A stretch of 64,000 nucleotides of DNA, taken from NCBI RefSeq assembly GCF_000372725.1, contig NW_005202427.1, positions 434,001-498,000 on the forward strand. The letters run 5' to 3'. How positions within the stretch are numbered: position 1 is the first letter of the stretch; every line of letters starts with the position of its first letter. The notes beneath the pieces are model-generated. The model had not been told where the DNA came from, did no database searches, and worked only from the letters and a program-made list of their open reading frames with translations. Both the position numbers and the translations under genes were made by a program. This document shows positions 1-64,000 of the stretch, in pieces. The DNA comes from Emiliania huxleyi CCMP1516. Taxonomy: Eukaryota.

Positions 1-212
1 AGAGACCGACGAGAGTGGGACGGCCGCGAGGTGGCATGAAGGTTGCAGCGAGAAGCGGCGAGAGACTGCGAAAAGAGATACGAAGAGGCAGACTCCCCAG
101 GGTGGGCGACGGCTAGCGCACCACACTCCTCTCCTTAAAATCCCTGTGTGGTGGCGGCGTGCCGTTCTCCCATCCCTCGCTTGGGTTGTGTGTTTTCTTT
201 CTTTCTTTCAGC
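1..212 (-). repeat. Dispersed repeat module A (~200 bp); other copies at 18508-18705 (-), 49547-49790 (+), 57556-57630 (+, partial)
   Basis: Core ccaagggagggatgggagaacggcacgccgccaccacacagggattttaa, or close variants or its reverse complement, at all four sites. Confidence 0.85.
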
Positions 213-268
213 ACACAGGCTCGACACAGGTGCGAACTGGCGCGTGCTAGTACTATCACCGGCACACC
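210..268. repeat. Short dispersed repeat; inverted copy at ~48591-48650
   Basis: caggctcgacacaggtgcgaactggcgcgtgctagtactatcaccggcacacc matches the reverse complement at ~48591-48643. Confidence 0.8.
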
Positions 269-837
269 ACCGGAGCCGCCTAAGCGACTCCGTTAAGAAC
301 GGCAATGCACTTCGCTCCGTGCACAATGCGACTTTTCCCCACTCACTCGAGGAGGGGTGTTTGCCTAGCGGCACTCGAGTGCGGTGTTTTCGCTGTGAAA
401 CGATCCAAAAAGCGCATCGCTTGCACTGAAAACCCGCCGGCAAAGCTCGTGTGATGTCGAAAAAAAGTGCGATGTAGGCCTAATAGCCGGCGGTAGCCGT
501 GCGAGCAGCAGTTAGAGCCACGCGCGGCAACAGGTACGCGCCATAGGGATACGACAAGGAGAAAGAAGTGGCCACCAGAAGAGATAGACTGGTACGTCGA
601 TGCCTTCCAGCGGAGCTGCAGCTGCGTCACACTTATCACTTATGCGCTGTGTGAGTGCCTGCAGCAGCGCCAATAGTCTCGCGGAGCTTGGCGTCGCGGC
701 CGCCATGTAACAGATAGTGGTGGCTGTGTCGCATGTGAAACAACATGTACATGTACACAAGATACACTTCGAGATGCTGTGCTCTTAGCACACAACAACT
801 GTACTCCAAGGGGTTTGCCGTGCGGGCTTTCCTACGG

Positions 838-3800
838 CTAACGCCGACTCCGTTGGCCCCGGCCGATGAAGTCGGCGTCCCTGTTCTCCACGTACCAACC
901 CGCGAACCCATGGTTCGCCTTGCGCAGGAAGCGTGCCTCAAGCTCTGGGTCGTGTGCCATCACGCGTACGAGCGCCCAGAACGCCGCGCGCGAGAGACCG
1001 TGCGCGTGCCCGCCGATGAACGAGTCGAACTCCATCGCATTCATCCGCTTCGCGCGTGCGTACGTCACGTCTCCGGCGACGAGCGCCCATTTCTTCATCT
1101 TATCCTGCAGCGCCTCCCGGTATATGGCCATGCGCAGCTCGATCGCCACCTCACGCAGCGTCGCCGCGTCGCGCACGTCGTCGAGCTCCGCCGCGCGCGC
1201 CGCGCCGACGTGGTGCAGGTGCGCCTGCGCCGCCATGCACGCCGCCAGCCGCGGCGCGTCGCGCGGCGCGACACGCAGCTCGACGGCGAGCGGCGGGAGC
1301 GGCCGCGCCATCACGCCCACCAGCTCGGCGACCACCTCGTCGGTGGCGTCCGCCTCGAGCGCCGCCATCAGCCACGCCCAACCGCCGCGCGCGGCGAGCG
1401 ATCGGCGCAGCGCCGTCGCGAAGCGCACGGCGCGGCGGAGCGGCGTGAGCTCCTCCTCGACGAACGCCGCGAGCGGCGCGGCCCCCGCGAGGGAGTGCTC
1501 ACCCGAGCAGCCCTCGCGCACCGCCTCGACCGACGGCTCGTCGTCCTCCACGCCCGTCGGCTGCGGCGCCGAGCCGGCACTCACGCCGAGTGCGGCGCGC
1601 AGCAGCTCATGCGCGCGGCGCGTCGTCGCCGCCTGCTCGCTGCTAGCCGTGTCGGCGCGCAGCCGGCGGCGTGCGGCACGCGAGAGGCTCTCGTTGTACA
1701 GGTTTAGCATCGCCGGCACACTCAGCCCGCCCACCGCCGCATCGCCCACCGCCGCATCGCCCGCTGCCGCATCGCCCGCCGCAGCATCGCCCGCCGCCGC
1801 ATCGCCCGCCGCCGCATCGCCCACCGCCGCATCGCCCACTGTCGTCGGCCAGTCGAGTGCAGTCAGCGCGAGCAGCAGCTGCACCGGGTGCGAGACGCCG
1901 TCCGCCTCCGTCAGCCCGCCCCACTCCACGAGCCACTGGCGCAGCAGCGTTGCGTACTTGTTGTCGGCGATGGCTGCGCACTTCCGCACGCCCCACAGAG
2001 CTCGCACCGAGTAGAGCACTCGCAGCGCGAGGCGCACCTCGGCCTCGCCCATCGCGCCGCCGCCGCGGCGGCCGCCGCCGCTGCTACCGTCGGCGGTGAG
2101 CGCAAGCAGCGCGTGCGCGTGGAGGGCGACCTTCTGCTCGCCCCCCATGTACATGAAGAGGTCGCGCGTGAGCGTCACGGAGGTGAGCGTGTCGGCCAGC
2201 TTCGAGGTGCACACGAGGCGCGACGCGCGCGGGCAGCGCGGGTCGACGAGTGGCAGCACGTCCTCCACCGCGCAGCCCTCGGGCGCCTGCACGGCGTGCC
2301 CCGACTGCAGCGCGCAAAGCAGCGAGCCCGTGTCGACGGGCGACGGCAGCACGCGCGCCACGCGCATCGCGAACGGGTCCATCTGCGTCGCGTCGCTGCG
2401 GCGGATGCCGAGCGGCACGCCGTGCATGCCGACGAACATCAGCGCGTCGTACTCGCACTCCGCCTCGTGCGTGAGCGCCGCCGCCGCGCCCGACCACTCG
2501 CCGAGCTGCTGCGGCTGCGTCAGCAGCGAGAGGTAGCTCTCGACGCCGCCGCCGCCGCCGCCGCGGTCGTACCGCTCGAGCATCGCCGGCAGCGCCTCGT
2601 CGAGCGCCGCGAGCGACAGCGCGCTTGCCTGCTGGTCCTCCGCCGCCGACACGATCGCCTCCGCCTCGGCCGCTGCAGCTGCTCGACCTCCGCCGCCGCC
2701 GCATCCACCACCACCACCGTTCTGGTCGCCGAGCAGTGCGCGCAGCAGCGCCTCGATTTCGTCGCCGCCGCCAGCCGCGCAGCGCCGCAGCACACCGTCG
2801 CCGTGCGCGGCGGCGAGCGCGCGGGCGCGAGCGACGGCGTCGACGCGCAGCGCATGCGGCATCGCGGCGCCCACCTCCTTCACGCTCGTGACGATCTCCT
2901 CCAGCAACGGCGCGCCTGCCGCGGTGCCCGCGCGGCGCAGCGCCTTGCCGGCATACTTGGCCGTGCCGCCGGTGAGGAAGGCTGCCTGCGCCGCCGACGA
3001 GTCGGCTGCGAAGGCCGTCACCTCCGCCAGCTCGTTGCGCAGCTCGCGCGCCGCGTGCAGCGCGCCCACCAGTCGCTTGCTCAGCCGCACGCGCTCCGCC
3101 GGAGCCAGCCGCACAAAGTCAACACGCCCGTCGTTGCCTCCGCTCGCCGCAGCTGCCTCTGCGGCGCTCTGGGCCTCCACGTCGGCAATCAGCCGGGTGA
3201 GATAGGCGGTGGCCGCACCTGTGTCGGCGGAGCCCGCCACGCGCGAGACGCGCAGCTGACCAAGCAGCTTACTCACCGCCGCTGCAGCCGCCGCCGCGTC
3301 GAAGGGCACGCACTGCACCGCGCAGCGCACGCCGCCCACCATCAGCGCCGGCGGGCCGTGCTGCTCACCGCCGCCGCCGGTGAGTAGCAGCGTGAGCGTC
3401 GCGTCCTCCTCCGCATACACGTCCATCGCGCGCACCGAGCGCCCCGCGCTCTCGACGAGCTGCCACGAGCGCGCCTGCGCCTCGTCGCCGCCGCACGCGA
3501 GCGTCACGACACGCCCGCCAAGGCACGAGCGCACGCCGCTCTTCAGAGCGTCCAGCGTCTTCTCCATCTCGGACGTGGTGCGGCAAAAGTAGATGGGCGC
3601 CAGCCCGCCGATCGGCACAGTCTCGAGGCTCGTCTTGCACAGCATGCCCAGTTGCGTCTGGCTCGACGCGCTTACGCCAACCACGATGCAGGAGACGCGT
3701 GCCCCGCTCCGCACCAGCGCAGCACGCATGTCCGGCAGCTCGCGCGACGGCTGCGGCCCACAGTTGTGCCCGCCGTCCGAGAGCAGCACGATGACGTGAT

Positions 3801-4158
3801 GGACGAGCGACGGCGCCCTCTTCACGATGTCCACCGTGTTCTTCAGGCCAGCGCTGATGTTCGTCTGGCCCTGCCGTGGCAGCGCGAGCTTCCGCATTGC
3901 CTCAGCCGAGGTGATCGAGGTCGACATCGTCGTGGCTGCCGAGTCGAACACCGTCAGACTGCAAGGCGCAGTGGCCTGATCGACGAGCGGCGCAAAGGAA
4001 TTCTTCGCGGCCTCCGTCTGCCGGCCCATCGACCCGGAGTTGTCCAGGCAGATGTGGAACGCGATGGGGCTGGCCTTCTGCTTGGCACTGCACGGCAGCG
4101 TGAGCTGAACCACGTGGTGATCGGAGCCGAGCGGGAAGGCGGTGCACTTCATGGTCAT
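838..4158 (-). CDS. Large intronless protein (~1106 aa): N-terminal von Willebrand factor A domain plus uncharacterised C-terminal region
   Basis: Uninterrupted ORF; MIDAS residues ICLDNSGSM (DxSxS), GQTNI (T), VLLSDG (D); ATG at 4158 or 4152. Confidence 0.8.
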   Translation of the reverse strand: MTMKCTAFPLGSDHHVVQLTLPCSAKQKASPIAFHICLDNSGSMGRQTEAAKNSFAPLVDQATAPCSLTVFDSAATTMSTSITSAEAMRKLALPRQGQTNISAGLKNTVDIVKRAPSLVHHVIVLLSDGGHNCGPQPSRELPDMRAALVRSGARVSCIVVGVSASSQTQLGMLCKTSLETVPIGGLAPIYFCRTTSEMEKTLDALKSGVRSCLGGRVVTLACGGDEAQARSWQLVESAGRSVRAMDVYAEEDATLTLLLTGGGGEQHGPPALMVGGVRCAVQCVPFDAAAAAAAVSKLLGQLRVSRVAGSADTGAATAYLTRLIADVEAQSAAEAAAASGGNDGRVDFVRLAPAERVRLSKRLVGALHAARELRNELAEVTAFAADSSAAQAAFLTGGTAKYAGKALRRAGTAAGAPLLEEIVTSVKEVGAAMPHALRVDAVARARALAAAHGDGVLRRCAAGGGDEIEALLRALLGDQNGGGGGCGGGGGRAAAAAEAEAIVSAAEDQQASALSLAALDEALPAMLERYDRGGGGGGVESYLSLLTQPQQLGEWSGAAAALTHEAECEYDALMFVGMHGVPLGIRRSDATQMDPFAMRVARVLPSPVDTGSLLCALQSGHAVQAPEGCAVEDVLPLVDPRCPRASRLVCTSKLADTLTSVTLTRDLFMYMGGEQKVALHAHALLALTADGSSGGGRRGGGAMGEAEVRLALRVLYSVRALWGVRKCAAIADNKYATLLRQWLVEWGGLTEADGVSHPVQLLLALTALDWPTTVGDAAVGDAAAGDAAAGDAAAGDAAAGDAAVGDAAVGGLSVPAMLNLYNESLSRAARRRLRADTASSEQAATTRRAHELLRAALGVSAGSAPQPTGVEDDEPSVEAVREGCSGEHSLAGAAPLAAFVEEELTPLRRAVRFATALRRSLAARGGWAWLMAALEADATDEVVAELVGVMARPLPPLAVELRVAPRDAPRLAACMAAQAHLHHVGAARAAELDDVRDAATLREVAIELRMAIYREALQDKMKKWALVAGDVTYARAKRMNAMEFDSFIGGHAHGLSRAAFWALVRVMAHDPELEARFLRKANHGFAGWYVENRDADFIGRGQRSRR
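1735..1840. repeat. 15-bp coding tandem repeat, (GDAAA/V) x7, within the vWA gene
   Basis: gccgcatcgcccrcc units visible in tandem. Confidence 0.9.
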
Positions 4159-4364
4159 GTTGGCCGTCGTCGCCAACTGGACCTGTCACCGCGATGTCCA
4201 TCCAAGACGCGTCCCGTCGTGGGGGACTGCGCAGGAACTGGCGCCATCTCGGCTTTAGAGGAAGCGGCAGCGTGTTTACTTTAAGGCCCTTTCCCTGCGA
4301 ACGCGCACCCCCAGGGCTAGGGCTTTCTTGCCCGTAACCCGATGCCAATCATCCGGCCCGCTGG

Positions 4365-4431
4365 GTGCGCTTCTTAGCTCCCCGGCCCTGGATGTGCGGT
4401 TGCTAACTGCACTCCAAGAAAGTGCTCCAAG
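4365..4431 (-). repeat. Dispersed repeat module B; other copies at 18983-19041 (+) and 49453-49525 (+)
   Basis: tggagcactt...aacctcacatccagggccggggagctaagaagcgc consensus shared by three sites. Confidence 0.8.
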
Positions 4432-6113
4432 TGGGAAGCAAAGCAGATGGAGGCGGCGCGGCATGCCAAGGAGCTGCTGCTGGCGGAGGTTGAGCGGCTA
4501 AGTGCAGCAAGGGCCAAGGGCGAGAAGGGCAAGAAGAAGAAGAAGAATGTGGGCGTGGGCGATACGGGCGCCGCTATAGGCTCAACGAGAGCTCGTAGCG
4601 AGAATGTGTGCAGTTAGAGAGCTCGATTTTGATGACAATTCTGCAAAGGGGTGTTCACGGAGAGAACATCTCTGGCAGCTCCCACGGCCGAAATATGTTC
4701 GCAAAAACAAGCCGGGCGTCACAGGGGCTGGGCGCCGAGGACGAGCTTTTCGGGGTCGGTCTTCGCATGCCTGCGCTCCGTACGCACCAGCTGCCGAGGG
4801 GCGCGCACTTCCCGCCTCAAGTACCGCTCGACGAGTCGAGTTATTGGCCGGCGACCGCTGCTGCGACTGGGCGACGCGCCTGTCACGGGGGCTGGGCGCC
4901 GAGGGCGAGCTTGCCTGGGGCGCTCTCCGCGCGCACGGGTTCGCCCGCGGCAGCTGCTGAGGGGCGCGCCATGCTCCTCTCGATGATCGACCGACGAACC
5001 GATATCTTGGCCGGCGACCGCTGCTGCCGTGGGATGGCGCGCCTGCAGGAGGGGCTGGGTGTCCAGGACAAGCTCGCGGGGCGGGCTCTCCGCGACGATC
5101 AGCTTCGTGCGTGTTGGGCCCCGACGCGTGCGCTCTTCCAGAGCCGCGCGGCCGTCAGCCGCTGCCGGGGGCGCGAGTGCGCGTTTGAGCAGAGGGCTCC
5201 GCCGCCTGCTGTCTTCATGTCCGGGCGCCGACCGTCGCCTCTGATGTTTGGGTCGCGTGCGGGTGGCCAGCGACGCCGCTGCTCGCGCGTGTCGGCACGA
5301 TGCGGCTCCGTTGGCCTGACATGCACCCCGGAAAATGCGACACCGCCAAACGCCGCACCGGGGGCGGCCCCCCTCGGCCTCGCGCCCCTCGCCCTCTCCG
5401 ACGGTGTGCGTTGTGGCTCTGCACTGAAGAGCTGATTATGTGCGCGACAGTACGAGAAAAATCACCGCCCAAACAGCGCGCGTAGTACTATATTGCAACA
5501 TGCCCGCCCGTGTGGGGGCGTGTCCGCCTCCCGGCGTGCATTGTCTCCACAGTACTACTGCGGAATCAGTACGCGCGCGCGTGCGCGCAGTAGCCAGTAG
5601 TCAGCCGGGGCGCTGGGGGTTGAAGAGACGTGGGGCGCGCTCGAGGTCGACAAGCCTCCCCCTCCCCTTGCCCGCGTCTGGCCAGCGCGCCGCGACCATG
5701 CTGTCAATGTCGAGGCGCAAGCATCGCGCGCAGTCCGAGCTGCGCAGCTCGACAGGAGGTGCGGGGCCGGCGGCGGCGGCGTCGAAGGAGAGCTCGCCGC
5801 GGCACTCCTGGCAGACAGCGAGAGTGCCGCGGAGCGCGGCGACGCTGGGCGTCGCGCAGCGCGCCGCCGCCAGGCGCCTCGCCGCGGCGTCGCGCTCGGC
5901 GTCCTGGCGCGCCGCCTGCAGCAGCGGAGAGTGCTCCGCCGTGTCGGCCGCGAGGAGGAGGCGCCTCGCCCGCGTGCGCAGCATGACCAGCCGAGGGTAC
6001 GTGTACCAGTGCTGTGGCCACGACTGTGGCAGCTGGTGAGGGCGAGTCGGCGCGATGCCCCGCACTGCAGCTGAAAAGCGCCGCCAACTGGTACAGCCGA
6101 GGGTACGTGAGTG

Positions 6114-6658
6114 ACCAGCTGGGCCACGGCGACCAGCAGCAGCAGCTGCTGCCCACGAAGCTCGAGGCCTTGGCTGACCAGCGCGTCGTCACCGTGTCGG
6201 CGGGATGGGGCCACAGCCTCGCCCTCACCGCCGACGGCAGCGTCTGGAGCTGGGGCTATGGAGGGCGAGGCAAGCTGGGCCACGGCGACGAGCAGGACCA
6301 GCTGCAGCCCAAGAAGGTCGAGGCCTTGGCTGGGCGGTGCGTCGTCGCTGTGTCGGCTGGAGGCGAATACAGCCTCGCCCTCACCGCCGACGGCGCCGTC
6401 TGGAGCTGGGGCCGGGGAGCCTCAGGCCAGCTGGGCCACGGCGACCAGCAGCAGCAGCTGCTGCCCAAGAAGGTCGAGGCCTTGGCTGGCCAGCGCGTCG
6501 TCGCTGTGTCGGCTGGGGTCCGCCACAGCCTCGCCCTCGCCGCCGACGGCGCTGTCTTTACCTGGGGCCAGGGCCGTCACGGCGGCCTAGGCCACGGAGA
6601 GGACCTGTCGAACCAGCTGCTGCCCAAGAAGGTCGAGGCGTGGGCGCCGGGGAAGTGA
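6114..6658 (+). pseudogene. 5'-truncated RCC1-repeat gene fragment, paralog of the RCC1 region at 14938-16290
   Basis: Three repeats like QLGHGDQQQQLLPKKVEALAGQRVVAVSAG..HSLALTADGAVWSWG; no ATG; starts abruptly against unrelated sequence. Confidence 0.7.
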
Positions 6659-7966
6659 GAAGCCCGCGCAGTTGGACAAGGAGGGGATGCTCAGGCTTCT
6701 CGCGGAGCTGAACCAAGTGAGGATTCGGTTCGGCGTCACGGCGGGGCCGAGCCCGAGGGTGGGCGCGGCAGCGGTGGCAGTGGAAGCCGCGGCGGCGGGC
6801 GGTGTAGAGGAGGCCGCGGCCGCTGAGCTGGAGGGGGCGAGAGGATGTGAGATCATGTGACTTGTGAGGGATGTGTTTGGCTCGTCTTGCGTGCCTTCCC
6901 TTGGCTCTCCGTTCTCCGAAGGGAAGAGGCTCTCGATCATTCATGGTACGACTATCGACTAACAAAAGGCAGCATAGACGAAGTGGAAAACGACACACAA
7001 CGCCGTGACTGTCGAGACGCAGCTGATATGTCAGATAAAAACCCCTTTGCAGCCAAGCCTACTGGCACCTAATTTGATGAGAATTATCTCATTTTGTTTT
7101 TGAAACGCCCAAAAAATCGGCGCCTGCGGCGGGCCACTGGGGCTCCCGCCCCAGACCCCGTTTACACATGAGCTATGCCCCACGACCTGAGCCGGAGCCG
7201 AACCTGACGAGGCCTGTAGCAGCTCGACGACCTGCACCAGCCCGAACGGTGCGAGGGCGTCCTCGACGGCGGTGGGGGGGGGGGGGGGGGCAAGGTGGGT
7301 GGGTGGGGCGGGGGGGGGGTGGGGGGGGGGGGGGTTTTAAACCCGGACCTAAATCCAAAAGCCGGGGAAAATTTTTTGGAAAAAATTTGGTTCCGGGGGC
7401 CCCAAGTTTTCCCTTTTTTAGGGGGGCAAAGGGGGTGTTCCCCCGGGCCCCCCGGGGGGTTCCCTTCCGGGGGGCTTGGGCGGGTTTCGGCAACCCCAAA
7501 CGGGGGGGTGGGGGGGCCCCTTTTTACCCCCTTTGGGGGGAAGCCCCACCCCCCGGGGGGGGGGGGTTGACCCCCCCTTGGGTTTTTTCCCCCTCGAGCC
7601 TCGCAATTTTGCTGTTTAGACTGGTTAGCTTGGTGCGCGTCGTGTTCTCTGCGTGCGCGAGGGGAGGCGTCAGCAATGCGGTGCGCGCAAGATTTCTTCT
7701 TGCGGAGGAGCGTGGTGCTGGATGTGCTCTCGAGATGGAGCGCGGGGGACGGGCGGAGGCGGACAAAGTCAAGCGGGGCTGCCGGGCAGGGCCCGTGGGC
7801 GAGACTGCGCTAGCGGTATATCACATAGGGTATGTCTCTTTACCACACGTGTTGACAACACAAACTCGCGCTCTCTCAGGAGAAAAATCCCTCAGAGAGA
7901 GAGATATATAATACGAGGGAGACAGACCATTACACTTTAGGACACATGTTGGGCAACGCAATCCTT

Positions 7967-8905
7967 TCAATTAAGCCCAGCTTGAATGCGTCGTGCGAGC
8001 TCGTGATCCTCGTTGATTTGTAGCAACCTGCGCTGCTCCTCGCGGAGCATCCGCTGTGCCATTGCTTCATCGTCTCGCGGCTCGAGCGAACAGCTCCCAC
8101 CGCCTGCTGGCCTAAGGTCGAAGCTGGTCGAGTCGATTGCGTCGTCAGGCACGTTACCATCCCAAGCTGGCCATTGACTGATGTCGGCAGCAAACCACCC
8201 GCAGCGTGGGCATGCGTTGCCGTTGTACGCGTCGCGCCGGTGAGTGGTGAGTGCTGAGCACGCATAGTGCTCGATCGGTCCATAGCGGCATTGGCCACAC
8301 ATGCGAGCCCCCGGGATCGAGGCGCGAAGCTGCTGGGCGAGCAGAGTCCTATTAATCCCCCGCGAACTCTGTTGCAAGCGGTTGGCCATCTCTCGCACGG
8401 TCTCCACCAGCCGCTCGTTCATCTCCATGAACACCCGACGGCGAATATCGCCGCTCCGCTGAGCATCAAAGACCGTGTAGTCCTCTGCACTTAGGAACCT
8501 TGCCACGGATTGGTTGTCTAAACTCGCTGTGCAGCCGCCGGCAGCATCGGGATAGCAGACGCACGGAATTCGTCCCTCGTGCTGCTGCGTCAGATCCGAG
8601 GGGCCGCGCTCGAGCAGGTCGTGCGCGTAACCCTGAAAGCACTCACCGCACATGCCGTGCGCGTTGCTGCAGTGGATGACCGCGGTCTCACTGAAGCAAA
8701 CGCAGCACTGGTCCGTCTCTTTGGCTGAGAACAAATGACTCATGGCCGAGCACATTCTCGCCACCTCCTGCATCGCCGCAATCACCCTCGCCGCCGCCGC
8801 CGCACGCCGCTCGCGCCGCCGCCGCCAATGCCGCACCGCCGCCATCACCGCACATGCCGTGAATTCGGCGTCGCCAATGCACGCGGCTCGTATGAGGTCA
8901 GCCAT
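7967..8905 (-). CDS. RING-finger (RBR-like) E3 ligase candidate with a second Cys/His-rich C-terminal domain
   Basis: CCVCF..C.NAHGMCGEC...IPC..C RING1-like pattern; later CGQC..GPIEHYAC...NACPRCGWF. Confidence 0.65.
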   Translation of the reverse strand: MADLIRAACIGDAEFTACAVMAAVRHWRRRRERRAAAAARVIAAMQEVARMCSAMSHLFSAKETDQCCVCFSETAVIHCSNAHGMCGECFQGYAHDLLERGPSDLTQQHEGRIPCVCYPDAAGGCTASLDNQSVARFLSAEDYTVFDAQRSGDIRRRVFMEMNERLVETVREMANRLQQSSRGINRTLLAQQLRASIPGARMCGQCRYGPIEHYACSALTTHRRDAYNGNACPRCGWFAADISQWPAWDGNVPDDAIDSTSFDLRPAGGGSCSLEPRDDEAMAQRMLREEQRRLLQINEDHELARRIQAGLN

Positions 8906-9261
8906 AAGGCCCAACGGTGAGCTGCTGTACGGTTGACGCACGGACAGAAGAGGCAGAGGCAATAGACGCGAGAGGAGTCGGGATGAGGACGCGTCTCAGA
9001 CGAACGCGGTGAACGCGGGTGAAGGCCTCGTGAAAGGCCTCGTGAAGCCCTCGAAGGCCTCGCGTGGCCGGTCGTTGCGCGCAACACTCTGGCTTGAAAT
9101 TTATTCTTTCTTGCGCGTTGCACGGGCAGCGTACGCCTCGCAGCAGCGGGCGCCTCGCCTGGAACTGGACAGGGCCCGTCCGGAGTGCCCCTACTCTAGC
9201 GCTATCGTGGTGGGTCCGCGGATTCGTCTTGAGTACTGAGAGCAGCTCGGGCCGAGCTTGG

Positions 9262-9432
9262 ATGCCGTACATCGCTTCCTCGGGCCAGGAGTTCCGACTC
9301 GACGGCCCTCAGCCTCGCCGGCGCTCTGACGCCTCTGTCGGTCTTCTTCTCGCGATAGCTCTCATCATCTGTGTCGGCGGTGCCTATCTCGGTATGCGCA
9401 TGGTCTCAGGATCGTACTCACAGGGAGCCTGA
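9262..9432 (+). CDS. Possible 56-aa single-pass membrane microprotein or upstream ORF
   Basis: MPYIASSG..., hydrophobic VGLLLAIALIICVGGAYLGM; stops 16 nt before the next ATG. Confidence 0.35.
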   Translation: MPYIASSGQEFRLDGPQPRRRSDASVGLLLAIALIICVGGAYLGMRMVSGSYSQGA

Positions 9433-9448
9433 ACGCTTCCGAGCCAGC

Positions 9449-10888
9449 ATGGTCGACAACGCGAGGATAGAAACTACTACCATCACCACATCCGCCTCCG
9501 CCGCCGCCTCGTCCGCGACTGCCACCGTAGATGCCGAGGCCGCAGACGGCCGGCTTTTTGCGCTGCAGCCGGAGCTGCTGCACATGGCACTGCTGCTTCT
9601 ACCACCCGCGGCGCTCTGCTCCTTCGCCTGCTGCTGCCGGGCTGCCGAGGCGGCCAGCAGCGAGGCGGCGAGGCAGCGCTGCGCGGCGTGCGGCGTCGAT
9701 CGCAAGGGCGCGTGGGCGGCCAGGCAGTCGTGGCGCGTGCAGCTGGCTGGGCGGCGCTTCGGCCGCCCTCACCTCGGCCCGCGCTGCCAGGTCGCCTCGT
9801 CGTCGGCGCACCGCACGCGGCGCGCCGGCAGCGCCGCGTCGCTCTTCGCCGCTCCGACAGCGGTCCTGAGCCTCTGCGCGCCGGAGGAGCGAGCCGCCTT
9901 CTTTGGCTCCGCCGCAGAGCCGCACCCGCTGGTCGCCGTCTGCGACGCGGGCAGGCGCTCCGTCGCCTTTGTGTCGCTGCGCCCGGACGGCGCGCGGCTC
10001 GAGCGGTCTGCTCCGGTGGACGGCGCCCCGTGCGGCATCTGTTCCGCCCCGTGGGGTGGAGAGCCGGCCTTCGCCGTCACGGTGCAGGGCGAAAACGAGA
10101 CTGGCCAGCCTCTGCCGGGCGTGGCGAACCCGTCCCACCGCGTCGTTCTGGTCGGCCTGCGCAGCGGTCGAGTGACCCCCGCCGGAGGCAACGACGGCTC
10201 GGCCATGCTCTCGTACCCGAACGGGCTGTGCGCGCTGCCGCCGACGTGGCACGCGTGGAGCGCCGCCCCGCGGCTTGACCGGCCCGCCCGGCTGCTCGCC
10301 TGTACCGACTGGAACCACTCTCGGGTGGTGCTGTGGGGAGTGGACGACCCTGCCGGCGCCGCGCGCTACCTCGCCCGCGGAGACGGGGGCGGCGGAATAG
10401 ACGCGGGCGGGTTCAGCCGCCCGTCGGACATAGTGCGCTTCGAGCTCGGCGGCGGCGGCGGCGGCGGCGGCGTCGCCGACCACTTCCTCGCGGTCGCCGA
10501 CTACTACAGCAATCAGGTGCATTTCTTCGCGGCCGGCTCGAACCGCGGCGAGGTTGCGCCGTGCGGCTGCCTGCGCCAGGCGAGACGCGGCCGGCCGCTC
10601 GATCGTCCTTCGGGCGTCGCCGTGCTCCGTCCCCCGGAGTGCACCTCGAGCGGCGTCTTCTTGCTCGTCGCCGAGGCGGGGGCGATGTGCGTCTCCGTCT
10701 TCCGCGTGGCGCGGCGCGACGGCGGCGAGCCGGTGTGCACGCACGTCGCCTCGCTGTGCGACGAGCTGCTTGGCACCGGAAGGCACCAGCCTGAGCTCGG
10801 GCTCTGGTCGTGGCTCAGTGTCGCGTGTTCGCGCGCGGGAGACATTTGGGTGACTGACGCGGACAACGGGTGTGTCTACCTCGTGTGA
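9449..10888 (+). CDS. F-box-like plus NHL-type beta-propeller protein (intronless)
   Basis: LFALQPELLHMALLLLPPAALCSFACCCR (F-box-like); LSYPNGL, FSRPSDI, LDRPSGVAV, GDIWVTDADNGCVYLV (NHL-like). Confidence 0.65.
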   Translation: MVDNARIETTTITTSASAAASSATATVDAEAADGRLFALQPELLHMALLLLPPAALCSFACCCRAAEAASSEAARQRCAACGVDRKGAWAARQSWRVQLAGRRFGRPHLGPRCQVASSSAHRTRRAGSAASLFAAPTAVLSLCAPEERAAFFGSAAEPHPLVAVCDAGRRSVAFVSLRPDGARLERSAPVDGAPCGICSAPWGGEPAFAVTVQGENETGQPLPGVANPSHRVVLVGLRSGRVTPAGGNDGSAMLSYPNGLCALPPTWHAWSAAPRLDRPARLLACTDWNHSRVVLWGVDDPAGAARYLARGDGGGGIDAGGFSRPSDIVRFELGGGGGGGGVADHFLAVADYYSNQVHFFAAGSNRGEVAPCGCLRQARRGRPLDRPSGVAVLRPPECTSSGVFLLVAEAGAMCVSVFRVARRDGGEPVCTHVASLCDELLGTGRHQPELGLWSWLSVACSRAGDIWVTDADNGCVYLV

Positions 10889-11545
10889 CTGCTGCCGTTC
10901 GTCTTTTCGGCGGCAGTGGCAGCGGGGCGGCAGCGGCATAGCGGCGGTGCGCGGAGGCGGTGGCGGGCCGCTCGCCGCGAAAGTGCTCTCTACCGAAGTG
11001 GCATGGAAGTCAGGGAGGGACCTCACTGTCTGGCCTCTAGATGTCCTTCTCCCCTGCTCCCCAGCCGCAGCCCTAGCTGGCCTGCCGCTGCGTCGCCGTC
11101 GCGGTGTGTAGCCCCCATCGTTGGGACTAGTGTCGCTCTCCCTGAACTTCTGCATGTTAATACTTTTAAGTCCTCTCTCCTTTTTGTGGCCTCACTTGTG
11201 TAGGGTGGAAGGGGGGGGGGGTGAGTTTACAGTTTTGGAGAGTGCGGGGGGGGGGCGACCACCCCAGCCACGCTCTCCACCCCCGAATGTGGCCGGTTTT
11301 AGGTTTTACAGCGCAGGGCACTGCCACTCACTGGACACTGCAAAACGTTATGATTCTGGTCGTTATACGTTAATTGTTGTCAGTGTGCGGAGCAGCCGGC
11401 AGCCCAGCATGCAGCACCGCCACACTGTGCCAGTTACACAATTACCAGCCCGCTCTCTCGGCCGGCATGCCGGGGTCACTCTCAGTGTCTCATCAGACCT
11501 CCCCACACACCGCAAGAGAGTTCATCACGCCGTGGCCACAGACGC

Positions 11546-12365
11546 TCACAGGAAGGAGTACTTGACCTTGTTGCCCTCGGGCAGCGAGAACTGCTGCACC
11601 GGGCCCGACGGGCCCGCAAAGGCGCCCGCCACCGACGCGACCTGCTCGTCGGGCAGCGCGTCCGCCTCCGGCTCGTCCGCGCCGAGCGTGAGCTCGTCGA
11701 GCAGCTCCTCGAGGCCGACATCGGGGAAGTCGTCGTCCTCCGCCTCCTCGCCCTCGCCGTCGGCGTCGCCGCCGCTCGCCGCGCCCGAGGCCGCCGCCTG
11801 CGCCGCCGCCGCCGCCGCGCGCCGGTCGGCCTCCGGGTCGCGGTAGAGGTTGATCTGGGCACGCATCTCCGGGTCCTCCTCGAGATCCTGCATGAACTCC
11901 TCGTACTCGTGCTCGTACTGCGACGTGTCGAGCTTACGGCCGCGCTGCGCCGTCCACTCGGACTCCTCCTGCTCCTTGGCGAGGGACTGCAGCTTCCACG
12001 CGCGCCGGCGCGGCTTCCTCCGCCGCTCGGAGTAGCTCTTCTTGACGAGCAGTACCTAATCAGTCATTCACACCTCATTCCTCATTCACAACTAGTGATA
12101 CCTCATCCTTCCTGACGAGCAGCACCTCGGGCAGCTGGCCACACTCATGCTCGGACAGCTCGCTCGGCAGCGTGGACCCGCTGACCGCGTAGCCCCACAC
12201 AAAGTCGCCCACGCGAAGCACGTTGCCGAGGTGCGTCAGCGTGCGCACCGTCGTGTCGTTTGCTCCGAAGTCGTCGCGCCGCGCGACAGTCACCTCGGCG
12301 AGGCAAGTCGGCTCGCGCGAGGGCCCGTCAACCGGCGCGTCGCTCGAGGAGCGCTTCTTCTTCTT

Positions 12366-12412
<47 letters not shown>

Positions 12413-13830
12413 GCTGCCGCTCGCGCGGCGCCTCGATCTCGAGATCGAGGACGACGAACTCGGCCAGGCAGGAGCGGGTGAGGGCGGACGCGAACTGCTT
12501 CTTCCAAAATGTGAGCGGGAGCAGCTCGGCGGTGCGCATCGTCTTTGGGTCGATGAGGTGGACGATGTTGGACACCTGTGCACCGACCCGCCCCGCTCAT
12601 CGAGGGCTAGCTCACGGACCATCTCGCCATATCTCGCCATATCTCGCCATATCTCCCGAGGGCTAGCTCATAGGCCGCGTTCTCTCCCCACAGGGCCGAG
12701 GGGGTGGCGCGGCGCTGGTCACGCGCACAGCCGTCGGGTGGGCTGACCCTCTACCGCAGGCTCGCCTCGGGGCGGTGCCCATATCTCGCCATATCTCGCC
12801 ATATCTCGCCATATCTCGCCATATCTCCCCAGCCGGGACGCGCCTTGTTGCAAAGCATGAAGCGCGGAACCTGCCCCACCGTCGCCGCCGTGCTCGCCGG
12901 CAGCCAGAGCGCGTCGCCGCGGCAGATTGGCAGCAGCTCCACCGAGTAGGTGAACTTGTACCGCCCCTTCCCCGTGTGCGTGTCGGTCGAGATGAGCTGC
13001 TTGGATGTCTTGTACCGGGTCGGCGCGACGCCCTGCAGGAAGGCGGTCATCTTCTCGGCGTGCGAGCGCGCCTCGTAGAAGAAGTCGAGCCCGTCGCGCC
13101 GCTCGACGATGTTGATCGCGTCCGTGTGCGCGCGGTGCTTGAGGATGAGCTGCTCGATCCAGAAGAACGTCCGCTTGTGCTCCACCTTTTGCCGAACCTA
13201 CCGGCAGAGAGCGGCGCGCATTTGGAGGAGCGAGCGAGCGGAGGGAGGGGGGAGTGCGCCGGTTGGGCGCTGCGACGAGGGGGTGCGGTGCGAGGCGCGG
13301 TGGCCAAGTGCGGCTGGAAGCGCGGACACGGTGCGACTGGCGGCGCTGACAAGAGGCGGGGTTGCCGGCACCTGGCAGACGGCGACCCACGTGTCCTTGG
13401 CCTCTCGCCGCTGGCAGGTGCCGCACTGCTTGTTGCCGAGGACGTACTCCACCACGAAGGACTGCTGCAGCACCGCGCCCGCCACCACCTCCTGCTGCAC
13501 CGTCAGCTTGAGCTTGATGCGACGCGAGTGAGGCTCGGTCCAAACATACGAGGCGTCGATGAGCCGGACCTGCGTCAGCCCGCGCGGCTTCTTGAGCAGC
13601 AGCGCGAGGAGCTCCTTGGACTCCATGTCCACCTCCGCCCAGCTGCCGTCCCGCCGCTCGAACCGGTTGCAGCCGCGGCACGTGTTTTGCTGGACCTGCT
13701 TCGATACTCCTGCGCCGATGTCGTAGCGCTCCTGGAGACAGTTGACGCACATATTGACCGCGTTCGGCTCGATCACGACGGCGCACTGGCAGCAGAGGAT
13801 CTTGTGTGGCTGGTCCAGGATCATGGCCAT
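11546..13830 (-). CDS. NMD3: 60S ribosomal export adaptor NMD3 (multi-exon; introns include 13198-13371 and 12056-12125)
   Basis: ILCCQC..IEPNAVNMCVNC, LIDASYVWTEPHSRRIKLKLTVQ, VRQKVEHKRTFFWIEQLILKH, DLEEDPEMRAQINLYRD. Confidence 0.93.
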
Positions 13831-14140
13831 GGTTTTGGCCTGGGCCAAGGTAGGGAGCGTGCCGCGATCTTCGTCCAGGGGCAGCTGACTGCGTGTGCGT
13901 TGCTTGTGCTTGTCGCGTCGACGCGCGGATGAGGGTTTCTTTGAGCCGGTGTGGTTGCCAGTTCGCGCGCCAGTCCGCGCCCTTGTCGTGCCAGTGTGCT
14001 GTGAGAGAGGCTTGTATTTTAAGAATTCTTTTTTCAGCAGCAGGGCACGGGACCTCCCTTTACATATAAGCTGTGTTCCGTGTGTGTGGCCTCGTCGGCT
14101 GTGAAAAAAAAACGCGCGGTCGAGCTGGGAATAGATTCGC

Positions 14141-14279
14141 CGCAAGCGGCGTGGAGCGGTTGAGCATCCCTCCGGGGGCCCCTCTGCGCCGGGGAGGCGT
14201 TGTTGGAGGCTAGGACGCAAGCGTCCGTCGCCCTTTTTCAAACTCGGGGCCCACTCCGCTACGCTCCGACCCGAATTTG
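14141..14279 (-). repeat. Dispersed repeat module C (intact); a split copy lies at 55470-55515 plus 57434-57539
   Basis: Reverse complement caaattcgggtcggagcgtagcggagtgggccccgagtttgaaaaa...cctccccggcgcagaggggcccccggagggatgctcaaccgc matches both halves. Confidence 0.85.
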
Positions 14280-14514
14280 CTGCGGCAAAAAACGACGTGG
14301 CTCGCAGGCTGACCCGGGGAAGCATTCACGCATCACGGGTTCGAGTCGTCAAACAATTATTAAGCAGCGGAGGTGTGCCGAGCGAGGGGGGCCGGGAGGC
14401 GGTAAGTCGTCGTCGCCCGGGGCCCGGCGCTGCTTGCAGCACCATGGCGATGGCGCTAAGTAAGATGCTCCTCTTTTCCGCGCGCCCCCGCAAGGCGCGC
14501 GATACTGAGGGAGG

Positions 14515-14702
14515 GTGTAGAGGATGTATGTAGAGTGTAGAGCGCTGTAGAGCTGTAGAGATGTAGAGCGCTCTGGAGCGCTGTAGAGCTGTACCGTACA
14601 GGCTGTAGAGCTCTACATCCGCCGCGTGACGAGGCGCGTGCGTTGTAGAGCGATGTAGAGCGCGATGTTGCTGTAGTAAGAGTTTGTTGTAGAGGCTCTA
14701 CA
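14515..14702. repeat. Degenerate tgtagag(cgc) tandem repeat
   Basis: About 10 tgtagag units. Confidence 0.8.
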
Positions 14703-14937
14703 GCCAAACCGCCGGGAAGGCAGTGACTCAAAGTACACGTCGCTGTGAGCCTCGCACTCGCCCACCGGAAGGGGCTCCAGCAACGTCCAACGACACCCGA
14801 TACAGTACGACTGACAGTGATCCGGCGAACACCGGCGGTGAGTACCGGCACCATCGCACGGCACTCGCCTCTGCGGTGTTCGTGCGTCGCCCATCTCTCG
14901 GGGAGATGCCTGCTCTATTTATTTATCGGTTATCGCT

Positions 14938-17900
14938 CTATCGGCTATCGCTCGACAAGTCGACCTTCTTGGGCAGCAGCTGGTTCGAGTCAGCTCCGTG
15001 TCCTAGGCAGCCGGTGTCGCCCCCGCCCCAAGTAAAGACGGCCCCATCGCCGGTGAGGGCGAGGCTGTGGCGGACTCCAGCCGACACAGCGACAACGCGC
15101 TGGTCAGCAAAGGCCTCGACCTTCTTTGGCAGCAGCTGCTGCTGCTCATCGCCGTGGCCCAGCTGGCCACAACCTCCCCAGCCCCAGCTCCAGACGGCGC
15201 TGTCGGCGGTGAGGGCGAGGCTGTGAGCCAATCCAGCAGACACTGCGAGGACACGCTGTTGAGCCAAAGCCTCGACCTTCTTCGGCAGCAGCTGGCGCTG
15301 CCCGCCGCCGTGGCCCAGCCAGCCTTCCCCTTCACCACCCCAGCTCCAGACGGCGCCGTCGGCGGTGAGGGCGAGGCTGTGGCGGTCTGCAGCCGACACA
15401 GCGACCACGCGCCGACCCGCAAAGGCCTCGACCCTTTTTGGCAGCAACTGGTCCTGCCGGTCGCCGTGGCCCAGCACGCCATCGTCTCCCCAGCCCCAGC
15501 TCCAGACGGCACCGTCGGCGGTGATGGCGAGGATGTGGCCGTCTGCAGCCGAGACAGCGACCACGCGCTGGCCTGCCAAAGCCTCGACCTTTTTCGGCAG
15601 CAGCTGTTTCTGCTGGTCGCCGTGGCCCGGCCGGCCAAAAGCTCCACTGCCCCAGCTCCACACGGCCCCGTCGGCGGTGATGGCAAAGCTGTGTGCGAGT
15701 CCCGCCGAGACCGCGACGACGCGCTGATCAGCCAAGGCCTCGACTTTCTTGGGCAGCAGCTGGCTCTGCTCGTCGCCGTGGCCCAACCGGCCCCCGCCTC
15801 CCCAGCCCCAGCTCCAGGCGCTGCCGTCGGCGGTGAGGGCGAGGCTGTGGTAGGGTCCAACCGACACGCTCACGGCGCGCTCGCCGCCCAGCGTCGACGG
15901 GAGGCGGGTCGGCGTGTTGAGCCGCGTCACGCCCTCGCCGTGACCGAGCAGTCCTGGCCTCCAGATCTCAGCCGCCCCGCACGACGAGAGCCGCCCCTCG
16001 CCGTCGATGAAGAGGCTGTGCCGAGCGCCTGCCGCCGCCCTCGCCGGCGGGTTGGACTCGCGCAGCAACGCAGAACAGCACAGCCACCGCACGGCACAGC
16101 TCTCGCCCGCTGGCGGCGCCGGCAGCTCGAAGCCGCGCTCTTGCGCCCACAAGCGGATGCCTTCCTTCGCAAGCGAAGCGTGGAAGATGTGCGAGACGGC
16201 CGCAACGCGAGCGATGTCGGCGGGGTCGCAGCGAGAGACGACGCGCACGAGGAGCTCCGTGGGGAGGTCGAGGAGGCGGGTGGGTACCTCGCCCTCCGCT
16301 TCCACCCCTCTAGCAGGCCCCTCCTCGGCCCCATCTCCCGCGCTGCCCTCCCCTTGCGCGGGAGCGACGTCCGCCTCGTCCCGCTCGTACGCGATGCCGA
16401 ACTCATTGGCGCGCTTCCGGTCCACGGGGTAGAGGCGGCGCTGGTAGAGGAGGACGAGGAAGACGAGGTCGTCCCGCAGGCAGGCGACGCGGTGGGCGGT
16501 CGGCATCGCGACCATCAGCGCGAAGGCGTCGTCGATGAAGGTGTTGAAGGCCTTGTACGCGAGGACGCGCCACGGCAGGTGGGCGACGCTCTTCATCTGG
16601 CGCGAGGGGGGGCGGGGGAGCTCTGCCTCGAAACGGCGTGTGTACTTCCTCGGCGACGGCAGAAGCGAGGGGGCTGGTCTGGCGCAGGCGGGGGCACGGG
16701 GAAGGGGGATGCCCTGGGAGGGACCGAGGCCTGGATAGGGCGGGGGGGGGTTGAGCAGCGAACCGCCTTGCGGCTGAAGAAGATCTGGGGATCTCGGGAG
16801 ATCTCGGGCCATCTCGGGCCCTCTCGGCTCCTCTCGGCGCCTTGTAGTTGATGAAGAGCTGTGGCGTCATCGCGATGAAGCCGAAGAGGTAGATCGCGTC
16901 GGCCAGCGAGCCGAGCAGCCAGCTGTACCTGACAAGAGGGTGCAGAATCCAAGGGTGGGTGACTCGCCCCCTCGGAGGCGGGGCTGGCGGGAGGACGGCG
17001 GGGAAGCGGCGCGCCACGACGCGTGCGGGTAGTGGAGCAGCGCGTACAGCGCCCAGCCGACGACCAGCGGCGCGAGTCCCCACGTCAAGTGCCGCGTCGC
17101 AACCTCGTCGAACCGCTCCGTCGCCGCCTCGGCGCGCGCGCCCTCGCCGCCGGCGCCGGCGGCCGCGCCGCGCGCCCGCCGCCGCATCGCAACCACCTTG
17201 GTCAGCTTCCAAAGCTCGAGGGCGGTGGAGAAGGCGTAGGTAGCGAGGACGATCGAGTTGACGCCGTCGCCGTCGAGCAGGTAGAGGAAGATGACGAGCG
17301 TGGAGCCCGCGTTGAAGATGACGCCGCGCGAGGACAGGCCCCTCAGGTCCTCCCGCCCCTTCCAGAAGCCGACGTCGTTCCGGAAGGCGAGCGCGTCAAA
17401 GACGACGTGCAGCAGCCCGATCAGCTGCATCAGCGCGAAGCGGTAGAGGCGCTTCTCGGAGAGCAGCTCGCGTAGCTCGTCGAACTCGGCCTACAGGAAG
17501 GTTCAGAGCCAGGGTCAGGGAAGGGTCAGGGAAGGCACAGCTCGCGCAGCGCGTCAAACTGCCTCCATCCCGCTGGCCGCCTGCAGCGCGCCAAGCGCCG
17601 TGTGCAGCTGGCGCGTGGCGCGGTACCGACCGAGGGAGATGGGCAGCAGCCGCAGCCGCAGCCGAGGAGGCTCCTTGCCCACGTCGCTCGAGAGAGGCAG
17701 CGCGTGCTTGCCCAGCAGGCCGAGCTCGTCGACGTACAGCCGAGGCGCGTACACGCGCCGAGACCAGTCCACGCCGTTCGCGACCACGGCCCCGTCGCTC
17801 GGCAGCACCGGCCCGGCGTGCGGCGTCTCGTCGGCAACCAGCCGCAGCTCGAGGCTCGCCGCCGCATAGAGGTAGTGCGGCACCTCGCCCCGCTCGTTCG

Positions 17901-18402
17901 GCGGCGCGACGCCGCTCTGCTCGCTGGATGCGAAGGCGGCGGGGACGGCGGCGGCGGCAGAGTCGGAAGTGGCGGAGCCAGGCGTGGAGGAGGAGACGGC
18001 TGGCTCGGCGAGCAGCATGCGGGCGGTGCTGCGGCGTCGCGGCTGGCGGCGCGCGCAGAGGAGCGCCCGGGCGTGCGCGATTGGCTGCTGCTGACCTGCG
18101 AGCGCGATGGAGAAGTCGAGATGCAGCTCCTCTCGACTGCCCAGCCGCACCTCGGCCGGGACCGGGACAGCAAACGCAACGTCCTCGAGGCCTGCGCCGC
18201 TGCTCACACCGGCTGCGCTCCAGACGAGCCGCCCGTCGATGTGCGCCTGCAGGTCGACGGCGGCGCCGCTGCGCAGCAGCGGCTGCAGACAGGCGGCACC
18301 GCGGCACGGCGATGGGTAGAAGAGCTCGAGCAGCGTGTGCGAGAGGATCGCCACGTAGACGGCGAGCAGCGCGAGGAGGGCTCGGCCGCAGGTGAGGGCC
18401 AT
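14938..18402 (-). CDS. CLPTM1: CLPTM1-family membrane protein whose last exon runs in frame into F-box and ~7 RCC1 repeats; introns 17491-17562, 16929-17014, 16597-16840
   Basis: FDALAFRNDVGFWKGR, FGFIAMTPQLFINYK|MKSVAHLPWRVLAYKAFNTFIDD..MPTAHRVACLRDD..YQRRLYPVD.KRANEFG; then LLDLPTELLVRVV (F-box) and RCC1 repeats with no stop. Confidence 0.85.
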
Positions 18403-19176
18403 GGCGGAGGTCCGATAGGTGCGAAGGCTGGCCGCTCTTTGGCGGCTCCGAGGTTGTTGTTGTGCGCGTCCAGCCGCCCTGGCGTGCGAAAATAAGAATT
18501 TAGCCGGCAGAGTGGGACGACCGCGAGGTGGCATGAAGGTTGCAGCGAGAAGCGGCGAGAGACTGCGAAGAGAGAGGAAGAGGCGGACGCCCAAGGGTGG
18601 CGACAGCTAGCGCATCACACCCCTCTCCTTAAAATCCCCGTGTGGTGGCGGCGTGCCGTCCTCCCCATCCCTCCCCTGGGTTGTCCTTTTCTTTCTTTTT
18701 TTAGCAGACAGGCTCTCGCAGCCGCGCTGCACAATGTTCCAGCTCAGGAGGTCCCCCTGTGCTTCTCGCAGCTTTGTGCAGCGCAACGAGCGGGCAGCGC
18801 TGCACGAGGCGGACGCGCGGACCCACGGCGTGCTCAGCGAGCCGCGAGGCGGAGGCAGGCCGAGTGAGCGCGAGCCGCATCGGCGCCCATGTCCCGCGCA
18901 GCGGCGAGCGAGCGGCACGGAGGAGTGCAATGTCGCGCATTGCGAAACGGTTTTCCAGCGGTCCTTATTCCATGTCCGAACTTGGAGCACTTGGAGTGCA
19001 GTCATCAACCTCACATCCAGGGCCGGGGAGCTAAGAAGCGCGTGCGCGCAAATTCTCTTTGCCGTGATTTTAGTGCTACCCGGGTACAGCCCGGGCCAGC
19101 GCGCCAGAGACCCGTGCCCAGTGTCGTGCGAGGGAGCGTGCGCGGGGTGTGTCTGTGTGTGTGACGCGACAAGGGG

Positions 19177-20097
19177 ATGCTGGTCGCGCCTCCCTGCTCA
19201 GCCTCCTCCGCCCCGCTGCTGCTAGCCCGCGCCGCGCCGCGGCTCGCTCCGCCGCGGCTCGCGCTGCTCGCGCTGCCCACGGCCACCTCCGGCTCTGTGT
19301 GGGCCGTCGCCGCCGTTTCGGGCGGCGCCGCTGTCGCGGCGCAGCTCGGCCTCGTCGCGCTGCTCCGCCGTGCCAAGGGACGGCCGTGGCTGTCCGAGTC
19401 GCCCGGATTCGTCGCACACCAGGCCATCGCTCTCGTTTTCATGGCGATCGCCACCGCGGTCGGCGCGGCCGCGTGGCTCAGTCCGGCCGGCTGGGCGCTC
19501 GAGCCTGCCGCGCGCTTCCTGGCTCCGGACGGAACGACGCGCTTCCTCGCTGCGATGCTCTTTGGCGAGCTCGTGCTCTGGGACTTGCCGTGCGCCATCT
19601 GGATCAAGCAGCTCCGCCGGCCCGACTCGCTGCTGCACCACTTCGCGATGGCGGCCGTCGCGTTCAACGCGATGGCGCTCGCGCCAATCTACTACGGCGT
19701 CTTCTACCTCGGCCTCATCGAGGCGTCGACGCTGCCGCTCAACGCCCACGAGTACTTTGCGCACGCCGCGAGGACGCTCGAGTCGTTGCAGCCGGGAGCC
19801 CTCCCCGGCGCAGAGCGGCTGCTGCGCCGGTTCCGCGCGCTGCGGGACGGGTTCCAGGCGGCAGCCGCCGCCTCGTTCGTCGCCGTGCGCGGCGTCCTCT
19901 TCACCGCCGTCTCGCTGCGCCGCTTCTACCCCGAGGTCGCGCCGCTCCTCGCCTCGCCCGCCGCCGCCCGCCTGCGCGGCCCGCTGTGGGCCCACGCGGT
20001 GAGCGTGGGCGCCTTCAACGCGCTGCAGCTCTACTGGCTCGGGCTACTAGTCGCGTACACGGTGCGCAACGGGGTGGGCGGCGAGCGGCCGGACTGA
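19177..20097 (+). CDS. TLC (TRAM/LAG1/CLN8) domain membrane protein
   Basis: Several hydrophobic segments; LWDL..., LLHHFAMAA, YLGLIEASTLPLN, LQLYWLGLL. Confidence 0.8.
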   Translation: MLVAPPCSASSAPLLLARAAPRLAPPRLALLALPTATSGSVWAVAAVSGGAAVAAQLGLVALLRRAKGRPWLSESPGFVAHQAIALVFMAIATAVGAAAWLSPAGWALEPAARFLAPDGTTRFLAAMLFGELVLWDLPCAIWIKQLRRPDSLLHHFAMAAVAFNAMALAPIYYGVFYLGLIEASTLPLNAHEYFAHAARTLESLQPGALPGAERLLRRFRALRDGFQAAAAASFVAVRGVLFTAVSLRRFYPEVAPLLASPAAARLRGPLWAHAVSVGAFNALQLYWLGLLVAYTVRNGVGGERPD

Positions 20098-20419
20098 GAG
20101 AGCGCGACGCCGGCGGGGTGCGGGGCGAGGGGGGTGAAATTCTCAAAAAGGTGCAGCACTTCTAGCCGACATCGACAAAAGTCACTCTCTAGCCCCGCGG
20201 CGAGCGGCCCCGCCGAGGCGAAGAAATTTTTGCCATATTAACGCTCTGACCACACATTTTTGCATATAACCAAATCGACACCTCAAAAATAAGACTGGTT
20301 CACGCCTCGAGCGAGTAATGCGTCTGTAGGCCAATATAATACTTAATAGAGCTTCTCGCGCGCTCCTCAGCTGGCGGTCCGCAGGGCGAGAAGCGCAGGC
20401 CCGCCAGCCGCACCATGTG

Positions 20420-20776
20420 GTTCACGTATCACGATGATGAGCGTCTCGGCCGCGAGCAGCGTGTAGGAGCGAAGCTTGCCCTCGCACTCGCGTTGCTCGA
20501 GCCTGAGGCCACTGCGCCCTGACCACGAGATAGCCCACGCGGATGGTGTCGGTGTTGACGACCATGTCCTCGGCCAGCGTGTGCGCCTTCCCCTTGTGCC
20601 TTGAGCACCGCCAGCCAGTAGAGCCCCTCGAGCGACCATTCGCGCCGATCTGCCAGCTGCTTCGCCTTGAGCGACGCGGCCCACACCTCCAGCGACTCCA
20701 TCTGCCGCAGCTCGGCCGTCTCGCCTGCGGCACGCGGCGCCTTCTGCTTCTTGACCTTGCCAAAGACGGCGACCAT
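20420..20776 (-). pseudogene. Frameshifted coding fragment of unknown, possibly TE-derived protein
   Basis: Protein-like segments switch between frames (EGLYWLAVLK / AHTLAEDMVVNTDTIRVGYLVVRAQW / LRSYTLLAAETLII). Confidence 0.35.
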
Positions 20777-22473
20777 CTCGCAGTCCCCCCACTGAAGAGC
20801 AATGCACGGCGGGCACGCGCATGGAATACCGCGCTATGACAGGCGGGCCGGATGATCGGGATCGGGTTACGGGCCAGAATTTTTCTTGTTTATGGAGGAC
20901 GCACGCTCCCGTCCGCCTTTGCCGGAAAGTTGCGTGACGCTCTGCCACGAAGCTATGACAAAACTCGCATGCCTGGTTCTTCTCGCCATCACTGGGCGCG
21001 CCGCGGGCGCGTGCATGCGAGACCTCTGGGCCATCGCGTGGGGTCGTGCGGACACGGCCAGATACGACCAAGCGTACACCTCTGTGTGCGCCGACTCATC
21101 CTGCCGTGCCACGGCTCTAACCTTTTCCGGCGCGCTCCCCCAGGTTGGAACATGCAGCCGTAATCAAATCTTGTCTTGCGTCTGCGTCCTGATCGCAAGC
21201 GGCTTTTCGCCATCGGCTGTCACCAGCATGACCTCGGCCGGTGCCCTCGATGTTGATTTATTTCGCAGCATTCTTGGAGAGGGTCAGGGTGACGGCTCCT
21301 GCGCAGTTTTGTTGGAGTGTTTCGCTGGCTCTGCTGCGTGCGCAGCTGACTTAGTCACCCTTTGCGCTGACGACTCTACCACCTGCCTTCCGACCGCCAG
21401 CACCGGGAGTTCACCTTCACCCCCATCACGGCGTCCGGCGCGGGGGAGAAGTCGTTCGCTCCCCGCGAGACTTCCGTCCTGTCGCTCCCTCTCCTGTCTC
21501 TCAAGCATCCTTTTCACCACATCCAATTGCTAAAAATCTCTCTCTCTCCACATCCCGCCTTGGATCCTATTTTGCTCGGCAAAAAGAAAGAAAGATAACG
21601 GTCACGCCAAACGAGGGATGGGAGAAGGGAAACAGACAAAACCCAGTGGGATGGGCGCGTCAGCACGGCATTTTTCTTGTATCAGGAAGGTCCCCCCGTG
21701 AGGCGTCCGCCGCACAGCTGCCTTGCCGTTTGTGTGTGGGGACACGCCGCATGCGGTGAGCGTGGGCGCCCGGGGGGGGGGGCTTGAACGCCGCACAGGG
21801 CACAGCTCTACTGGCTCGCCCTCTCCCTCCTCCTCTCTACACACTGCACCCTCCCTGAAGGGCTCACCCCTTCCCCAGCCAGACTCAGTCGCGGTCACAG
21901 GCGCGGCATTAGCCACAGTTAACCCATTATGTACCTTGTACGCTGCTCCCACACAGAAGACAGTCTTGATAAATTAACATCAAGAAAACGGACAACCCAC
22001 TCCAAGTGCACCCTCAGAGACTGTGGAAACTTCACTTCATGACGGTTAGCCGCTGGTCATGACCGTTAGACGCTGTCACAACAGCTGGGAGCTGTCATGA
22101 CAGCAAACGCGACAGCAACAGTGACAACCTACCTGTCACCAGCTGTCACCAGCTATCATCAGCTGTGAGTAGCTGTCACCAGCTGTCACCAGCCAGGGCT
22201 GGTGGACTCCCACATCCACTGGCGGTCTCATCTCAGTCTAGCGACCTGCCTCCAGCTTGTCGCTGGCAGTCTCTCACTACCACAGGCACACTGACACAGG
22301 GGTGGCAGGGGCGGCGGCACGAGTCTCCCACATACTATGCGGGCCTCACTAGAGGTGCGGCCTGTGCGTGTCCTCGCCCTTGAGGGGGGAGGGGAAGGGG
22401 CTGTGTGTCTGTGCATGTGTGGTGTGTGTCGCCCGCGAGCATTTTGTTGCGTCGCAAGGTCCTCTGAAGATTC

Positions 22474-23065
22474 ATGGCGTCCGATCAGGCCACCGAGCCC
22501 GAGCCCGAGCCGACCGAGGACAGCAAGGGCCGCCCCTTCATGTGAGCGCGCGCGCGCGCCCGTCTCCCGCTCCTCGGCGCTGCTGCTGCTCGCCGCCGCC
22601 ACACCGCTGCCGCGCTGTCTGCGCGCTGCGTCGGCGGGGCTCCGCGCCAAACCTGCGGCCGTCCCGGCCCGCGCGCGCAGGTCCATGGCTGACGTGGAGA
22701 GCCACAACACCCAGGAAGACGTCTGGATGGTGATCCACGACAAGGTGTACAATGTCACCAAGTACCTGGACGATCACCCTGGCGGCGAGGAGGTGCTCAT
22801 GGACAGGGCGGGCCAGAATGCGACGGAGGACTTCGAGGATGTGGGCCACTCGAGGGACGCGCGCAAGCAGCTGGACAAATTCGAGGTGGGCGAGCTCGCG
22901 CCGAGCGAACGCGTGGGGAGCACCAGCAAGGGTGGCGGCGGCGGCAGCGGCGAGGGCGGCGGCGCGATGCCGCTCATCCTCGTGTCGGTGCTGGTCGCGG
23001 TGGTGGGCGCGGCATACTTTTATTACTCGCAGGAGACGGCGGCCGCCAGCGCCGCCGCCGCCTAG
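22474..23065 (+). CDS. CYB5: Tail-anchored cytochrome b5 (intron 22542-22680)
   Basis: HNTQEDVWMVIHDKVYNVTKYLDDHPGG..ATEDFEDVGHS; C-terminal TM segment; GT-AG intron keeps frame from ATG 22474. Confidence 0.92.
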
Positions 23066-23591
23066 TGCGAGTGATAAAATTATGGATGTCGCGCCGCCAC
23101 CACGGCTTCAATGGCACAGACAGGTGTACTTCTCGCTCGGGCGGCATCGATCGCGACAGGGTTGCCCTCTTGGGCCCCGGCGGACACTGCGCCAGCTCCG
23201 AGCTTGACTTCCCGGCGGCACACCGCCAGCTCGGAGAACAACCTACAACGTCAGCCAAGCGGCGTGTGTGTGTGAAGCGCTTCTTGTTTCATGTATCAAT
23301 TCTCTTCCTATCTGTAGAAGAGATTACGCGGAACACACTGTAACATGGGGTCCCGTACCAACTACCGTGCGGAATCGACCCTATCCAGGGCTCAACGTGA
23401 CGAGCGCGTAATTCTTCGTGGTATGTCATGGTGGAATTCTTTTCTGCGTCACCAGTCCCGTGCCCTCGTTCGTAAAATCCAGTCCTGTGTAAAAGAAAGA
23501 AAGAAAACAGAAAGCCGCATAGAATTCTTCTGGCAAGCTTGGGGGCCCCCCGGGACTCCCCGACTCGAGCTGTTACCTGTTTTGACGGGCG

Positions 23592-26500
23592 ATGACCTCG
23601 CGGACTCGACAGCAGGACATAGCCCCGAGCGTCTCCGAGGCCCTGCGCCTCATGAAGCAGGCAGTGCAGTCGTCGCTGGACCTCGGAGACATTAACCCGC
23701 AATCGGCAAAGCGGAAGCACGTGTCTCCGCGCCACTTGCCACGCACGACAGCGCACAGCCTCAACCCTTGTATAGGTTTGCAAGGCGGTTGGGATGACCA
23801 AGCCGCAGCTATCTTCGTGGCTCACGACGACGTGTGCGGTCCCAACGTCCAACTTCCCACTTACCTCGCCCCGCTGACGCTGAAACGGTCCCGTCGTCAC
23901 GCGGTCGCAGGTCGCCGTCCCCCCACTGGGACGCAAAGGTTGCCGAGTGGCTCAAGCAGGCCCAGGCCCGCGCGCTGAGCGCAAACGGCGCGCTGCTCCC
24001 CTCACCCCATACCCTCCACCTCGCGCCGGTAACGTCGCCCTAACCGCCTCCGCCCCGGCCCGACGTAGCTCCGGCCCGCCCCTCCTGCCGGCACAGGCGC
24101 GCAGCACCGCGGCGCGTCTTCCAGCGTAAGCTCCAAGGGGTCGGGCAAGGCGGCCAAGGCCAGCCAACCGGCCAAGGCCAGCCCGAGCGGCGGCGCGAGC
24201 GCAAAGGCGGCGACGAGCAGAGAGAGCACGCCCGGCGGCAAGGGCGTGCAAGCCGGCGGCAAGGCGAGCACGGAGCAGAGCGTGAGGAGGCTGAAGCAGG
24301 ACTTGCTCGAGCTCGAGACGTACATCCCCTGGACCGCCGTCTCCTCCGCGTGGCAGTCCAAGCGCGCCGCGTGGGAGCGCAAGACGTGCGAGGCGGAGAG
24401 AGAGGGCGACGCGACACGTCCACGGCGCGTCTTCACGGCGGCGTCGCACCTCGCTCACGGTATAGGTGCGCGGCGGGGGACGCCGGGTGCGTGGTGCAGC
24501 AGCTGCTCGCGCTCGAGCGCTTCCTACTGCCGTGCGCCTTCGAGGCGCGCTGGAGCGCGGGCAATGAGTGGCGCGCGAGGCTGCTCCGCCAGAACAGCGC
24601 GGCCGACGTGAAGCAGTCGCTGCGCGCGCCGGAGGACGCGATGGGAGCCTTCCAGGAGCCTTCCAGGAGCCTTCCAGGAACCCTCTAGGCGCGAGCTGGA
24701 GGACGCGATGCACTGGGCGCGCTTCGGCGCGCACAGCACGCTCGTGGAGCGGCGCCGCGGCGCTGCGTGTGCGGAGGGCGCAAAAGAAAAACACGTGGCC
24801 CCACGCTGTCCCCCGCCTGCCGTGTAGGTATGAGCAGCTGCTCACGTCGCGGGCGGGCGAGCAGCTCGAGCGGCTCGGGGCGAGGAGGCTGGCGCAGGTT
24901 CGGAGCACGATCGACTCGTTCGGGTGACGCGGCGGAGCCTCGCGCACCCGACACGTCCCTGGACGCGCCCACGAGACGCGTCCACGACACGTCCGTAGGT
25001 ACGCAGGCCTAGCCGACATGGCTCAGGATTGCATCGCCATCGCGGGCGGCGCCGAGGGCGCAGGCGCCGAGCTGCGCGAGCTGCGCGAGAGCATCTGCGC
25101 CGCGCTGGGCGTGCCGCTCACGGACGCGCTGCTGCGGCTGCCGGCCAAGTGCGCGCGCTCGACCCTTCTAGGAACCTTCTACGAACCTTCTACGAACCTT
25201 CTAGGCTGCCGGCCAAGGGCGCGCGTTCGACCGACGCCAGCGACGACCTCTCCAGCACCACCAGCGCGCTCGCCGCCGCGCCCGACGACGCCGACGGCGG
25301 CGGCGGCGGCGAGGCGGGAGGCGAGCTGGCCGCGGCCGCCGAGCCGGGCGGCGGCGGCGGCGGCGGGTTGTTCTCGGAGGAGGTGCGGCTCGCGGGCGCC
25401 AAGCGCGAGCGGGTGGTGTCCAAGGAGCAGCGCTTCGAGGAGTTCAAACGGCGACAGCGGCTCCACCCCGAGATCACGGGCGCGCGCACCGGCCGCTTCC
25501 CTCTTGGGGCGCCTCGGCACTTTCTCGGCACCCGTTCGGCACCTTCCTGCAGGCGTGTACGCCGACCGGTTCCTCGAGCGCGCGCCCGATATGCGCCACT
25601 TCCAGGAGCTGTCCCAACCCAGCGGGGGTGCGCCGGCCTTCTCGGAAGCGTCTTTGAGGCGTCCCGGAGGCGGGGCCTGTAGGAGCTGATCGTCTTTCGC
25701 GAGGCTGCGAGCGCGGACGGGGTGGCGGGGGTGCTGCTCCTCTCCCCCGGCACGACCCTCTTTCAGCTGCGCCGCCAGCTCGCCTCCGAGCTCGGCCTCG
25801 AGGGCCGCAACACCACCCTCTCACGCCTCGCGGGCTCCCCAAACCCCGTCGCCCCGAGCCACCCCCTCGGAGCCCGTCCCGTAGGCGGCGACGACCTCCC
25901 CATATCTCCCCATATCTCCCCATATCTCCCCATGTCCCGTAGGCGGCGACGACCTCGAGCTGCGCCGTGTCGTGTGGGAGGGGGAGCACGCGCCGGCCGC
26001 GGACGCGGCCGGGGGCATCCCACTGCCCGCCGCGCAGAACCACAAGCGCGACGCCCGCCTCCTCTCCCCCGGCATCGGACGCGTCCTCGACACGTCCCGT
26101 GCCGAGCCTGTCTGGTAGGCTGGCCTACCCCTTCTTCCCGCTCGCCAGCCAGGTCCTCGTCGTGCGCAGCCCGGCCGCGCCGGCCGCTCCGCTCCCCTTC
26201 CTCCCCGGCGACACCGCCCTCTGCGCCGACATCTCGCGCGGCCGCGAGGCGCAGCCAATTGCCCTCTTCAACAGCGCGGACGACGAGCCCGCGCCCGTCT
26301 TCACGTGCGTGACGCAGTGCTGTCTAGCTGTCTAGGAAGTGTCTACGAAGTGTCTACGAAGTGTCTAGGTACGTGACGCAGTGCGTGGTGAGCGAGTCGC
26401 TCCGGCTGTTGGTGGGCGGGCCACAGCTCGGCGCCTGGCTCTGCCCGAGGCTGAGGGGAGGCGGCGGCGGCGGCGGTTGCGGCGGCGGCGGCGGCGGCGG

Positions 26501-27353
26501 CGAGCCAAACTACGACCAGCACGGCCGGCTACGCTTCGCGCCGCACACCGTCGAGTCGATTTGGGAGTGCTGCCTCGAGAGCATGTGCCGTCCGGGCTGC
26601 GACAACCGGCTGGTGCAGTACGGGCCGCGCTTCCGGCTCGAGGCGTTCCGCTGTGTCGCTTGGCCCCGCGTGGAGGCCGCCTCTGCTCACTGTCTGCTGC
26701 GAGTCAGGTGTTCCGCTGCCCGCCCGTCGGCCGCATCTCCAAGGGGTGGGGCATCCGCAGCCCCGAGCTGATCCCGCGCGGCTCCTTCGTCTGCGAGTAC
26801 GTCGGCGAGTACATCTCCGACGACGAGGCGGAGAGCCGAGGCATCCGGTACGATAACCAAAAGATGAGTCGGCTGATGGACGTGTACGGAAACGGCAGGG
26901 ATGCGGTCCACATGTGCATCGACGCACGACATGGACGAGGTATGAACGGCGTCTCTTCACACCTGCTGCTGTGAACAGGTCCACATGTGCATCGACGCGA
27001 CCAAGTTCTCGAACGTCGGCGCGCGGCCCACCCCTCGCCTGGCTACGCCGCCCACGCCCGCCCGCGCTTCCCCTCGCCACCACCGCTGTCCCGACCGCCG
27101 GACAGCCACACTCGCAGCTCCCGGCCTCCCCCCTTGCCCAGGCCGCTTCCTCAACCACTCATGCGAGCCGAACGTCTTCAAGCAGCGCGTGTTTTGCGAC
27201 CACCACGTGCGGCTGCCCAGGATAGCCTTCTTCGCCCTCGTGGACATCCCGCCTCGCGTGGAGCTCTGCTACGACTACGGGTATGTGGACGTGCCGGGCA
27301 AGACCATGCCATGTCTCTGCGGCGCAAAGAGCTGCAAAAAGCTGCTGTATTGA
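23592..27353 (+). CDS. Pre-SET/SET/post-SET histone lysine methyltransferase (SUV39/G9a-like), many introns; 5' exons tentative
   Basis: DISRGREAQPI, WECC..CRPGCDNRLVQYG, KGWGIRS..IPRGSFVCEYVGEYI, NVGRFLNHSCEPN, ELCYDYG, CLCGAKSCKKLLY. Confidence 0.85.
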
Positions 27354-27883
27354 GCGCGAAGCGGTTTTCTCTATTACTATTTTGAGTGTACGTATTAAAC
27401 ACCATGTGAGACGCGTGATGTCTGATGATTGTACTCTTATGATACCTGAGATTTCCTCCCCACCGGCGCCACCGCCTCAGCCAATACTTTATATTAAAGC
27501 CGTATAGTGATTAGTGTGCTCTCTTGTCCAGCCCCTTGGAGTGTGAAAGGCTTCGTAGCCCTCCGGTCTACTATGAAGATCCGCAGGACTGGAGCGAAAA
27601 AAAAGCAAGCGAGTGACTCTTGTCACAGTTCCCGCTCTTTGAGAGTGAGTCAGAGGAGCTGCGGGTCAGGCTGACCGTCAGCTCTCTCGACAGCCCTGGA
27701 GCGCGCGCTGTGCCCACGCCTGGCCTGGCACCTGGGCTAGAGCGCGCACAGGCCGCACAGAAAAACACCGGCCCAGCGGCAAGCGAGAGCCGCGGCGCGC
27801 GGACCCCTCGGACTGACGGACTCGGCCCTCGGCTCGCCGTTTGGCCACTCGAGTGTGACATCCAGGCGCCAAGCCGCAGCGCC

Positions 27884-29143
27884 TCACAGGAACCAGAGCC
27901 CGTTCTCCTTCATCGCCGAGACGAGCTCGACGAAGTCCTGCTCGTCATAGCTGGAGAGGGGACGCGGGCCGGGAGGCGGGGGAGGTCAGACCGTCTCGCG
28001 AGGTGAGCTAGGCGGGCCGGGGGGGGGGGGGGGGGGAGACAGGGAGAGAGGGATGGAGGGAGCCGCGCCGGTCGAGCCGCAGGCGGTCTCTCTGCGCCGG
28101 CTTGGCGGCGCGTTCGATGGCCGCGCCGCTCCGCTTCTGCTGGCCGTACAGGAGGGGCGAGTCGAAGAAGGAGAGCGGCAGCAGGCCGACGCGGGTCCCG
28201 CCGGCAGGGCCGCCCGGCATCGTCACGACGGCGGTGCTCCCCGCCGCCGCGTCGTCGAGGCTGGGCCTGCTGTTGGAGAAGAGCTTCCCGAAGCCGTTGA
28301 GGATGCAGTGCGCCCCGTTCCACCAGCGCAGGTAGAAGTCAACCATCCCGAGCCGCACGCCCGCCACCTGGTGCGCCACGGCGCGGCTGCGCTGCTCGGC
28401 GCTGCCCGCGCCGCGCAGCCAGACGAGCGACCTGGCGGGAGGACGAGCCGCGTGTCGCGCTGACGGAGGCTACCCGTGCGGGGCGGGGCGGCGAGCCAGT
28501 TCGGGTTGCAGCCCGCCGGCGAGCGAGGCGTCGTCCTGCCGTCGCAGTTGCCGCGAGGGACGCTCACGTCGACCGAATGCGCAGCCTCGTGTAGCAGCGG
28601 TGCCGCGTCGCGCAGCAGCACGTGAGAGCAGTCCATCAGGAGCACGTCGACGCCGCTCGCCGCCACGGCGGCGGCGGCGAGGTGCCGCTCCGCCTCTGCT
28701 CGCTGAATGTGCCTCGCCAGCCGCGTGCGATTGAAGTCGGCCATGGCAAGCGAGCCGTCGACGCTGCGAACGCCTCGCGCTGTCAGGTGCGCGTGCGCCT
28801 CGGCGTCGAGAGCGTACACGAGAGCATTCTTTAGGCCGAGCCTCACGAATGCTCGCATCCAATTGCTCGCGATCTCGCGGAAGTCATAATCGGCGGCGCA
28901 CATGTACACTAGTCCTTTGGAAGCAGCATCTTTCGCCGCGGCCGCGAGCGGTGCGTACAGCGGCGAGGCGGGGTCCGGCTCGTGAGGGTTCAACTTGAGG
29001 GACCCGCCTCGGATATCGTATGGGTTTGAGCCGTGTGTGATGCCCTGGGCATTTCCCTCGCCCGGACGGCACGCTCGTCCGTCGCAAACCGTCTTGTGCG
29101 GAGACGTGGCGGCGAGGTGGCAGAGGGTGAAGAGGCTGAACAT
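27884..29143 (-). CDS. Nucleotide-diphospho-sugar transferase (GT77-like) with signal peptide, two introns
   Basis: YREI-like FREIASNW..FVRLGLKNALVYALD, GVDVLLMD, VGLLPLSFF, C-terminal MKENGLWFL*. Confidence 0.7.
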
Positions 29144-29662
29144 AGCAACGCAATGTCCGGCACAACGACAACGGAAAGGGGAGGGTGGTCGCGATGTGGC
29201 CGAGTTCCAGCGTCAGTCCGGCTCGCGGGGGGCGCTGAACGGCTTCCGTGTGCTCGATCACGAGGCTGTACCTCGGCGTGCGTCGGCAGGACAGAGTCGG
29301 CAGGACAGAGCGGCCGAGTTCCAGCGCGTCAGACCGGCTGGGCGCGCAATTTCTTTTGAGCTTAGCCTTCGATGTTATGAAAACACGCAAGGCGGACATG
29401 GCATATCGCTCTCGGGCTCACAGACATCCCTCACACCCGCCGCCCCCGCGCGCGCCCCACCCCGGCCGGGAGAAAGGGGAGTGACAGTTTGGGATGGCAA
29501 CAGCCCGAGTATGTTGAGTCCTGGCTCAACAACGCAGAGAACAAGAGGGGGTGGTCCGGCTCACAAGTCCGGCTCACGCGCCTCGAGCTGACCCTCTACC
29601 GCACTGATCACTTCCGCCCCCTCGCTCCCAACCCATCCACCCCGCCCCGGGCCGCGCCGCGC

Positions 29663-29781
29663 GATCTCGGGCGATCTCGCGCTATCTCGGGCGATCTCGG
29701 GGCCGCGCCGCGCTATCTCGGGCGATCTCGCGCTATCTCGGGCGATCTCGGGGCCGCGCCGCGCTATCTCGGGCGATCTCG
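29663..29781. repeat. gatctcgggc-type 10-bp satellite
   Basis: Repeated gcgatctcgg/gctatctcg units. Confidence 0.8.
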
Positions 29782-30978
29782 GAGCGTCGCTCGCGCGGCG
29801 TCACACCTGCTCAAAAAGGAAGGAGGTTGGAGGCAGGAGGTCACGCCCCATCCAGAGCGCCGTCGTCGCCGGGTTTTTGGCCCCCGGGTCGTCGCCCGAC
29901 GGTTGCTGCGCGGGGCAGCAGACCATCGGACGGCGCGACGACGCCCCGTCCGGCACGCTCCCCCTCCACCCGGCTATTGCCGCACGAGCGCCCTCAGCGG
30001 CGGAATTTTTCCCTCGCGCTTCCTTGGGCCCCCGGCAACGCCGACGGACTTCCCGTCCCCCCACCTGCGCCGCAATCACCGCCGTGATTGTCGGCGCTGC
30101 GCCCCTTGGCGCTTGTGCATGTCCCGCGTGCCCGCCCGCCAAGGCTGGTGCCAAGGCCAACTCAACTGCCAAGGCTGGTGCCAGGGCCAAATCAACTGCC
30201 TGGCTGGTGCCAAGGCTCAAAGGCTCTCCTCTCTCTCTCCTCCCCTNNNNNNNNNNNNNNNNNNNNNNNNNNNNNNNNNNNNNNNNNNNNNNNNNNNNNN
30301 NNNNNNNNNNNNNNNNNNNNNNNNNNNNNNNNNNNNNNNNNNNNNNCCCCTCTCCCCCAGCAGCTTCCTCGAGGCCGAACAGGTAGATCCTCCCTGATCG
30401 CTAAGCTACCACAGGGGAAGTAGACGTCGTCCGCCGCCGCCTCCGCCGCCCGCGTGCCTCCGCCCCGCTCAGCAAAAAATCAGCATTATATCAGGAGGTG
30501 CCAAAGCCGCAGCATCTCCATGAGGTGAGCGTCGTGCGTTTTGCCGCCGCGTGCCGCCGCTGCGCCGACTGGCTCCCGGTTCGAATCGCCCTTCGCGGAG
30601 CGAACGCGGCGAACGAGCGCACGTCGCGCGCGTGTGCGCCTGCGACAAGACGAGACGAGAAGAGAAGGAGAAGTAGACGGTTGTTGTTTTTGCTGCCGCG
30701 GCCGCGCCGCGAGCTCGCGTCTGTTTAACGATTCAACAAAGGGTGTGCGATCGCTCCCGCGTGCACTGCTCAGGCTCGTCGCCGGGGACGGCGGGGTTAG
30801 ACCCGCCTCCCAACGACGCGGTTCGGACCGCCGCGTCTCCCTCATGTGTGTGTGTGTGTGTGTGCGTGCGTGTGTGTTTCTTTTTTTCATTTTGAGAACC
30901 AATGATTTCACAATGAGAGCCGATGGAGTTTGACGCTGGAATGTGGAGAGAGATTCGGCGATTCTGCTACCACGCCGC

Positions 30979-31896
30979 ATGCGCGCTCTGACGACGCATT
31001 TCCTCCCCCCTCCCTCCCTCGCCAGCAACGGCACGCCAGCGAGACTCAGAGCCGGTGACAGCAGCGACGCACAACAACTGCAGAACGAGTTCTTTCCCAC
31101 GCTACACGTCCTTGGCGCCGCCAAGGCCGGCAGTACGTCACTGCACGAATCGCTTTACCAGAATGGTGCATGTGGCTGCCTCGACGATGATGTGGACATT
31201 TGTCACAACGGGAAGGAGCTCAGTATTTGGTACAGCGAGGCCCCTAGTGTCGCCCTGAGGAATCTTACGGCCGAAGGATACTCCAGCCTTTTTGGGCCGC
31301 GGGCCGCAGGGGTCGCCTGCCGGGCCTACGCGGATGGCACTCCAACACGCCTGCATACGTGGTATTCCGCGAATGAGCTGGGCCACCTGGCCGCTGCCGC
31401 GAAAGCCACCCAAAAGCTTCGTCTGATTGCCTTGCTCCGGGAGCCCGTTGCCCGCCACCTCAGCTGGTACAACCATCGCCTCACGACTCCGAGTCTCTCC
31501 AAATGGTCCTTCTGGACATCGCGTCAGGCCTCATGCCAGCCATGGTTTGGCGCGCTTCCTGGTGGCCATGCTCCGCCGCACCTCGCGCTGGTTCGGTGTG
31601 AGTATGAGCACTGGCAGTCGAAAGGCTGCCAGCGCAGCGTCGGCAATGCAACAGCCGAATGCTGGATCCGATCACAGCAAGCTTCATCTAGTCCGAGCTG
31701 GATTGCGGGGGGCATCTACCTTCCGCAGCTCCTGTTGTGGCAGCGCAGGTTCCCGCGCGGGCAACTCCTCGTCCTTCAGTTCGAGCAGACGATACGAGAG
31801 GGCGTGGCGCGGATTCTCCGGGTCAGTCTGGAGGTCATTCATTCTCCACAATCTCCTGCGACACTCTGTGCTCGCGAGTATCGATCGTCTGTGTGA
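30979..31896 (+). CDS. Sulfotransferase (heparan-sulfate 3-O/N-sulfotransferase-like fold); C-terminus may be spliced or truncated
   Basis: 5'-PSB-like VLGAAKAGSTSL; 3'-PB-like LIALLREPVARHLSWYNH; GIY..QL..W..RFPRGQLLVLQFE. Confidence 0.75.
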   Translation: MRALTTHFLPPPSLASNGTPARLRAGDSSDAQQLQNEFFPTLHVLGAAKAGSTSLHESLYQNGACGCLDDDVDICHNGKELSIWYSEAPSVALRNLTAEGYSSLFGPRAAGVACRAYADGTPTRLHTWYSANELGHLAAAAKATQKLRLIALLREPVARHLSWYNHRLTTPSLSKWSFWTSRQASCQPWFGALPGGHAPPHLALVRCEYEHWQSKGCQRSVGNATAECWIRSQQASSSPSWIAGGIYLPQLLLWQRRFPRGQLLVLQFEQTIREGVARILRVSLEVIHSPQSPATLCAREYRSSV

Positions 31897-32261
31897 GCTT
31901 TCCTATCAAGCCTCTCATGCTTCGTTGTCCATCGTCCGCTGCTGTACAACTCTGGCCGTCTCTTCCTTCGCAAGGGCCCCGCCCCCCAGAGCTGGGGGCG
32001 GGGCCCGCGCACAGGGGACCTCTAGTGGGATTTACGATTCGCGACAGGATCTGTCCAAACATGAGTAAAAGTCGTCCGCGAACGCCAAGCGCCTCTTGGT
32101 CCCTTCTGATGCCCTAGGCCACACCTGGGCCTTTACCCGGGGTCCTAGGGGCCGGGCAGGGTTTGCCCCCCGAAACACGAAGAACTGGCCAAGAACTGGC
32201 CCAGCGCGTCTGAACGTGTGGAGCCAGTCGTGCCGCCCGCGGCTCCTGAATTTTTTGAGCA

Positions 32262-34665
32262 ATGTCCACCCAGGAGGACGCCGTCCTCCAGGAGCTTATC
32301 CAGCGCGCCTTGGCCTACCCGGACGGCGGCATCTCCGCCGAGGCCGAGGCGGAAGCGGCTGCAGAGGCGGCCGAGCTGGCGGCCGAGGCGGAGGCGGAGG
32401 CGGTGCTCTCAGACTCGCGCCGCTGGCCGGCGGGCCTGAGGAGGCTGCTCGACGGCCCTCCTCCGGCAGGCGGTGATGCGGCCTACCCGTCTCACGCACC
32501 CGACTCGGCCACCGGCCTGCTCTGCGGCGTCGCGCCCATGCTGCTGCACCGCTCGGCCGGCGCAGAGGTCTGGCAGCGCGGCGATTTGTACGATGAGCAC
32601 GTCGAGCGGCCCGCCCGGATAGTGGCCGTCTACGACGCGCTGCTGCGCGAGGGCCTCGTCGGCCGCGCCAAGCTCATTCCCGCGCGGCCAGCGGCGCGCT
32701 CGGACCTCGAGCTCGTCCACTCGCGCTCTCATTCGAGGAGGGCGGTGCGGCGGTACGAGGGGGAGGAGGAGGCGCACGAGGCGCTGGGGCTGCAGCTGGG
32801 CGCCGACACCTACTTCGCGGCGGGCGAGTCGGGCCGCGCGGCGCTGCTGAGCTGCGGCTCCGTCGTCGAGCTCGCGACTCGCCGTCTCGTTCAGGAAGTG
32901 TCTAGGAAGTGTCTAGGAAGTGTCTAGGCTCGGTCGTCGAGCTCGCGACTCGCGTGGTGACGGGAGAGCTGTCCAACGCGCTGGCGGTGGTGCGGCCGCC
33001 GGGCCACCACTGCGAGGCACGGCAGGCGATGGGCTTCTGCCTCCTCAACAACATCGCCGTGGCGGCGGCGGTCGCGCGCGCGCGGCTCGGCGTGCAGCGC
33101 GTGCTGGTCGTTGACTGGGACGTCCACCACGGCAGTGCACTAGACACTTCCTAGACACCTCCTAGACACCTCCTAGACACTTCCTATTGACTGGGACGTC
33201 CACCACGGCAGTGCACTAGACACTTCCTAGACACCTCCTAGACACCTCCTAGACACCTCCTATTGACTGGGACGTCCACCACGGCAGTGCACTAGACACT
33301 TCCTAGACACCTCCTAGACACCTCCTAGACACCTCCTATTGACTGGGACGTCCACCACGGCAGTGCACTAGACACTTCCTAGACACCTCCTAGACACCTC
33401 CTAGACACCTCCTATTGACTGGGACGTCCACCACGGCAGTGTGTGGCGGCAGCGGGCGGCAGCGGCGAGTGGCTCCTCGCAGCTGGGTCGGAGGTGTGGC
33501 TGTAGGCAACGGCATCCAGCACATCTTTGAAGAGGACGGCTCGGTGCTGTACGCCTCGCTGCACCGGTACGGACACGGCTTTTACCCAGGCACCGGCGGC
33601 GCGCACGCCGTCGGCGAGGGCGCCGGCAGGGGCTTCAGCCTCAACATCCCGTGGAGCTCGGCCGGGTACGGCGACGCGGAGTACGCGGCCGCCTTCGAGC
33701 GGTTGCTGATGCCGGTGGCGCGCGAGTTCGCGCCGGATCTCGTCCTCGTCGCCGCCGGCTTCGACGCGGCGGCGCGCGACCCGCTCGGCGGCATGGAGGC
33801 GTCTGAAACCCCCCCCGCGCCTCTCGGCTGCCTCTCGTTCGTTGCGAGAGGTTGTGCGGCTTTGCCGAGCACCGCACTGCACTGCTCCCCCGCACTGCTC
33901 CCCCGCAGGTCTCCCCCGCCGGCTACGCGTACATGACGGCGCAGCTGCGCTCCCTCGCCGCCGGCCGGCTGGTGGTCGCTCTCGAGGGGGGGTCCGCCGG
34001 CCCATCCCCTGCCGCCTCCTCCACCCCTCCCTCCACCCCTCCACCCCTCCACCCCTCCACCCCTCCACCCCTCCACCCCTCCACCCCTCCACCCCTCCAC
34101 CCCTCCCCCCCTCCCTCCCTTCCACCCCTCCCTCCCTTCCACCCCACCCCCTTCCCTCCCTCCCTCCCTCCCTCCCTCCCTCCCTTCCACCCCACCCCCT
34201 TCCCTCCCTCCCTCCCTCCCTCCCTCCCTCCCTCCCTCCCTCCCTCCCTCCCTCCGGGCCCGTGCAACCGGTCACCACCGACGCAGGTACAACCTGCGCT
34301 CCATCTCCTCCTCCGCGGCGGCGGTGATGCGCGTGCTGCTCGGCGACGACCCTCCGCCGCTGCCTCCGGCGCCGCCGTGCCGCTCGGCGGCTCGAGACAT
34401 CCTCGAGGCGAGCCACGCGATGGCGCCCTTCTGGCGGAGCGTCGCGGCGGCTCTTGGCGGGCCGCAGGCGCAGCCGCGCTCCGCTGTCGCGCGGCCGCGG
34501 CTCTCGAGGGCCGCCTTGCGCGAGCTCTACGGGACACGCGCTTACCCTCGCCGCCGCCGTCGCTCGCGCTGGCCGTTCAAGTGGAGGGCGACGACGCCCT
34601 CTGCGTGGCGGGGGGCGGCACGTCGGCGGCCCGCCTGGCACCGCTTCATGTACGGCGATGAATGA
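32262..34665 (+). CDS. Class II histone deacetylase (HDA1/HDAC6-like); introns 32857-32927, 33132-33505, 33799-33908, 33992-34286
   Basis: HVERPARI, RPPGHHCE..AMGFCLLNNIAV, VDWDVHHG|NG, FAPDLVLVAAGFDAA.RDPLG, ALEGG|YNL after splicing. Confidence 0.92.
33111..33441. repeat. 76-bp tandem repeat (4 units plus a partial): exon end, splice donor and ctagacacytc satellite
   Basis: ttgactgggacgtccaccacggcagtg at 33111, 33187, 33263, 33339, 33415. Confidence 0.95.
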
Positions 34666-35502
34666 GGGGAGAGTTTGCGCCATCGGTGCCCTCGCGCGTG
34701 TGGGGGGGCGCCAGCTTGCGGCCTCTCAGACTCCAAACGCCCGCCTGCATCCTGGCACACGACACTCTCGAGGGCACGCACGACGCAGCGCGGGGCGCCT
34801 GGCGGCGCCCATTTTTTGAAATGTCTGCCACTCACCTAAGCGGCTCTCAGAAACACTCACGTGCGCGCTGCGCAAGTGGCAAGAGATTTTATTATAATAA
34901 AAAGTTAACCTATAACCAGCCGTATTTTCCCTTTTTGCGGCGAGTGAAAATCGCAAGAGATTATGTTGAGCAATCCATATCTGAACATCTCAGATCACTC
35001 GAGAGATCACTGTTCACTCGCCTCTCGCGCGAGAACCGAGATCCTCGAGGGGGCGAAGATATCACGAGATCAAGCACACACACGGGTAAATCACGGCTAC
35101 GTCGCTCAGAGGTAGAGGTAAAGGGCCCACGGCTGCCCAGAGGTAAAGGTGAGGGGGGGCGCAGGCCCTCAGAGGTAGAGGTAAAACCTAGACCGCTCCT
35201 ACCCGGCCCTCCGGGCCGACCGACCGACACTCGACGCATGAGACACATGTCACATCCCAGTGCAGCGAAGGGAGGAAGGGCAGAGAGATGAGCCGGCTCT
35301 TACTCTCTTTCAGATGGCTTTCCTCTTATTCTTTCCCTGTTTTGGGGTGGACGATCGCCAAAAATCATCTCCTCCTAGTTGACTAATAGAAGTTAATGAA
35401 GCCGGCTATTCGTGCTATTCGCCAAAACTCGTATGGGAGGTCTGTCGCCGACGGCAACGTCCCGCATCCTCCCCCACCACTGCAGCCAGGGTCTGAGTCC
35501 GC

Positions 35503-36978
35503 ATGTCTCCTCTCAACTCGACTGAAGAAGGCACGGAGCTGGGCAAAAAGGAGACGGACGCTCAGCTGGGCAAGGGGAAATACGATGCGGGCTGGCGCGT
35601 CAGCAAACCAGACGGCCCTTCCGAGGGCCCAACGTATCGCTCAGCAGGCGTCGCACCAGGCACTGCAGACGACCAGAGCGCTGCGGCCGGCGCGTCAGCG
35701 AGGGCCAGTGGGGGCGCGCTGAAGGTGGGCGGCCCGGGCAGCATCGGCCCGGCGTGGACGCGCGGAGAGATTGAAAAGCCGGCGGGCGTGCGCGACATGG
35801 GCGCGTGGACGGCGCTTTATTACACGGATGAGCAGCAGCAGCGGCTCGGCATCGACGAGAAGGGCAACAAGCTTGCGCGGAACCGAGACAAGTTCTTCGC
35901 TCCTGAGGCACCCAGCGGCGCTGCCAGCAGCGGGCGCTTCCCCGCCGCGTGGGGCGAGCCGCCGACGGTCGAGACGAGGGACTATCGCGTGCTGCCCGGA
36001 GGATACGGAATGGGCTCGTCGACGCTGGCGAAGTGGATCCAGAGCAAGCTCGAGGGGGATGGAGCGGTTGATGGCAGCGCGAGTCGAGGGTCCGCAGAAG
36101 TAGGTGTTGACGGGAAGCTGCCGAGCTTCGACGTGAAATTGCCAGACGGCCACGTGAAACTCAAGGATGGCAGCATTCAGATGCCAGACGGGAGCATCAA
36201 ACTCCCTTCCGGCTCTATCAAGATGCCCGATGGAAGCTTTCGGCTCCCGTCAGGCAGCATCAAGATGCCCGACGGCACCATCAAACTGCCCGATGGCAGC
36301 ATCAAGATGCCCAACGGGAAGCTCCAGCTGCCGGACGGGACCATCACGATGCCAGCCGTTGACGTCAAGATGCCAGGCGCAAGCCTCAAGGGGCCATCGG
36401 GGAGCGTGGCTCTGCCCAAGGGTGAGATTGGACTACCGAGCGGCAACATTGCCACGCCCAAGCTGGACGTGGAGGTGAAGGCTCCTACGTATCGCAGTGC
36501 TGGAGTCGATCTGGGCGCGCTGAAGGCGGACGCAGAGTTCAAGGCGCCGGGCGTCGACGTGAAGATGCCAAAGGTGGGCGCGAAACTGCCGAAGGTCGAC
36601 CTGAAAATGCCCAAAGGCAGCATTAAACTGCCCGACGGGAGCATCAAGCTGCCCGACGGGAAGCTCCAGCTCCCCGATGGCACCATCACGATGCCGGACG
36701 TCAAGATGCCGGACGCGAGCCTCGAGATAGGCTCACGCGGCGTGGCTGTCCCAGGCACGCCCCCCGAGGTCCACGTCGGCGAGATGGCCAGGCTGAGCGC
36801 TGCTTGGGAGGGCGGCAACAAACAAGTTGATGTGCCAAAGGTGGCTGCCGCCTTGGCTTCTCCCAAGGTGGGGGAGAAGAAGGGGTTCCTGCACGCCAAC
36901 CTCGGGCTGTTTGGCGAACGGTCGTCCAGCCTCCGGCGAGGCACACGAAAAAGGAGTTCCGCTCACCCGCGGCAATAG
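35503..36978 (+). CDS. Repetitive protein with 7-aa IK(M/L)PDGS and VDVKMP repeats; function unknown
   Basis: 491-aa ORF with more than 15 xKxPDG units; N-terminal YYTDEQQQRLGIDEKG and FPAAWGEPP..LPGGYGMGSSTLAKWI segments. Confidence 0.6.
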   Translation: MSPLNSTEEGTELGKKETDAQLGKGKYDAGWRVSKPDGPSEGPTYRSAGVAPGTADDQSAAAGASARASGGALKVGGPGSIGPAWTRGEIEKPAGVRDMGAWTALYYTDEQQQRLGIDEKGNKLARNRDKFFAPEAPSGAASSGRFPAAWGEPPTVETRDYRVLPGGYGMGSSTLAKWIQSKLEGDGAVDGSASRGSAEVGVDGKLPSFDVKLPDGHVKLKDGSIQMPDGSIKLPSGSIKMPDGSFRLPSGSIKMPDGTIKLPDGSIKMPNGKLQLPDGTITMPAVDVKMPGASLKGPSGSVALPKGEIGLPSGNIATPKLDVEVKAPTYRSAGVDLGALKADAEFKAPGVDVKMPKVGAKLPKVDLKMPKGSIKLPDGSIKLPDGKLQLPDGTITMPDVKMPDASLEIGSRGVAVPGTPPEVHVGEMARLSAAWEGGNKQVDVPKVAAALASPKVGEKKGFLHANLGLFGERSSSLRRGTRKRSSAHPRQ

Positions 36979-37108
36979 AGGACACAATGAAAGAAAGCAA
37001 AAGAAACGTCTAGGCATGCAAGCTACGCAATCAACTCTCCCGCGGCTACACATCATCGATGGCATCGTCGAGCGGTGCGGCCAAGCGCCTCCTCTTTCAT
37101 CGACGTTT

Positions 37109-37615
37109 TCAGTCCGCTCCAGCCTTCAGCAGCAGTGCCTTTATCTCCGTGTGGCCTTTCTGGGTGGCAGCATGCAGCGGCGTGTCTGAGGCGAGCATGC
37201 CGAGGCCACGCGTGAAGGGAGTGTTCGGGTTGGCGCCCGCCTTCAGCAGCTCCGCCACCACCTCTGTGTGGCCTTGGGCGGCGGCAGCATGCAGCGGCGT
37301 GGCCGAGGCGAGCATGCCGAGGCCCCACGTGAAGGGAGTGTTCGGGTTGGCGCCCGCCTTCAGCAGCGCCGCCACCACCTCTGCGTGGCCTTTAAGGGCG
37401 GCAGCAAACAGCGGCGTCGCCAAGGCGAGCATACCAAAGCCACTCCGCTCGCCCACGTCGATGTCGCTGCGCACATGCTGGTACTGGAGAAGCTCGACGA
37501 CTCGAGGGAGCTCACCGGCTTGGGCAGCGGTGTAGAGAGGACTTGTGTTTTGCAATGCTTCGACGCCCGCAACAACGTAGCAGAGAATCAACAGGGCAAA
37601 CAGCGCGACTGCCAT
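37109..37615 (-). CDS. Short ankyrin-repeat protein with signal peptide
   Basis: MAVALFALLILCYVVAGVEA leader; three TPLxAA..GH.EVV..LLKAGANPN-type repeats plus a degenerate first repeat. Confidence 0.8.
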   Translation of the reverse strand: MAVALFALLILCYVVAGVEALQNTSPLYTAAQAGELPRVVELLQYQHVRSDIDVGERSGFGMLALATPLFAAALKGHAEVVAALLKAGANPNTPFTWGLGMLASATPLHAAAAQGHTEVVAELLKAGANPNTPFTRGLGMLASDTPLHAATQKGHTEIKALLLKAGAD

Positions 37616-38590
37616 ATGTGCTAGCTGCGCCGGGGACGTACGAGTTCCTTGGCCTTGCACGTGGCACGGCGCGAGACACACACAGCCTTCAAGTGTACAT
37701 TAATGTACTGCTGTGAGCGAGAGTTTCTCTTGTTTAAATTCTTTTTCTTGCTGTGCCTAGTGTTGTGAGACAGGCGCGCCAGTCCGTTTGGATTATTAGC
37801 GGGCATCGATGTCATGAACCCAAAGGTAAATCATTGATGCTTGCTGTGCGGCCGCCGTAGCAGGTAACAAATTAGACGCGTGACGTTTTTTTCATTGCAA
37901 CGCGCATCCCGCGGCTTTTTTCTTTTTCTAGTGCGCGCCAGTCCCGAGAGAGATTCAATACCAAACAACTCTAACCAGTCCCGTGCCCAGTGTCGTGCGA
38001 GGGAGTTTTGTTGTAAAATTATTTTTCTCGCGATGTCCACCCCGCCGCGCCGCACTGAAAATCTGGTCCGCAGTCTGGTGCAACATAGCTCGTCAAGGTC
38101 AACCTTCCACACAACACTCGACACACAACTGGACACACACGTGACACGCGACATCCGACCGCGTGGCGTACGGCCGGTGTGGTTTGAGCGTTGAGGCTGG
38201 GGCAAGGGAACCCTACCCCTCCCCATGCTCAACGATGGCTAAAGTTGTCTCGAAGTACCTTCGTTCGCGGATACCTCAACGCGTTAAGGCGCGAGACACA
38301 CATATTGTCGAGATATACGTCGGGGAGAAGTTTCAGATATACGCGATAGACTTTAGCGGTATTTTCATGATTTCTCGCTGGCGGTCCGTGTATCCCACTC
38401 GCCCCTCCGCGTTTGAATCGTGCTTGGGTCCGTGAAATTCTTTTCAGAGCTGTGTTAGTGCCAGTGCGCGCCAGTCCCGGCCCAGTGTTGTGCGAGGGAG
38501 AGTTTTGTAAAATTCTTTTCAGACCTCCACGTGTGCGTGTGCAGGCCAAGGAACTCGTACGTCCCCCGGCGCACCTCCCCCTTTCGACAT

Positions 38591-39763
38591 ATGGCAGTCG
38601 CGCTGTTTGCCCTGTTGATTCTCTGCTACGTTGTTGCGGGCGTCGAAGCATTGCAAAACACAAGTCCTCTCTACACCGCTGCCGAAGCCGATGAGCTCCC
38701 TCGAGTCGTCGAGCTTCTCCAATACCAGCATGTGCGCAGCGACATCGACGTGGGCGAGCGGAGTGGCCTTGGCTTTGGCATGGCGGCTTCCAAGCAGGCG
38801 CGGAGAATCGCGGCGTCGGTGACTTCGGTCGTGAATGGCCTCGAGATGTCGGTCGTCGAAAATGTGCTGTCGCTCATCTACCCACCGCCGCCTCCACCAA
38901 GGCCACTCTTGCCAGAATGGGTGCTCTCGTTGGCACTCTCGACAGCTGCTACGTTAGCAGTGGCGGCCGTGATCATGTGGTGGCTTGGTGGGCTCAGGTC
39001 AGCAGACAGAGATCTGGACGGCGCGGAATCACAGGCGGGCCACGTGGCAGAGCTGGAGGCCAAGCTTGCCCTTCTCGACGCAAAGCTGTCCACTCTCGAA
39101 AAGGATTGGAACGATGCTCTCGAAGCAGCCAAGGATGCGGCAGCACGGGCGACGGCGGCGGCACAGGACGCACAGATGGCGGCGCAAGGCGCCGCTGCAG
39201 CAACGGCTCGGGAGAGCCGCCTCAAGGCTGAGCGTCGCGCCAAGTCGGCAGCCGATGGCGGCAACGAGGGAGGCAACCAGACAGTCACTGTGTCGGCGGC
39301 ATCGGCGGCGGCGGCGGCGGCGGCGGCAGGGGAGACAAAGCCAGCGCCGCCGCCGATAGTGGCGAGCGAGACGCCGGCATGGCTTCGCGAGGCTCAGGAG
39401 TCGCTTCCTAAGCCGCTCCTCCGGCGCTTTGTGACGGCGGACGAGTTTACGGGCGAACTTCAGACTATTTCGCCACCTCCCTCGCCGCCCGCGTCGTCTG
39501 AGTCGCCACGGTGCCATCGTCGCTCTTCTGCCGACGCCACGGCGACAGGCGCTGTGACGGCTCCCTGGGCGCAGCGGTGGCAGAGGCACCTCCTCGCGAC
39601 GTCCACAGGACAACGCACCTTATCGCCACCGAGCTCGGAGGAGGAGGGTGCTATGCAGCCCGCGTGCCCGCAAATGGACGCGGCGGTGGACGTGGTGGAT
39701 GCCGTCGCGGCGTCGGCGGCATCGAGGCATCTAGTGGGAGAGGCTCGGAGGCAAGCCGGATAG
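38591..39763 (+). CDS. Chimeric ORF: ankyrin-gene leader and first repeat, then unrelated TM, coiled-coil and low-complexity sequence
   Basis: First ~190 nt nearly identical to the reverse complement of ~37430-37615; diverges at 38783 and stays open to 39763. Confidence 0.55.
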   Translation: MAVALFALLILCYVVAGVEALQNTSPLYTAAEADELPRVVELLQYQHVRSDIDVGERSGLGFGMAASKQARRIAASVTSVVNGLEMSVVENVLSLIYPPPPPPRPLLPEWVLSLALSTAATLAVAAVIMWWLGGLRSADRDLDGAESQAGHVAELEAKLALLDAKLSTLEKDWNDALEAAKDAAARATAAAQDAQMAAQGAAAATARESRLKAERRAKSAADGGNEGGNQTVTVSAASAAAAAAAAGETKPAPPPIVASETPAWLREAQESLPKPLLRRFVTADEFTGELQTISPPPSPPASSESPRCHRRSSADATATGAVTAPWAQRWQRHLLATSTGQRTLSPPSSEEEGAMQPACPQMDAAVDVVDAVAASAASRHLVGEARRQAG

Positions 39764-39845
39764 CTGGCCTGCGCTGCGCAATTTTTCCTCAACGAAAAAC
39801 GGACAAACAGCGCTCATCAATTATCTCCCCGCCCCACCCCCCCAG

Positions 39846-41155
39846 GAGCGGCCGCACATTGCTCGGTACCCCCCTGCACATCTAAAGTCATCCCTGCTGC
39901 TAGGGGGGGGGTCTGACCCCCCCAACAGCAGAGCGCTGCTGCTGGGGGGGGGGGGTCCCGACCCCCCCAGCAGCAGAGGGCATTGGACCCAGCTCTCCCA
40001 GCTCCCGCCTCTTCGCCGCCGCGGCCCCCTCCCACCTCGTACGCTCGAGGCGGCTGTGTTCACCGCGCCTTCGAGCCCAATAGCAATACACCTTCGTCGT
40101 GTCGAGTGCTGGCGTTTTACTAAAGACTTGTGACCATGTGAGTCTATCTTGTACTACCACACTAAAAGCCGTGTAGTGATCCACTCACTCGGGCGTCTCG
40201 GCTGACGATGATCGATCAGCGTTGATCTCTCTAGCCTATCGGTCCCCCGCTCGATCCTCGGATCGCTCGCTCGTCGAAATCGATCGACTGAGCTTAACCC
40301 TTTTGCTTCATAAGGGTCCTGAGGACCAAATCTCGATATATCTCCAGTCGTAGCGGTGGAACTTTAAAACGGCTCGGTAAATATTTAGCCATATATGAGA
40401 GGATTACGGCACAGTGTCGTTTGAGTCGACAGTAACTCTCCCACAGCCCACGTAACTCCGTCTTTTTCAGGCACCCGGAGCCCGCCGCGGCCGCTTCTAC
40501 GCCGGCGAAGCACCATCAAGCTGCTGTACGGCCCCGGCATCGCCTCCCCTGGCTTAGCTCTCAGTCAAGATATTGTGCACATGGGTGGCCTCTACAATAT
40601 ACTCACTGACACTGAACCTCCCAGAGCTCGTCCCGGTCCGTCACGGCCATCCTCGTCCTCCGGCGGGCCCCCGGCCGCGGCGCGGTGCGGCGGCGTCACA
40701 AATCCGACCACAGAGCACCGGGACGCGGTCGGGCGATCTGAGGCCCAGGTAGGCGAATGCATTGCCCATCCAGGGCTATCACCTGGACCTATCAACAGGC
40801 GCCTGCGGCGCCGTGCTCAGGAGTTGGTTTTCACTCGCTCGAAATGTGTACGTAAAAGGGTTAACGACTTTTCTTTTTTCGAAACGCGCGCGCGGCCCCG
40901 TCGCGCGGCAAAACTGTCAGGTCCGCCGCGACGCGTCGCCGCAATGGCGGGCAGCGACGTGGTGGAAGCCATGCGGCTCGCCCTCAAGCCATTTAATATC
41001 CAGCACCTCGCCGCCGACTGGAACGCTAACCGTAGAGCCGTACTTACTTACAGCTGTCGGTACAGAGATGCCAGCACCCCCTAGCAGCAGAGCGCTGCTG
41101 CTGGGGGGGGGGGGTCCGACCCCCCCGGGGGGTACCGAGCAGTGTGCGGCCGCTC
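39846..41155. mobile_element. Non-autonomous TIR DNA transposon with 29-bp TIR and 3-bp CAG TSD (PIF/Harbinger-like)
   Basis: cag|gagcggccgcacattgctcggtacccccc ... ggggggtaccgagcagtgtgcggccgctc|cag; related termini at 48929, 52508-52529, 63881. Confidence 0.75.
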
Positions 41156-41205
41156 CAGAGGCGCCTGTGTAGTGTGTTCACAGTAGGGTGATAAGAAACA
41201 AGAAC

Positions 41206-41639
41206 CTCGCGCGACGCCGCTGTTTGCTGCCGCCGCAAAAGGCCACACAGAGGTGGTGGCGGCGCTGCTGAAGGCGGGCGCCAACCCGAACACTCTCTTC
41301 ACGTGGGGCCTCGGCATGCTCGCCTCGGCCATGCCGCTGCTACCTGCCGCCACGGAAGGCCACACAGAGGTGGTGGCGGAACTGCTAAAGGCGGGTGCCA
41401 ACCCGAACACTCCCAACACGCTTGGCCTCGGCATGCTCGCCTCGCAACCGCCGCTGCATGCTGCCGCCTTTAAAGGCCACACAGAGGTGGTGTTGGAGCT
41501 GCTGAAGGCGGGCGCCAACCCGAGCACTCCCTCCACGCTTGGCTTCGGTATGCACACCTCGCAAACGCCGCTGCATGCTGCCACCCAGAAAGGCCACACG
41601 GAGATAAAGGCACTGCTGCTGAAGGCTGGAGCGGACTGA
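41206..41639 (+). pseudogene. Detached 3' part of the duplicated ankyrin gene
   Basis: Matches the reverse complement of ~37109-37430 with one extra repeat; homology continues in the 3' flank to ~41817 versus ~36934. Confidence 0.75.
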
Positions 41640-42603
41640 AAACGTCGATGAAAAGCGCTTGGCCGCACCGCTCGACGATGCCATCCCTTCGATGTTGTGT
41701 ATAGCCGCGGGAGAGCTGATTGCGTAGCTTGCATGCATGCCTAGACGTTTGTTTTGCTTTCTTTCATTGTGTCCTCTATTTTGCCGGTGAGCGGAACTCC
41801 TTTTTTGTGCCTCGCCGTCCTCGCAGCCTCGCAGGAGTTCAGGGAGTCCGCTGGGGTTGTCTAACGTACGAGTGACTTTTTGGGGGGTCACAGTATGAAC
41901 CCGCCCCGTCGGGTCCAAAACTCGGGCATGGTGGGCGCTAAGGGATGTATGTATGTAAATAGTGAGACGCCGACGTCTCACAGTGAGACGATGGAGAAGG
42001 GGGACCACGACACTGCTTCAGCAGCGTGCACCTCGATCCTGTACCGTGTTTGTTATGACCCCCCCCCAATGAACACACCAGCGAGGGAGGGCGAGACGAT
42101 CGAGGGGTCCCGTACCACCATGCGGAATCGACCCTATCCAGTGCTCAAGTGCTCAAGTGAGACGCTTCGACGTTTTTGGTCGTGGAGGTCGTGGAGGTCT
42201 CGTGGAGTTGCGAGTCACGCTCGGGCGGACAACATCGATGGCCGGCGCCGGACGCGGCGGCGAGGCACACCCGGGCGCCGGCGTGGCGCGTCGGCAGGCC
42301 CACCACCAGCGGATGCGCAACGAGCGCGCTCGGGAAGCGGCCGCGGGCGATGCGGAGCTTCCGCCGGAGGACAACGCGGTCGAGATGGCGAGCGCCGTCC
42401 ACGTGCTGGACAGCGTGGGGCGGAGTGGTGCGCCTGCTGCTGCGCTGCAGAAGCTTCAGGGCGTGCTACTCGAAGCTCTCAGCGAAGCGAGCGTGGCGGC
42501 GCTTCGTCGCAAGGTGGCCGAGCCGAGCGGATTCGCCAGGCTCGAGCTGGGGGACACGGGCTACGAGACGCTGCCGGCGCTAGTGGCGGCGTGCCGAGCG
42601 GAT

Positions 42604-43193
42604 GGCTGGTGCTCGACAAGGCGGCCTTGGACCGGCCTCTGTTCCCAGGCGTCGACGAGGCGACGGGGCTCTTCTTGTTCACCGAGAGCTTCGACGTGCA
42701 GCGACTCTGCCGGCGCCTGATCGAGACAGGGCGCCAGCTGGGCATGGCCCGGCACAAGGTGGGCGCGTGGGGCCTGCGCAAAGACGCGTGCGAGCAGCCG
42801 GCGTTGGCGGGTGACGGCGCCGTCGCTGCGCGAGTGCTGGGCCACCGCCAGGTAAATTCCCGGGCGTTGGATCGGGTGTATCGCGCAGACCTGCGCACGC
42901 GCGATCTCGGTTCATACTGGATGCGGCGCGACGCGCTCGGGAGCGTGGAGCGCGCGCCGCTGACGTCGCTCTCGGCGTCGCGTGTGCCGGAGGTGGGTGG
43001 CGTGCGCGGCTTCGGCGACCTGCCGCAGGCGTGCCCGGAGCGGCAGGCGGCGCGCAGCGACGCGAAGGTGGCCGAGGCGGCGGAGGAGGTGGCGAGTGCA
43101 CGACGCGGCGGAGGAGCAGGCGGCGGCTCGGCGTCGCGCAGCTGCCGAGGTGTTTCAAGGCGAGCGCGCGCGTGCGGCCGGCGATTCTCTTAA
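42604..43193 (+). mobile_element. Degenerate tyrosine-recombinase-like fragment (Crypton/DIRS-type remnant)
   Basis: GAWGLRK...AARVLGHRQVNSRALDRVY resembles the HxLR / LGH / catalytic Y spacing; upstream frame disrupted. Confidence 0.45.
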
Positions 43194-43327
43194 ACGTTCT
43201 TAAAAGAGGGACCCCCGTGCCTGCAATCTCTTGAGTGGCAATTTAAGCCCCCAAACCTCCACTCATTTCTGAACAGGTCTTTAAAAATCCGGCCCCCGGG
43301 GCTCAGAGAACCGCCTAGGAGTTGCTG

Positions 43328-44126
43328 CTATGCGGGCTCTTCCCGGAAGATCGGCGAGCTCACGCCCTTCAGCGTCTGGTTCCGGCAGGGCGAGGGGGGG
43401 TCGTCGGCGGGCTGACCGGGCATCGTGAATAGGGTGCGCTTCCGATACTCGTCGATGATGTCCTTCGCCTGCTTTAGCCACTGGTCGCGCTTGAGCACCT
43501 CGCCCTGGCGTATCAAGAAGGAAGGGAGGATGTGGAAGCGCGCGCGCGTGCGTGTGTCGTGTCTGTGTGTGGTGTCGTGTGGCGCCTGCAGGTGCTCCGC
43601 TAGCCGCTGGTGCTCCGCCCGCTCCAACTCCCACTCGGCGGACTTGATCTGCAGCGAGTCGAGGGTGCGGTCGAGCTTCGCCTTGTCCTTTTGCCGCTCC
43701 GCCGTCGCGCGTGCGAGCTTCGACTTGGCCTGCGTCTCCCGCGCCTCGCCCTGGCAAGTGTAAGTGTGGGGGGGGGGGTCAAGAAGGACGAGCGCGTGTG
43801 TGGTGTCTGTGCGTGGCGTCGTGTGGCGCCTGCAGGTGTTGCAGCGCCTCCCGCGCCTCCCGCGCCTCGTTGAGCCGCTGTGCGATGAGCCACGACTTGG
43901 TCACCGCCGGTGCGTCGAGCACCCGGAACTTGTACGAGCGAAATGCCGCCTGCACCCGCGTCGCCGACCTCTCCTGTAGCAGCCGCGCCCGCTCGAGAAC
44001 GGCGGCGCGTGCCTCCTCCTCGCCGGCCTGCGTCTTCTGCTGTCTGAAGAGCAAGACGAGTGGGACAATCATCGTGGCGACGAGCACGACGAGTGCGAGG
44101 ACGGCAGTGAGGTTGTCGCCGCCCAT
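43328..44126 (-). CDS. Small N-terminally anchored coiled-coil protein with IQ-like motif; introns 43751-43829 and 43505-43585
   Basis: TM AVLALVVLVATMIVPLVLLF; SATRVQAAFRSYKFR; both GC-AG introns preserve frame. Confidence 0.55.
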
Positions 44127-44576
44127 CTCGGGGCAGGAGCGTGTGAGCGCCGTTTCGATATGGACGTGCGAGTTTGAGCTTCCTTGCGCGTTGCGCCTCG
44201 ACCTACCTCTATTGTTGATCACGTGCCTTTTGTTTTGTTTCTTTACCGACGCCCGGCAGAACCGGCTCGGATTGCGCGCAACCCTCGGGCATGGTGTCTG
44301 CTCCAGCCTCCACGACTCTTGTCATGTCTTGTGAGTTGTGTCCGGTCGATAACGCCGATTAGGCTCTCTACCTCTCACGGTGCTAGTACGAAGTAGAGCG
44401 CTCTAGCTGCGGCGGCGCGGGCGGGCGCTGCGGCTCTGGGCTGTGTCATCACTGCACACTTTACCACGGTGCACTTTACCACACTGTGCACCAGCCACTG
44501 ACATTAGCTCACTCTACGAGGTATGCCACGTTGAAGAAAACAGCCTGAACCGACTCACACATGCGCCAGTGCCGTG

Positions 44577-45484
44577 TCACGAGTCTTTTGGAGCCTCCGC
44601 CGTTGCGTCTGCCGCCGCCTCGTAAGCCGCCGCGTCGACGTCCGCGGTGTGTGTCTGGGCACTCCCACCGCCGACGAGTCGCTCGAACTCCGCGTCGAGC
44701 TCCTGGGAAGGGGTGGGACGCGCTGTGTGCCTGCTGGGCCAAGGAGCGGGGCGAAAGCGGTGCTGGCTCGCCTCCAGGTCGAACCCAAACTCCTCGCTCG
44801 CTGCGGCGTCTGCTCCCGGGCTGCCTTGGCCGGACTGCGCGCTGCGACCGCTGCAGCCCACCTCGTCGCGGACGCGCGGGCGAGCCGCCGGAGGCGTTGC
44901 CGCCCCAGCCGATGCCCCGCCCGCCTGCGAGACCCCGAGGTAGTCGCGCTTGGCGGCGTTGGCGCTCGCAAAGTCGTTGCACAGGTCGAGCTTGGCGGTG
45001 GCCACGTGCCAAAAGTACACCTGCAGGGACCGCATGGACGCGTCCAAAAGTAGTTCAGCCGCTCCGCACACAACAGAACTAAGCCCCTTCGCACCTGCCA
45101 GAAGTCCTCCTCGCTCAGCCTGCGCGGAACCAGTCGAAAGCGAAGCTGTGCGAGCTGCGGGTCCGCCTCGAGCGCGGCGGTCGCCATGGGCAGGCAGCCA
45201 GGGAGCACCGAGCGGTGGCGGGTGGCGGCGCGGTGCTGCTCGGCCGCAGCGGTCGTGAAGAGCGACTGCTGCGCGGACAGCGCGAGGATGCGCGCCTTGA
45301 GCTCCTCCTCGAGGATGGCAAACTGCTCGGACAGGGTCTGCCACGGCGGCACGCTGCCGTCATACAGCTCTGCTTGTGCCTGCTCGGCGCGCTGGCGTGC
45401 AGCCTCGAGCGCCGCGCCGCCGCTCGACGAGCTGAAGCGCTCGATGGCCCGCTCCGCGGCGCCGAACAGGCGCTCGAAGGACAT
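44577..45484 (-). CDS. BSD-domain protein (SYAP1-like); intron 45021-45094
   Basis: PPW..., ILALS, LEADPQLAQLRFRLVPRRLSEEDFWQ|VYFWHV. Confidence 0.8.
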
Positions 45485-45605
45485 ACACCCGAATGCCCGC
45501 CAGTTTTCTTCCTCGGGAGAAAAAAGAAAAAGGTGCTCGGCTTGTTGAGTGTCCCTGCCGACCCCTGGCCCTGGGACAACTCTCCGGCCTCGCCCCCGAC
45601 GAGCG

Positions 45606-46472
45606 ATGCCTCGTCCGTACCAGCAGCAGCTCGATGAGGCGGCGCCGGTGTTGAAGCGGCGCTCAAGCGAGTCGGCGCGACTGGCCAAGTTCGTGAGGAC
45701 CACTTCGGAGCCGGGAGCCATCGGCGACAGGCCTTCACCCCTTCCACCCAGCCCGCCGCCGCCGCCGCCGCCGCTCAGCCCGCCGCCGCCCTCGCCACTG
45801 CAACAGGCCTAGGACACGACAAGCGATCGAGCCGGCCGTCTCTGGCCTCATCGCTGTGCTGCGCGTTCTGCTTCCGCTCTACTGGAAGATGTACGCTTTT
45901 GGGTACAGCGTGCTCTCAAAGCTGCCGACCAATGCAATGCGGATGGTCTTTGGGGCTGCACTGTGCCTCTTCGGCGGCCACTTCTTCGCCTCGGTCGCGG
46001 CGATCGAGGCGTTCCGCATCTTCGGTTGGGAGCAGCTGCGCCATCACGTTGGCATCGTCGTGGCAGAGGCCCAGTCGGTAGCGGACGCGAGCCGGAAGGA
46101 CAACGACGTGGACGCCGACGAGAACGGCGTAGCCGACGTGGACGAGATGACGTCGCGCGAGCTGCTCAGACACAAGACGGCCCTCGCCATGTCCACCGTC
46201 CAGGACCCGCAGAGGCTGCAGGCGGCCGCAGGCTTCCTGTGGGTGCGGCGTAGTGGCCTTGTAGTCGTGGGAGGATAGTCGTGGGAAGATAGCCGTGGGA
46301 AGATAGCCGTGGGAGGCATCAAGCTCTCCTGTCGCAGAGCTCTCTCCTCCTCCTCAGGCCGCGTACGTGTCTGTGCTCGCGACGCTGCGCCTCGAGTTCG
46401 CGAGGACTATCTCGCTGGCGCTCGCATGCGCCGAGATGTTCGAATTCCCAATCACGCGGTGCTCCTTCTCTG

Positions 46473-46537
<65 letters not shown>

Positions 46538-47431
46538 CTTTTTTTCCTCTCCCTCCCTCCCTCCCTCCCTCCCTCCCTCCCTCCCTCCCTCCCTCCCTCC
46601 CTCCCTCCCTCCCTCCCCCCCCCCTTTTTCCTTTTTTTTTTTCTCCCCCCCCCCCCCCCTCCCCTCTACCCTCTCTCCCTCTCTCTGCGCAGCGCAGAGC
46701 AGCGGCGCCTCCATTCACACCTCGCGTTGCGAGCAGCTGCTTCCTCCCCGGGCTGGTCGCCCTCCTCGGCCCGGACCTTCAGCACTGGGGCACGACGATC
46801 ATCCAGTCTGCCCTCGCGCTGGTCACCACGCTCGTCGCCATCTGGCTGCAGACGGTCCGCGCCGCCACGCGGGGGGAGAGGAGCGCCGCGCCCGAGTCGG
46901 CCTGAGCAGTCTCCCGCGCGGCGCGCAGGCGATCAGCGCCTTCTACGCGGCTGTGCGGGGAGGCCGGATGTTCGCTGAGGGGCTCTTCGCCCTCATGGAA
47001 GAGCACGGCCTCTTCACGGACGCAAAGGGACTGCCGAAGCTGCCCTGCTTCAAGGAGGGGTGGTCCCCCGAGGACTCGACCCTCGATGAGGCCGCCAGCG
47101 CGCCCGTCTATGCGGAATGGCCGGCGCGCACCTCGAGCCGCCCCTCCTCGTGCCGCAGGTGGTCGGCTTCACGCTCGCCGGCTGCGGCTTTCTCTACCAA
47201 GTGACTACTGGATTCGAGCTCCCGTTCCCTCTGAATCTCGTCTTCTTGCCGCTTACGGCGGTCGAGTGGCTCTTGCGGTGGCGCTCCCTCGATCCCTCTC
47301 CTTCCCGCCCCTCCCCTCTCTGCATCCGACCCCAACCTCCCTGCCGCTGACGGCGAGCGCAGTAGTCTGACGGCTAGCGGCTCCCGTGCAGGTGGCAAAT
47401 CTACGTTACTGACGAGGGGTTGCTCCTTTGA
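45606..47431 (+). CDS. Multi-exon membrane protein of unknown function
   Basis: Spliced frame LCLFGGHFFASVAAIEAF..DADENGVADVD..VLATLRLEFARTISL..ISAFYAAVRGG..GFLYQ..FELPFPLNLVFLPLTAVEWLLR. Confidence 0.65.
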
Positions 47432-48928
47432 GTCGAGTCTCTCGTCGGCTCGGTCGCGTCGTGTCGAGATAGACTTGGCATACGCACCGTTCGTGGGAAG
47501 GGCATCACCTTGGCAGGACACTAGCTTGTGCGCGCGAATGGCCGGAGTGGTGCATAGAGCTGCCCAGCCGCGCCCGACAGATCTCTAGCGGACTAGCGCA
47601 CCACCAGCAGCAGACCAGTGACCACCACCCGCCCAGCCTTGTGCGCAATGATGCAACCACTACCAGCCCCCCCAGTGCTACTACGTCAGTACTAACTACG
47701 TCATGATTGAAGACTCACATATACACTCTCTTGTACTATCGTTTTAAACTGAACACTTCCCTGGACGGTCGGACGCGGCCTGTGGCTGTGCGTGTGGCTG
47801 TGCGCTGCCACGGGACGCCACGTGCGGGACGCGCAGGTCCAGGACCAGGTTGTTGTGGGCTTGTCCGTTGTCGTGGGTGGGCACTGACCCGTAAGACCTG
47901 CTCCACGGTTGCGGGACGAGCCTGCCTCTCGAGTGCGTGCAGTGTCGTCGCAGATGCGCCAACCATGGTCATCCAAGGTCCTTTAAGTCGACTGTTGATG
48001 CTGCCCTGCGCGTCTCGCTTGGCGGAATCCAGCGACCGATGAGCATCAACCACGCGGTCGGTCACAAGGGCACGCAGCGCCTCATCATCCTCAAACCAAG
48101 TCTCGCTATTAAAGGGGTGCGGCTGATTCCCTTCAGTGCCATTTGTCGCTTGCGATGTAGCCGCCGGTTCCCCTTTTTGTTCCCTTCGATGCCTCTCCCT
48201 CTGCAAGCCTGGCCGTGGTTCGCGTTCAGGGCACGCTTCCAGCCCTAGCTTGGCCGCAGTGCGCAGGCTGCGATTGGAGGCGAGGCCAAAGTCGGGCAAC
48301 GGCTGCCCGCTAGACATGCACAGCGCTGACCTCAGGCGCGGAATCGGACCACTCCAGACTACCTCCTCCCTCACCACTCTCTGCTGCGAAGCGCTGTTGC
48401 ATCGGCTGGCCCGAAAGCGGCTGCGATCCGTCTCCCGCTTAAGGCCAGCGCTGTATGACTTGTATCGTCGCCCGCCCAGTGGCCGGTTCGGGAGCCGTGC
48501 GAACGCGGATAGAGGCTCGAGCGGGTCGCCGCTGGAGGGGACTTGCAGAGCCATTCCGATCGTTACGACACCGAAAATTCTTTTCTAGTCGGTGTGCCGG
48601 TGATAGTACTAGCACGCGCCAGTTCGCACCTGTGTCGAGCCTGTCTGCTGTGAGAGAGAGTTCTTTTGTTTAAATTCTTTTCTAGTGTGAAAGGGGAGGG
48701 CTGCACCGCTGAGCCTGCCAGGGCCTTGTTACGCGGGGCCAGACGGCCAGTCGAGGCGCCACCGCCACCGACAGCCAGCCGACCCGCGCCCAGAGGAAAC
48801 CGCGCCAGTCCAGCCCTTCCTTGTCGTGCCAGTGTGTGCTGCGAGAGAGGCTTGTGTTTAACATTCTTTTTGCGCGGTTCCGATCTTGACGTGGAGCCGA
48901 GGTGAGTGAAATTGGGAGAGCTCACACA

Positions 48929-49082
48929 GAGCGGCCGCACACTGCTCGGTAGACGGTACCCCCCCCTGCACATCTAAAGCCATGGCCGACCCCCCCCCCC
49001 CCCAGCCCCCCCCCAACAGCAGAGCTCTGCCGCTTGGGGGTGCTGGCCGATCTCTGTACAGACAGCTAGCTGTAAGCAAGTA
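48929..49082. mobile_element. Terminal segment of the same TIR family as 39846-41155
   Basis: TIR followed by sequence matching the reverse complement of ~41040-41110. Confidence 0.65.
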
Positions 49083-49940
49083 GCCTTCCAGCGGCGAGAA
49101 TTTAAAAGATCGGCACCAAAACGCCGTGGGAGGTCTCACGGCGTACCCTCCTACGCGGGCGTGCGGGCGGGCTCGCCGGGCTGGGCGAAGCTCCGAGCGG
49201 GTCTTCGAGCTCGCAGCCCGCGACGAGCCAGCATGGCTCGTCGCTCGACGGCAGCCTGCCCAGTACCCTCTCGGCATTCTGTACAGCCTCGCCGAGCTGT
49301 CTGGGAAGGCCTACAGAGACAGGGCGGGCTGCGCGCCCCTCCACGTACCACGAAGCACGATCGTGGCCCTCTTTGCCTCTATAGCGGCCGCTCTAACCAC
49401 TTCGAACGCTTCCACGGCTGTCGGTGTTGGGTTCAGTCTGAGAGATGGTTGGATGGAGCACTTGGAGCACTTGTATCCGTGTGGCAAGAACCTCACCTCC
49501 CGGGCCGGGAGCTATGAAGCGCACCCTGCGGGCAGGAAGGCCGGGAAAAAGAAAAGAAAGAAGCGACAACCCAAGGGAGGGATGGGAGGACGGCACGCCG
49601 CCGCCACACACAGGGATTTTAAGAAGAGGAGTGTGGTGCGCTATCCGTCGCCCACCCTTGGCGCTTGGGCGTCTGCAGCCTTCTTCCTATCTCTCTTCGC
49701 AGTCCCTCGCCGATTCTCGCTGCAACCTTCATGCCAGCTCGCGGTCTTCCCACTCTCGTCGTTCTCTCCCTTGTCGCTTCTTCCTCTGTCGCGCCGCCGC
49801 CGTCCAGTTTTTCTTCTTTCTGGCGGCGAATCATCGCCACGCCGCAATGAGAGCGATACGACGAGAGTGCGCGCTTGGGCTACGCCGTGCGACCCCCTCC
49901 CCGTTTTAGGCCGGTCTTCAATTTTCTTCTTTCTGGCGGC

Positions 49941-52416
49941 ATGAGCGGCGCCATCCTCCCAACCCGCCTCGCCGACCTGGCTCGGGGCGACCTGGCCTGG
50001 CTGCGCGCCTTCCTGTCTGGGCAGGGGACGCGCGGCACGTCGCTCGCGGCCCAGCTCGACGCGCGGCACGACACCGACAGGCAGGACACGCTGCTCACCT
50101 GGGCCGCTCGTCACGGGCAGGCCGAGGCGGCGCGGCTGCTGCTCGAGGGCGGCGCGAGCGTGGGGGCGACGACTGGCGGCGGCGCTTCCGCGCTATATAT
50201 TGCGTGCCAGAACGGCCACCTCGACTGCGTCCGGCTGCTCCTCGAGGCTGGCGCGGCGATGGACCAGGCCAAGGAGAACGGCGCCACGCCGCTGCTCATC
50301 GCGAGCCAGAAGGGCCACCTCGAATGCGCCCAGCTGCTCCTCGAGGCTGGCGCGGCGGTGGCTCATGCAGACGCTGAAGGCCGCACGCCGCTGTACGTCG
50401 CGAGCCTGCAGGGCCATGGCCAGTGCGTCCGGCTGCTGCGCGACGCTGGCGCGGCGGTCAACCAAGCAGACGCCAGAGGCTTCTCGCCGCTGTACGTCGC
50501 GAGCCAGGAGGGCCACCTCGAGATCGCCCGGCTGCTTCTCGAGGCTGGCGCAGCGGTAAGCCAAGCCCGCAACGACGGCACCACGCCGCTGTTCATCGCG
50601 AGCCAGAAGGGCCACCTCGAGGTCGCCCGGCTGCTCCTCGAGGCTGGCGCGGCGGTGGCTCATGCAGACGCTGAAGGCCGCACGCCGCTGTACGTCGCGA
50701 GCCTGCAGGGCCATGGCCAGTGCGTCCGGCTGCTTCTCGAGGCGAGCGCGGCGGTCAACCAAGCCAAGGACGGCGCCACGCCGCTGTTCGCGGCGTGCCA
50801 GGAGGGCCACCTCGAGTGCGCCCAGCTGCTGCGCGACGCTGGCGCTGACATCAACCAAGCCAGGACCGACGGCACCACGCCGCTGTACATCGCGTGCCAG
50901 AAGGGCCACCTCGAGATCGTCCAGCTGCTCCTTGAGGCCGGCGCAGCGGTCAACCAAGCCACGCACAATGGTTTCACGCCGCTGTTCGTTGCGTGCGGGC
51001 AGGGCCACGTCGAGTGCGCCCAGCTGCTGCGCGACGCTGGCGCTGACATCAACCAGGTCGCGGAGAGCGGCGCCACGCCGCTGTTCGTTGCGTGCCAGAA
51101 CGGCCACGTCGAGTGCGCCCGGCTGCTCCGCGAGGCTGGCGCGGCGGTCAACCAAGCCAAGGAGAATGGCGCCACGCCGCTGTGCATTGCGTGCTACAAG
51201 GGCCACGTCGAGTGCGTCCGGCTGCTGTGCGACGCTGGCGCGGCGGTCAACCAAGCCCGCAACGACGGCGCCACGCCGCTGTTCATCGCGTGTCAGAACG
51301 GCCACCTCGAGTGCGCCCAGCTGCTGCGCGACGCTGGCGCGGCGGTCAACCAAGCCCGCAACGACGGCGCCACGCCGCTGTTCATGGCGAGCCAGCAGGG
51401 CCAGCTCGAGAGCGCCCAGCTGCTCCTCGAGGCCGGCGCAGCGATCGACCAAGCCGATGAGGACGGCACCACGCCGCTGCTCATCGCGAGCCAGGAGGGC
51501 CACCCCGAGTGCGTTCGGCTGCTTCTCGAGGCCGGCGCAGTGATCGACCAGGCCGATGAGCAAGGCACCACAACGCTGTTCGCGGCGTGCCAGGACGGCC
51601 ACCTCGAGGTCGCCAAGCTCCTCTCCTCCTACGGCGCCTCCCGCGCCGCTACGCCCTTCGGCACGCCCGAGGAGATTGCAACCGAAGAAGGCCACGCCGA
51701 CCTCGCTGCCTGGCTGGTCGCCAGCCGCGGCTGGACGCCGCTCCAGCATCTCGAGGCGTGCCCGAGACTAGCGGCCGAAGGCGTGAGCGCGCTGTCCTCA
51801 CGCCCATTGCCCCTCTTCCGCAGGCGCTCACCTTCGAGCGGGCGCGGGCGCTGCTGCGCGGCGGCGCCGACCCGCTCGCCGGCGCGCGTTCTGCCCTCGA
51901 GCGGGCGCGCGTCCTCTGCTCGTGGAGCGAGTCGGATCCGACCGCTGCGGCCGTCGGTTCCACGGTCGTGATCCGCTCTCTCGTCTCGCGGCCCTCGATG
52001 AACGGCAAGGTCGGCGTCGTCGTCTCCGCGAGCGCTTCGACGCGCCGCTTCGGCGTGCGCGTGGCGGGCGAGGCCAAGGCACTCGCACTGAGGCGCGCAC
52101 TGCAATGTTCTCTCCCCGACTCGCCGGATCCTCTCTTTGGAAACACCCCACGCCTCTGCCCTTCCCCAGGCCGGCCAACCTGCAGCCAGCGGCCGAGGCG
52201 GTGGAGGTGGGCAGGCTCATCCTCAAGGCGGCGGAGTGGTCGCCGCAGTCGCACGAGCTCTTCCCAACAGCGGCTCGCAAGCGGGCGGTCGAGGTGCTGC
52301 GGCTGGGCTACCTGATCGCTTGGGACGAGGAGCGCTTCGACAGCCGCGAGGGAGCGGCTCCGGAGCTGGCGGACATCTGGCGCGGCTTTGTGCTGCCAAG
52401 GGTGGTGGTGCGGTGA
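49941..52416 (+). CDS. Long ankyrin-repeat protein (~16 repeats) with two 3' introns (first ~51756-51823)
   Basis: 33-aa G.TPL.IA.Q.GHLE...LL.EAGA.VNQA repeats; spliced C-terminal tail. Confidence 0.85.
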
Positions 52417-52749
52417 CTTCTCGCGGTTCCGCACTATGGTCTAGTTCGTCAAACCGTCCTTCTTTTTCTCTCTGTCTCTCACAACATGTGGTACGGCGCG
52501 CGAGTGCGTACCGAGCAGTGTGCGGCCGCGGCCCGCGGCTCGCACACAGGTGAAAATATTCTACAATAACGAATAAGGGCAAAAGTGGAAAAGATGAGAA
52601 AAGTATCAAAACACCCGCGCGCCGCGCCCGCGGGCGCCTGTGGTTTTTCTACCGCGGCCTTGCTCTTTTGTACGCTCTAGCTCAAAAAGGAAATCAACAG
52701 ATGGGCCGGGAAATCGATGTCAACGTGCGCCAGCGCTCCCGCCACCACG

Positions 52750-55376
52750 TCACCAGTCGTAGGAGGATGAGTCGGAGGTGCGTCGGCCGGCAGAGCGAAG
52801 CGCCTCGAGCTCCTCCTCCGTCTCGACCGGCGTGAGGTTGAGCAGCTTGAGCCGCCTCTCCTGGTAGTACTCGAGCCCGTCGAGCGACCCGAGGGCGGCG
52901 CGCAGCTCGTTCGCCGCCGCAGAGACCGCGCGCCGCTCGGCGTACCGCACCGCAGCGCAGCGGTAGCCGACCGACTCGCGCGGCGCCTCGGCGAGGGACG
53001 CCAGGTCGAGTTGGACGTCGCCGCGCAGCTTGCCGAGCGCACTCGTGACCGCGTCGTGCCCGAGCTGCAGCGCCGCCGCCTCGTTTTGCCTGGAGACGGG
53101 CTGCTGCAGGTGCTCGCGCCAGAGGTCGTCTGCGAAGAGGGCCTGTGGGGAGACATGGGGAGATATGGGGAGATGTGGGGCCTCTCGCGCCAGGGGTCAA
53201 GAGGGCCTGCGGGGGCGGGGGGCGGGCGCTGTGGTGGTGCCGTGGACATGTCGTGGACATGTCGTGGGCATGTCGTGGGCATGTCGTGGGCATGTCGTGG
53301 ACATGTCGTCGACATGTCGTGGGCATGTCGTGGGCGTGTCGTGGACATGCCGTGGACATGCCGTGGACATGTCGTGGGCATGTCGTGGGCATGTCGTGGA
53401 CATGCCGTGGACATGCCGTGGACATGTCGTGGGCATGTCGTGGGCATGTCGTGGACATGCCGTGGACATGCCGTGGACATGCCGTGGACATGCCGTGGAC
53501 ATGTCGTGGGCATGTCGTGGGCGTGTCGTGGGCGTGTCGTGGACATGTCGTGGCCATGTCGTGGCCATGTCGTGGGCATGTCGTGGGCATGTCGTGGACA
53601 TGCCTAACTGCAGGGGCGGTGTCGGCGCCTCGAGCAAGAATGCGTCCGAAGGCGTGGAGGGCGGGCCGAGGTGGACGAGGCGTAGGTAGGCGAGCAGGTC
53701 GGGCGGCAGCGGGTCCGCCTCGGACACGACGAAGCCCTGCTCCACCGCGCTCAGCCCGACCCGCTCGAGCACATCCACCTTGGCAAGAGGGGCCAGAGGG
53801 TTAGGGCTAGGGGTTAGGGTTAGGGCTAGGGCTGGGGGTTAGGGCTAGGGCTTGGGAGCCGGGGCTGGGGGTTAGGGCGGCCCGCTCGAGGACAGTGCCG
53901 TGCTGACGTGTCGGATGTGGCATGTCGTGCCACTAAGAGCACCCGCGCGCGCCTTCTCGTCGTAGTTTGGGTCGTCGTCGGCGACGCCAAAGCGCAGGCT
54001 CGCCTCTGGCGGCACCGGCTCGGCGACGAAGCCGTAGTCAAGGAGCAACTCGCCGCGCGTCGCCTCGGCGTAGCAGAGGGTGAGCGCATCCCCAGCCGAC
54101 AGGTCCGCCTGCGCAGTCAGCTCGACCGCGCCTCCCTCGCCTCCACGCCCAAACAGGCCAGCCTGCGGGACGACGCGGGACCCAGGCGTGAGTGCCCCGT
54201 CTGTGCGGCGTCCCGTGCCCCCGCCCCCCCGAATTCATCTGGACTCTGCCTGCGGGCCGCGCGCTTGAAGGCTGGCGCTCGGCGAGTCGGCATGGTTGCC
54301 TAGTCCCATACCTCCAGAGTACCGAATCCAGTGCGTGGGCTCGGCTCCAGCCTCGGCGAGGCGGAATGGTTGCAGAGCTCGACCAGCGGCAGCAGCGCCG
54401 GCCTCGCCGGCTCGCCCTGCCGCCCGCCCGCCGGCACGAAGACGCAGCGCGAGAAGGCGAGCCTGGAGGTGTCGGGGAGGTGTCCAGGAAGTGTGTCCTG
54501 GAACGGTCTACGACGCAGCGCGAGAGAGCGCCCGAGTGCGCGCAGGAAGGACGCCTCGCTGAAGACCGACTCGGGGAAGACCATCGGGGAGGCCTCGAAG
54601 ACGTTCTCGCGCAGCCTGGCCGCACACGCGGGCGGGCGGGGTGGGTAGGCGACAGGCGTGCCGCGCCCTTCCGCCCTCCGCCCTCTCCTACCCCCCACTC
54701 CCACTGCTCCGCACCACTCGTAGTCGGCCCCATATCTCCCCATATCTCCCCATATCTCCCCATATCTCCCCATATCTCCCCATATCTCCCCATATCTCCC
54801 CATATCTCCCCATATCTCCCCATATCTCCCCATATCTCCCCATATCTCCCCATATCCGCACCACTCGTAGTCGGCCTGCGCCGCGAGCCGCCGCTCCACA
54901 CACGGCGCCGCGGTGGACTGCTCGAGCTCGGCCTGGTCGTCCGAGGGCCAGAGCAGCGGCAGGTCGTGCTGCTCCACCTGCCAGCACGCCGACGAGAGCC
55001 ACGGCGCGAGGCTGGACTGCTCACCGAGCCGCTCCTCGTTGAGCAGTGCGACGGCGATGAAGGAGTAGTCTGCGAGGTAAGGCTCGAACTCGACGAGGTA
55101 GGCGCCGAGGAGCTCAGAACGCAGGGCAGACTCGGCGGTGATGGCCAGCTCCTCCGGCACGCTGAGCAGCCGATCGCCCCGCCGCACCGCCCGAGCCGCA
55201 ACGAGGCCGACGCCAAGCTGGGCCGCGTCGGCGGCCTGGACGACGGACACGTCGCCGCCCTGCGACGCGACCCACTCTGCGAGCGGCGGCACCGCGGCCA
55301 CCCGGGTCGCGGTCGCGGGACAGCTGGTGAGCGCGGCGTAGGCGGCGGAAGCGAGGAGCAGGAAAATCCCCAACAT
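52750..55376 (-). CDS. Rubisco-LSMT-like SET-domain protein lysine methyltransferase with signal peptide, many introns
   Basis: GVGLVAARAVRRGDRLLSVP, ALLPLVELC|NHAD, LTLCYAEATRGELLLDYGFV, LLAYLRL, PVSRQNEAAAL, LEYYQERRLK. Confidence 0.8.
53241..53602. repeat. Intronic 11-bp satellite (ggacatgtcgt)n
   Basis: About 33 tandem units. Confidence 0.95.
53797..53876. repeat. Intronic telomere-like (TTAGGG/CTAGGG)n tract
   Basis: agggttagggctaggggttagggttagggctaggg. Confidence 0.85.
54729..54857. repeat. Intronic 10-bp satellite (ccatatctcc)n; related arrays at 12619-12657, 12778-12828, 25897-25933, 62358-62392
   Basis: About 13 tandem units. Confidence 0.95.
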
Positions 55377-55548
55377 ATTTGCCCGGGCTCCTCTTCACAG
55401 CTTGTTACCGCTCCGCGCTCGACGCCGCCGCCGCTTTCGCGCAGCAACACCTTAAACTTCATGGCCCTCCAAATTCGGGTCGGAGCGTAGCGGAGTGGGC
55501 CCCGAGTTTGAAAAATGGTGCACTAACCCCGAGAAACCCTTCGGGTCA

Positions 55549-57367
55549 GAGGTTACTTTTTGAGACTGGGAACCGAGCAAGTGCGCTCGCCGGTCCAAAG
55601 TGGGGTCGCGGGTGGCCATGCGAAGTGGTTTCGCGCACTGCCCGCTGTAGCCCCCCCGAGGCGCCGGAGCGTGACCGAGTGTCGCCCCATGACCCCCGGC
55701 GCCGGCCCGAGCGCTGAGACCGAATGTGAAGCCAATGCGCGTGCGCCCCAAGCGCGGCACTCCTCGGCTACGGCATGCTGACACGGATCCCTATCCTCTC
55801 AGATTGCTATCGATCGGCGATATTGGATCTCGCACGCGACGTCGACGACTGACAAGGTAAACGCACTTTGTCAATGTGCAGGTCGAGCTACAACCGTTGC
55901 GGAGCGGTTCAGCCTCGGAAGCCATACTATGGTGAGGCGGGGATTAGGTGGGAGGGCATGCGCTCGCACACATGAGTCCGGGAGAGCTCCCCGCCGGCGC
56001 TTGGTGCCCCAGCCAGCTCCGCCTTGCCGCGGCCCCTACGCAGGCGTCCAGCACCGACATCGTTTGCGAGCGTCGGGTGTTGGCTACTCTCAGCCCCGTC
56101 ACCCACCGCGCCGTCACCGGCCGCTTCGCGGCGTGCGAAACGCTCGCGTCTCCGCCACCGCTGGCCACCTCCGCGTTTCCCTGCGCCGCCACCAGGGGGA
56201 CGCTTGCGCCTTGCCCCCTGGCCTGACGCGCGACCCTGCGCAGACGGCGCGCTCCGGCACGGAGCAGCGACCGCCCAGGCAGTCGCTGCTCCGCCCGCGC
56301 ACCGCTGCCGCCGTCGCCGCCGCCGCTCCGCCCTTTCCATCAGTGTGTCTCGTGTGTGAGAGTGTGCTGTCTGTCACGCTTGTACCTGCGAGCTGCGTCT
56401 CTCCTCCGAGGCTCAGGCTGTGTCTCCTCTCATAGATCTGTCAACGAACCGCTGTCGCACATATCTTTGAGTCAAACTCTCTCCTGTCGGTGTCGAGGCT
56501 GTCGCGTGTCGTGTGCGCGCGGCGATTGTAACCCGGGAGGCCTGCGCAGCTTCTAACGATGCACAAAAACGGGCCACACAAATGCCGTAAAGGACAGGCG
56601 CGGGGACGTGAGGAGACGCGCGGCCGACACCGCCCAGCAGCGGCTCTGCGGAGACACACACAGGAAGGCGCACGATGCGTACAGTGATCGCCTGTCATGC
56701 GCCATCACCGACGTCGGGCGGGAGAGGAGCTCCAGCCAACAGTAGTGGCGAGCCAGTTTGCGCTGCACGATGAAATAGTACTCGTGCTGACGCATCCTCG
56801 CCCGAGTCATATTCCAAATGCCCTGCGACAGCCCGCGTGCGACGGGAAGAAGAGGTGCGAGGCTGCGAAACTAAGAGCTTGATCGCGCCTCCAACGTCAG
56901 CGTCGGGCGCAGTGACGAGCTCGAGCAGCTCTCGTCGAGCAAGCTCCGCCTCCGAGCTCTCGCAGCAGCCATGCGCTTGCGCGCAGCCCAGGATCTCGCT
57001 CAGCGCCTCCGTCCTGGGGTTTGAAGCAGGTCCGCCGTAGCGCTCCACGCCTGCGCCGGCGGCGGGCGGTGTAGAAGGCCGCTCGCGATGGCTCCGTCGT
57101 GTGCGTCGACCGTCCCACCTCAAGTGGTGACATTACTCGCTGTCGCGTGGCCGCTTGGGAGCGGCGCCGACGCTGCCGTTGAGTCTGTCCGTGGCCGCCG
57201 CGTCACTCGGCACGGAAGCCTCCTTGCCGGTGGACATGCCGGGGGGGCGTGAGGGCCTGGAGGGTGACACAGACGCGCAGGGGAGCGCGCGCCGCCGAAG
57301 TGGTTTGGCGCACACCTCGACGAGGAGGGTGGCCACCCCTCGGTTCCCAGTCTCAAAAAGTAGCCTC
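55549..57367. mobile_element. 1.8-kb TIR element with 29-bp TIR (28/29) and 5-bp GGTCA TSD
   Basis: ggtca|gaggttactttttgagactgggaaccgag ... ctcggttcccagtctcaaaaagtagcctc|ggtca. Confidence 0.75.
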
Positions 57368-57697
57368 GGTCACTCCTCATCGCAAACCCTGTCAGCAGTC
57401 CTCCTCCGGGAATGTACGTAAGAGCCACATACATTGAAAAAGGTGTGCTTGCCCTTGCGTCATATCCTCCCACAACGCCTCCCCGGCGCAGAGGGGCCCC
57501 CGGAGGGATGCTCAACCGCCCCACGCCACGCCGCTTGCGTCGGTCCAATTCCACGCTAAAAAAGAAAGAAAACAGACACCCCAAGGGAGGGATGGGAGAA
57601 CGGCACGCCGCCACCACACAGGGATTTTAATTCCACGCTCGCGGGGGCCAGTTCTTATTCCCTATTTTTTTCACGCACAATGCGCGCCGCCTGAGCA

Positions 57698-58246
57698 ATG
57701 CGCGCAAGTATATGGGGCCGGTGGCTGTTCGCTCTTCTCCTCGATGTCCACTCCGCGGCGTCCGCCGTAAACCCCGCGCGTGTCGACCGCGCCGGGCAGA
57801 CTGATTGCCAGGACGCGAGCATCGGAACACTGGAGGCGGGCGAATGCGCCGACTCCGCCTCCGAGTGCGCCAAGTGGGCAGAGGCGGGCGAGTGCACTGG
57901 GAACGCCGGCTACATGAGGGACGCTTGCAGGCTCACATGCGAGCTGTGCGCCGAGGTGCAGGGCAAGGCAGCTTTGCCGCGCCACGGTGACCCGCTCCAG
58001 GCTCGAGGTGAAGGCTGGGGTCAGCTCGACGAGGAGAAGGTGCTGGGTTGGCTCGGGTGCAGGCGGCGCTCGGGGGGCTACGGCCGGTGCCAGCGACGTC
58101 ATACTTCCCGCAGCCGCCACCATGACGTGCAATCCACCTCGTGTGAGTCGGGAGACGCTTGGAGCGCCGCACCGAGAATAACCCCTACCACAGCGCGAGA
58201 AGGCCGAGCTAAGCGCGAAAGGTCGAAATATAACCGACGGTTTTAA
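57698..58246 (+). CDS. Putative secreted ShKT-domain protein (3' end uncertain)
   Basis: CADSASECAKWAEAGECTGNAGYMRDACRLTCELC six-Cys ShKT pattern; hydrophobic leader. Confidence 0.7.
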   Translation: MRASIWGRWLFALLLDVHSAASAVNPARVDRAGQTDCQDASIGTLEAGECADSASECAKWAEAGECTGNAGYMRDACRLTCELCAEVQGKAALPRHGDPLQARGEGWGQLDEEKVLGWLGCRRRSGGYGRCQRRHTSRSRHHDVQSTSCESGDAWSAAPRITPTTAREGRAKRERSKYNRRF

Positions 58247-58764
58247 ATAAATAAAGGTTTTAAATAAATAAATAAATAAAACGGACACCTCTACTAGGAG
58301 ATGGGTAAAAAGGAACAGGTCCCCGCGACGGAATTTAACGAGAACGAATATCGAAAACACCTATCACAAGCCAAACGGACATCGCTCAAGACCGCCGGGC
58401 CCCGCAAGCCACGTCACTTCCTTGAGTCCTAGACCTCTCTACACTCCTATACACGTAGAGCTGTGGGCACTGTGGCACATCCTGCGCACCAGTGTGTACG
58501 TCTCTCCTACGTCAGCTGTACGAATACGTTTACGCCCCAGCATTGTAGTGTTTACGCCACTTTTTTTCGCTCCAGTCCTGCGGATCTTCTAGTAGACCGG
58601 AGGGCTACGACGCCTTCACACTCCAAGCGGCTGTGTTTACGCGCGGTCAGTGAGGAAAACAGACAGACGCGTGGCGGCGGCGCGGGACACACGCGGCCGC
58701 ACGGCCCCTCCCTGCGTCCCCCCCTGCAGCGGCCGCAGTATGCCCCGTCACGGCGTCCGGCGCG

Positions 58765-59319
58765 TCAGCACTCGCGCGCCCGCAGCATCTCCAGCTGCGC
58801 CGCCAGCAGCTGAGCAGCCGCCTCCCTTGCGCTCGCCTCCTCCCTGCTGGCCTGCTCCGCCATCACCGCGCGGAGCTCGTCGCCGGACATGCGCAGCAGC
58901 TCGTCGCCGCCCACGCCGCGCGAGAAGAAGGCGGCGGCGAAGCGGCCGAGCCCGGTCGCCTCGAGCAGCTTACGCACCTCCTTTGCCGACCAGCCCTCGA
59001 TGCACGGGTGCGCCTTTCTGTGCCTGGCGCGCTCCGCCGTCGAGAGGAGGCCGCTCCGCAGCTTGAGCTCGCCCAGCTCCATCTCGATCACCATCCTGTG
59101 CTCAGCCGACGGGATGAGGAGCTCGTGCTCCAGCTCGTGCAGGGTGAGCCCGAGCAGCCGTCGACCGTCTACCAAGCCCTCTCCAAACGCACCTCGGTAC
59201 TCGTGGAGCCCCACCCGTGCAACCCACCCGCCGACGTCTGCCGTGGTCCACTCACGAGGGTCCGTCTCGGCTGCGCTGGCCGAGGAGGTGAGCAGCAGGA
59301 GGCGCACACACGCACGCAT
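58765..59319 (-). CDS. Two-SAM-domain protein with a signal-peptide-like leader
   Basis: WTTADVGGWV..VGLHEYRGAF..VDGRRLLGLT..EL..HR, and WSAKEVRKLL..GLGRFAAAF..VGGDELLRMS. Confidence 0.75.
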   Translation of the reverse strand: MRACVRLLLLTSSASAAETDPREWTTADVGGWVARVGLHEYRGAFGEGLVDGRRLLGLTLHELEHELLIPSAEHRMVIEMELGELKLRSGLLSTAERARHRKAHPCIEGWSAKEVRKLLEATGLGRFAAAFFSRGVGGDELLRMSGDELRAVMAEQASREEASAREAAAQLLAAQLEMLRAREC

Positions 59320-59609
59320 GGAGAGCTCTCTTCGTTCCAGCAACGAGGGAAGAAACGAGGTTTAGGCCCGGTGTTTGTGCCGCGTCCCGTGCCCCCGAGT
59401 TCACACAAAAACACAACCCCGGCCCCAAGATTGGCCGCTTTGTGTATCTCAAGACCTCGAGAGAAGGCCGCCCTGAGAGTTGGCTTTCTTTTCGGCGGGC
59501 AAGCAGTTCACGATCAAAAAAGAATTCCCGCCATGGTTTTTCTTATTTTCCACGCACGACACTGGTGTACCAGTGCGTGCAAGCTTTAAATTCTTTTTCC
59601 ACGCGGGCC

Positions 59610-62600
59610 ATGGCGGGCGGCGACATCCACGCCGCGGCGCTCCAGGGCGACATCGCCGCGGTCCGCGAGCTGATCGACAAACGGGACGACCGGATGGAGG
59701 CGGGCGGCTACACTCCGCTCGGGCTCGCGGTCTCTGCCGGGCACGTGGAGATCGTGCGGCTGCTGCTGCGCGAGACGGTGACCGTCGATGCGGCTGACGA
59801 CGAGGGCGTCACTGCGCTGATGCACGCGGCGATGCACGGGTACGGCGCGCTCGTCGATCTCCTGCTCCTGCACGGCGCGTCGCCGCTCAAGACCCGGAAC
59901 GACGGCGAGAGCGCGCACACGCTCGCTGCGCTGTATGGCCGTCCCGCCGCGCTGGGAGCCTTCTTCCGCGCGAACGGCGCGCTCGTCGAGACTCCGAACG
60001 CGCTCGGGCGCACGCCGCTGCACAACGCCGTCACTCTCCGCCACCTGATCACCATCAAGTACCTGATCGGCGCGGACCACCCTACCTCCAGAGTATCGAA
60101 TCCAGTGTGGGTTCAGTCCCGTGGGTGGTGCGGTATTAGGCGCGTGGCGGGCCGACCCCACCGTCGAGGACAGAGAAGGCAACTCTCCGCTGCACCTCTG
60201 CCGAGGGCCCGTCGAGGCGCTCGTCCTGCTGCTGCACGGAAGCGCCTCCCGCCCCTCCCTCGCCGCATCCAACCTGGCCGGCCGCACCCCACCCGAGGAG
60301 GCTGCGGCGGCGGTGCGCGCTCCACCGCACCACCCACGGAGAGCCAAACCCTCACTGGGTTCGACACTCGGGAGGTATGGTACTAGGGCGCGTCGAGCGG
60401 GGTGGTGGCGGCGATGCGGGAGGCGAGCAAGGGGGAGGGGTCGGGCGCCTGGCTCAACAGCCAGAACGTCGACACACGCCTCCTCTCCTTCCTCGCCGGC
60501 TCCCCGCTCCGCACGCCTCCGAAGCAGCTGCCCGACGGCCCCTGGTTCGGGCAGGTCCGGCCCGCGCTCGTCGTGCAGAGCCTCGTGCCCTACTGCTGGG
60601 GCCTTACCCTCGCCTACTCGCTGCCAGCGGGCGCCGCCCTCCTCGTCGGCGCGCCCCCCTACCCTACCTCCAGAGTGGTCGAATCCGGTGTGGGTTCAGC
60701 TCCGTGGGTGGTGCGGTAGGCGCGCCCCTCCTCGCGGGCTGGTGGAGCCGACTCGTGCGGAACGACCGCTGCCGCGCCGGGGCAGAAGGGCTGCTGCAGG
60801 GCTGCCCCGAGCTGCGCCACTTGCTCGGCCTCTCCGACTCCTCCTCCTCGCCGAACGGGGGGAGGCTCGACCTGTGCGCGCTCTACCGCACCACCCACGG
60901 AGCTGAACCCTCGCCGGGTTCGAGACTTTGGGAGGTATGGGACTAGGCGCGCCCCCCTCGGCCTCGTCCTTGCCATCCTCTTCCTGATGGCGACGCAGGC
61001 GCTCCTCGTGACCCCGCTGCTGCTGCCGCAGAGGCCGCTGCTCTCCCTCGCATCCTATGCCGCACAGGCCCTCCTCGTCTACAACTACGTCCACGCCGTC
61101 TCGACGCCGCCCGCGATGCTGCCCGGCGCCAAGCCGGACTACCCTACCTCCAGAGTCTCGAATCCAGTGTGGGTTCAGTCCCGTGGGTGGTGCGGGACTA
61201 GGCGCCGATGCGGAGTCCGCCGCCGCGTACTGGTCTGCCCTCGAGGTGCCTCTCCCCTACCCCCCACGGTACCTGAACCCACCCTCCCCTACCTCACGGT
61301 ACCCAAACCCACCCTCCCCTACCTCGGTATCCGAACCCACCCTCCCCTACCTCACGGTACCCGAACCCACGCCTCGTACTGGCCTCTCCCCTCGAGGTTA
61401 ATTCGCGGCTAATTGACTGCGAATCAGCTGCTAGTTCACTGTGTGCTACCTCACTTCTCTCGTTCGAGGCTAATTGGCCGCTAACTCGCTGCGAATCAGC
61501 TGCTAATCCAAGTGCTGGTTCTCTCTCTGCCCTCTCCAGGCCCTCCCCCCGAACGCGGGCTTCCCCACCGACTTTTGCGAGCGGTCCGAGCGGAGGAAGG
61601 TCGCGCGCGCGCGCTACTCCCCGATGTGCGCAGGGATGGTGCACGTGATGGACCATGACTGCGTCTGGAAATAAGAATACATAATAATCATAGGTGCGGC
61701 GGGATGGTGCACGTGATGGACCATGACTGTGACCAGCGTCTCTTCACACCTCTAGCTGTAAACAGGTGCGGCGGGATGGTGCACGTGATGGACCATGACT
61801 GCGTCTGGATCGGGACGGTCGTCTGCGAGTCGAACCACCCCGCTTTCGTCGGCTTCCTCCTCGCCGCGGTGGCCGCAATCTGCCTCCACCTCGCCTGCCT
61901 CGCTACGGTGCAGCCGCGCGTGGTGAGGCTGTTGCGCAATACTCGTACTGATAGGAAGTCAGAATCCGAGCAGGTGCAGCCGGACGTGATTCTGTTGTTG
62001 CGCAGCTTGCTCTCGGGGACGCCAGCCACGTTCGAGGCGAGGAGAGGGAGGAGGAGGAGAGGGGAGGAGGAGGAGAGGAGGGAGGAGGAGGAGAGGGAGG
62101 GAGGGGGAGAGGGAGGGAGGAGGAGAGGGAGGAGGGGGAGAGGGAGGAGGAGAGGGGTCGCGAGAAGAGGAGGGAGGAGGGGGAGAGGGAGGAGGAGGAG
62201 AGGGGTCGAGAAGAGAAGGGAGGACAGCCATCCTCATCCCAGCCCCCCCCCCCCTTCCCCCCCCCTCGAGGCGCGCGTGCTCTGCCTCTCTGCCGTCCTC
62301 TCCTCCCTCCTCCTCCTTGGGGTGCTGCCGCTTCTCATCTTCCACCTCTGGGGCGAGAGATATAGCCGAGATATAGCCGAGATATAGCCGAGAGATCGCA
62401 CCTCTGGGGCGAACCCTTCAAGAGAGAGAGAGAGAGAGAGAGTTAGCCATACCAAACAACTTTAACACTCACACGCGTCATTTGGGGCCTGGAGCCCTGT
62501 TCACGCGCGAGAGAGACGTGCAGCCCATGCAGGGTTCCCAGGTGAGAGCGAATGGCGCGGTTCACCCCTCGCACAACAGATAGCCTTCAGCGTGACGGCG

Positions 62601-63210
62601 AGGGAGTCGATGCCCCAGGAACCCTTTGGGAGCCTTCCTGGAATGTTCCTGTAGGCGCCCCCTTCAACGTCACGACGATGGAGTCGATGCGCTTCAAGTG
62701 AGACACCCCCCCCCCCCCCCCTTCCCCCCCCCTCGAGGCGCGCGTGCTCTGCCTCTCTGCCGTCCTCTCCTCCCTCCTCCTCCTCGGGGTGCTGCCGCTT
62801 CTCATCTTCCACCTCTGGGGCGCGCCCTTCAAGAGAGAGAGAGCTTCTCATAGCTTCTCATAGCTTCTCATCTTCCACCAGAGAGAGAGCTTCTCATAGC
62901 TTCTCATAGCTTCTCATCTTCCACCTCTGGGGCGCACCCTTCAAGAGAGAGAGAGAGAGAGTGGTAGCCATACCAAACAACTCGAACACTCACACGTCAT
63001 TTGGGGCCTGGAGCCCTGTTCACGCGCGCGCGAGACGTGTAGACAGGGTTGCCAGGTGAGAGCGAATGGCGCGGTTCACGCCTCGCACAACAGATAGCTT
63101 CAGCGTGACGGCGAGGGAGTCGATGCGCCAGGAGCCTTCTTGGAGCCTTCCTGGAATGTTCCTGTAGGCGCCGCCTTCAACGTCACGACGATGGAGTCGA
63201 TGCGCTTCAA
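59610..63210 (+). CDS. Ankyrin-repeat plus DHHC-family palmitoyltransferase (Akr1/ZDHHC13/17-like), DHDC variant; 3' end duplicated or incomplete near the gap
   Basis: Ankyrin repeats, TM segments, FCERSERRKVARARYSPM|CGGMVHVMDHDCVWIGTVVCESNHPAFVGFL, NVTTME (TTxE). Confidence 0.85.
60078..61201. mobile_element. Five copies of a ~60-bp introner-like element, each in its own intron (60078-60139 +, 60322-60386 -, 60659-60719 +, 60883-60946 -, 61139-61201 +); sixth copy at 54300-54348
   Basis: Consensus ctaccctacctccagagt..gaatccagtgtgggttcag..ccgtgggtggtgcgg..tag in both orientations. Confidence 0.85.
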
Positions 63211-63880
63211 GTGAGACCCCCCCCCCCCCTCCCACTGCATGTGCGTGTGCGTGTGCGTGTGCGTGTGCGTGTGCGTGTGCATGTGCATGTGCATGTGCAT
63301 GTGCGTGTGCGTGTCTCTCAGCTCTCTCTCGGCTCTCTCAGCTCTCTCTCGGCTCTCTCGGCGCCTTAAGCGACGCAAACCACTCCCACACCCCGCCCCG
63401 TCCCACTCCCTCACCCCCTGACTCAGTCAATGCCTTAGCGCAAGAGCACTTTGTGCGTAGCTCCGCGAGCAACTGTAGAGCACTGTCGGCCACCGACTGT
63501 GATGAGTGGGTGAGCCTGTGAGTGAGCCCCCATAGCACAGAGTGGTGTAGGCCATTCTCGGTCGAGTAAGAACTGATGTGGAAGCGAGCAGCCTGCTGCT
63601 ACGAGCTGCCTCATTCAACNNNNNNNNNNNNNNNNNNNNNNNNNNNNNNNNNNNNNNNNNNNNNNNNNNNNNNNNNNNNNNNNNNNNNNNNNNNNNNNNN
63701 NNNNNNNNNNNNNNNNNNNGGGGGGGGGGGGGGGGCATGAGTGACTCGCAACCCACAGACGCCAGAGCGCGCTCGCTCCGCTCTCCGCGCCCGGCCGTCT
63801 CGCTCCACCCTCAGCGCGAATTATATTTATTGAGAGTGGCCCCTTATGCTTATGCCAAGCCCAAGGGTAGGGTACTGTAA

Positions 63881-63935
63881 GAGCGGCCGCACACTGCTCG
63901 GTAGACGGTACCCCCCCCCCCCTGCACATCTAAAG
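63881..63935. mobile_element. TIR of the 39846-41155 family, preceded by TAA
   Basis: taa|gagcggccgcacactgctcggtagacggtacccc...tgcacatctaaag. Confidence 0.65.
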
Positions 63936-64000
63936 TTTAATCAGTTTTATGTATATAAGTAGAGGAACGAGTCGAGAGGACAGGGAGGGACGTGTCGCAC

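Follow-up and report, generated by a model that had tools for sequence, protein, structure and literature searches.

Introns of Emiliania huxleyi that begin with a copy of the next exon and end in a piece of another intron

The window, a 64,000-nt stretch of the Emiliania huxleyi CCMP1516 genome, carries six genes in which a preliminary description had listed 15 introns whose 5′ end copies the start of the next exon. Its gene labels NMD3, CLPTM1, SET, HDAC, and DHHC are confirmed by Pfam; its LSMT label is not (0 families found), and we refer to an LSMT-labelled gene. On the minus strand, NMD3 has a GT..AG intron at 12056..12125 with a 16/18 exon copy and an AT-rich patchwork filler, and CLPTM1 has a GC..AG intron at 17491..17562 with a copy of about 25 nt. 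The SET introns (plus strand) lie at 24386..24465 (10/11 copy), 24622..24688 (20/22, 11-mer array filler), 25137..25204 (26/28, 11-mer array filler), 25480..25552 (15/21), 26305..26368 (15/16, 11-mer array), 26643..26707 (10/11), and 26906..26978 (20/20, family B filler). HDAC (plus strand) has one at 32857..32927 (25/26, 11-mer array filler). The LSMT-labelled gene (minus strand) has introns at 54300..54373 (20/22, with a 5′-truncated, reverse copy of family A) and 54463..54531 (copy of about 20 nt, antisense 11-mer array filler). Those of DHHC (plus strand) are at 60649..60719 (9/9, family A forward), 61126..61201 (10/13, family A forward), and 61908..61973 (24/31). All DHHC introns are common to the window and metagenome locus L052; a search with DHHC exons gave no match.

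Several further cases had been overlooked. In DHHC, introns at 60070..60139 (family A forward, 5-nt copy), 60313..60386, and 60874..60946 (both family A reverse, with the same 5′ start) belong to the series. Two units starting at 61626 and 61694 are stacked on one exon start (61626..61765, plus strand), one a 42/44 copy with AT-rich filler and the other a 36/36 copy with family B. A 58-nt unit in SET (25885..25942, plus strand) consists of a 23-nt duplication and a 10-mer array. In HDAC (33111..33441, plus strand), a donor-straddling duplication with antisense 11-mer filler is present as 4.4 tandem units of 76 nt. A perfect 21-nt duplication surrounds a 13-unit 10-mer array at 54709..54876 (minus strand); it apparently straddles a donor, and its filler does not end in AG. 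Two 14-nt duplications, neither assigned a strand, surround a 10-mer array within another NMD3 intron (12601..12670, not itself an intron) and an 11-mer array with no AG end or splice reading (62343..62412). The window also has a 17-nt duplication that flanks a telomere-like hexamer array at 53757..53894 (minus strand).

At each of the 15 listed coordinates lies a G[CT]...AG intron, 64–80 nt long, that begins with a match to the next exon; the claimed duplication is thus borne out in all six genes. An anchored, gapped alignment score of at least 9 was reached by 14/15 listed introns versus 0.9% of 462 mismatched intron/exon pairs, and a score of at least 7 by 15/15 versus 3.7%, which places the similarity of these introns to the next exon well above control. 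The CLPTM1 intron and the intron at 54463 require a small indel for this alignment. Removal of the listed introns gives open reading frames, as had been proposed; the length of 12/15 is not a multiple of 3. The exon copies hamper both read mapping and gene prediction.

Transcript-type evidence supports splicing of 5/15 listed introns, including one that carries family B. The CLPTM1 intron is absent from RNA contig X11, which jumps from 17488 to 17561. The introns at 25480, 26305, 26643, and 26906 are spliced out in JGI protein P0002, and the last three in P0001 too. The source of P0002 is intronless, because its 476 aa are encoded on a 1543-nt contig. Use of the junctions in transcripts therefore holds for these five, and the 25885 unit, which lies beyond the original list, is retained in P0002. 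Of its 23 duplicated nucleotides, 9 come from the upstream exon and match the end of the filler; the possibility that the duplication includes intron sequence was rejected, as these 9 nt are exonic in P0002. An RNA piece (X13) ends at 24385, and four NMD3 orthologues align across 12056 as one copy. For 8 of the 15, the reading is drawn from sequence with no transcript match, and for family A introns it is the reading frame that supports removal.

The exon-copy pattern is real and widespread. It recurs in metagenomes of the same lineage, at 38 independent loci, where the introns are putative, having been read from DNA. When 37 family A copies were anchored by the filler only (4/41 lacked an anchor, and automatic orientation was wrong for a few, namely L069, L053, and L076), 10/37 scored at least 10, compared with 0.4% of mismatched pairs. 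Scoring duplications with no splice anchoring gave 16/42 versus 3.2%. In 92.7 kb there are 88 short-range repeats (spacing 45–100, peaking at 60–79) against 6–15 in shuffles. AG|GY stands at the duplicate start in 40/103 repeats, compared with 5–20 for ten other dinucleotides, and the mirror layout accounts for 17/103 against a baseline of about 14. We relied on this strict rule, the lenient G..AG rule being weakly specific (63/88 versus 19–50 in controls). In the first de novo scan, run with no tandem filter, coding repeats dominated and AG was inseparable from control dinucleotides; L054 and L081 were left out as coding repeats from the 103-repeat set and the sets derived from it. Loci L052, L062, L063, L066, and L074 were dropped as same-locus duplicates, as was L038 in later sets. 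The 92.7 kb contain 47–63 putative cases, or about 1 per 1.5–2 kb of gene-rich DNA, a density biased upward because the loci were chosen by family A match. An exon copy is present in approximately 40% (6/15) of independently located introns, in genes pre-chosen by the earlier reader.

The duplications range continuously from 1 to 36 nt within a single 64-nt family (family A). Such variable lengths, together with intact elements and the presence of an insert in locus L069 where L038 has a single copy, support the earlier proposal that insertion duplicates a long and variable stretch of the target, although the difference within this pair could be a gain or a loss. DNA runs X6 and X8 revealed no intron absence among the pieces listed. 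Mismatches between copies are not codon-periodic and hit A/T 2–3 times more, and therefore the intron copy is the one freed from constraint. Selective retouching of the donor region was considered and rejected (46/433 mismatches at +2..+8 versus 83/794 further on). At positions −3..−7 of the 3′ junction, there are 100 extra matches versus 77 in permutations (p = 0.0015). Identities spread over 71–100%, which fits the repeated gains proposed earlier, but identity is a rough clock only, because the L069/L038 pair (one case) suggests that copies may also diverge quickly or disappear.

The listed introns do have an AG-ending filler, but it is not arbitrary; in each intron, the start of the next exon is copied over 1–50 nt, and what follows is mostly a piece of another intron. 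Fillers are repeated families (a membership overlooked earlier), 10–11-mer arrays, or AT-rich patchworks. Look-alikes were found in 157 kb for 52/84 filler queries, low-complexity matches counted. The patchworks (11/62 fillers, GC < 0.42) mostly have no look-alike, and therefore not every filler copies a known intron. Families A and B are multi-copy sequences inside introns of unrelated genes. Family A is represented by an exact 25-nt pattern in 46 metagenome loci and by 6 window sites; its ends are imperfectly inverted over as many as 8 nt, direct terminal repeats are not evident, and both insertion orientations occur, even inside one gene. Family B (12 copies) has duplications of 20–36 nt in most copies, a subterminal hairpin, and an 8-nt direct terminal repeat at which, by eye, most copies start. 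Rfam gave no match in five loci, and significant fold-back was absent from the six fillers tested (z from +0.5 to −2.0). Family A and one AT-rich filler had 0 matches in viral contigs, and family B had 0 in prokaryote genomes; these searches showed no viral or bacterial source. The 36 matches of a 14-base pattern in viral contigs were taken as chance and set aside.

One end is usually intact and the other ragged. Among 48 copies, 35 have one intact end, which argues against cut-and-paste, and 8 have both. Intact left ends read AG|G in 20/21 cases. Either end of family A may be the precise one, with polarity tracking the sense of the intron rather than the element. Full-length elements occur with long copies (L059, 35/36; L069, 19/19). 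The parent's flank is carried into daughters: L045, in an unrelated gene, contains the entire 90-nt L071 intron from donor to acceptor (83/87 identical), in which 21 nt come from the SepSecS exon of L071, and L059b bears 8 nt of the duplicate of L059a. The start common to 60313 and 60874 belongs with these cases. Evidence for a mechanistic origin of every AG end is mixed: ends are AG-precise at 33111, 12601, L069:2434, and L063, but several copies outside splice context (54709, 62343, L079, and L051) lack the AG.

It is likely that these sequences record the large-scale making of new introns by copying old ones. The route we favor, at a probability of roughly 0.47, is that a staggered cut serves as primer and an existing intron is copied into it in one direction, the template probably being the excised intron RNA and the enzyme a trans-acting one of retroelement type. 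A nick in one strand would expose a 3′ end that primes synthesis at or near the AG end of the template, sometimes aided by a few matching bases. Copying would halt early, at the far end of the family, or at the parent's donor. The other strand would be nicked 1–50 nt downstream and, after microhomology joining and fill-in, the target would be duplicated, the first G-N of the duplicate becoming a splice donor. Survivors in exons would be those with a duplicate starting GC, GT, or GA, an insert ending in AG, and a total of about 55–60 nt or more. Their splicing would return the old mRNA exactly, and selection would retain spliceable products of about 60–80 nt. Every new intron would be a new template, from which families, arrays, and same-gene clusters would grow, and paired copies might later decay, or recombine so that the unit is amplified or deleted. 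The RNA template and the enzyme are inferred steps. The donor-to-acceptor copy of L071 in L045 counts for an RNA intermediate; its stop at the donor could also be produced by selection, at odds that we roughly estimate as 1 in 8–10. Against a sense-only RNA route, family A core orientation is not inherited (nearest-neighbor p = 0.36, 29 copies, low power) and both orientations occur in one gene. Against random truncation, the common start of most family B copies is apparently sequence-defined. No enzyme gene, including a partner reverse transcriptase or endonuclease, was found among 18 window ORFs. A known parallel is target-primed reverse transcription by non-LTR and Penelope-like elements, to which the available part of PMC9977147 ascribes a fixed 3′ end, a ragged or truncated 5′ end, and a variable, sometimes long target duplication; here, in contrast, the template would be host introns rather than element RNA, and there is no poly(A). 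A bolder version, which we consider doubtful, is that any excised spliceosomal intron can act as template for reverse transcription into a nicked gene, in a self-feeding, still-running loop that made, within the last few million years, at least a third of all introns in the genome (tens of thousands), the 10–11-mer arrays, and the GC-donor majority.

Host repair of staggered double-strand breaks, which we think rather unlikely, would fill in the overhangs and leave a polymerase such as Pol theta to copy the filler from DNA that is close by or abundant, or to make it de novo, with AG arising by selection alone and no mobile enzyme dedicated to the task. AT-rich and internally repetitive fillers, the telomere-like filler at 53757..53894, microhomology at both junctions, same-gene clustering, and the occurrence of both orientations all speak for it. 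Its logic is that proposed for Daphnia pulex neo-introns, which, as far as PMC4202315 was available, share with ours a direct repeat of the adjacent exon at the other end of the intron, AT-rich inserts, and internal repeats. However, the repeats there are just 4–12 bp (33 cases among 90 introns) and of mostly unknown source, whereas E. huxleyi has longer copies, a much higher density, and recurrent donor families with a fixed AG end in unrelated genes (the 25-nt pattern of family A). The excess of standard over mirror layouts (40 versus 17) also counts against repair.

Decidedly unlikely, in our view, is mobilization of non-autonomous elements by a Replitron-1-like HUH copy-and-paste transposase, although the geometry equals that of de novo Replitron-1 insertions in Chlamydomonas (PMC10288648, seen in part): a precise end opposite a fuzzy one that carries parental flank, and a variable target duplication, as in L059 and L045. 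Putative Replitrons exist in two haptophytes, and orientation is not inherited. Family B has a subterminal hairpin and a short direct terminal repeat, a kind of repeat that Replitron-1 also has but that is not evident in family A. But the fillers are 25–65 nt with the AG end alone in common, whereas Replitron-1 elements measure 0.9–3.6 kb, have about 53 bp at either end in common with Replitron-N1, and show a fixed polarity and an RG target. Family A polarity is not fixed, targets here start G[CTA], and the junctions show microhomology; the available portion of that source does not describe intron-making.

That next-exon sequence, taken from spliced cDNA or from an allele with no intron, later replaced the 5′ part of old introns, an aborted intron loss with no gain of position, is very improbable. 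In its favor, total intron length does not vary with the length of the copy (rho 0.05–0.09) while filler shortens as the copy lengthens (rho −0.64), the copy usually begins at the junction, and the 61626 and 61694 units are stacked on one exon start. Against it stand intact full-length elements with 18–36-nt copies, duplications lying across a donor or acceptor and thus containing intron sequence (33111, L063), duplication plus filler outside splice context, and an L038 that lacks the L069 unit.

Almost certainly, the answer does not lie in ordinary MITE introners whose target duplication is short and fixed, with longer matches due to chance or later slippage: the inverted ends of family A, its insertion both ways, and its many duplications of just 4–9 nt would suit them, but duplication length is not fixed (1–36 nt in family A, 20–36 nt in most of family B) and has a tail far above the null, few copies keep both ends, and most fillers have no inverted ends. 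Tandem genomic duplication on the AG|GT model likewise gives an exon-derived intron start, but as presented in the part of PMC4974935 available it takes both splice sites from the duplicate with no foreign filler; it was rejected because a filler is always present here and AG closes the upstream exon in only 3/15 listed cases (27/62 overall).

In Symbiodinium and Polarella (classes 4–6, 8, and 10), introners draw their 5′ splice site from the target duplication and carry the 3′ AG (10.1101/2020.10.14.339549; 10.1101/2022.06.06.494994). The parts of these reports available to us match our introns in the donor (first G-N of the duplicated target; GC, GT, or GA), the carried acceptor, both orientations, and exact mRNA restoration. 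They differ in a duplication fixed per class (3–8 nt) and defined ends, where E. huxleyi has 1–50 nt in one family, one ragged end, carried parental flank, and many unrelated fillers. Introners tabulated for E. huxleyi itself comprise 5 families with 653 copies, mean length 70 or 37, and duplication "?" or "N" (PMC9860276, in part), or 3 families with duplications NA/2/4, one with "10bp terminal direct repeats" (PMC12130899, in part). These too are intron families that recur and are comparable in size; one is entered as co-opting the 5′ site and carrying the 3′ site, and they may include families A and B, judged by table description rather than by sequence. Long or variable duplications go unrecorded in the accessible tables, and the tabulated count falls well short of the share found in our analysis; we found no literature report of long variable duplications in E. 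huxleyi introners.

Published E. huxleyi donors stand at GC:GT 61:37, and the GC-AG majority has been attributed to GC content alone (PMC4028052). Here the ratio is 35:22, compared with 2.4:1 for the dinucleotides. The earlier claim that the donor is whatever G-N begins the duplicated exon stands in that donors are sampled from the exon duplicate, which supplies a mechanism for the GC-AG majority. It fails for GG: genomic G-N shares are GC 38, GG 27, GA 19, and GT 16%, whereas 63 donors comprise GC 34, GT 17, GA 10, and GG 2 (a register rule favoring GT/GC inflates those two). GG is therefore purged, and a pre-existing spliceosomal tolerance of GC is required. Birth by exon copying would explain the unusual GC splice sites.

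The origin of new spliceosomal introns is a long-standing open question, and to our knowledge most intron gains have no visible source. E. huxleyi introns allow the birth scar, the source, and an age gradient all to be read. A screen for introners that demands similarity from end to end and a short, fixed target duplication would miss most such introns, in other lineages too. E. huxleyi is culturable and many of its strains are sequenced, which makes the question of an RNA or a DNA template directly testable.

All 15 introns named in the preliminary description, in the NMD3, CLPTM1, SET, HDAC, LSMT-labelled and DHHC genes, are segments of 64–80 nt that begin with GC or GT, end in AG and repeat at their start the beginning of the following exon; reading frames are open once they are removed. 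The anchored gapped score between intron start and next exon was at least 9 in 14 of the 15 and at least 7 in all of them, compared with 0.9% and 3.7% of 462 mismatched pairs, which bears out the proposed similarity. Transcript-type support extends to five of the 15: splicing of the CLPTM1 intron is supported by an RNA contig, and that of four SET introns by a JGI protein necessarily encoded by an intronless contig. NMD3 orthologues (best named match, Tisochrysis lutea) have a single copy in the alignment across 12056. The copy is absent from some introns. It was present, at a score of at least 9, in five of 12 introns located via RNA contigs or the SET-matching JGI proteins P0001 and P0002, and in one of three NMD3 introns located via orthologues, giving six of 15 independently located introns in genes that had been picked beforehand. 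All DHHC units (copy plus AG-ending filler) in the window (GC content 66%), including the stacked pair 61626/61694, recur in an orthologue of independent metagenomic origin and hence cannot be put down to misassembly. Within SET, P0002 locates a likely GA-AG intron with a 6-nt exon copy (25606–25682). Intron retention is seen at 25885–25942, where another allele (P0002) reads through the unit and gains codons without a frame shift; position 25883 is T in other runs.

The fillers comprise family A (~64 nt; six window copies, five in DHHC, in both orientations), family B (~40 nt; 12 copies, with an 8-nt direct terminal repeat and a 3' hairpin), 10–11-mer arrays, a telomere-like array and AT-rich patchworks (11 of 62 fillers are below 42% GC), for which no parent was found. 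A telomere-like hexamer array lies inside a gene at 53757–53894, with a 17-nt duplication on either side. One exact 25-nt family A pattern identified 46 metagenome loci (113 kb), whose introns are putative and in which the duplication could be tested on copies not chosen for having one. Flank matches scoring at least 10 occurred in 16 of 42 family A copies versus 3.2% of mismatched pairs and, when the AG end of the element itself served as the anchor, in 10 of 37 versus 0.4%, with lengths of 1 to 36 nt. Across 38 loci (92.7 kb) there were 103 non-tandem short-range repeats, 88 with a spacing of at most 100 nt (6–15 in three shuffles). The standard AG|GY layout was found at the start of 40 of the 103; other dinucleotides gave 5–20, and the mirror layout, in which the filler start provides the donor and the second copy ends in the acceptor, gave 17. 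L039:1731, L043:905 and L051:1130 have the mirror layout, whose overall frequency is near baseline.

Insertion with a long, variable target duplication, as originally proposed, is the core common to the main readings, and we place its probability at roughly 0.9; full-length elements with long copies and the variable family A duplications both argue for it. The geometry is that of target-primed copying. The target would be nicked, copying would be primed at the template's AG end and would stop early, and a second nick 1–50 nt downstream would be followed by fill-in. Splicing from the duplicate's first G-N to the AG would restore the old mRNA exactly, so that such insertions would be tolerated.

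Our favoured template, held tentatively and at somewhat short of even odds, is excised intron RNA, because the AG end is the sole feature common to unrelated fillers and because, in the one clear case of a full-length daughter, both boundaries coincide with splice sites. Locus L045 contains the complete 90-nt intron of L071 (SepSecS by Pfam), 83/87 identical; 21 nt of the shared sequence match the exon of L071 itself. The copy begins at the donor and leaves an open frame. What we take to be a SpoU-like motif in L045 had no Pfam match. One of two units in another locus (L059b) includes 8 nt from the duplicate of the other (L059a). The start shared by 60313 and 60874 is weak evidence of parentage, because it resembles a common donor motif. 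Family A is intact at both ends in 8 of 48 copies and at one end in 35; a ragged end can carry the parent's flank. Intact left ends have AG|G on the other strand in 20 of 21 cases. The 3' junction has a small match excess at −3 to −7 (p = 0.0015), and match runs of at least 3 number 8 versus 4.8 (p = 0.07). Against excised intron RNA, family A orientation does not appear to be inherited (p = 0.36; 29 copies, low power), the family B 5' boundary looks sequence-defined, the AG end is missing in some unselected copies, and no parent was found for the AT-rich fillers. Host break repair is an unlikely but serious alternative, and a Replitron-1-like enzyme an unlikelier one.

Introns with longer copies are no longer overall, which favours overwriting of the 5' part of old introns by next-exon sequence. 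We read this as a minimum-length filter, because copies are mostly long in the short family B and mostly short in the longer family A. Overwriting is very improbable in the face of full-length elements with long copies (35/36 in L059, 19/19 in L069, 20–36 nt in family B) and of duplications straddling the donor or acceptor or outside splice context (33111, 54709, 12601, 62343 and L063). At a point where L038 (96% identical) has a single copy, L069 carries a 93-nt unit of copy plus filler. This may be a gain in L069, but the 26/31 identity between the unit's copies would also suit precise loss in L038. In the same alignment (columns 421–505), an 18-nt intronic exon copy has three changes, all towards G/C, against a background of ~4%, and may have diverged faster than neutral or been re-converted. 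Copy–exon mismatches lack codon periodicity (54/159) and fall 2–3 times more often on A/T, as would be expected if constraint had been lifted from the intron copy, letting it drift to high GC. A fixed-TSD MITE is scarcely credible beside duplications of such variable length.

The donor had been described as whatever G-N starts the duplicated exon. Of the G-N dinucleotides in the loci, 38% are GC, 27% GG, 19% GA and 16% GT; donors number GC 34, GT 17, GA 10 and GG 2 under a register choice that favoured GT/GC, and GC 35, GT 22 and GA 5 in a stricter set (n = 62) excluding GG. Sampling from exons fits the GC-rich donors, given a spliceosome that already accepts GC, a proviso the claim needs. The published GC donor share is 56–65% (PMC4028052).

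Paired copies are amplified at 33111 and at L045:870 (twofold). The former is a 76-nt copy-plus-filler unit present 4.4 times (33111–33441) and spanning an HDAC donor, probably amplified by recombination between paired copies. Directly after the DHHC gene, a ~480-nt block is duplicated in tandem (62250–62700 and 62720–63215), and both copies contain a unit of duplication plus array; it is possibly a pseudogene or assembly feature. Several genes (NMD3, DHHC) are immediately preceded by a dispersed repeat that is AT-rich at one end (37975–38005, 38450–38535, 19099–19136 and L057:594–676), at times with a 15–20-nt duplication. We read it as a promoter-associated MITE or motif family; similar motifs occur near 13960–14035 and 59560–59600. 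The window also contains a 493-aa ORF with 7-residue repeats (35497–36978) weakly matching beta-helical domains (DUF6799, PF21930), and paralogous genes with coding repeats of 156 nt (6117–6639 and 15036–15850; presumably RCC1-like), 117 nt (37145–37443 and 41214–41603) and 99 nt (50202–51619; ankyrin-like). At 27141–27492, one RNA contig covers both the 3' end of SET and a glycosyltransferase-like gene (Pfam Nucleotid_trans) that converges on it from the minus strand, which suggests overlapping 3' ends.

The 2013 genome paper's supplement reportedly notes intronic 10–11-bp repeats, which may bear on novelty. In other sources, 213 introns of all classes have direct repeats of 4–30 bp at or near their borders (PMC11782384), and E. 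huxleyi introner families are tabulated with TSD '?', 'N', NA, 2 or 4 (PMC9860276 and PMC12130899 supplements). The signature is unrecorded for E. huxleyi in the literature searched, where we found no description of long, variable exon-start duplications; subscription papers and preprint supplements may bear on this. The mode of intron creation is real and dense, and apparently ongoing, and it represents an introner in the broad sense, not a MITE.

What the first reader, a model, noticed from the sequence alone, without database searches (positions are those of the whole stretch)
60070..61201. Orientation-independent ~60-bp introner-like element filling five consecutive introns
Seen: DHHC introns 60070-60139, 60313-60386, 60649-60719, 60874-60946 and 61126-61201 each carry the same element, alternating +,-,+,-,+. 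Its ends are short inverted motifs (CTA..CC / GG..TAG), so it ends in TAG and supplies the acceptor either way round. The donor comes from 5-13 nt resembling the next exon start. A sixth, donor-side-truncated copy occupies LSMT intron 54300-54373. Inference: a mobile, intron-generating element with local hopping.
Basis: partly seen in the sequence, partly recalled or inferred. Interest (0 to 1): 0.88.

Follow-up and report, generated by a model that had tools for sequence, protein, structure and literature searches.

The report
Reversible intron-maker with long exon duplications
A 60-base repeat fills five neighbouring introns of a coccolithophore gene in alternating directions and recurs at dozens of other sites, often between variable-length copies of the gene's own sequence, which suggests it likely makes new introns by being copied in during DNA break repair rather than as a classic transposon.

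Summary
Real. The five introns (70, 74, 71, 73, 76 nt) carry one ~60-nt element, +,-,+,-,+. All five are skipped in two RNA-like runs and kept in a DNA-like run. The host is Emiliania huxleyi. A metagenome scan gave 74 distinct sites, in both orientations to the gene (18 and 28 of 46 called), strongly clustered (14 of 53 loci hold two or more), with near neighbours mostly inverted (13 of 16 under 600 bp). It does not look like a MITE: flanking duplications run from a few to 36 nt with no fixed length, ends are ragged, and two pairs of unrelated genes share the whole intron including its donor segment. Unrelated fillers in this genome show the same 'exon duplication + filler, about 70 nt' design, three as presence/absence alleles. 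Best reading: host break repair copies an existing intron, often a nearby one, into a staggered break; selection keeps spliceable products. E. huxleyi Introners and either-orientation introners are already published, but unclassified here. No empty allele or autonomous partner of this element was seen, and no genome was available.

The parts
59610..61246 (+). Exons 1-6 of an ankyrin-repeat DHHC palmitoyltransferase gene (the gene continues beyond 61246)
   Evidence: Open spliced frame; P0001 with PF01529 and ankyrin domains; mapping
60070..60139 (+). Intron 1, 70 nt, GC-AG; element forward (core 60076-60135); 6-nt boundary repeat
60313..60386 (+). Intron 2, 74 nt, GT-AG; element reversed (60324-60386); first 12 nt nearly identical to those of intron 4
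60649..60719 (+). Intron 3, 71 nt, GC-AG; element forward (60659-60719); 10-nt perfect boundary repeat
60874..60946 (+). Intron 4, 73 nt, GT-AG; element reversed (60883-60946); forms a long inverted repeat with intron 3
61126..61201 (+). Intron 5, 76 nt, GC-AG; element forward (61138-61197); core differs from intron 1 at one position; 11 of 14 nt repeat of the next exon
54300..54373 (-). LSMT intron, 74 nt, GC-AG; donor-side-truncated element (54300-54348)
   Evidence: skip in X6 only, X3 and X4 contigs enter it; P0137 and P0138 match the spliced form
54278..54299 (-). Exonic copy of the 22-nt duplication whose intronic copy (54352-54373) supplies the LSMT donor
61692..61801 (+). Comparator in the same gene: 38-nt perfect exon duplication, period 72, around a second ~39-nt repeat family (61727-61765) ending in an acceptor
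   Evidence: splicing not directly shown
61633..61729 (+). Comparator: 29-nt perfect exon duplication, period 68, around an AT-rich filler ending in TAG
   Evidence: splicing not directly shown

Best explanation
A non-coding ~60-nt sequence that can end an intron in either direction sits in at least 74 Emiliania huxleyi sites and likely spreads by being copied into staggered DNA breaks by host repair rather than by a transposase. Inferred steps: (1) offset nicks in an exon are filled in, duplicating a few to about 36 nt; (2) the gap is patched by copying an existing element-bearing intron, often one within a few hundred bases and then usually inverted, sometimes whole, sometimes cut short on the donor side; whether the template is DNA or the nascent RNA is open; (3) the upstream copy of the duplication supplies a GC or GT donor, and the element end (TAG or CTAG) or the downstream copy supplies the AG; (4) selection keeps only products of about 64 nt or more that splice out without changing the protein. 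Shown: splicing, orientation, duplications, clustering, protein neutrality. The element is one successful filler among several that use the same route.
For: Anchored duplications at 33 of 74 sites against 2.4% of 2164 flank-swap controls, 8-36 nt. Perfect runs of 8-33 nt at 23 of 74 against 12 of 1434 controls, with no single length; L045 keeps a perfect 19-nt copy that has decayed in its allele L002. A second, 39-nt family has longer duplications (15 of 21 sites, median 28 vs 17 nt, p=5e-4) and periods of 64-77 nt, so duplication length complements filler length. Three presence/absence alleles with other fillers show insertion = duplication + filler: +71 nt with a perfect 22-nt repeat, +70 with at least 18, +93 with about 30. 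Whole-intron copies in unrelated genes: L012/L049 share 87 nt including a 28-nt donor segment that repeats the next exon only in L049; L008/L030 share 79 nt. 14 of 53 loci hold two or more copies against 0.3-1.5% expected if 200-1000 copies were spread evenly. Same-locus pairs share rare variants in 14 of 31 cases vs 236 of 2670 (permutation p=0.008; 0.015 without this gene). Neighbours under 600 bp are opposite in 13 of 16, those beyond in 0 of 5. Orthologues called as single ORFs on 7-13 kb contigs read through all five positions without indels.
Against: The core has sharp, conserved limits with imperfect inverted ends at 69 full-length sites, which random patching would not predict. 41 of 74 sites have no duplication above the score threshold. 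Mean core distance within loci (8.9) is not lower than between loci (7.9) (that run held one spurious locus merge, and second copies were found by a looser search). The 600-bp cut was chosen after seeing the data; without this gene 9 of 12 opposite is not significant alone (p=0.15). Truncations are one-sided (4 of 16 vs 0 of 74), which also suits reverse transcription. No empty allele of this element was found (10 locus pairs; these loci were found through the element). The copy number used for the clustering expectation is assumed. No enzyme was identified.
Confidence: 0.5

Rival explanations
1. SINE-like retroposition: a LINE or Penelope reverse transcriptase would copy the intron RNA at nicks (target-primed), giving variable duplications and one-sided truncation.
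For: Variable duplication length; truncation only at the end that is 5' in the commoner orientation; shared stretches in L012/L049 and L008/L030 stop at about the presumed splice sites; non-LTR introners are reported (PMC12130899 section 6).
Against: No poly(A) or repeat tail; no A-box then B-box order, no Rfam hit, and one implausible 18-nt ARAGORN call at a lowered threshold among 74 cores; tight local clustering with inverted neighbours is not typical of LINE-driven insertion (recalled); AT-rich and tandem-repeat fillers have the same design.
Confidence: 0.2
2. Secondary colonisation: the introns arose first by duplication plus some other filler, and this sequence later replaced their interiors by ectopic gene conversion between nearby introns.
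For: Allelic copies differ by family-type variants (intron 3 in L026 vs window; L003 vs L052); the core appears flipped between constant outer ends in introns 1 and 5; conversion would explain shared rare variants.
Against: Perfect long duplications abut the element directly (L045, L013, L033, L044); no allele pair with a different filler at the same site in 19 site pairs; allelic divergence of cores (4.5%) is not above flanks (6.0%, inflated by indels).
Confidence: 0.14
3. Non-autonomous DNA transposon (MITE-type introner) with local hopping, whose target duplication was later blurred.
For: Imperfect inverted ends, both orientations, local hopping; a 66-nt E. huxleyi introner family with GT/GC donors has a RepBase hit to Novosib-1_EmiHux (identity with this family not testable).
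Against: No fixed duplication length even among perfect repeats; 45 different left-end heptamers; copies carry sequence from outside the inverted ends; no longer element with the same end among 58 pattern hits.
Confidence: 0.13
4. Reverse splicing of the intron into RNA or R-loop DNA.
For: Whole-intron copies exist; the model predicts local clustering (PMC4540971 passages).
Against: That model gives sense-only, duplication-free insertions; here both orientations and long duplications occur.
Confidence: 0.03

Closest known systems
Unclassified E. huxleyi CCMP1516 Introner families (Gozashti 2022 Suppl. Table 6; Gozashti 2025 Dataset)
   Same: Same species. 2022 family 1 is 70 nt, GT/GC 50:50, 63% GC, 19 copies; family 3 is 70 nt, 158 copies; 2025 fam11 is about 66 nt with gt:3, gc:3. 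The six introns here are 70-76 nt, 60-68% GC, 4 GC and 2 GT donors. This family may well be one of them.
   Different: Those rows give TSD/TIR as '?' or 'Unknown'; two 15-nt motifs of this element were absent from the two supplement files searched (one cut when stored), so identity is untested. Orientation, long duplications and clustering are not described in the parts read.
Polarella glacialis ILE classes 6, 8, 10 and Aureococcus introners (bioRxiv 2020.10.14.339549)
   Same: Create introns in either orientation, with a bias to one; one splice site carried, one recruited from the duplication.
   Different: Fixed 8-nt duplication there; here a few to 36 nt, ragged ends and copying beyond the inverted ends.
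Daphnia pulex new introns from staggered double-strand breaks (PMC4202315)
   Same: A direct repeat of the adjacent exon at the far end of the new intron, read as staggered-break repair.
   Different: Repeats of 4-12 bp and mostly unique inserts of unknown source there; here up to 36-38 nt and recurrent fillers in many copies.
Micromonas and fungal introner-like elements without TSD/TIR (PMC4540971, PMC10996645)
   Same: Short non-coding repeated introns, whole-intron copies.
   Different: Described as sense-only and clean; this one inserts both ways with duplications.

Membership tests
Introner (broad definition, Gozashti 2022) | Many similar introns in unrelated genes | tested here: met
   74 sites in 53 loci, mean 4.8 differences from the majority core in 54 nt
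Introner (broad definition, Gozashti 2022) | Similarity reaches close to both splice boundaries (within 10 intronic nt) | tested here: inconclusive
   Met at the acceptor; on the donor side the core starts about 6-25 nt inside the six confirmed introns
Introner (broad definition, Gozashti 2022) | Spliced out without changing the protein | tested here: met
   Five joints in X4 and X1; no indel against orthologues; LSMT copy only in 1 of 3 runs
Introner (broad definition, Gozashti 2022) | Intron gain: position empty in relatives or alleles | tested here: inconclusive
   Empty in distant orthologues, 36-61% identity, inferred from ORF read-through; no empty allele in 10 locus pairs
MITE-type (TIR DNA transposon) introner | Fixed 3-9 bp target duplication | tested here: not met
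   Perfect repeats 8-33 nt, no single length
MITE-type (TIR DNA transposon) introner | Terminal inverted repeats with exact ends | tested here: inconclusive
   Inner pairs conserved, outer 3 variable, one constant mismatch, ragged ends
MITE-type (TIR DNA transposon) introner | Autonomous partner with the same ends | not testable with these tools
   No genome held; none among 58 pattern hits; 0 in viral contigs
SINE / non-LTR-driven introner | Variable-length duplication and 5' truncation | tested here: met
   (truncation n=4)
SINE / non-LTR-driven introner | Pol III boxes or tRNA/7SL/5S origin; A-rich or repeat tail | tested here: not met
   Box-like motifs in the wrong order, no Rfam or credible tRNA hit, no tail; box patterns recalled
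Helitron | 3' CTAG with subterminal hairpin, 5' TC, no duplication | tested here: not met
   CTAG end present at 33 of 74, but duplications common and no constant TC start; definition partly recalled
Reverse-splicing introner-like element | Sense-only insertion without duplication | tested here: not met
   18 forward and 28 reverse of 46 called

The most novel reading that the evidence does not exclude
E. huxleyi has a host-run 'duplicate-and-fill' intron factory: staggered breaks in exons are patched with any spliceable filler, and a few short sequences, this reversible one among them, have become self-propagating templates that hop locally and inverted with no transposase or RT partner. Its introner families and its tandem-repeat introns would then be one still-active process, linking the break-repair and introner models of intron gain.
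Probability: 0.38. Interest if true: 0.86.

Novelty: new variant of a known kind. Interest (0 to 1): 0.63.

Why it matters
How new spliceosomal introns arise is a long-standing question, and about 72% of catalogued introners have no assigned mechanism. Here a culturable alga with many sequenced strains shows long duplications, recurrent fillers and presence/absence alleles. This makes the break-repair model directly testable by comparing strains. It would also explain why such families stay 'unknown' in transposon-based classification, and it warns that GC donors inside exon duplications mislead gene prediction.

Tried and rejected
No own genome, so no genome-wide count. Summed contig depth over the element in X11 is about 200 times the exon depth; the tool says this is no copy number, so it was not used as one. 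Viral contigs: 0 hits. Prokaryote genomes: 2 hits, plus L054, all right-half only at 3-20 bits in high-GC bacteria-like DNA; treated as chance and dropped. Rfam: nothing at threshold. Folding of single introns was not better than dinucleotide shuffles (z -1.2 to +0.5); mononucleotide shuffles gave about -2 on both strands, a weaker control. The inner hairpin keeps common variants as G-U on one strand but shows no compensatory changes, so it is not claimed as functional. Codon-model donor prediction was wrong for 3 of 6 known introns, so predicted donors and lengths were not used; only strand calls were. One search had a misplaced LSMT boundary, corrected. One search merged L004 and L060 through shared tandem repeats; corrected from then on (73 to 74 sites). 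No run is on record as RNA; X1, X3, X4 and X6 are taken as RNA because they skip GY-AG introns. The 31-nt tandem unit in intron 6 resembles the element's left half only weakly (shuffle p=0.037). Huff 2016 and Read 2013 were not held. Searches for a paper on this family found none.

Full report
Observation. The five stretches at 60070-60139, 60313-60386, 60649-60719, 60874-60946 and 61126-61201 share one core at 82-94% identity in the order +,-,+,-,+. Removing them gives an open frame from ATG 59610, while the unspliced frame stops inside intron 2. The product matches a transcript-derived ankyrin + DHHC protein. Contigs of runs X4 and X1, from two studies, skip exactly these five lengths; X11 reads through; X9 did not cover the gene. 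The letters that fit on either side of each joint number 6, 2, 10, 1 and 6. The sixth copy, in the LSMT gene on the minus strand, lacks the donor-side 16 of 64 model positions and lies between two 22-nt repeats. Its skip was seen in X6 only; X3 and X4 contigs run into it.

Host. LSMT exon 1 is identical to a protein labelled Emiliania huxleyi CCMP1516. No genome was held. One metagenome scan with the right half of the element gave 62 loci; L054 was dropped as chance. L026 is this same gene at 97-99% identity with all five copies. A profile found 93 copies, which reduce to 74 distinct sites in 53 loci including the window's six. That the other loci come from the same species complex is inferred from base composition and shared repeats.

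Orientation. A codon model trained on the two window genes (cross-checked at 31 of 34 and 35 of 40 windows) called the gene strand at 46 of 74 sites: 18 with the element forward, 28 reversed. An independent check agrees: the right-end TAG is followed by G at 12 of 14 forward sites and 1 of 12 reverse sites (p=2e-4). An AG lies within 14 nt of the core on the gene strand at 17 of 18 and 27 of 28 sites. In reverse sites 15 use the element's CTAG end and 12 use other tails, so the element is not always the source of the acceptor.

Duplications. 33 of 74 sites carry a duplication anchored at both ends, 8-36 nt long, against 2.4% of 2164 controls. Perfect runs of 8-33 nt occur at 23 of 74 sites, with no single length. 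The other 41 sites have short or decayed repeats. L045 keeps a perfect 19-nt copy of the next exon, while its allele L002 has changed several positions, so the repeats likely start perfect and decay on the intron side.

The design is not special to this element. The window holds about a dozen further 14-38 nt duplications about 56-77 nt apart around tandem-repeat, AT-rich or other fillers (read by eye from the 79 rows, most of which are protein-domain repeats; shuffled controls gave 0-1). A second, 39-nt family occurs at 21 sites, 15 with duplications of median 28 nt and periods of 64-77 nt. The shorter filler has the longer duplication, as expected if a broad range is made and a minimum intron length is selected. 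Three of 10 locus pairs differ by such an insertion: +71 nt with a perfect 22-nt repeat (L052 vs L003), +70 (L020 vs L048) and +93 (L045 vs L002). None of these three involves the element itself.

Source of copies. Two pairs of unrelated loci share more than the core. L012 and L049 share 87 nt, including a 28-nt donor segment that repeats the next exon in L049 only. L008 and L030 share 79 nt. Introns 2 and 4 share their first 12 nt nearly exactly. A transposase working from inverted ends would not carry such flanks (established knowledge). 14 of 53 loci hold two to five copies, against 0.3-1.5% expected for an assumed 200-1000 copies. Same-locus pairs share rare variants more often (14 of 31 vs 236 of 2670; p=0.008, 0.015 without this gene), yet their mean distance is not smaller (8.9 vs 7.9). 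Neighbours under 600 bp are opposite in 13 of 16 cases and those beyond in 0 of 5 (Fisher p=0.003, 0.009 without this gene; cut chosen after seeing the data; rank test p=0.012). Truncation is one-sided: 4 of 16 loosely found copies lack the right end, none of 74 lacks the left.

Gain, not loss. Orthologues called as single ORFs on contigs of 7-13 kb (P0002, P0006, P0017, P0023) align across all five positions without an intron-sized insertion, and P0002 and P0006 run into intron-like text later, which marks them as genomic. These are distant relatives (36-61% identity), so the age of the gains is open.

Mechanism. Shown: splicing, both orientations, variable duplications, clustering, whole-intron copies, protein neutrality. 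Inferred: staggered nicks, fill-in, a patch copied from an existing and often nearby intron, then selection for a spliceable, frame-neutral product (0.5). Rivals are LINE-driven retroposition of intron RNA (0.2), conversion into older introns (0.14), a MITE (0.13) and reverse splicing (0.03). The sharp limits of the core and the one-sided truncation are the main points the best reading does not explain.

Known work. Gozashti 2022 (PMC9860276; passages, section 7, supplement rows) lists five E. huxleyi Introner families, two of 70 nt, with TSD/TIR unresolved. Gozashti 2025 (PMC12130899; passages, section 6, supplement rows; files 13-14 not searched) lists three, two of them unclassified, one noted for 10-bp terminal direct repeats, which fits the second family here. 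This family may already be counted there; the files searched held no matching motif. Either-orientation introners with fixed 8-nt duplications are described in Polarella and Aureococcus (bioRxiv 2020.10.14.339549; part 1 of 4 and passages). Staggered-break introns with 4-12 bp repeats are described in Daphnia (PMC4202315; passages). PMC4540971, PMC10996645 and PMC11282704 were seen as passages; PMC5730883 and PMC8355091 only as search listings. Huff 2016 and Read 2013 were not held and are recalled only. Four searches found no paper on this family's anatomy; most subscription papers are not searched.

Verdict. It works like an introner and meets the broad definition in most tested respects, but fails the fixed-duplication test for a MITE and the origin tests for a SINE. 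New variant of a known kind; interest 0.63.

Noticed in passing
window 61727-61765 and 26943-26978; L008, L013, L018, L020, L024, L033, L035, L040, L042, L044, L045, L047, L050, L057, L061: Second repeated intron filler of about 39 nt with 10-nt direct repeats at its ends and 14-36 nt exon duplications; probably the published 37-nt or '10bp terminal direct repeats' family.
   Followed up: partly
window 61633-61801: The exon stretch coding the DHHC-type motif (here DHDC) is present three times, separated by two different fillers: two successive duplicate-and-fill events at one site.
   Followed up: partly
window 12601-12670, 24622-24710, 25136-25232, 25876-25956, 32856-32953, 54441-54525, 54708-54876: 10-11 nt tandem-repeat fillers bracketed by 14-29 nt exon duplications; 54463-54531 and 54616-54861 are skipped in X3, X4 and X6.
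   Followed up: partly
L052 vs L003; L020 vs L048; L045 vs L002: Presence/absence alleles of 70-93 nt duplication-plus-filler insertions in otherwise matching contigs.
   Followed up: partly
window 53779-54861: Four of the five RNA-supported LSMT introns use GC donors.
   Followed up: yes
window 61252-61370; L027, L033, L047, L053: 31-nt tandem unit in intron 6, found in other loci too, weakly like the element's left half.
   Followed up: partly
window 60682-60920: Introns 3 and 4 can pair as a stem of about 45 bp around exon 4 in the pre-mRNA; no exon skipping appeared in the contigs, which drop rare forms.
   Followed up: no
window 62240-63230: The last DHHC exons appear twice in tandem; a duplication or an assembly of two alleles.
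   Followed up: no
P0002 residues near its C-terminus: A relative's orthologue reads into an intron bracketed by a repeated motif at the same DHHC-motif site, hinting that duplicate-and-fill introns occur in other haptophytes.
   Followed up: no
window 1-268, 14148-14241, 18509-18708, 48591-48659, 49682-49767, 57434-57630: Dispersed intergenic repeats of 67-94 nt in both orientations, also in L027 and L040.
   Followed up: no
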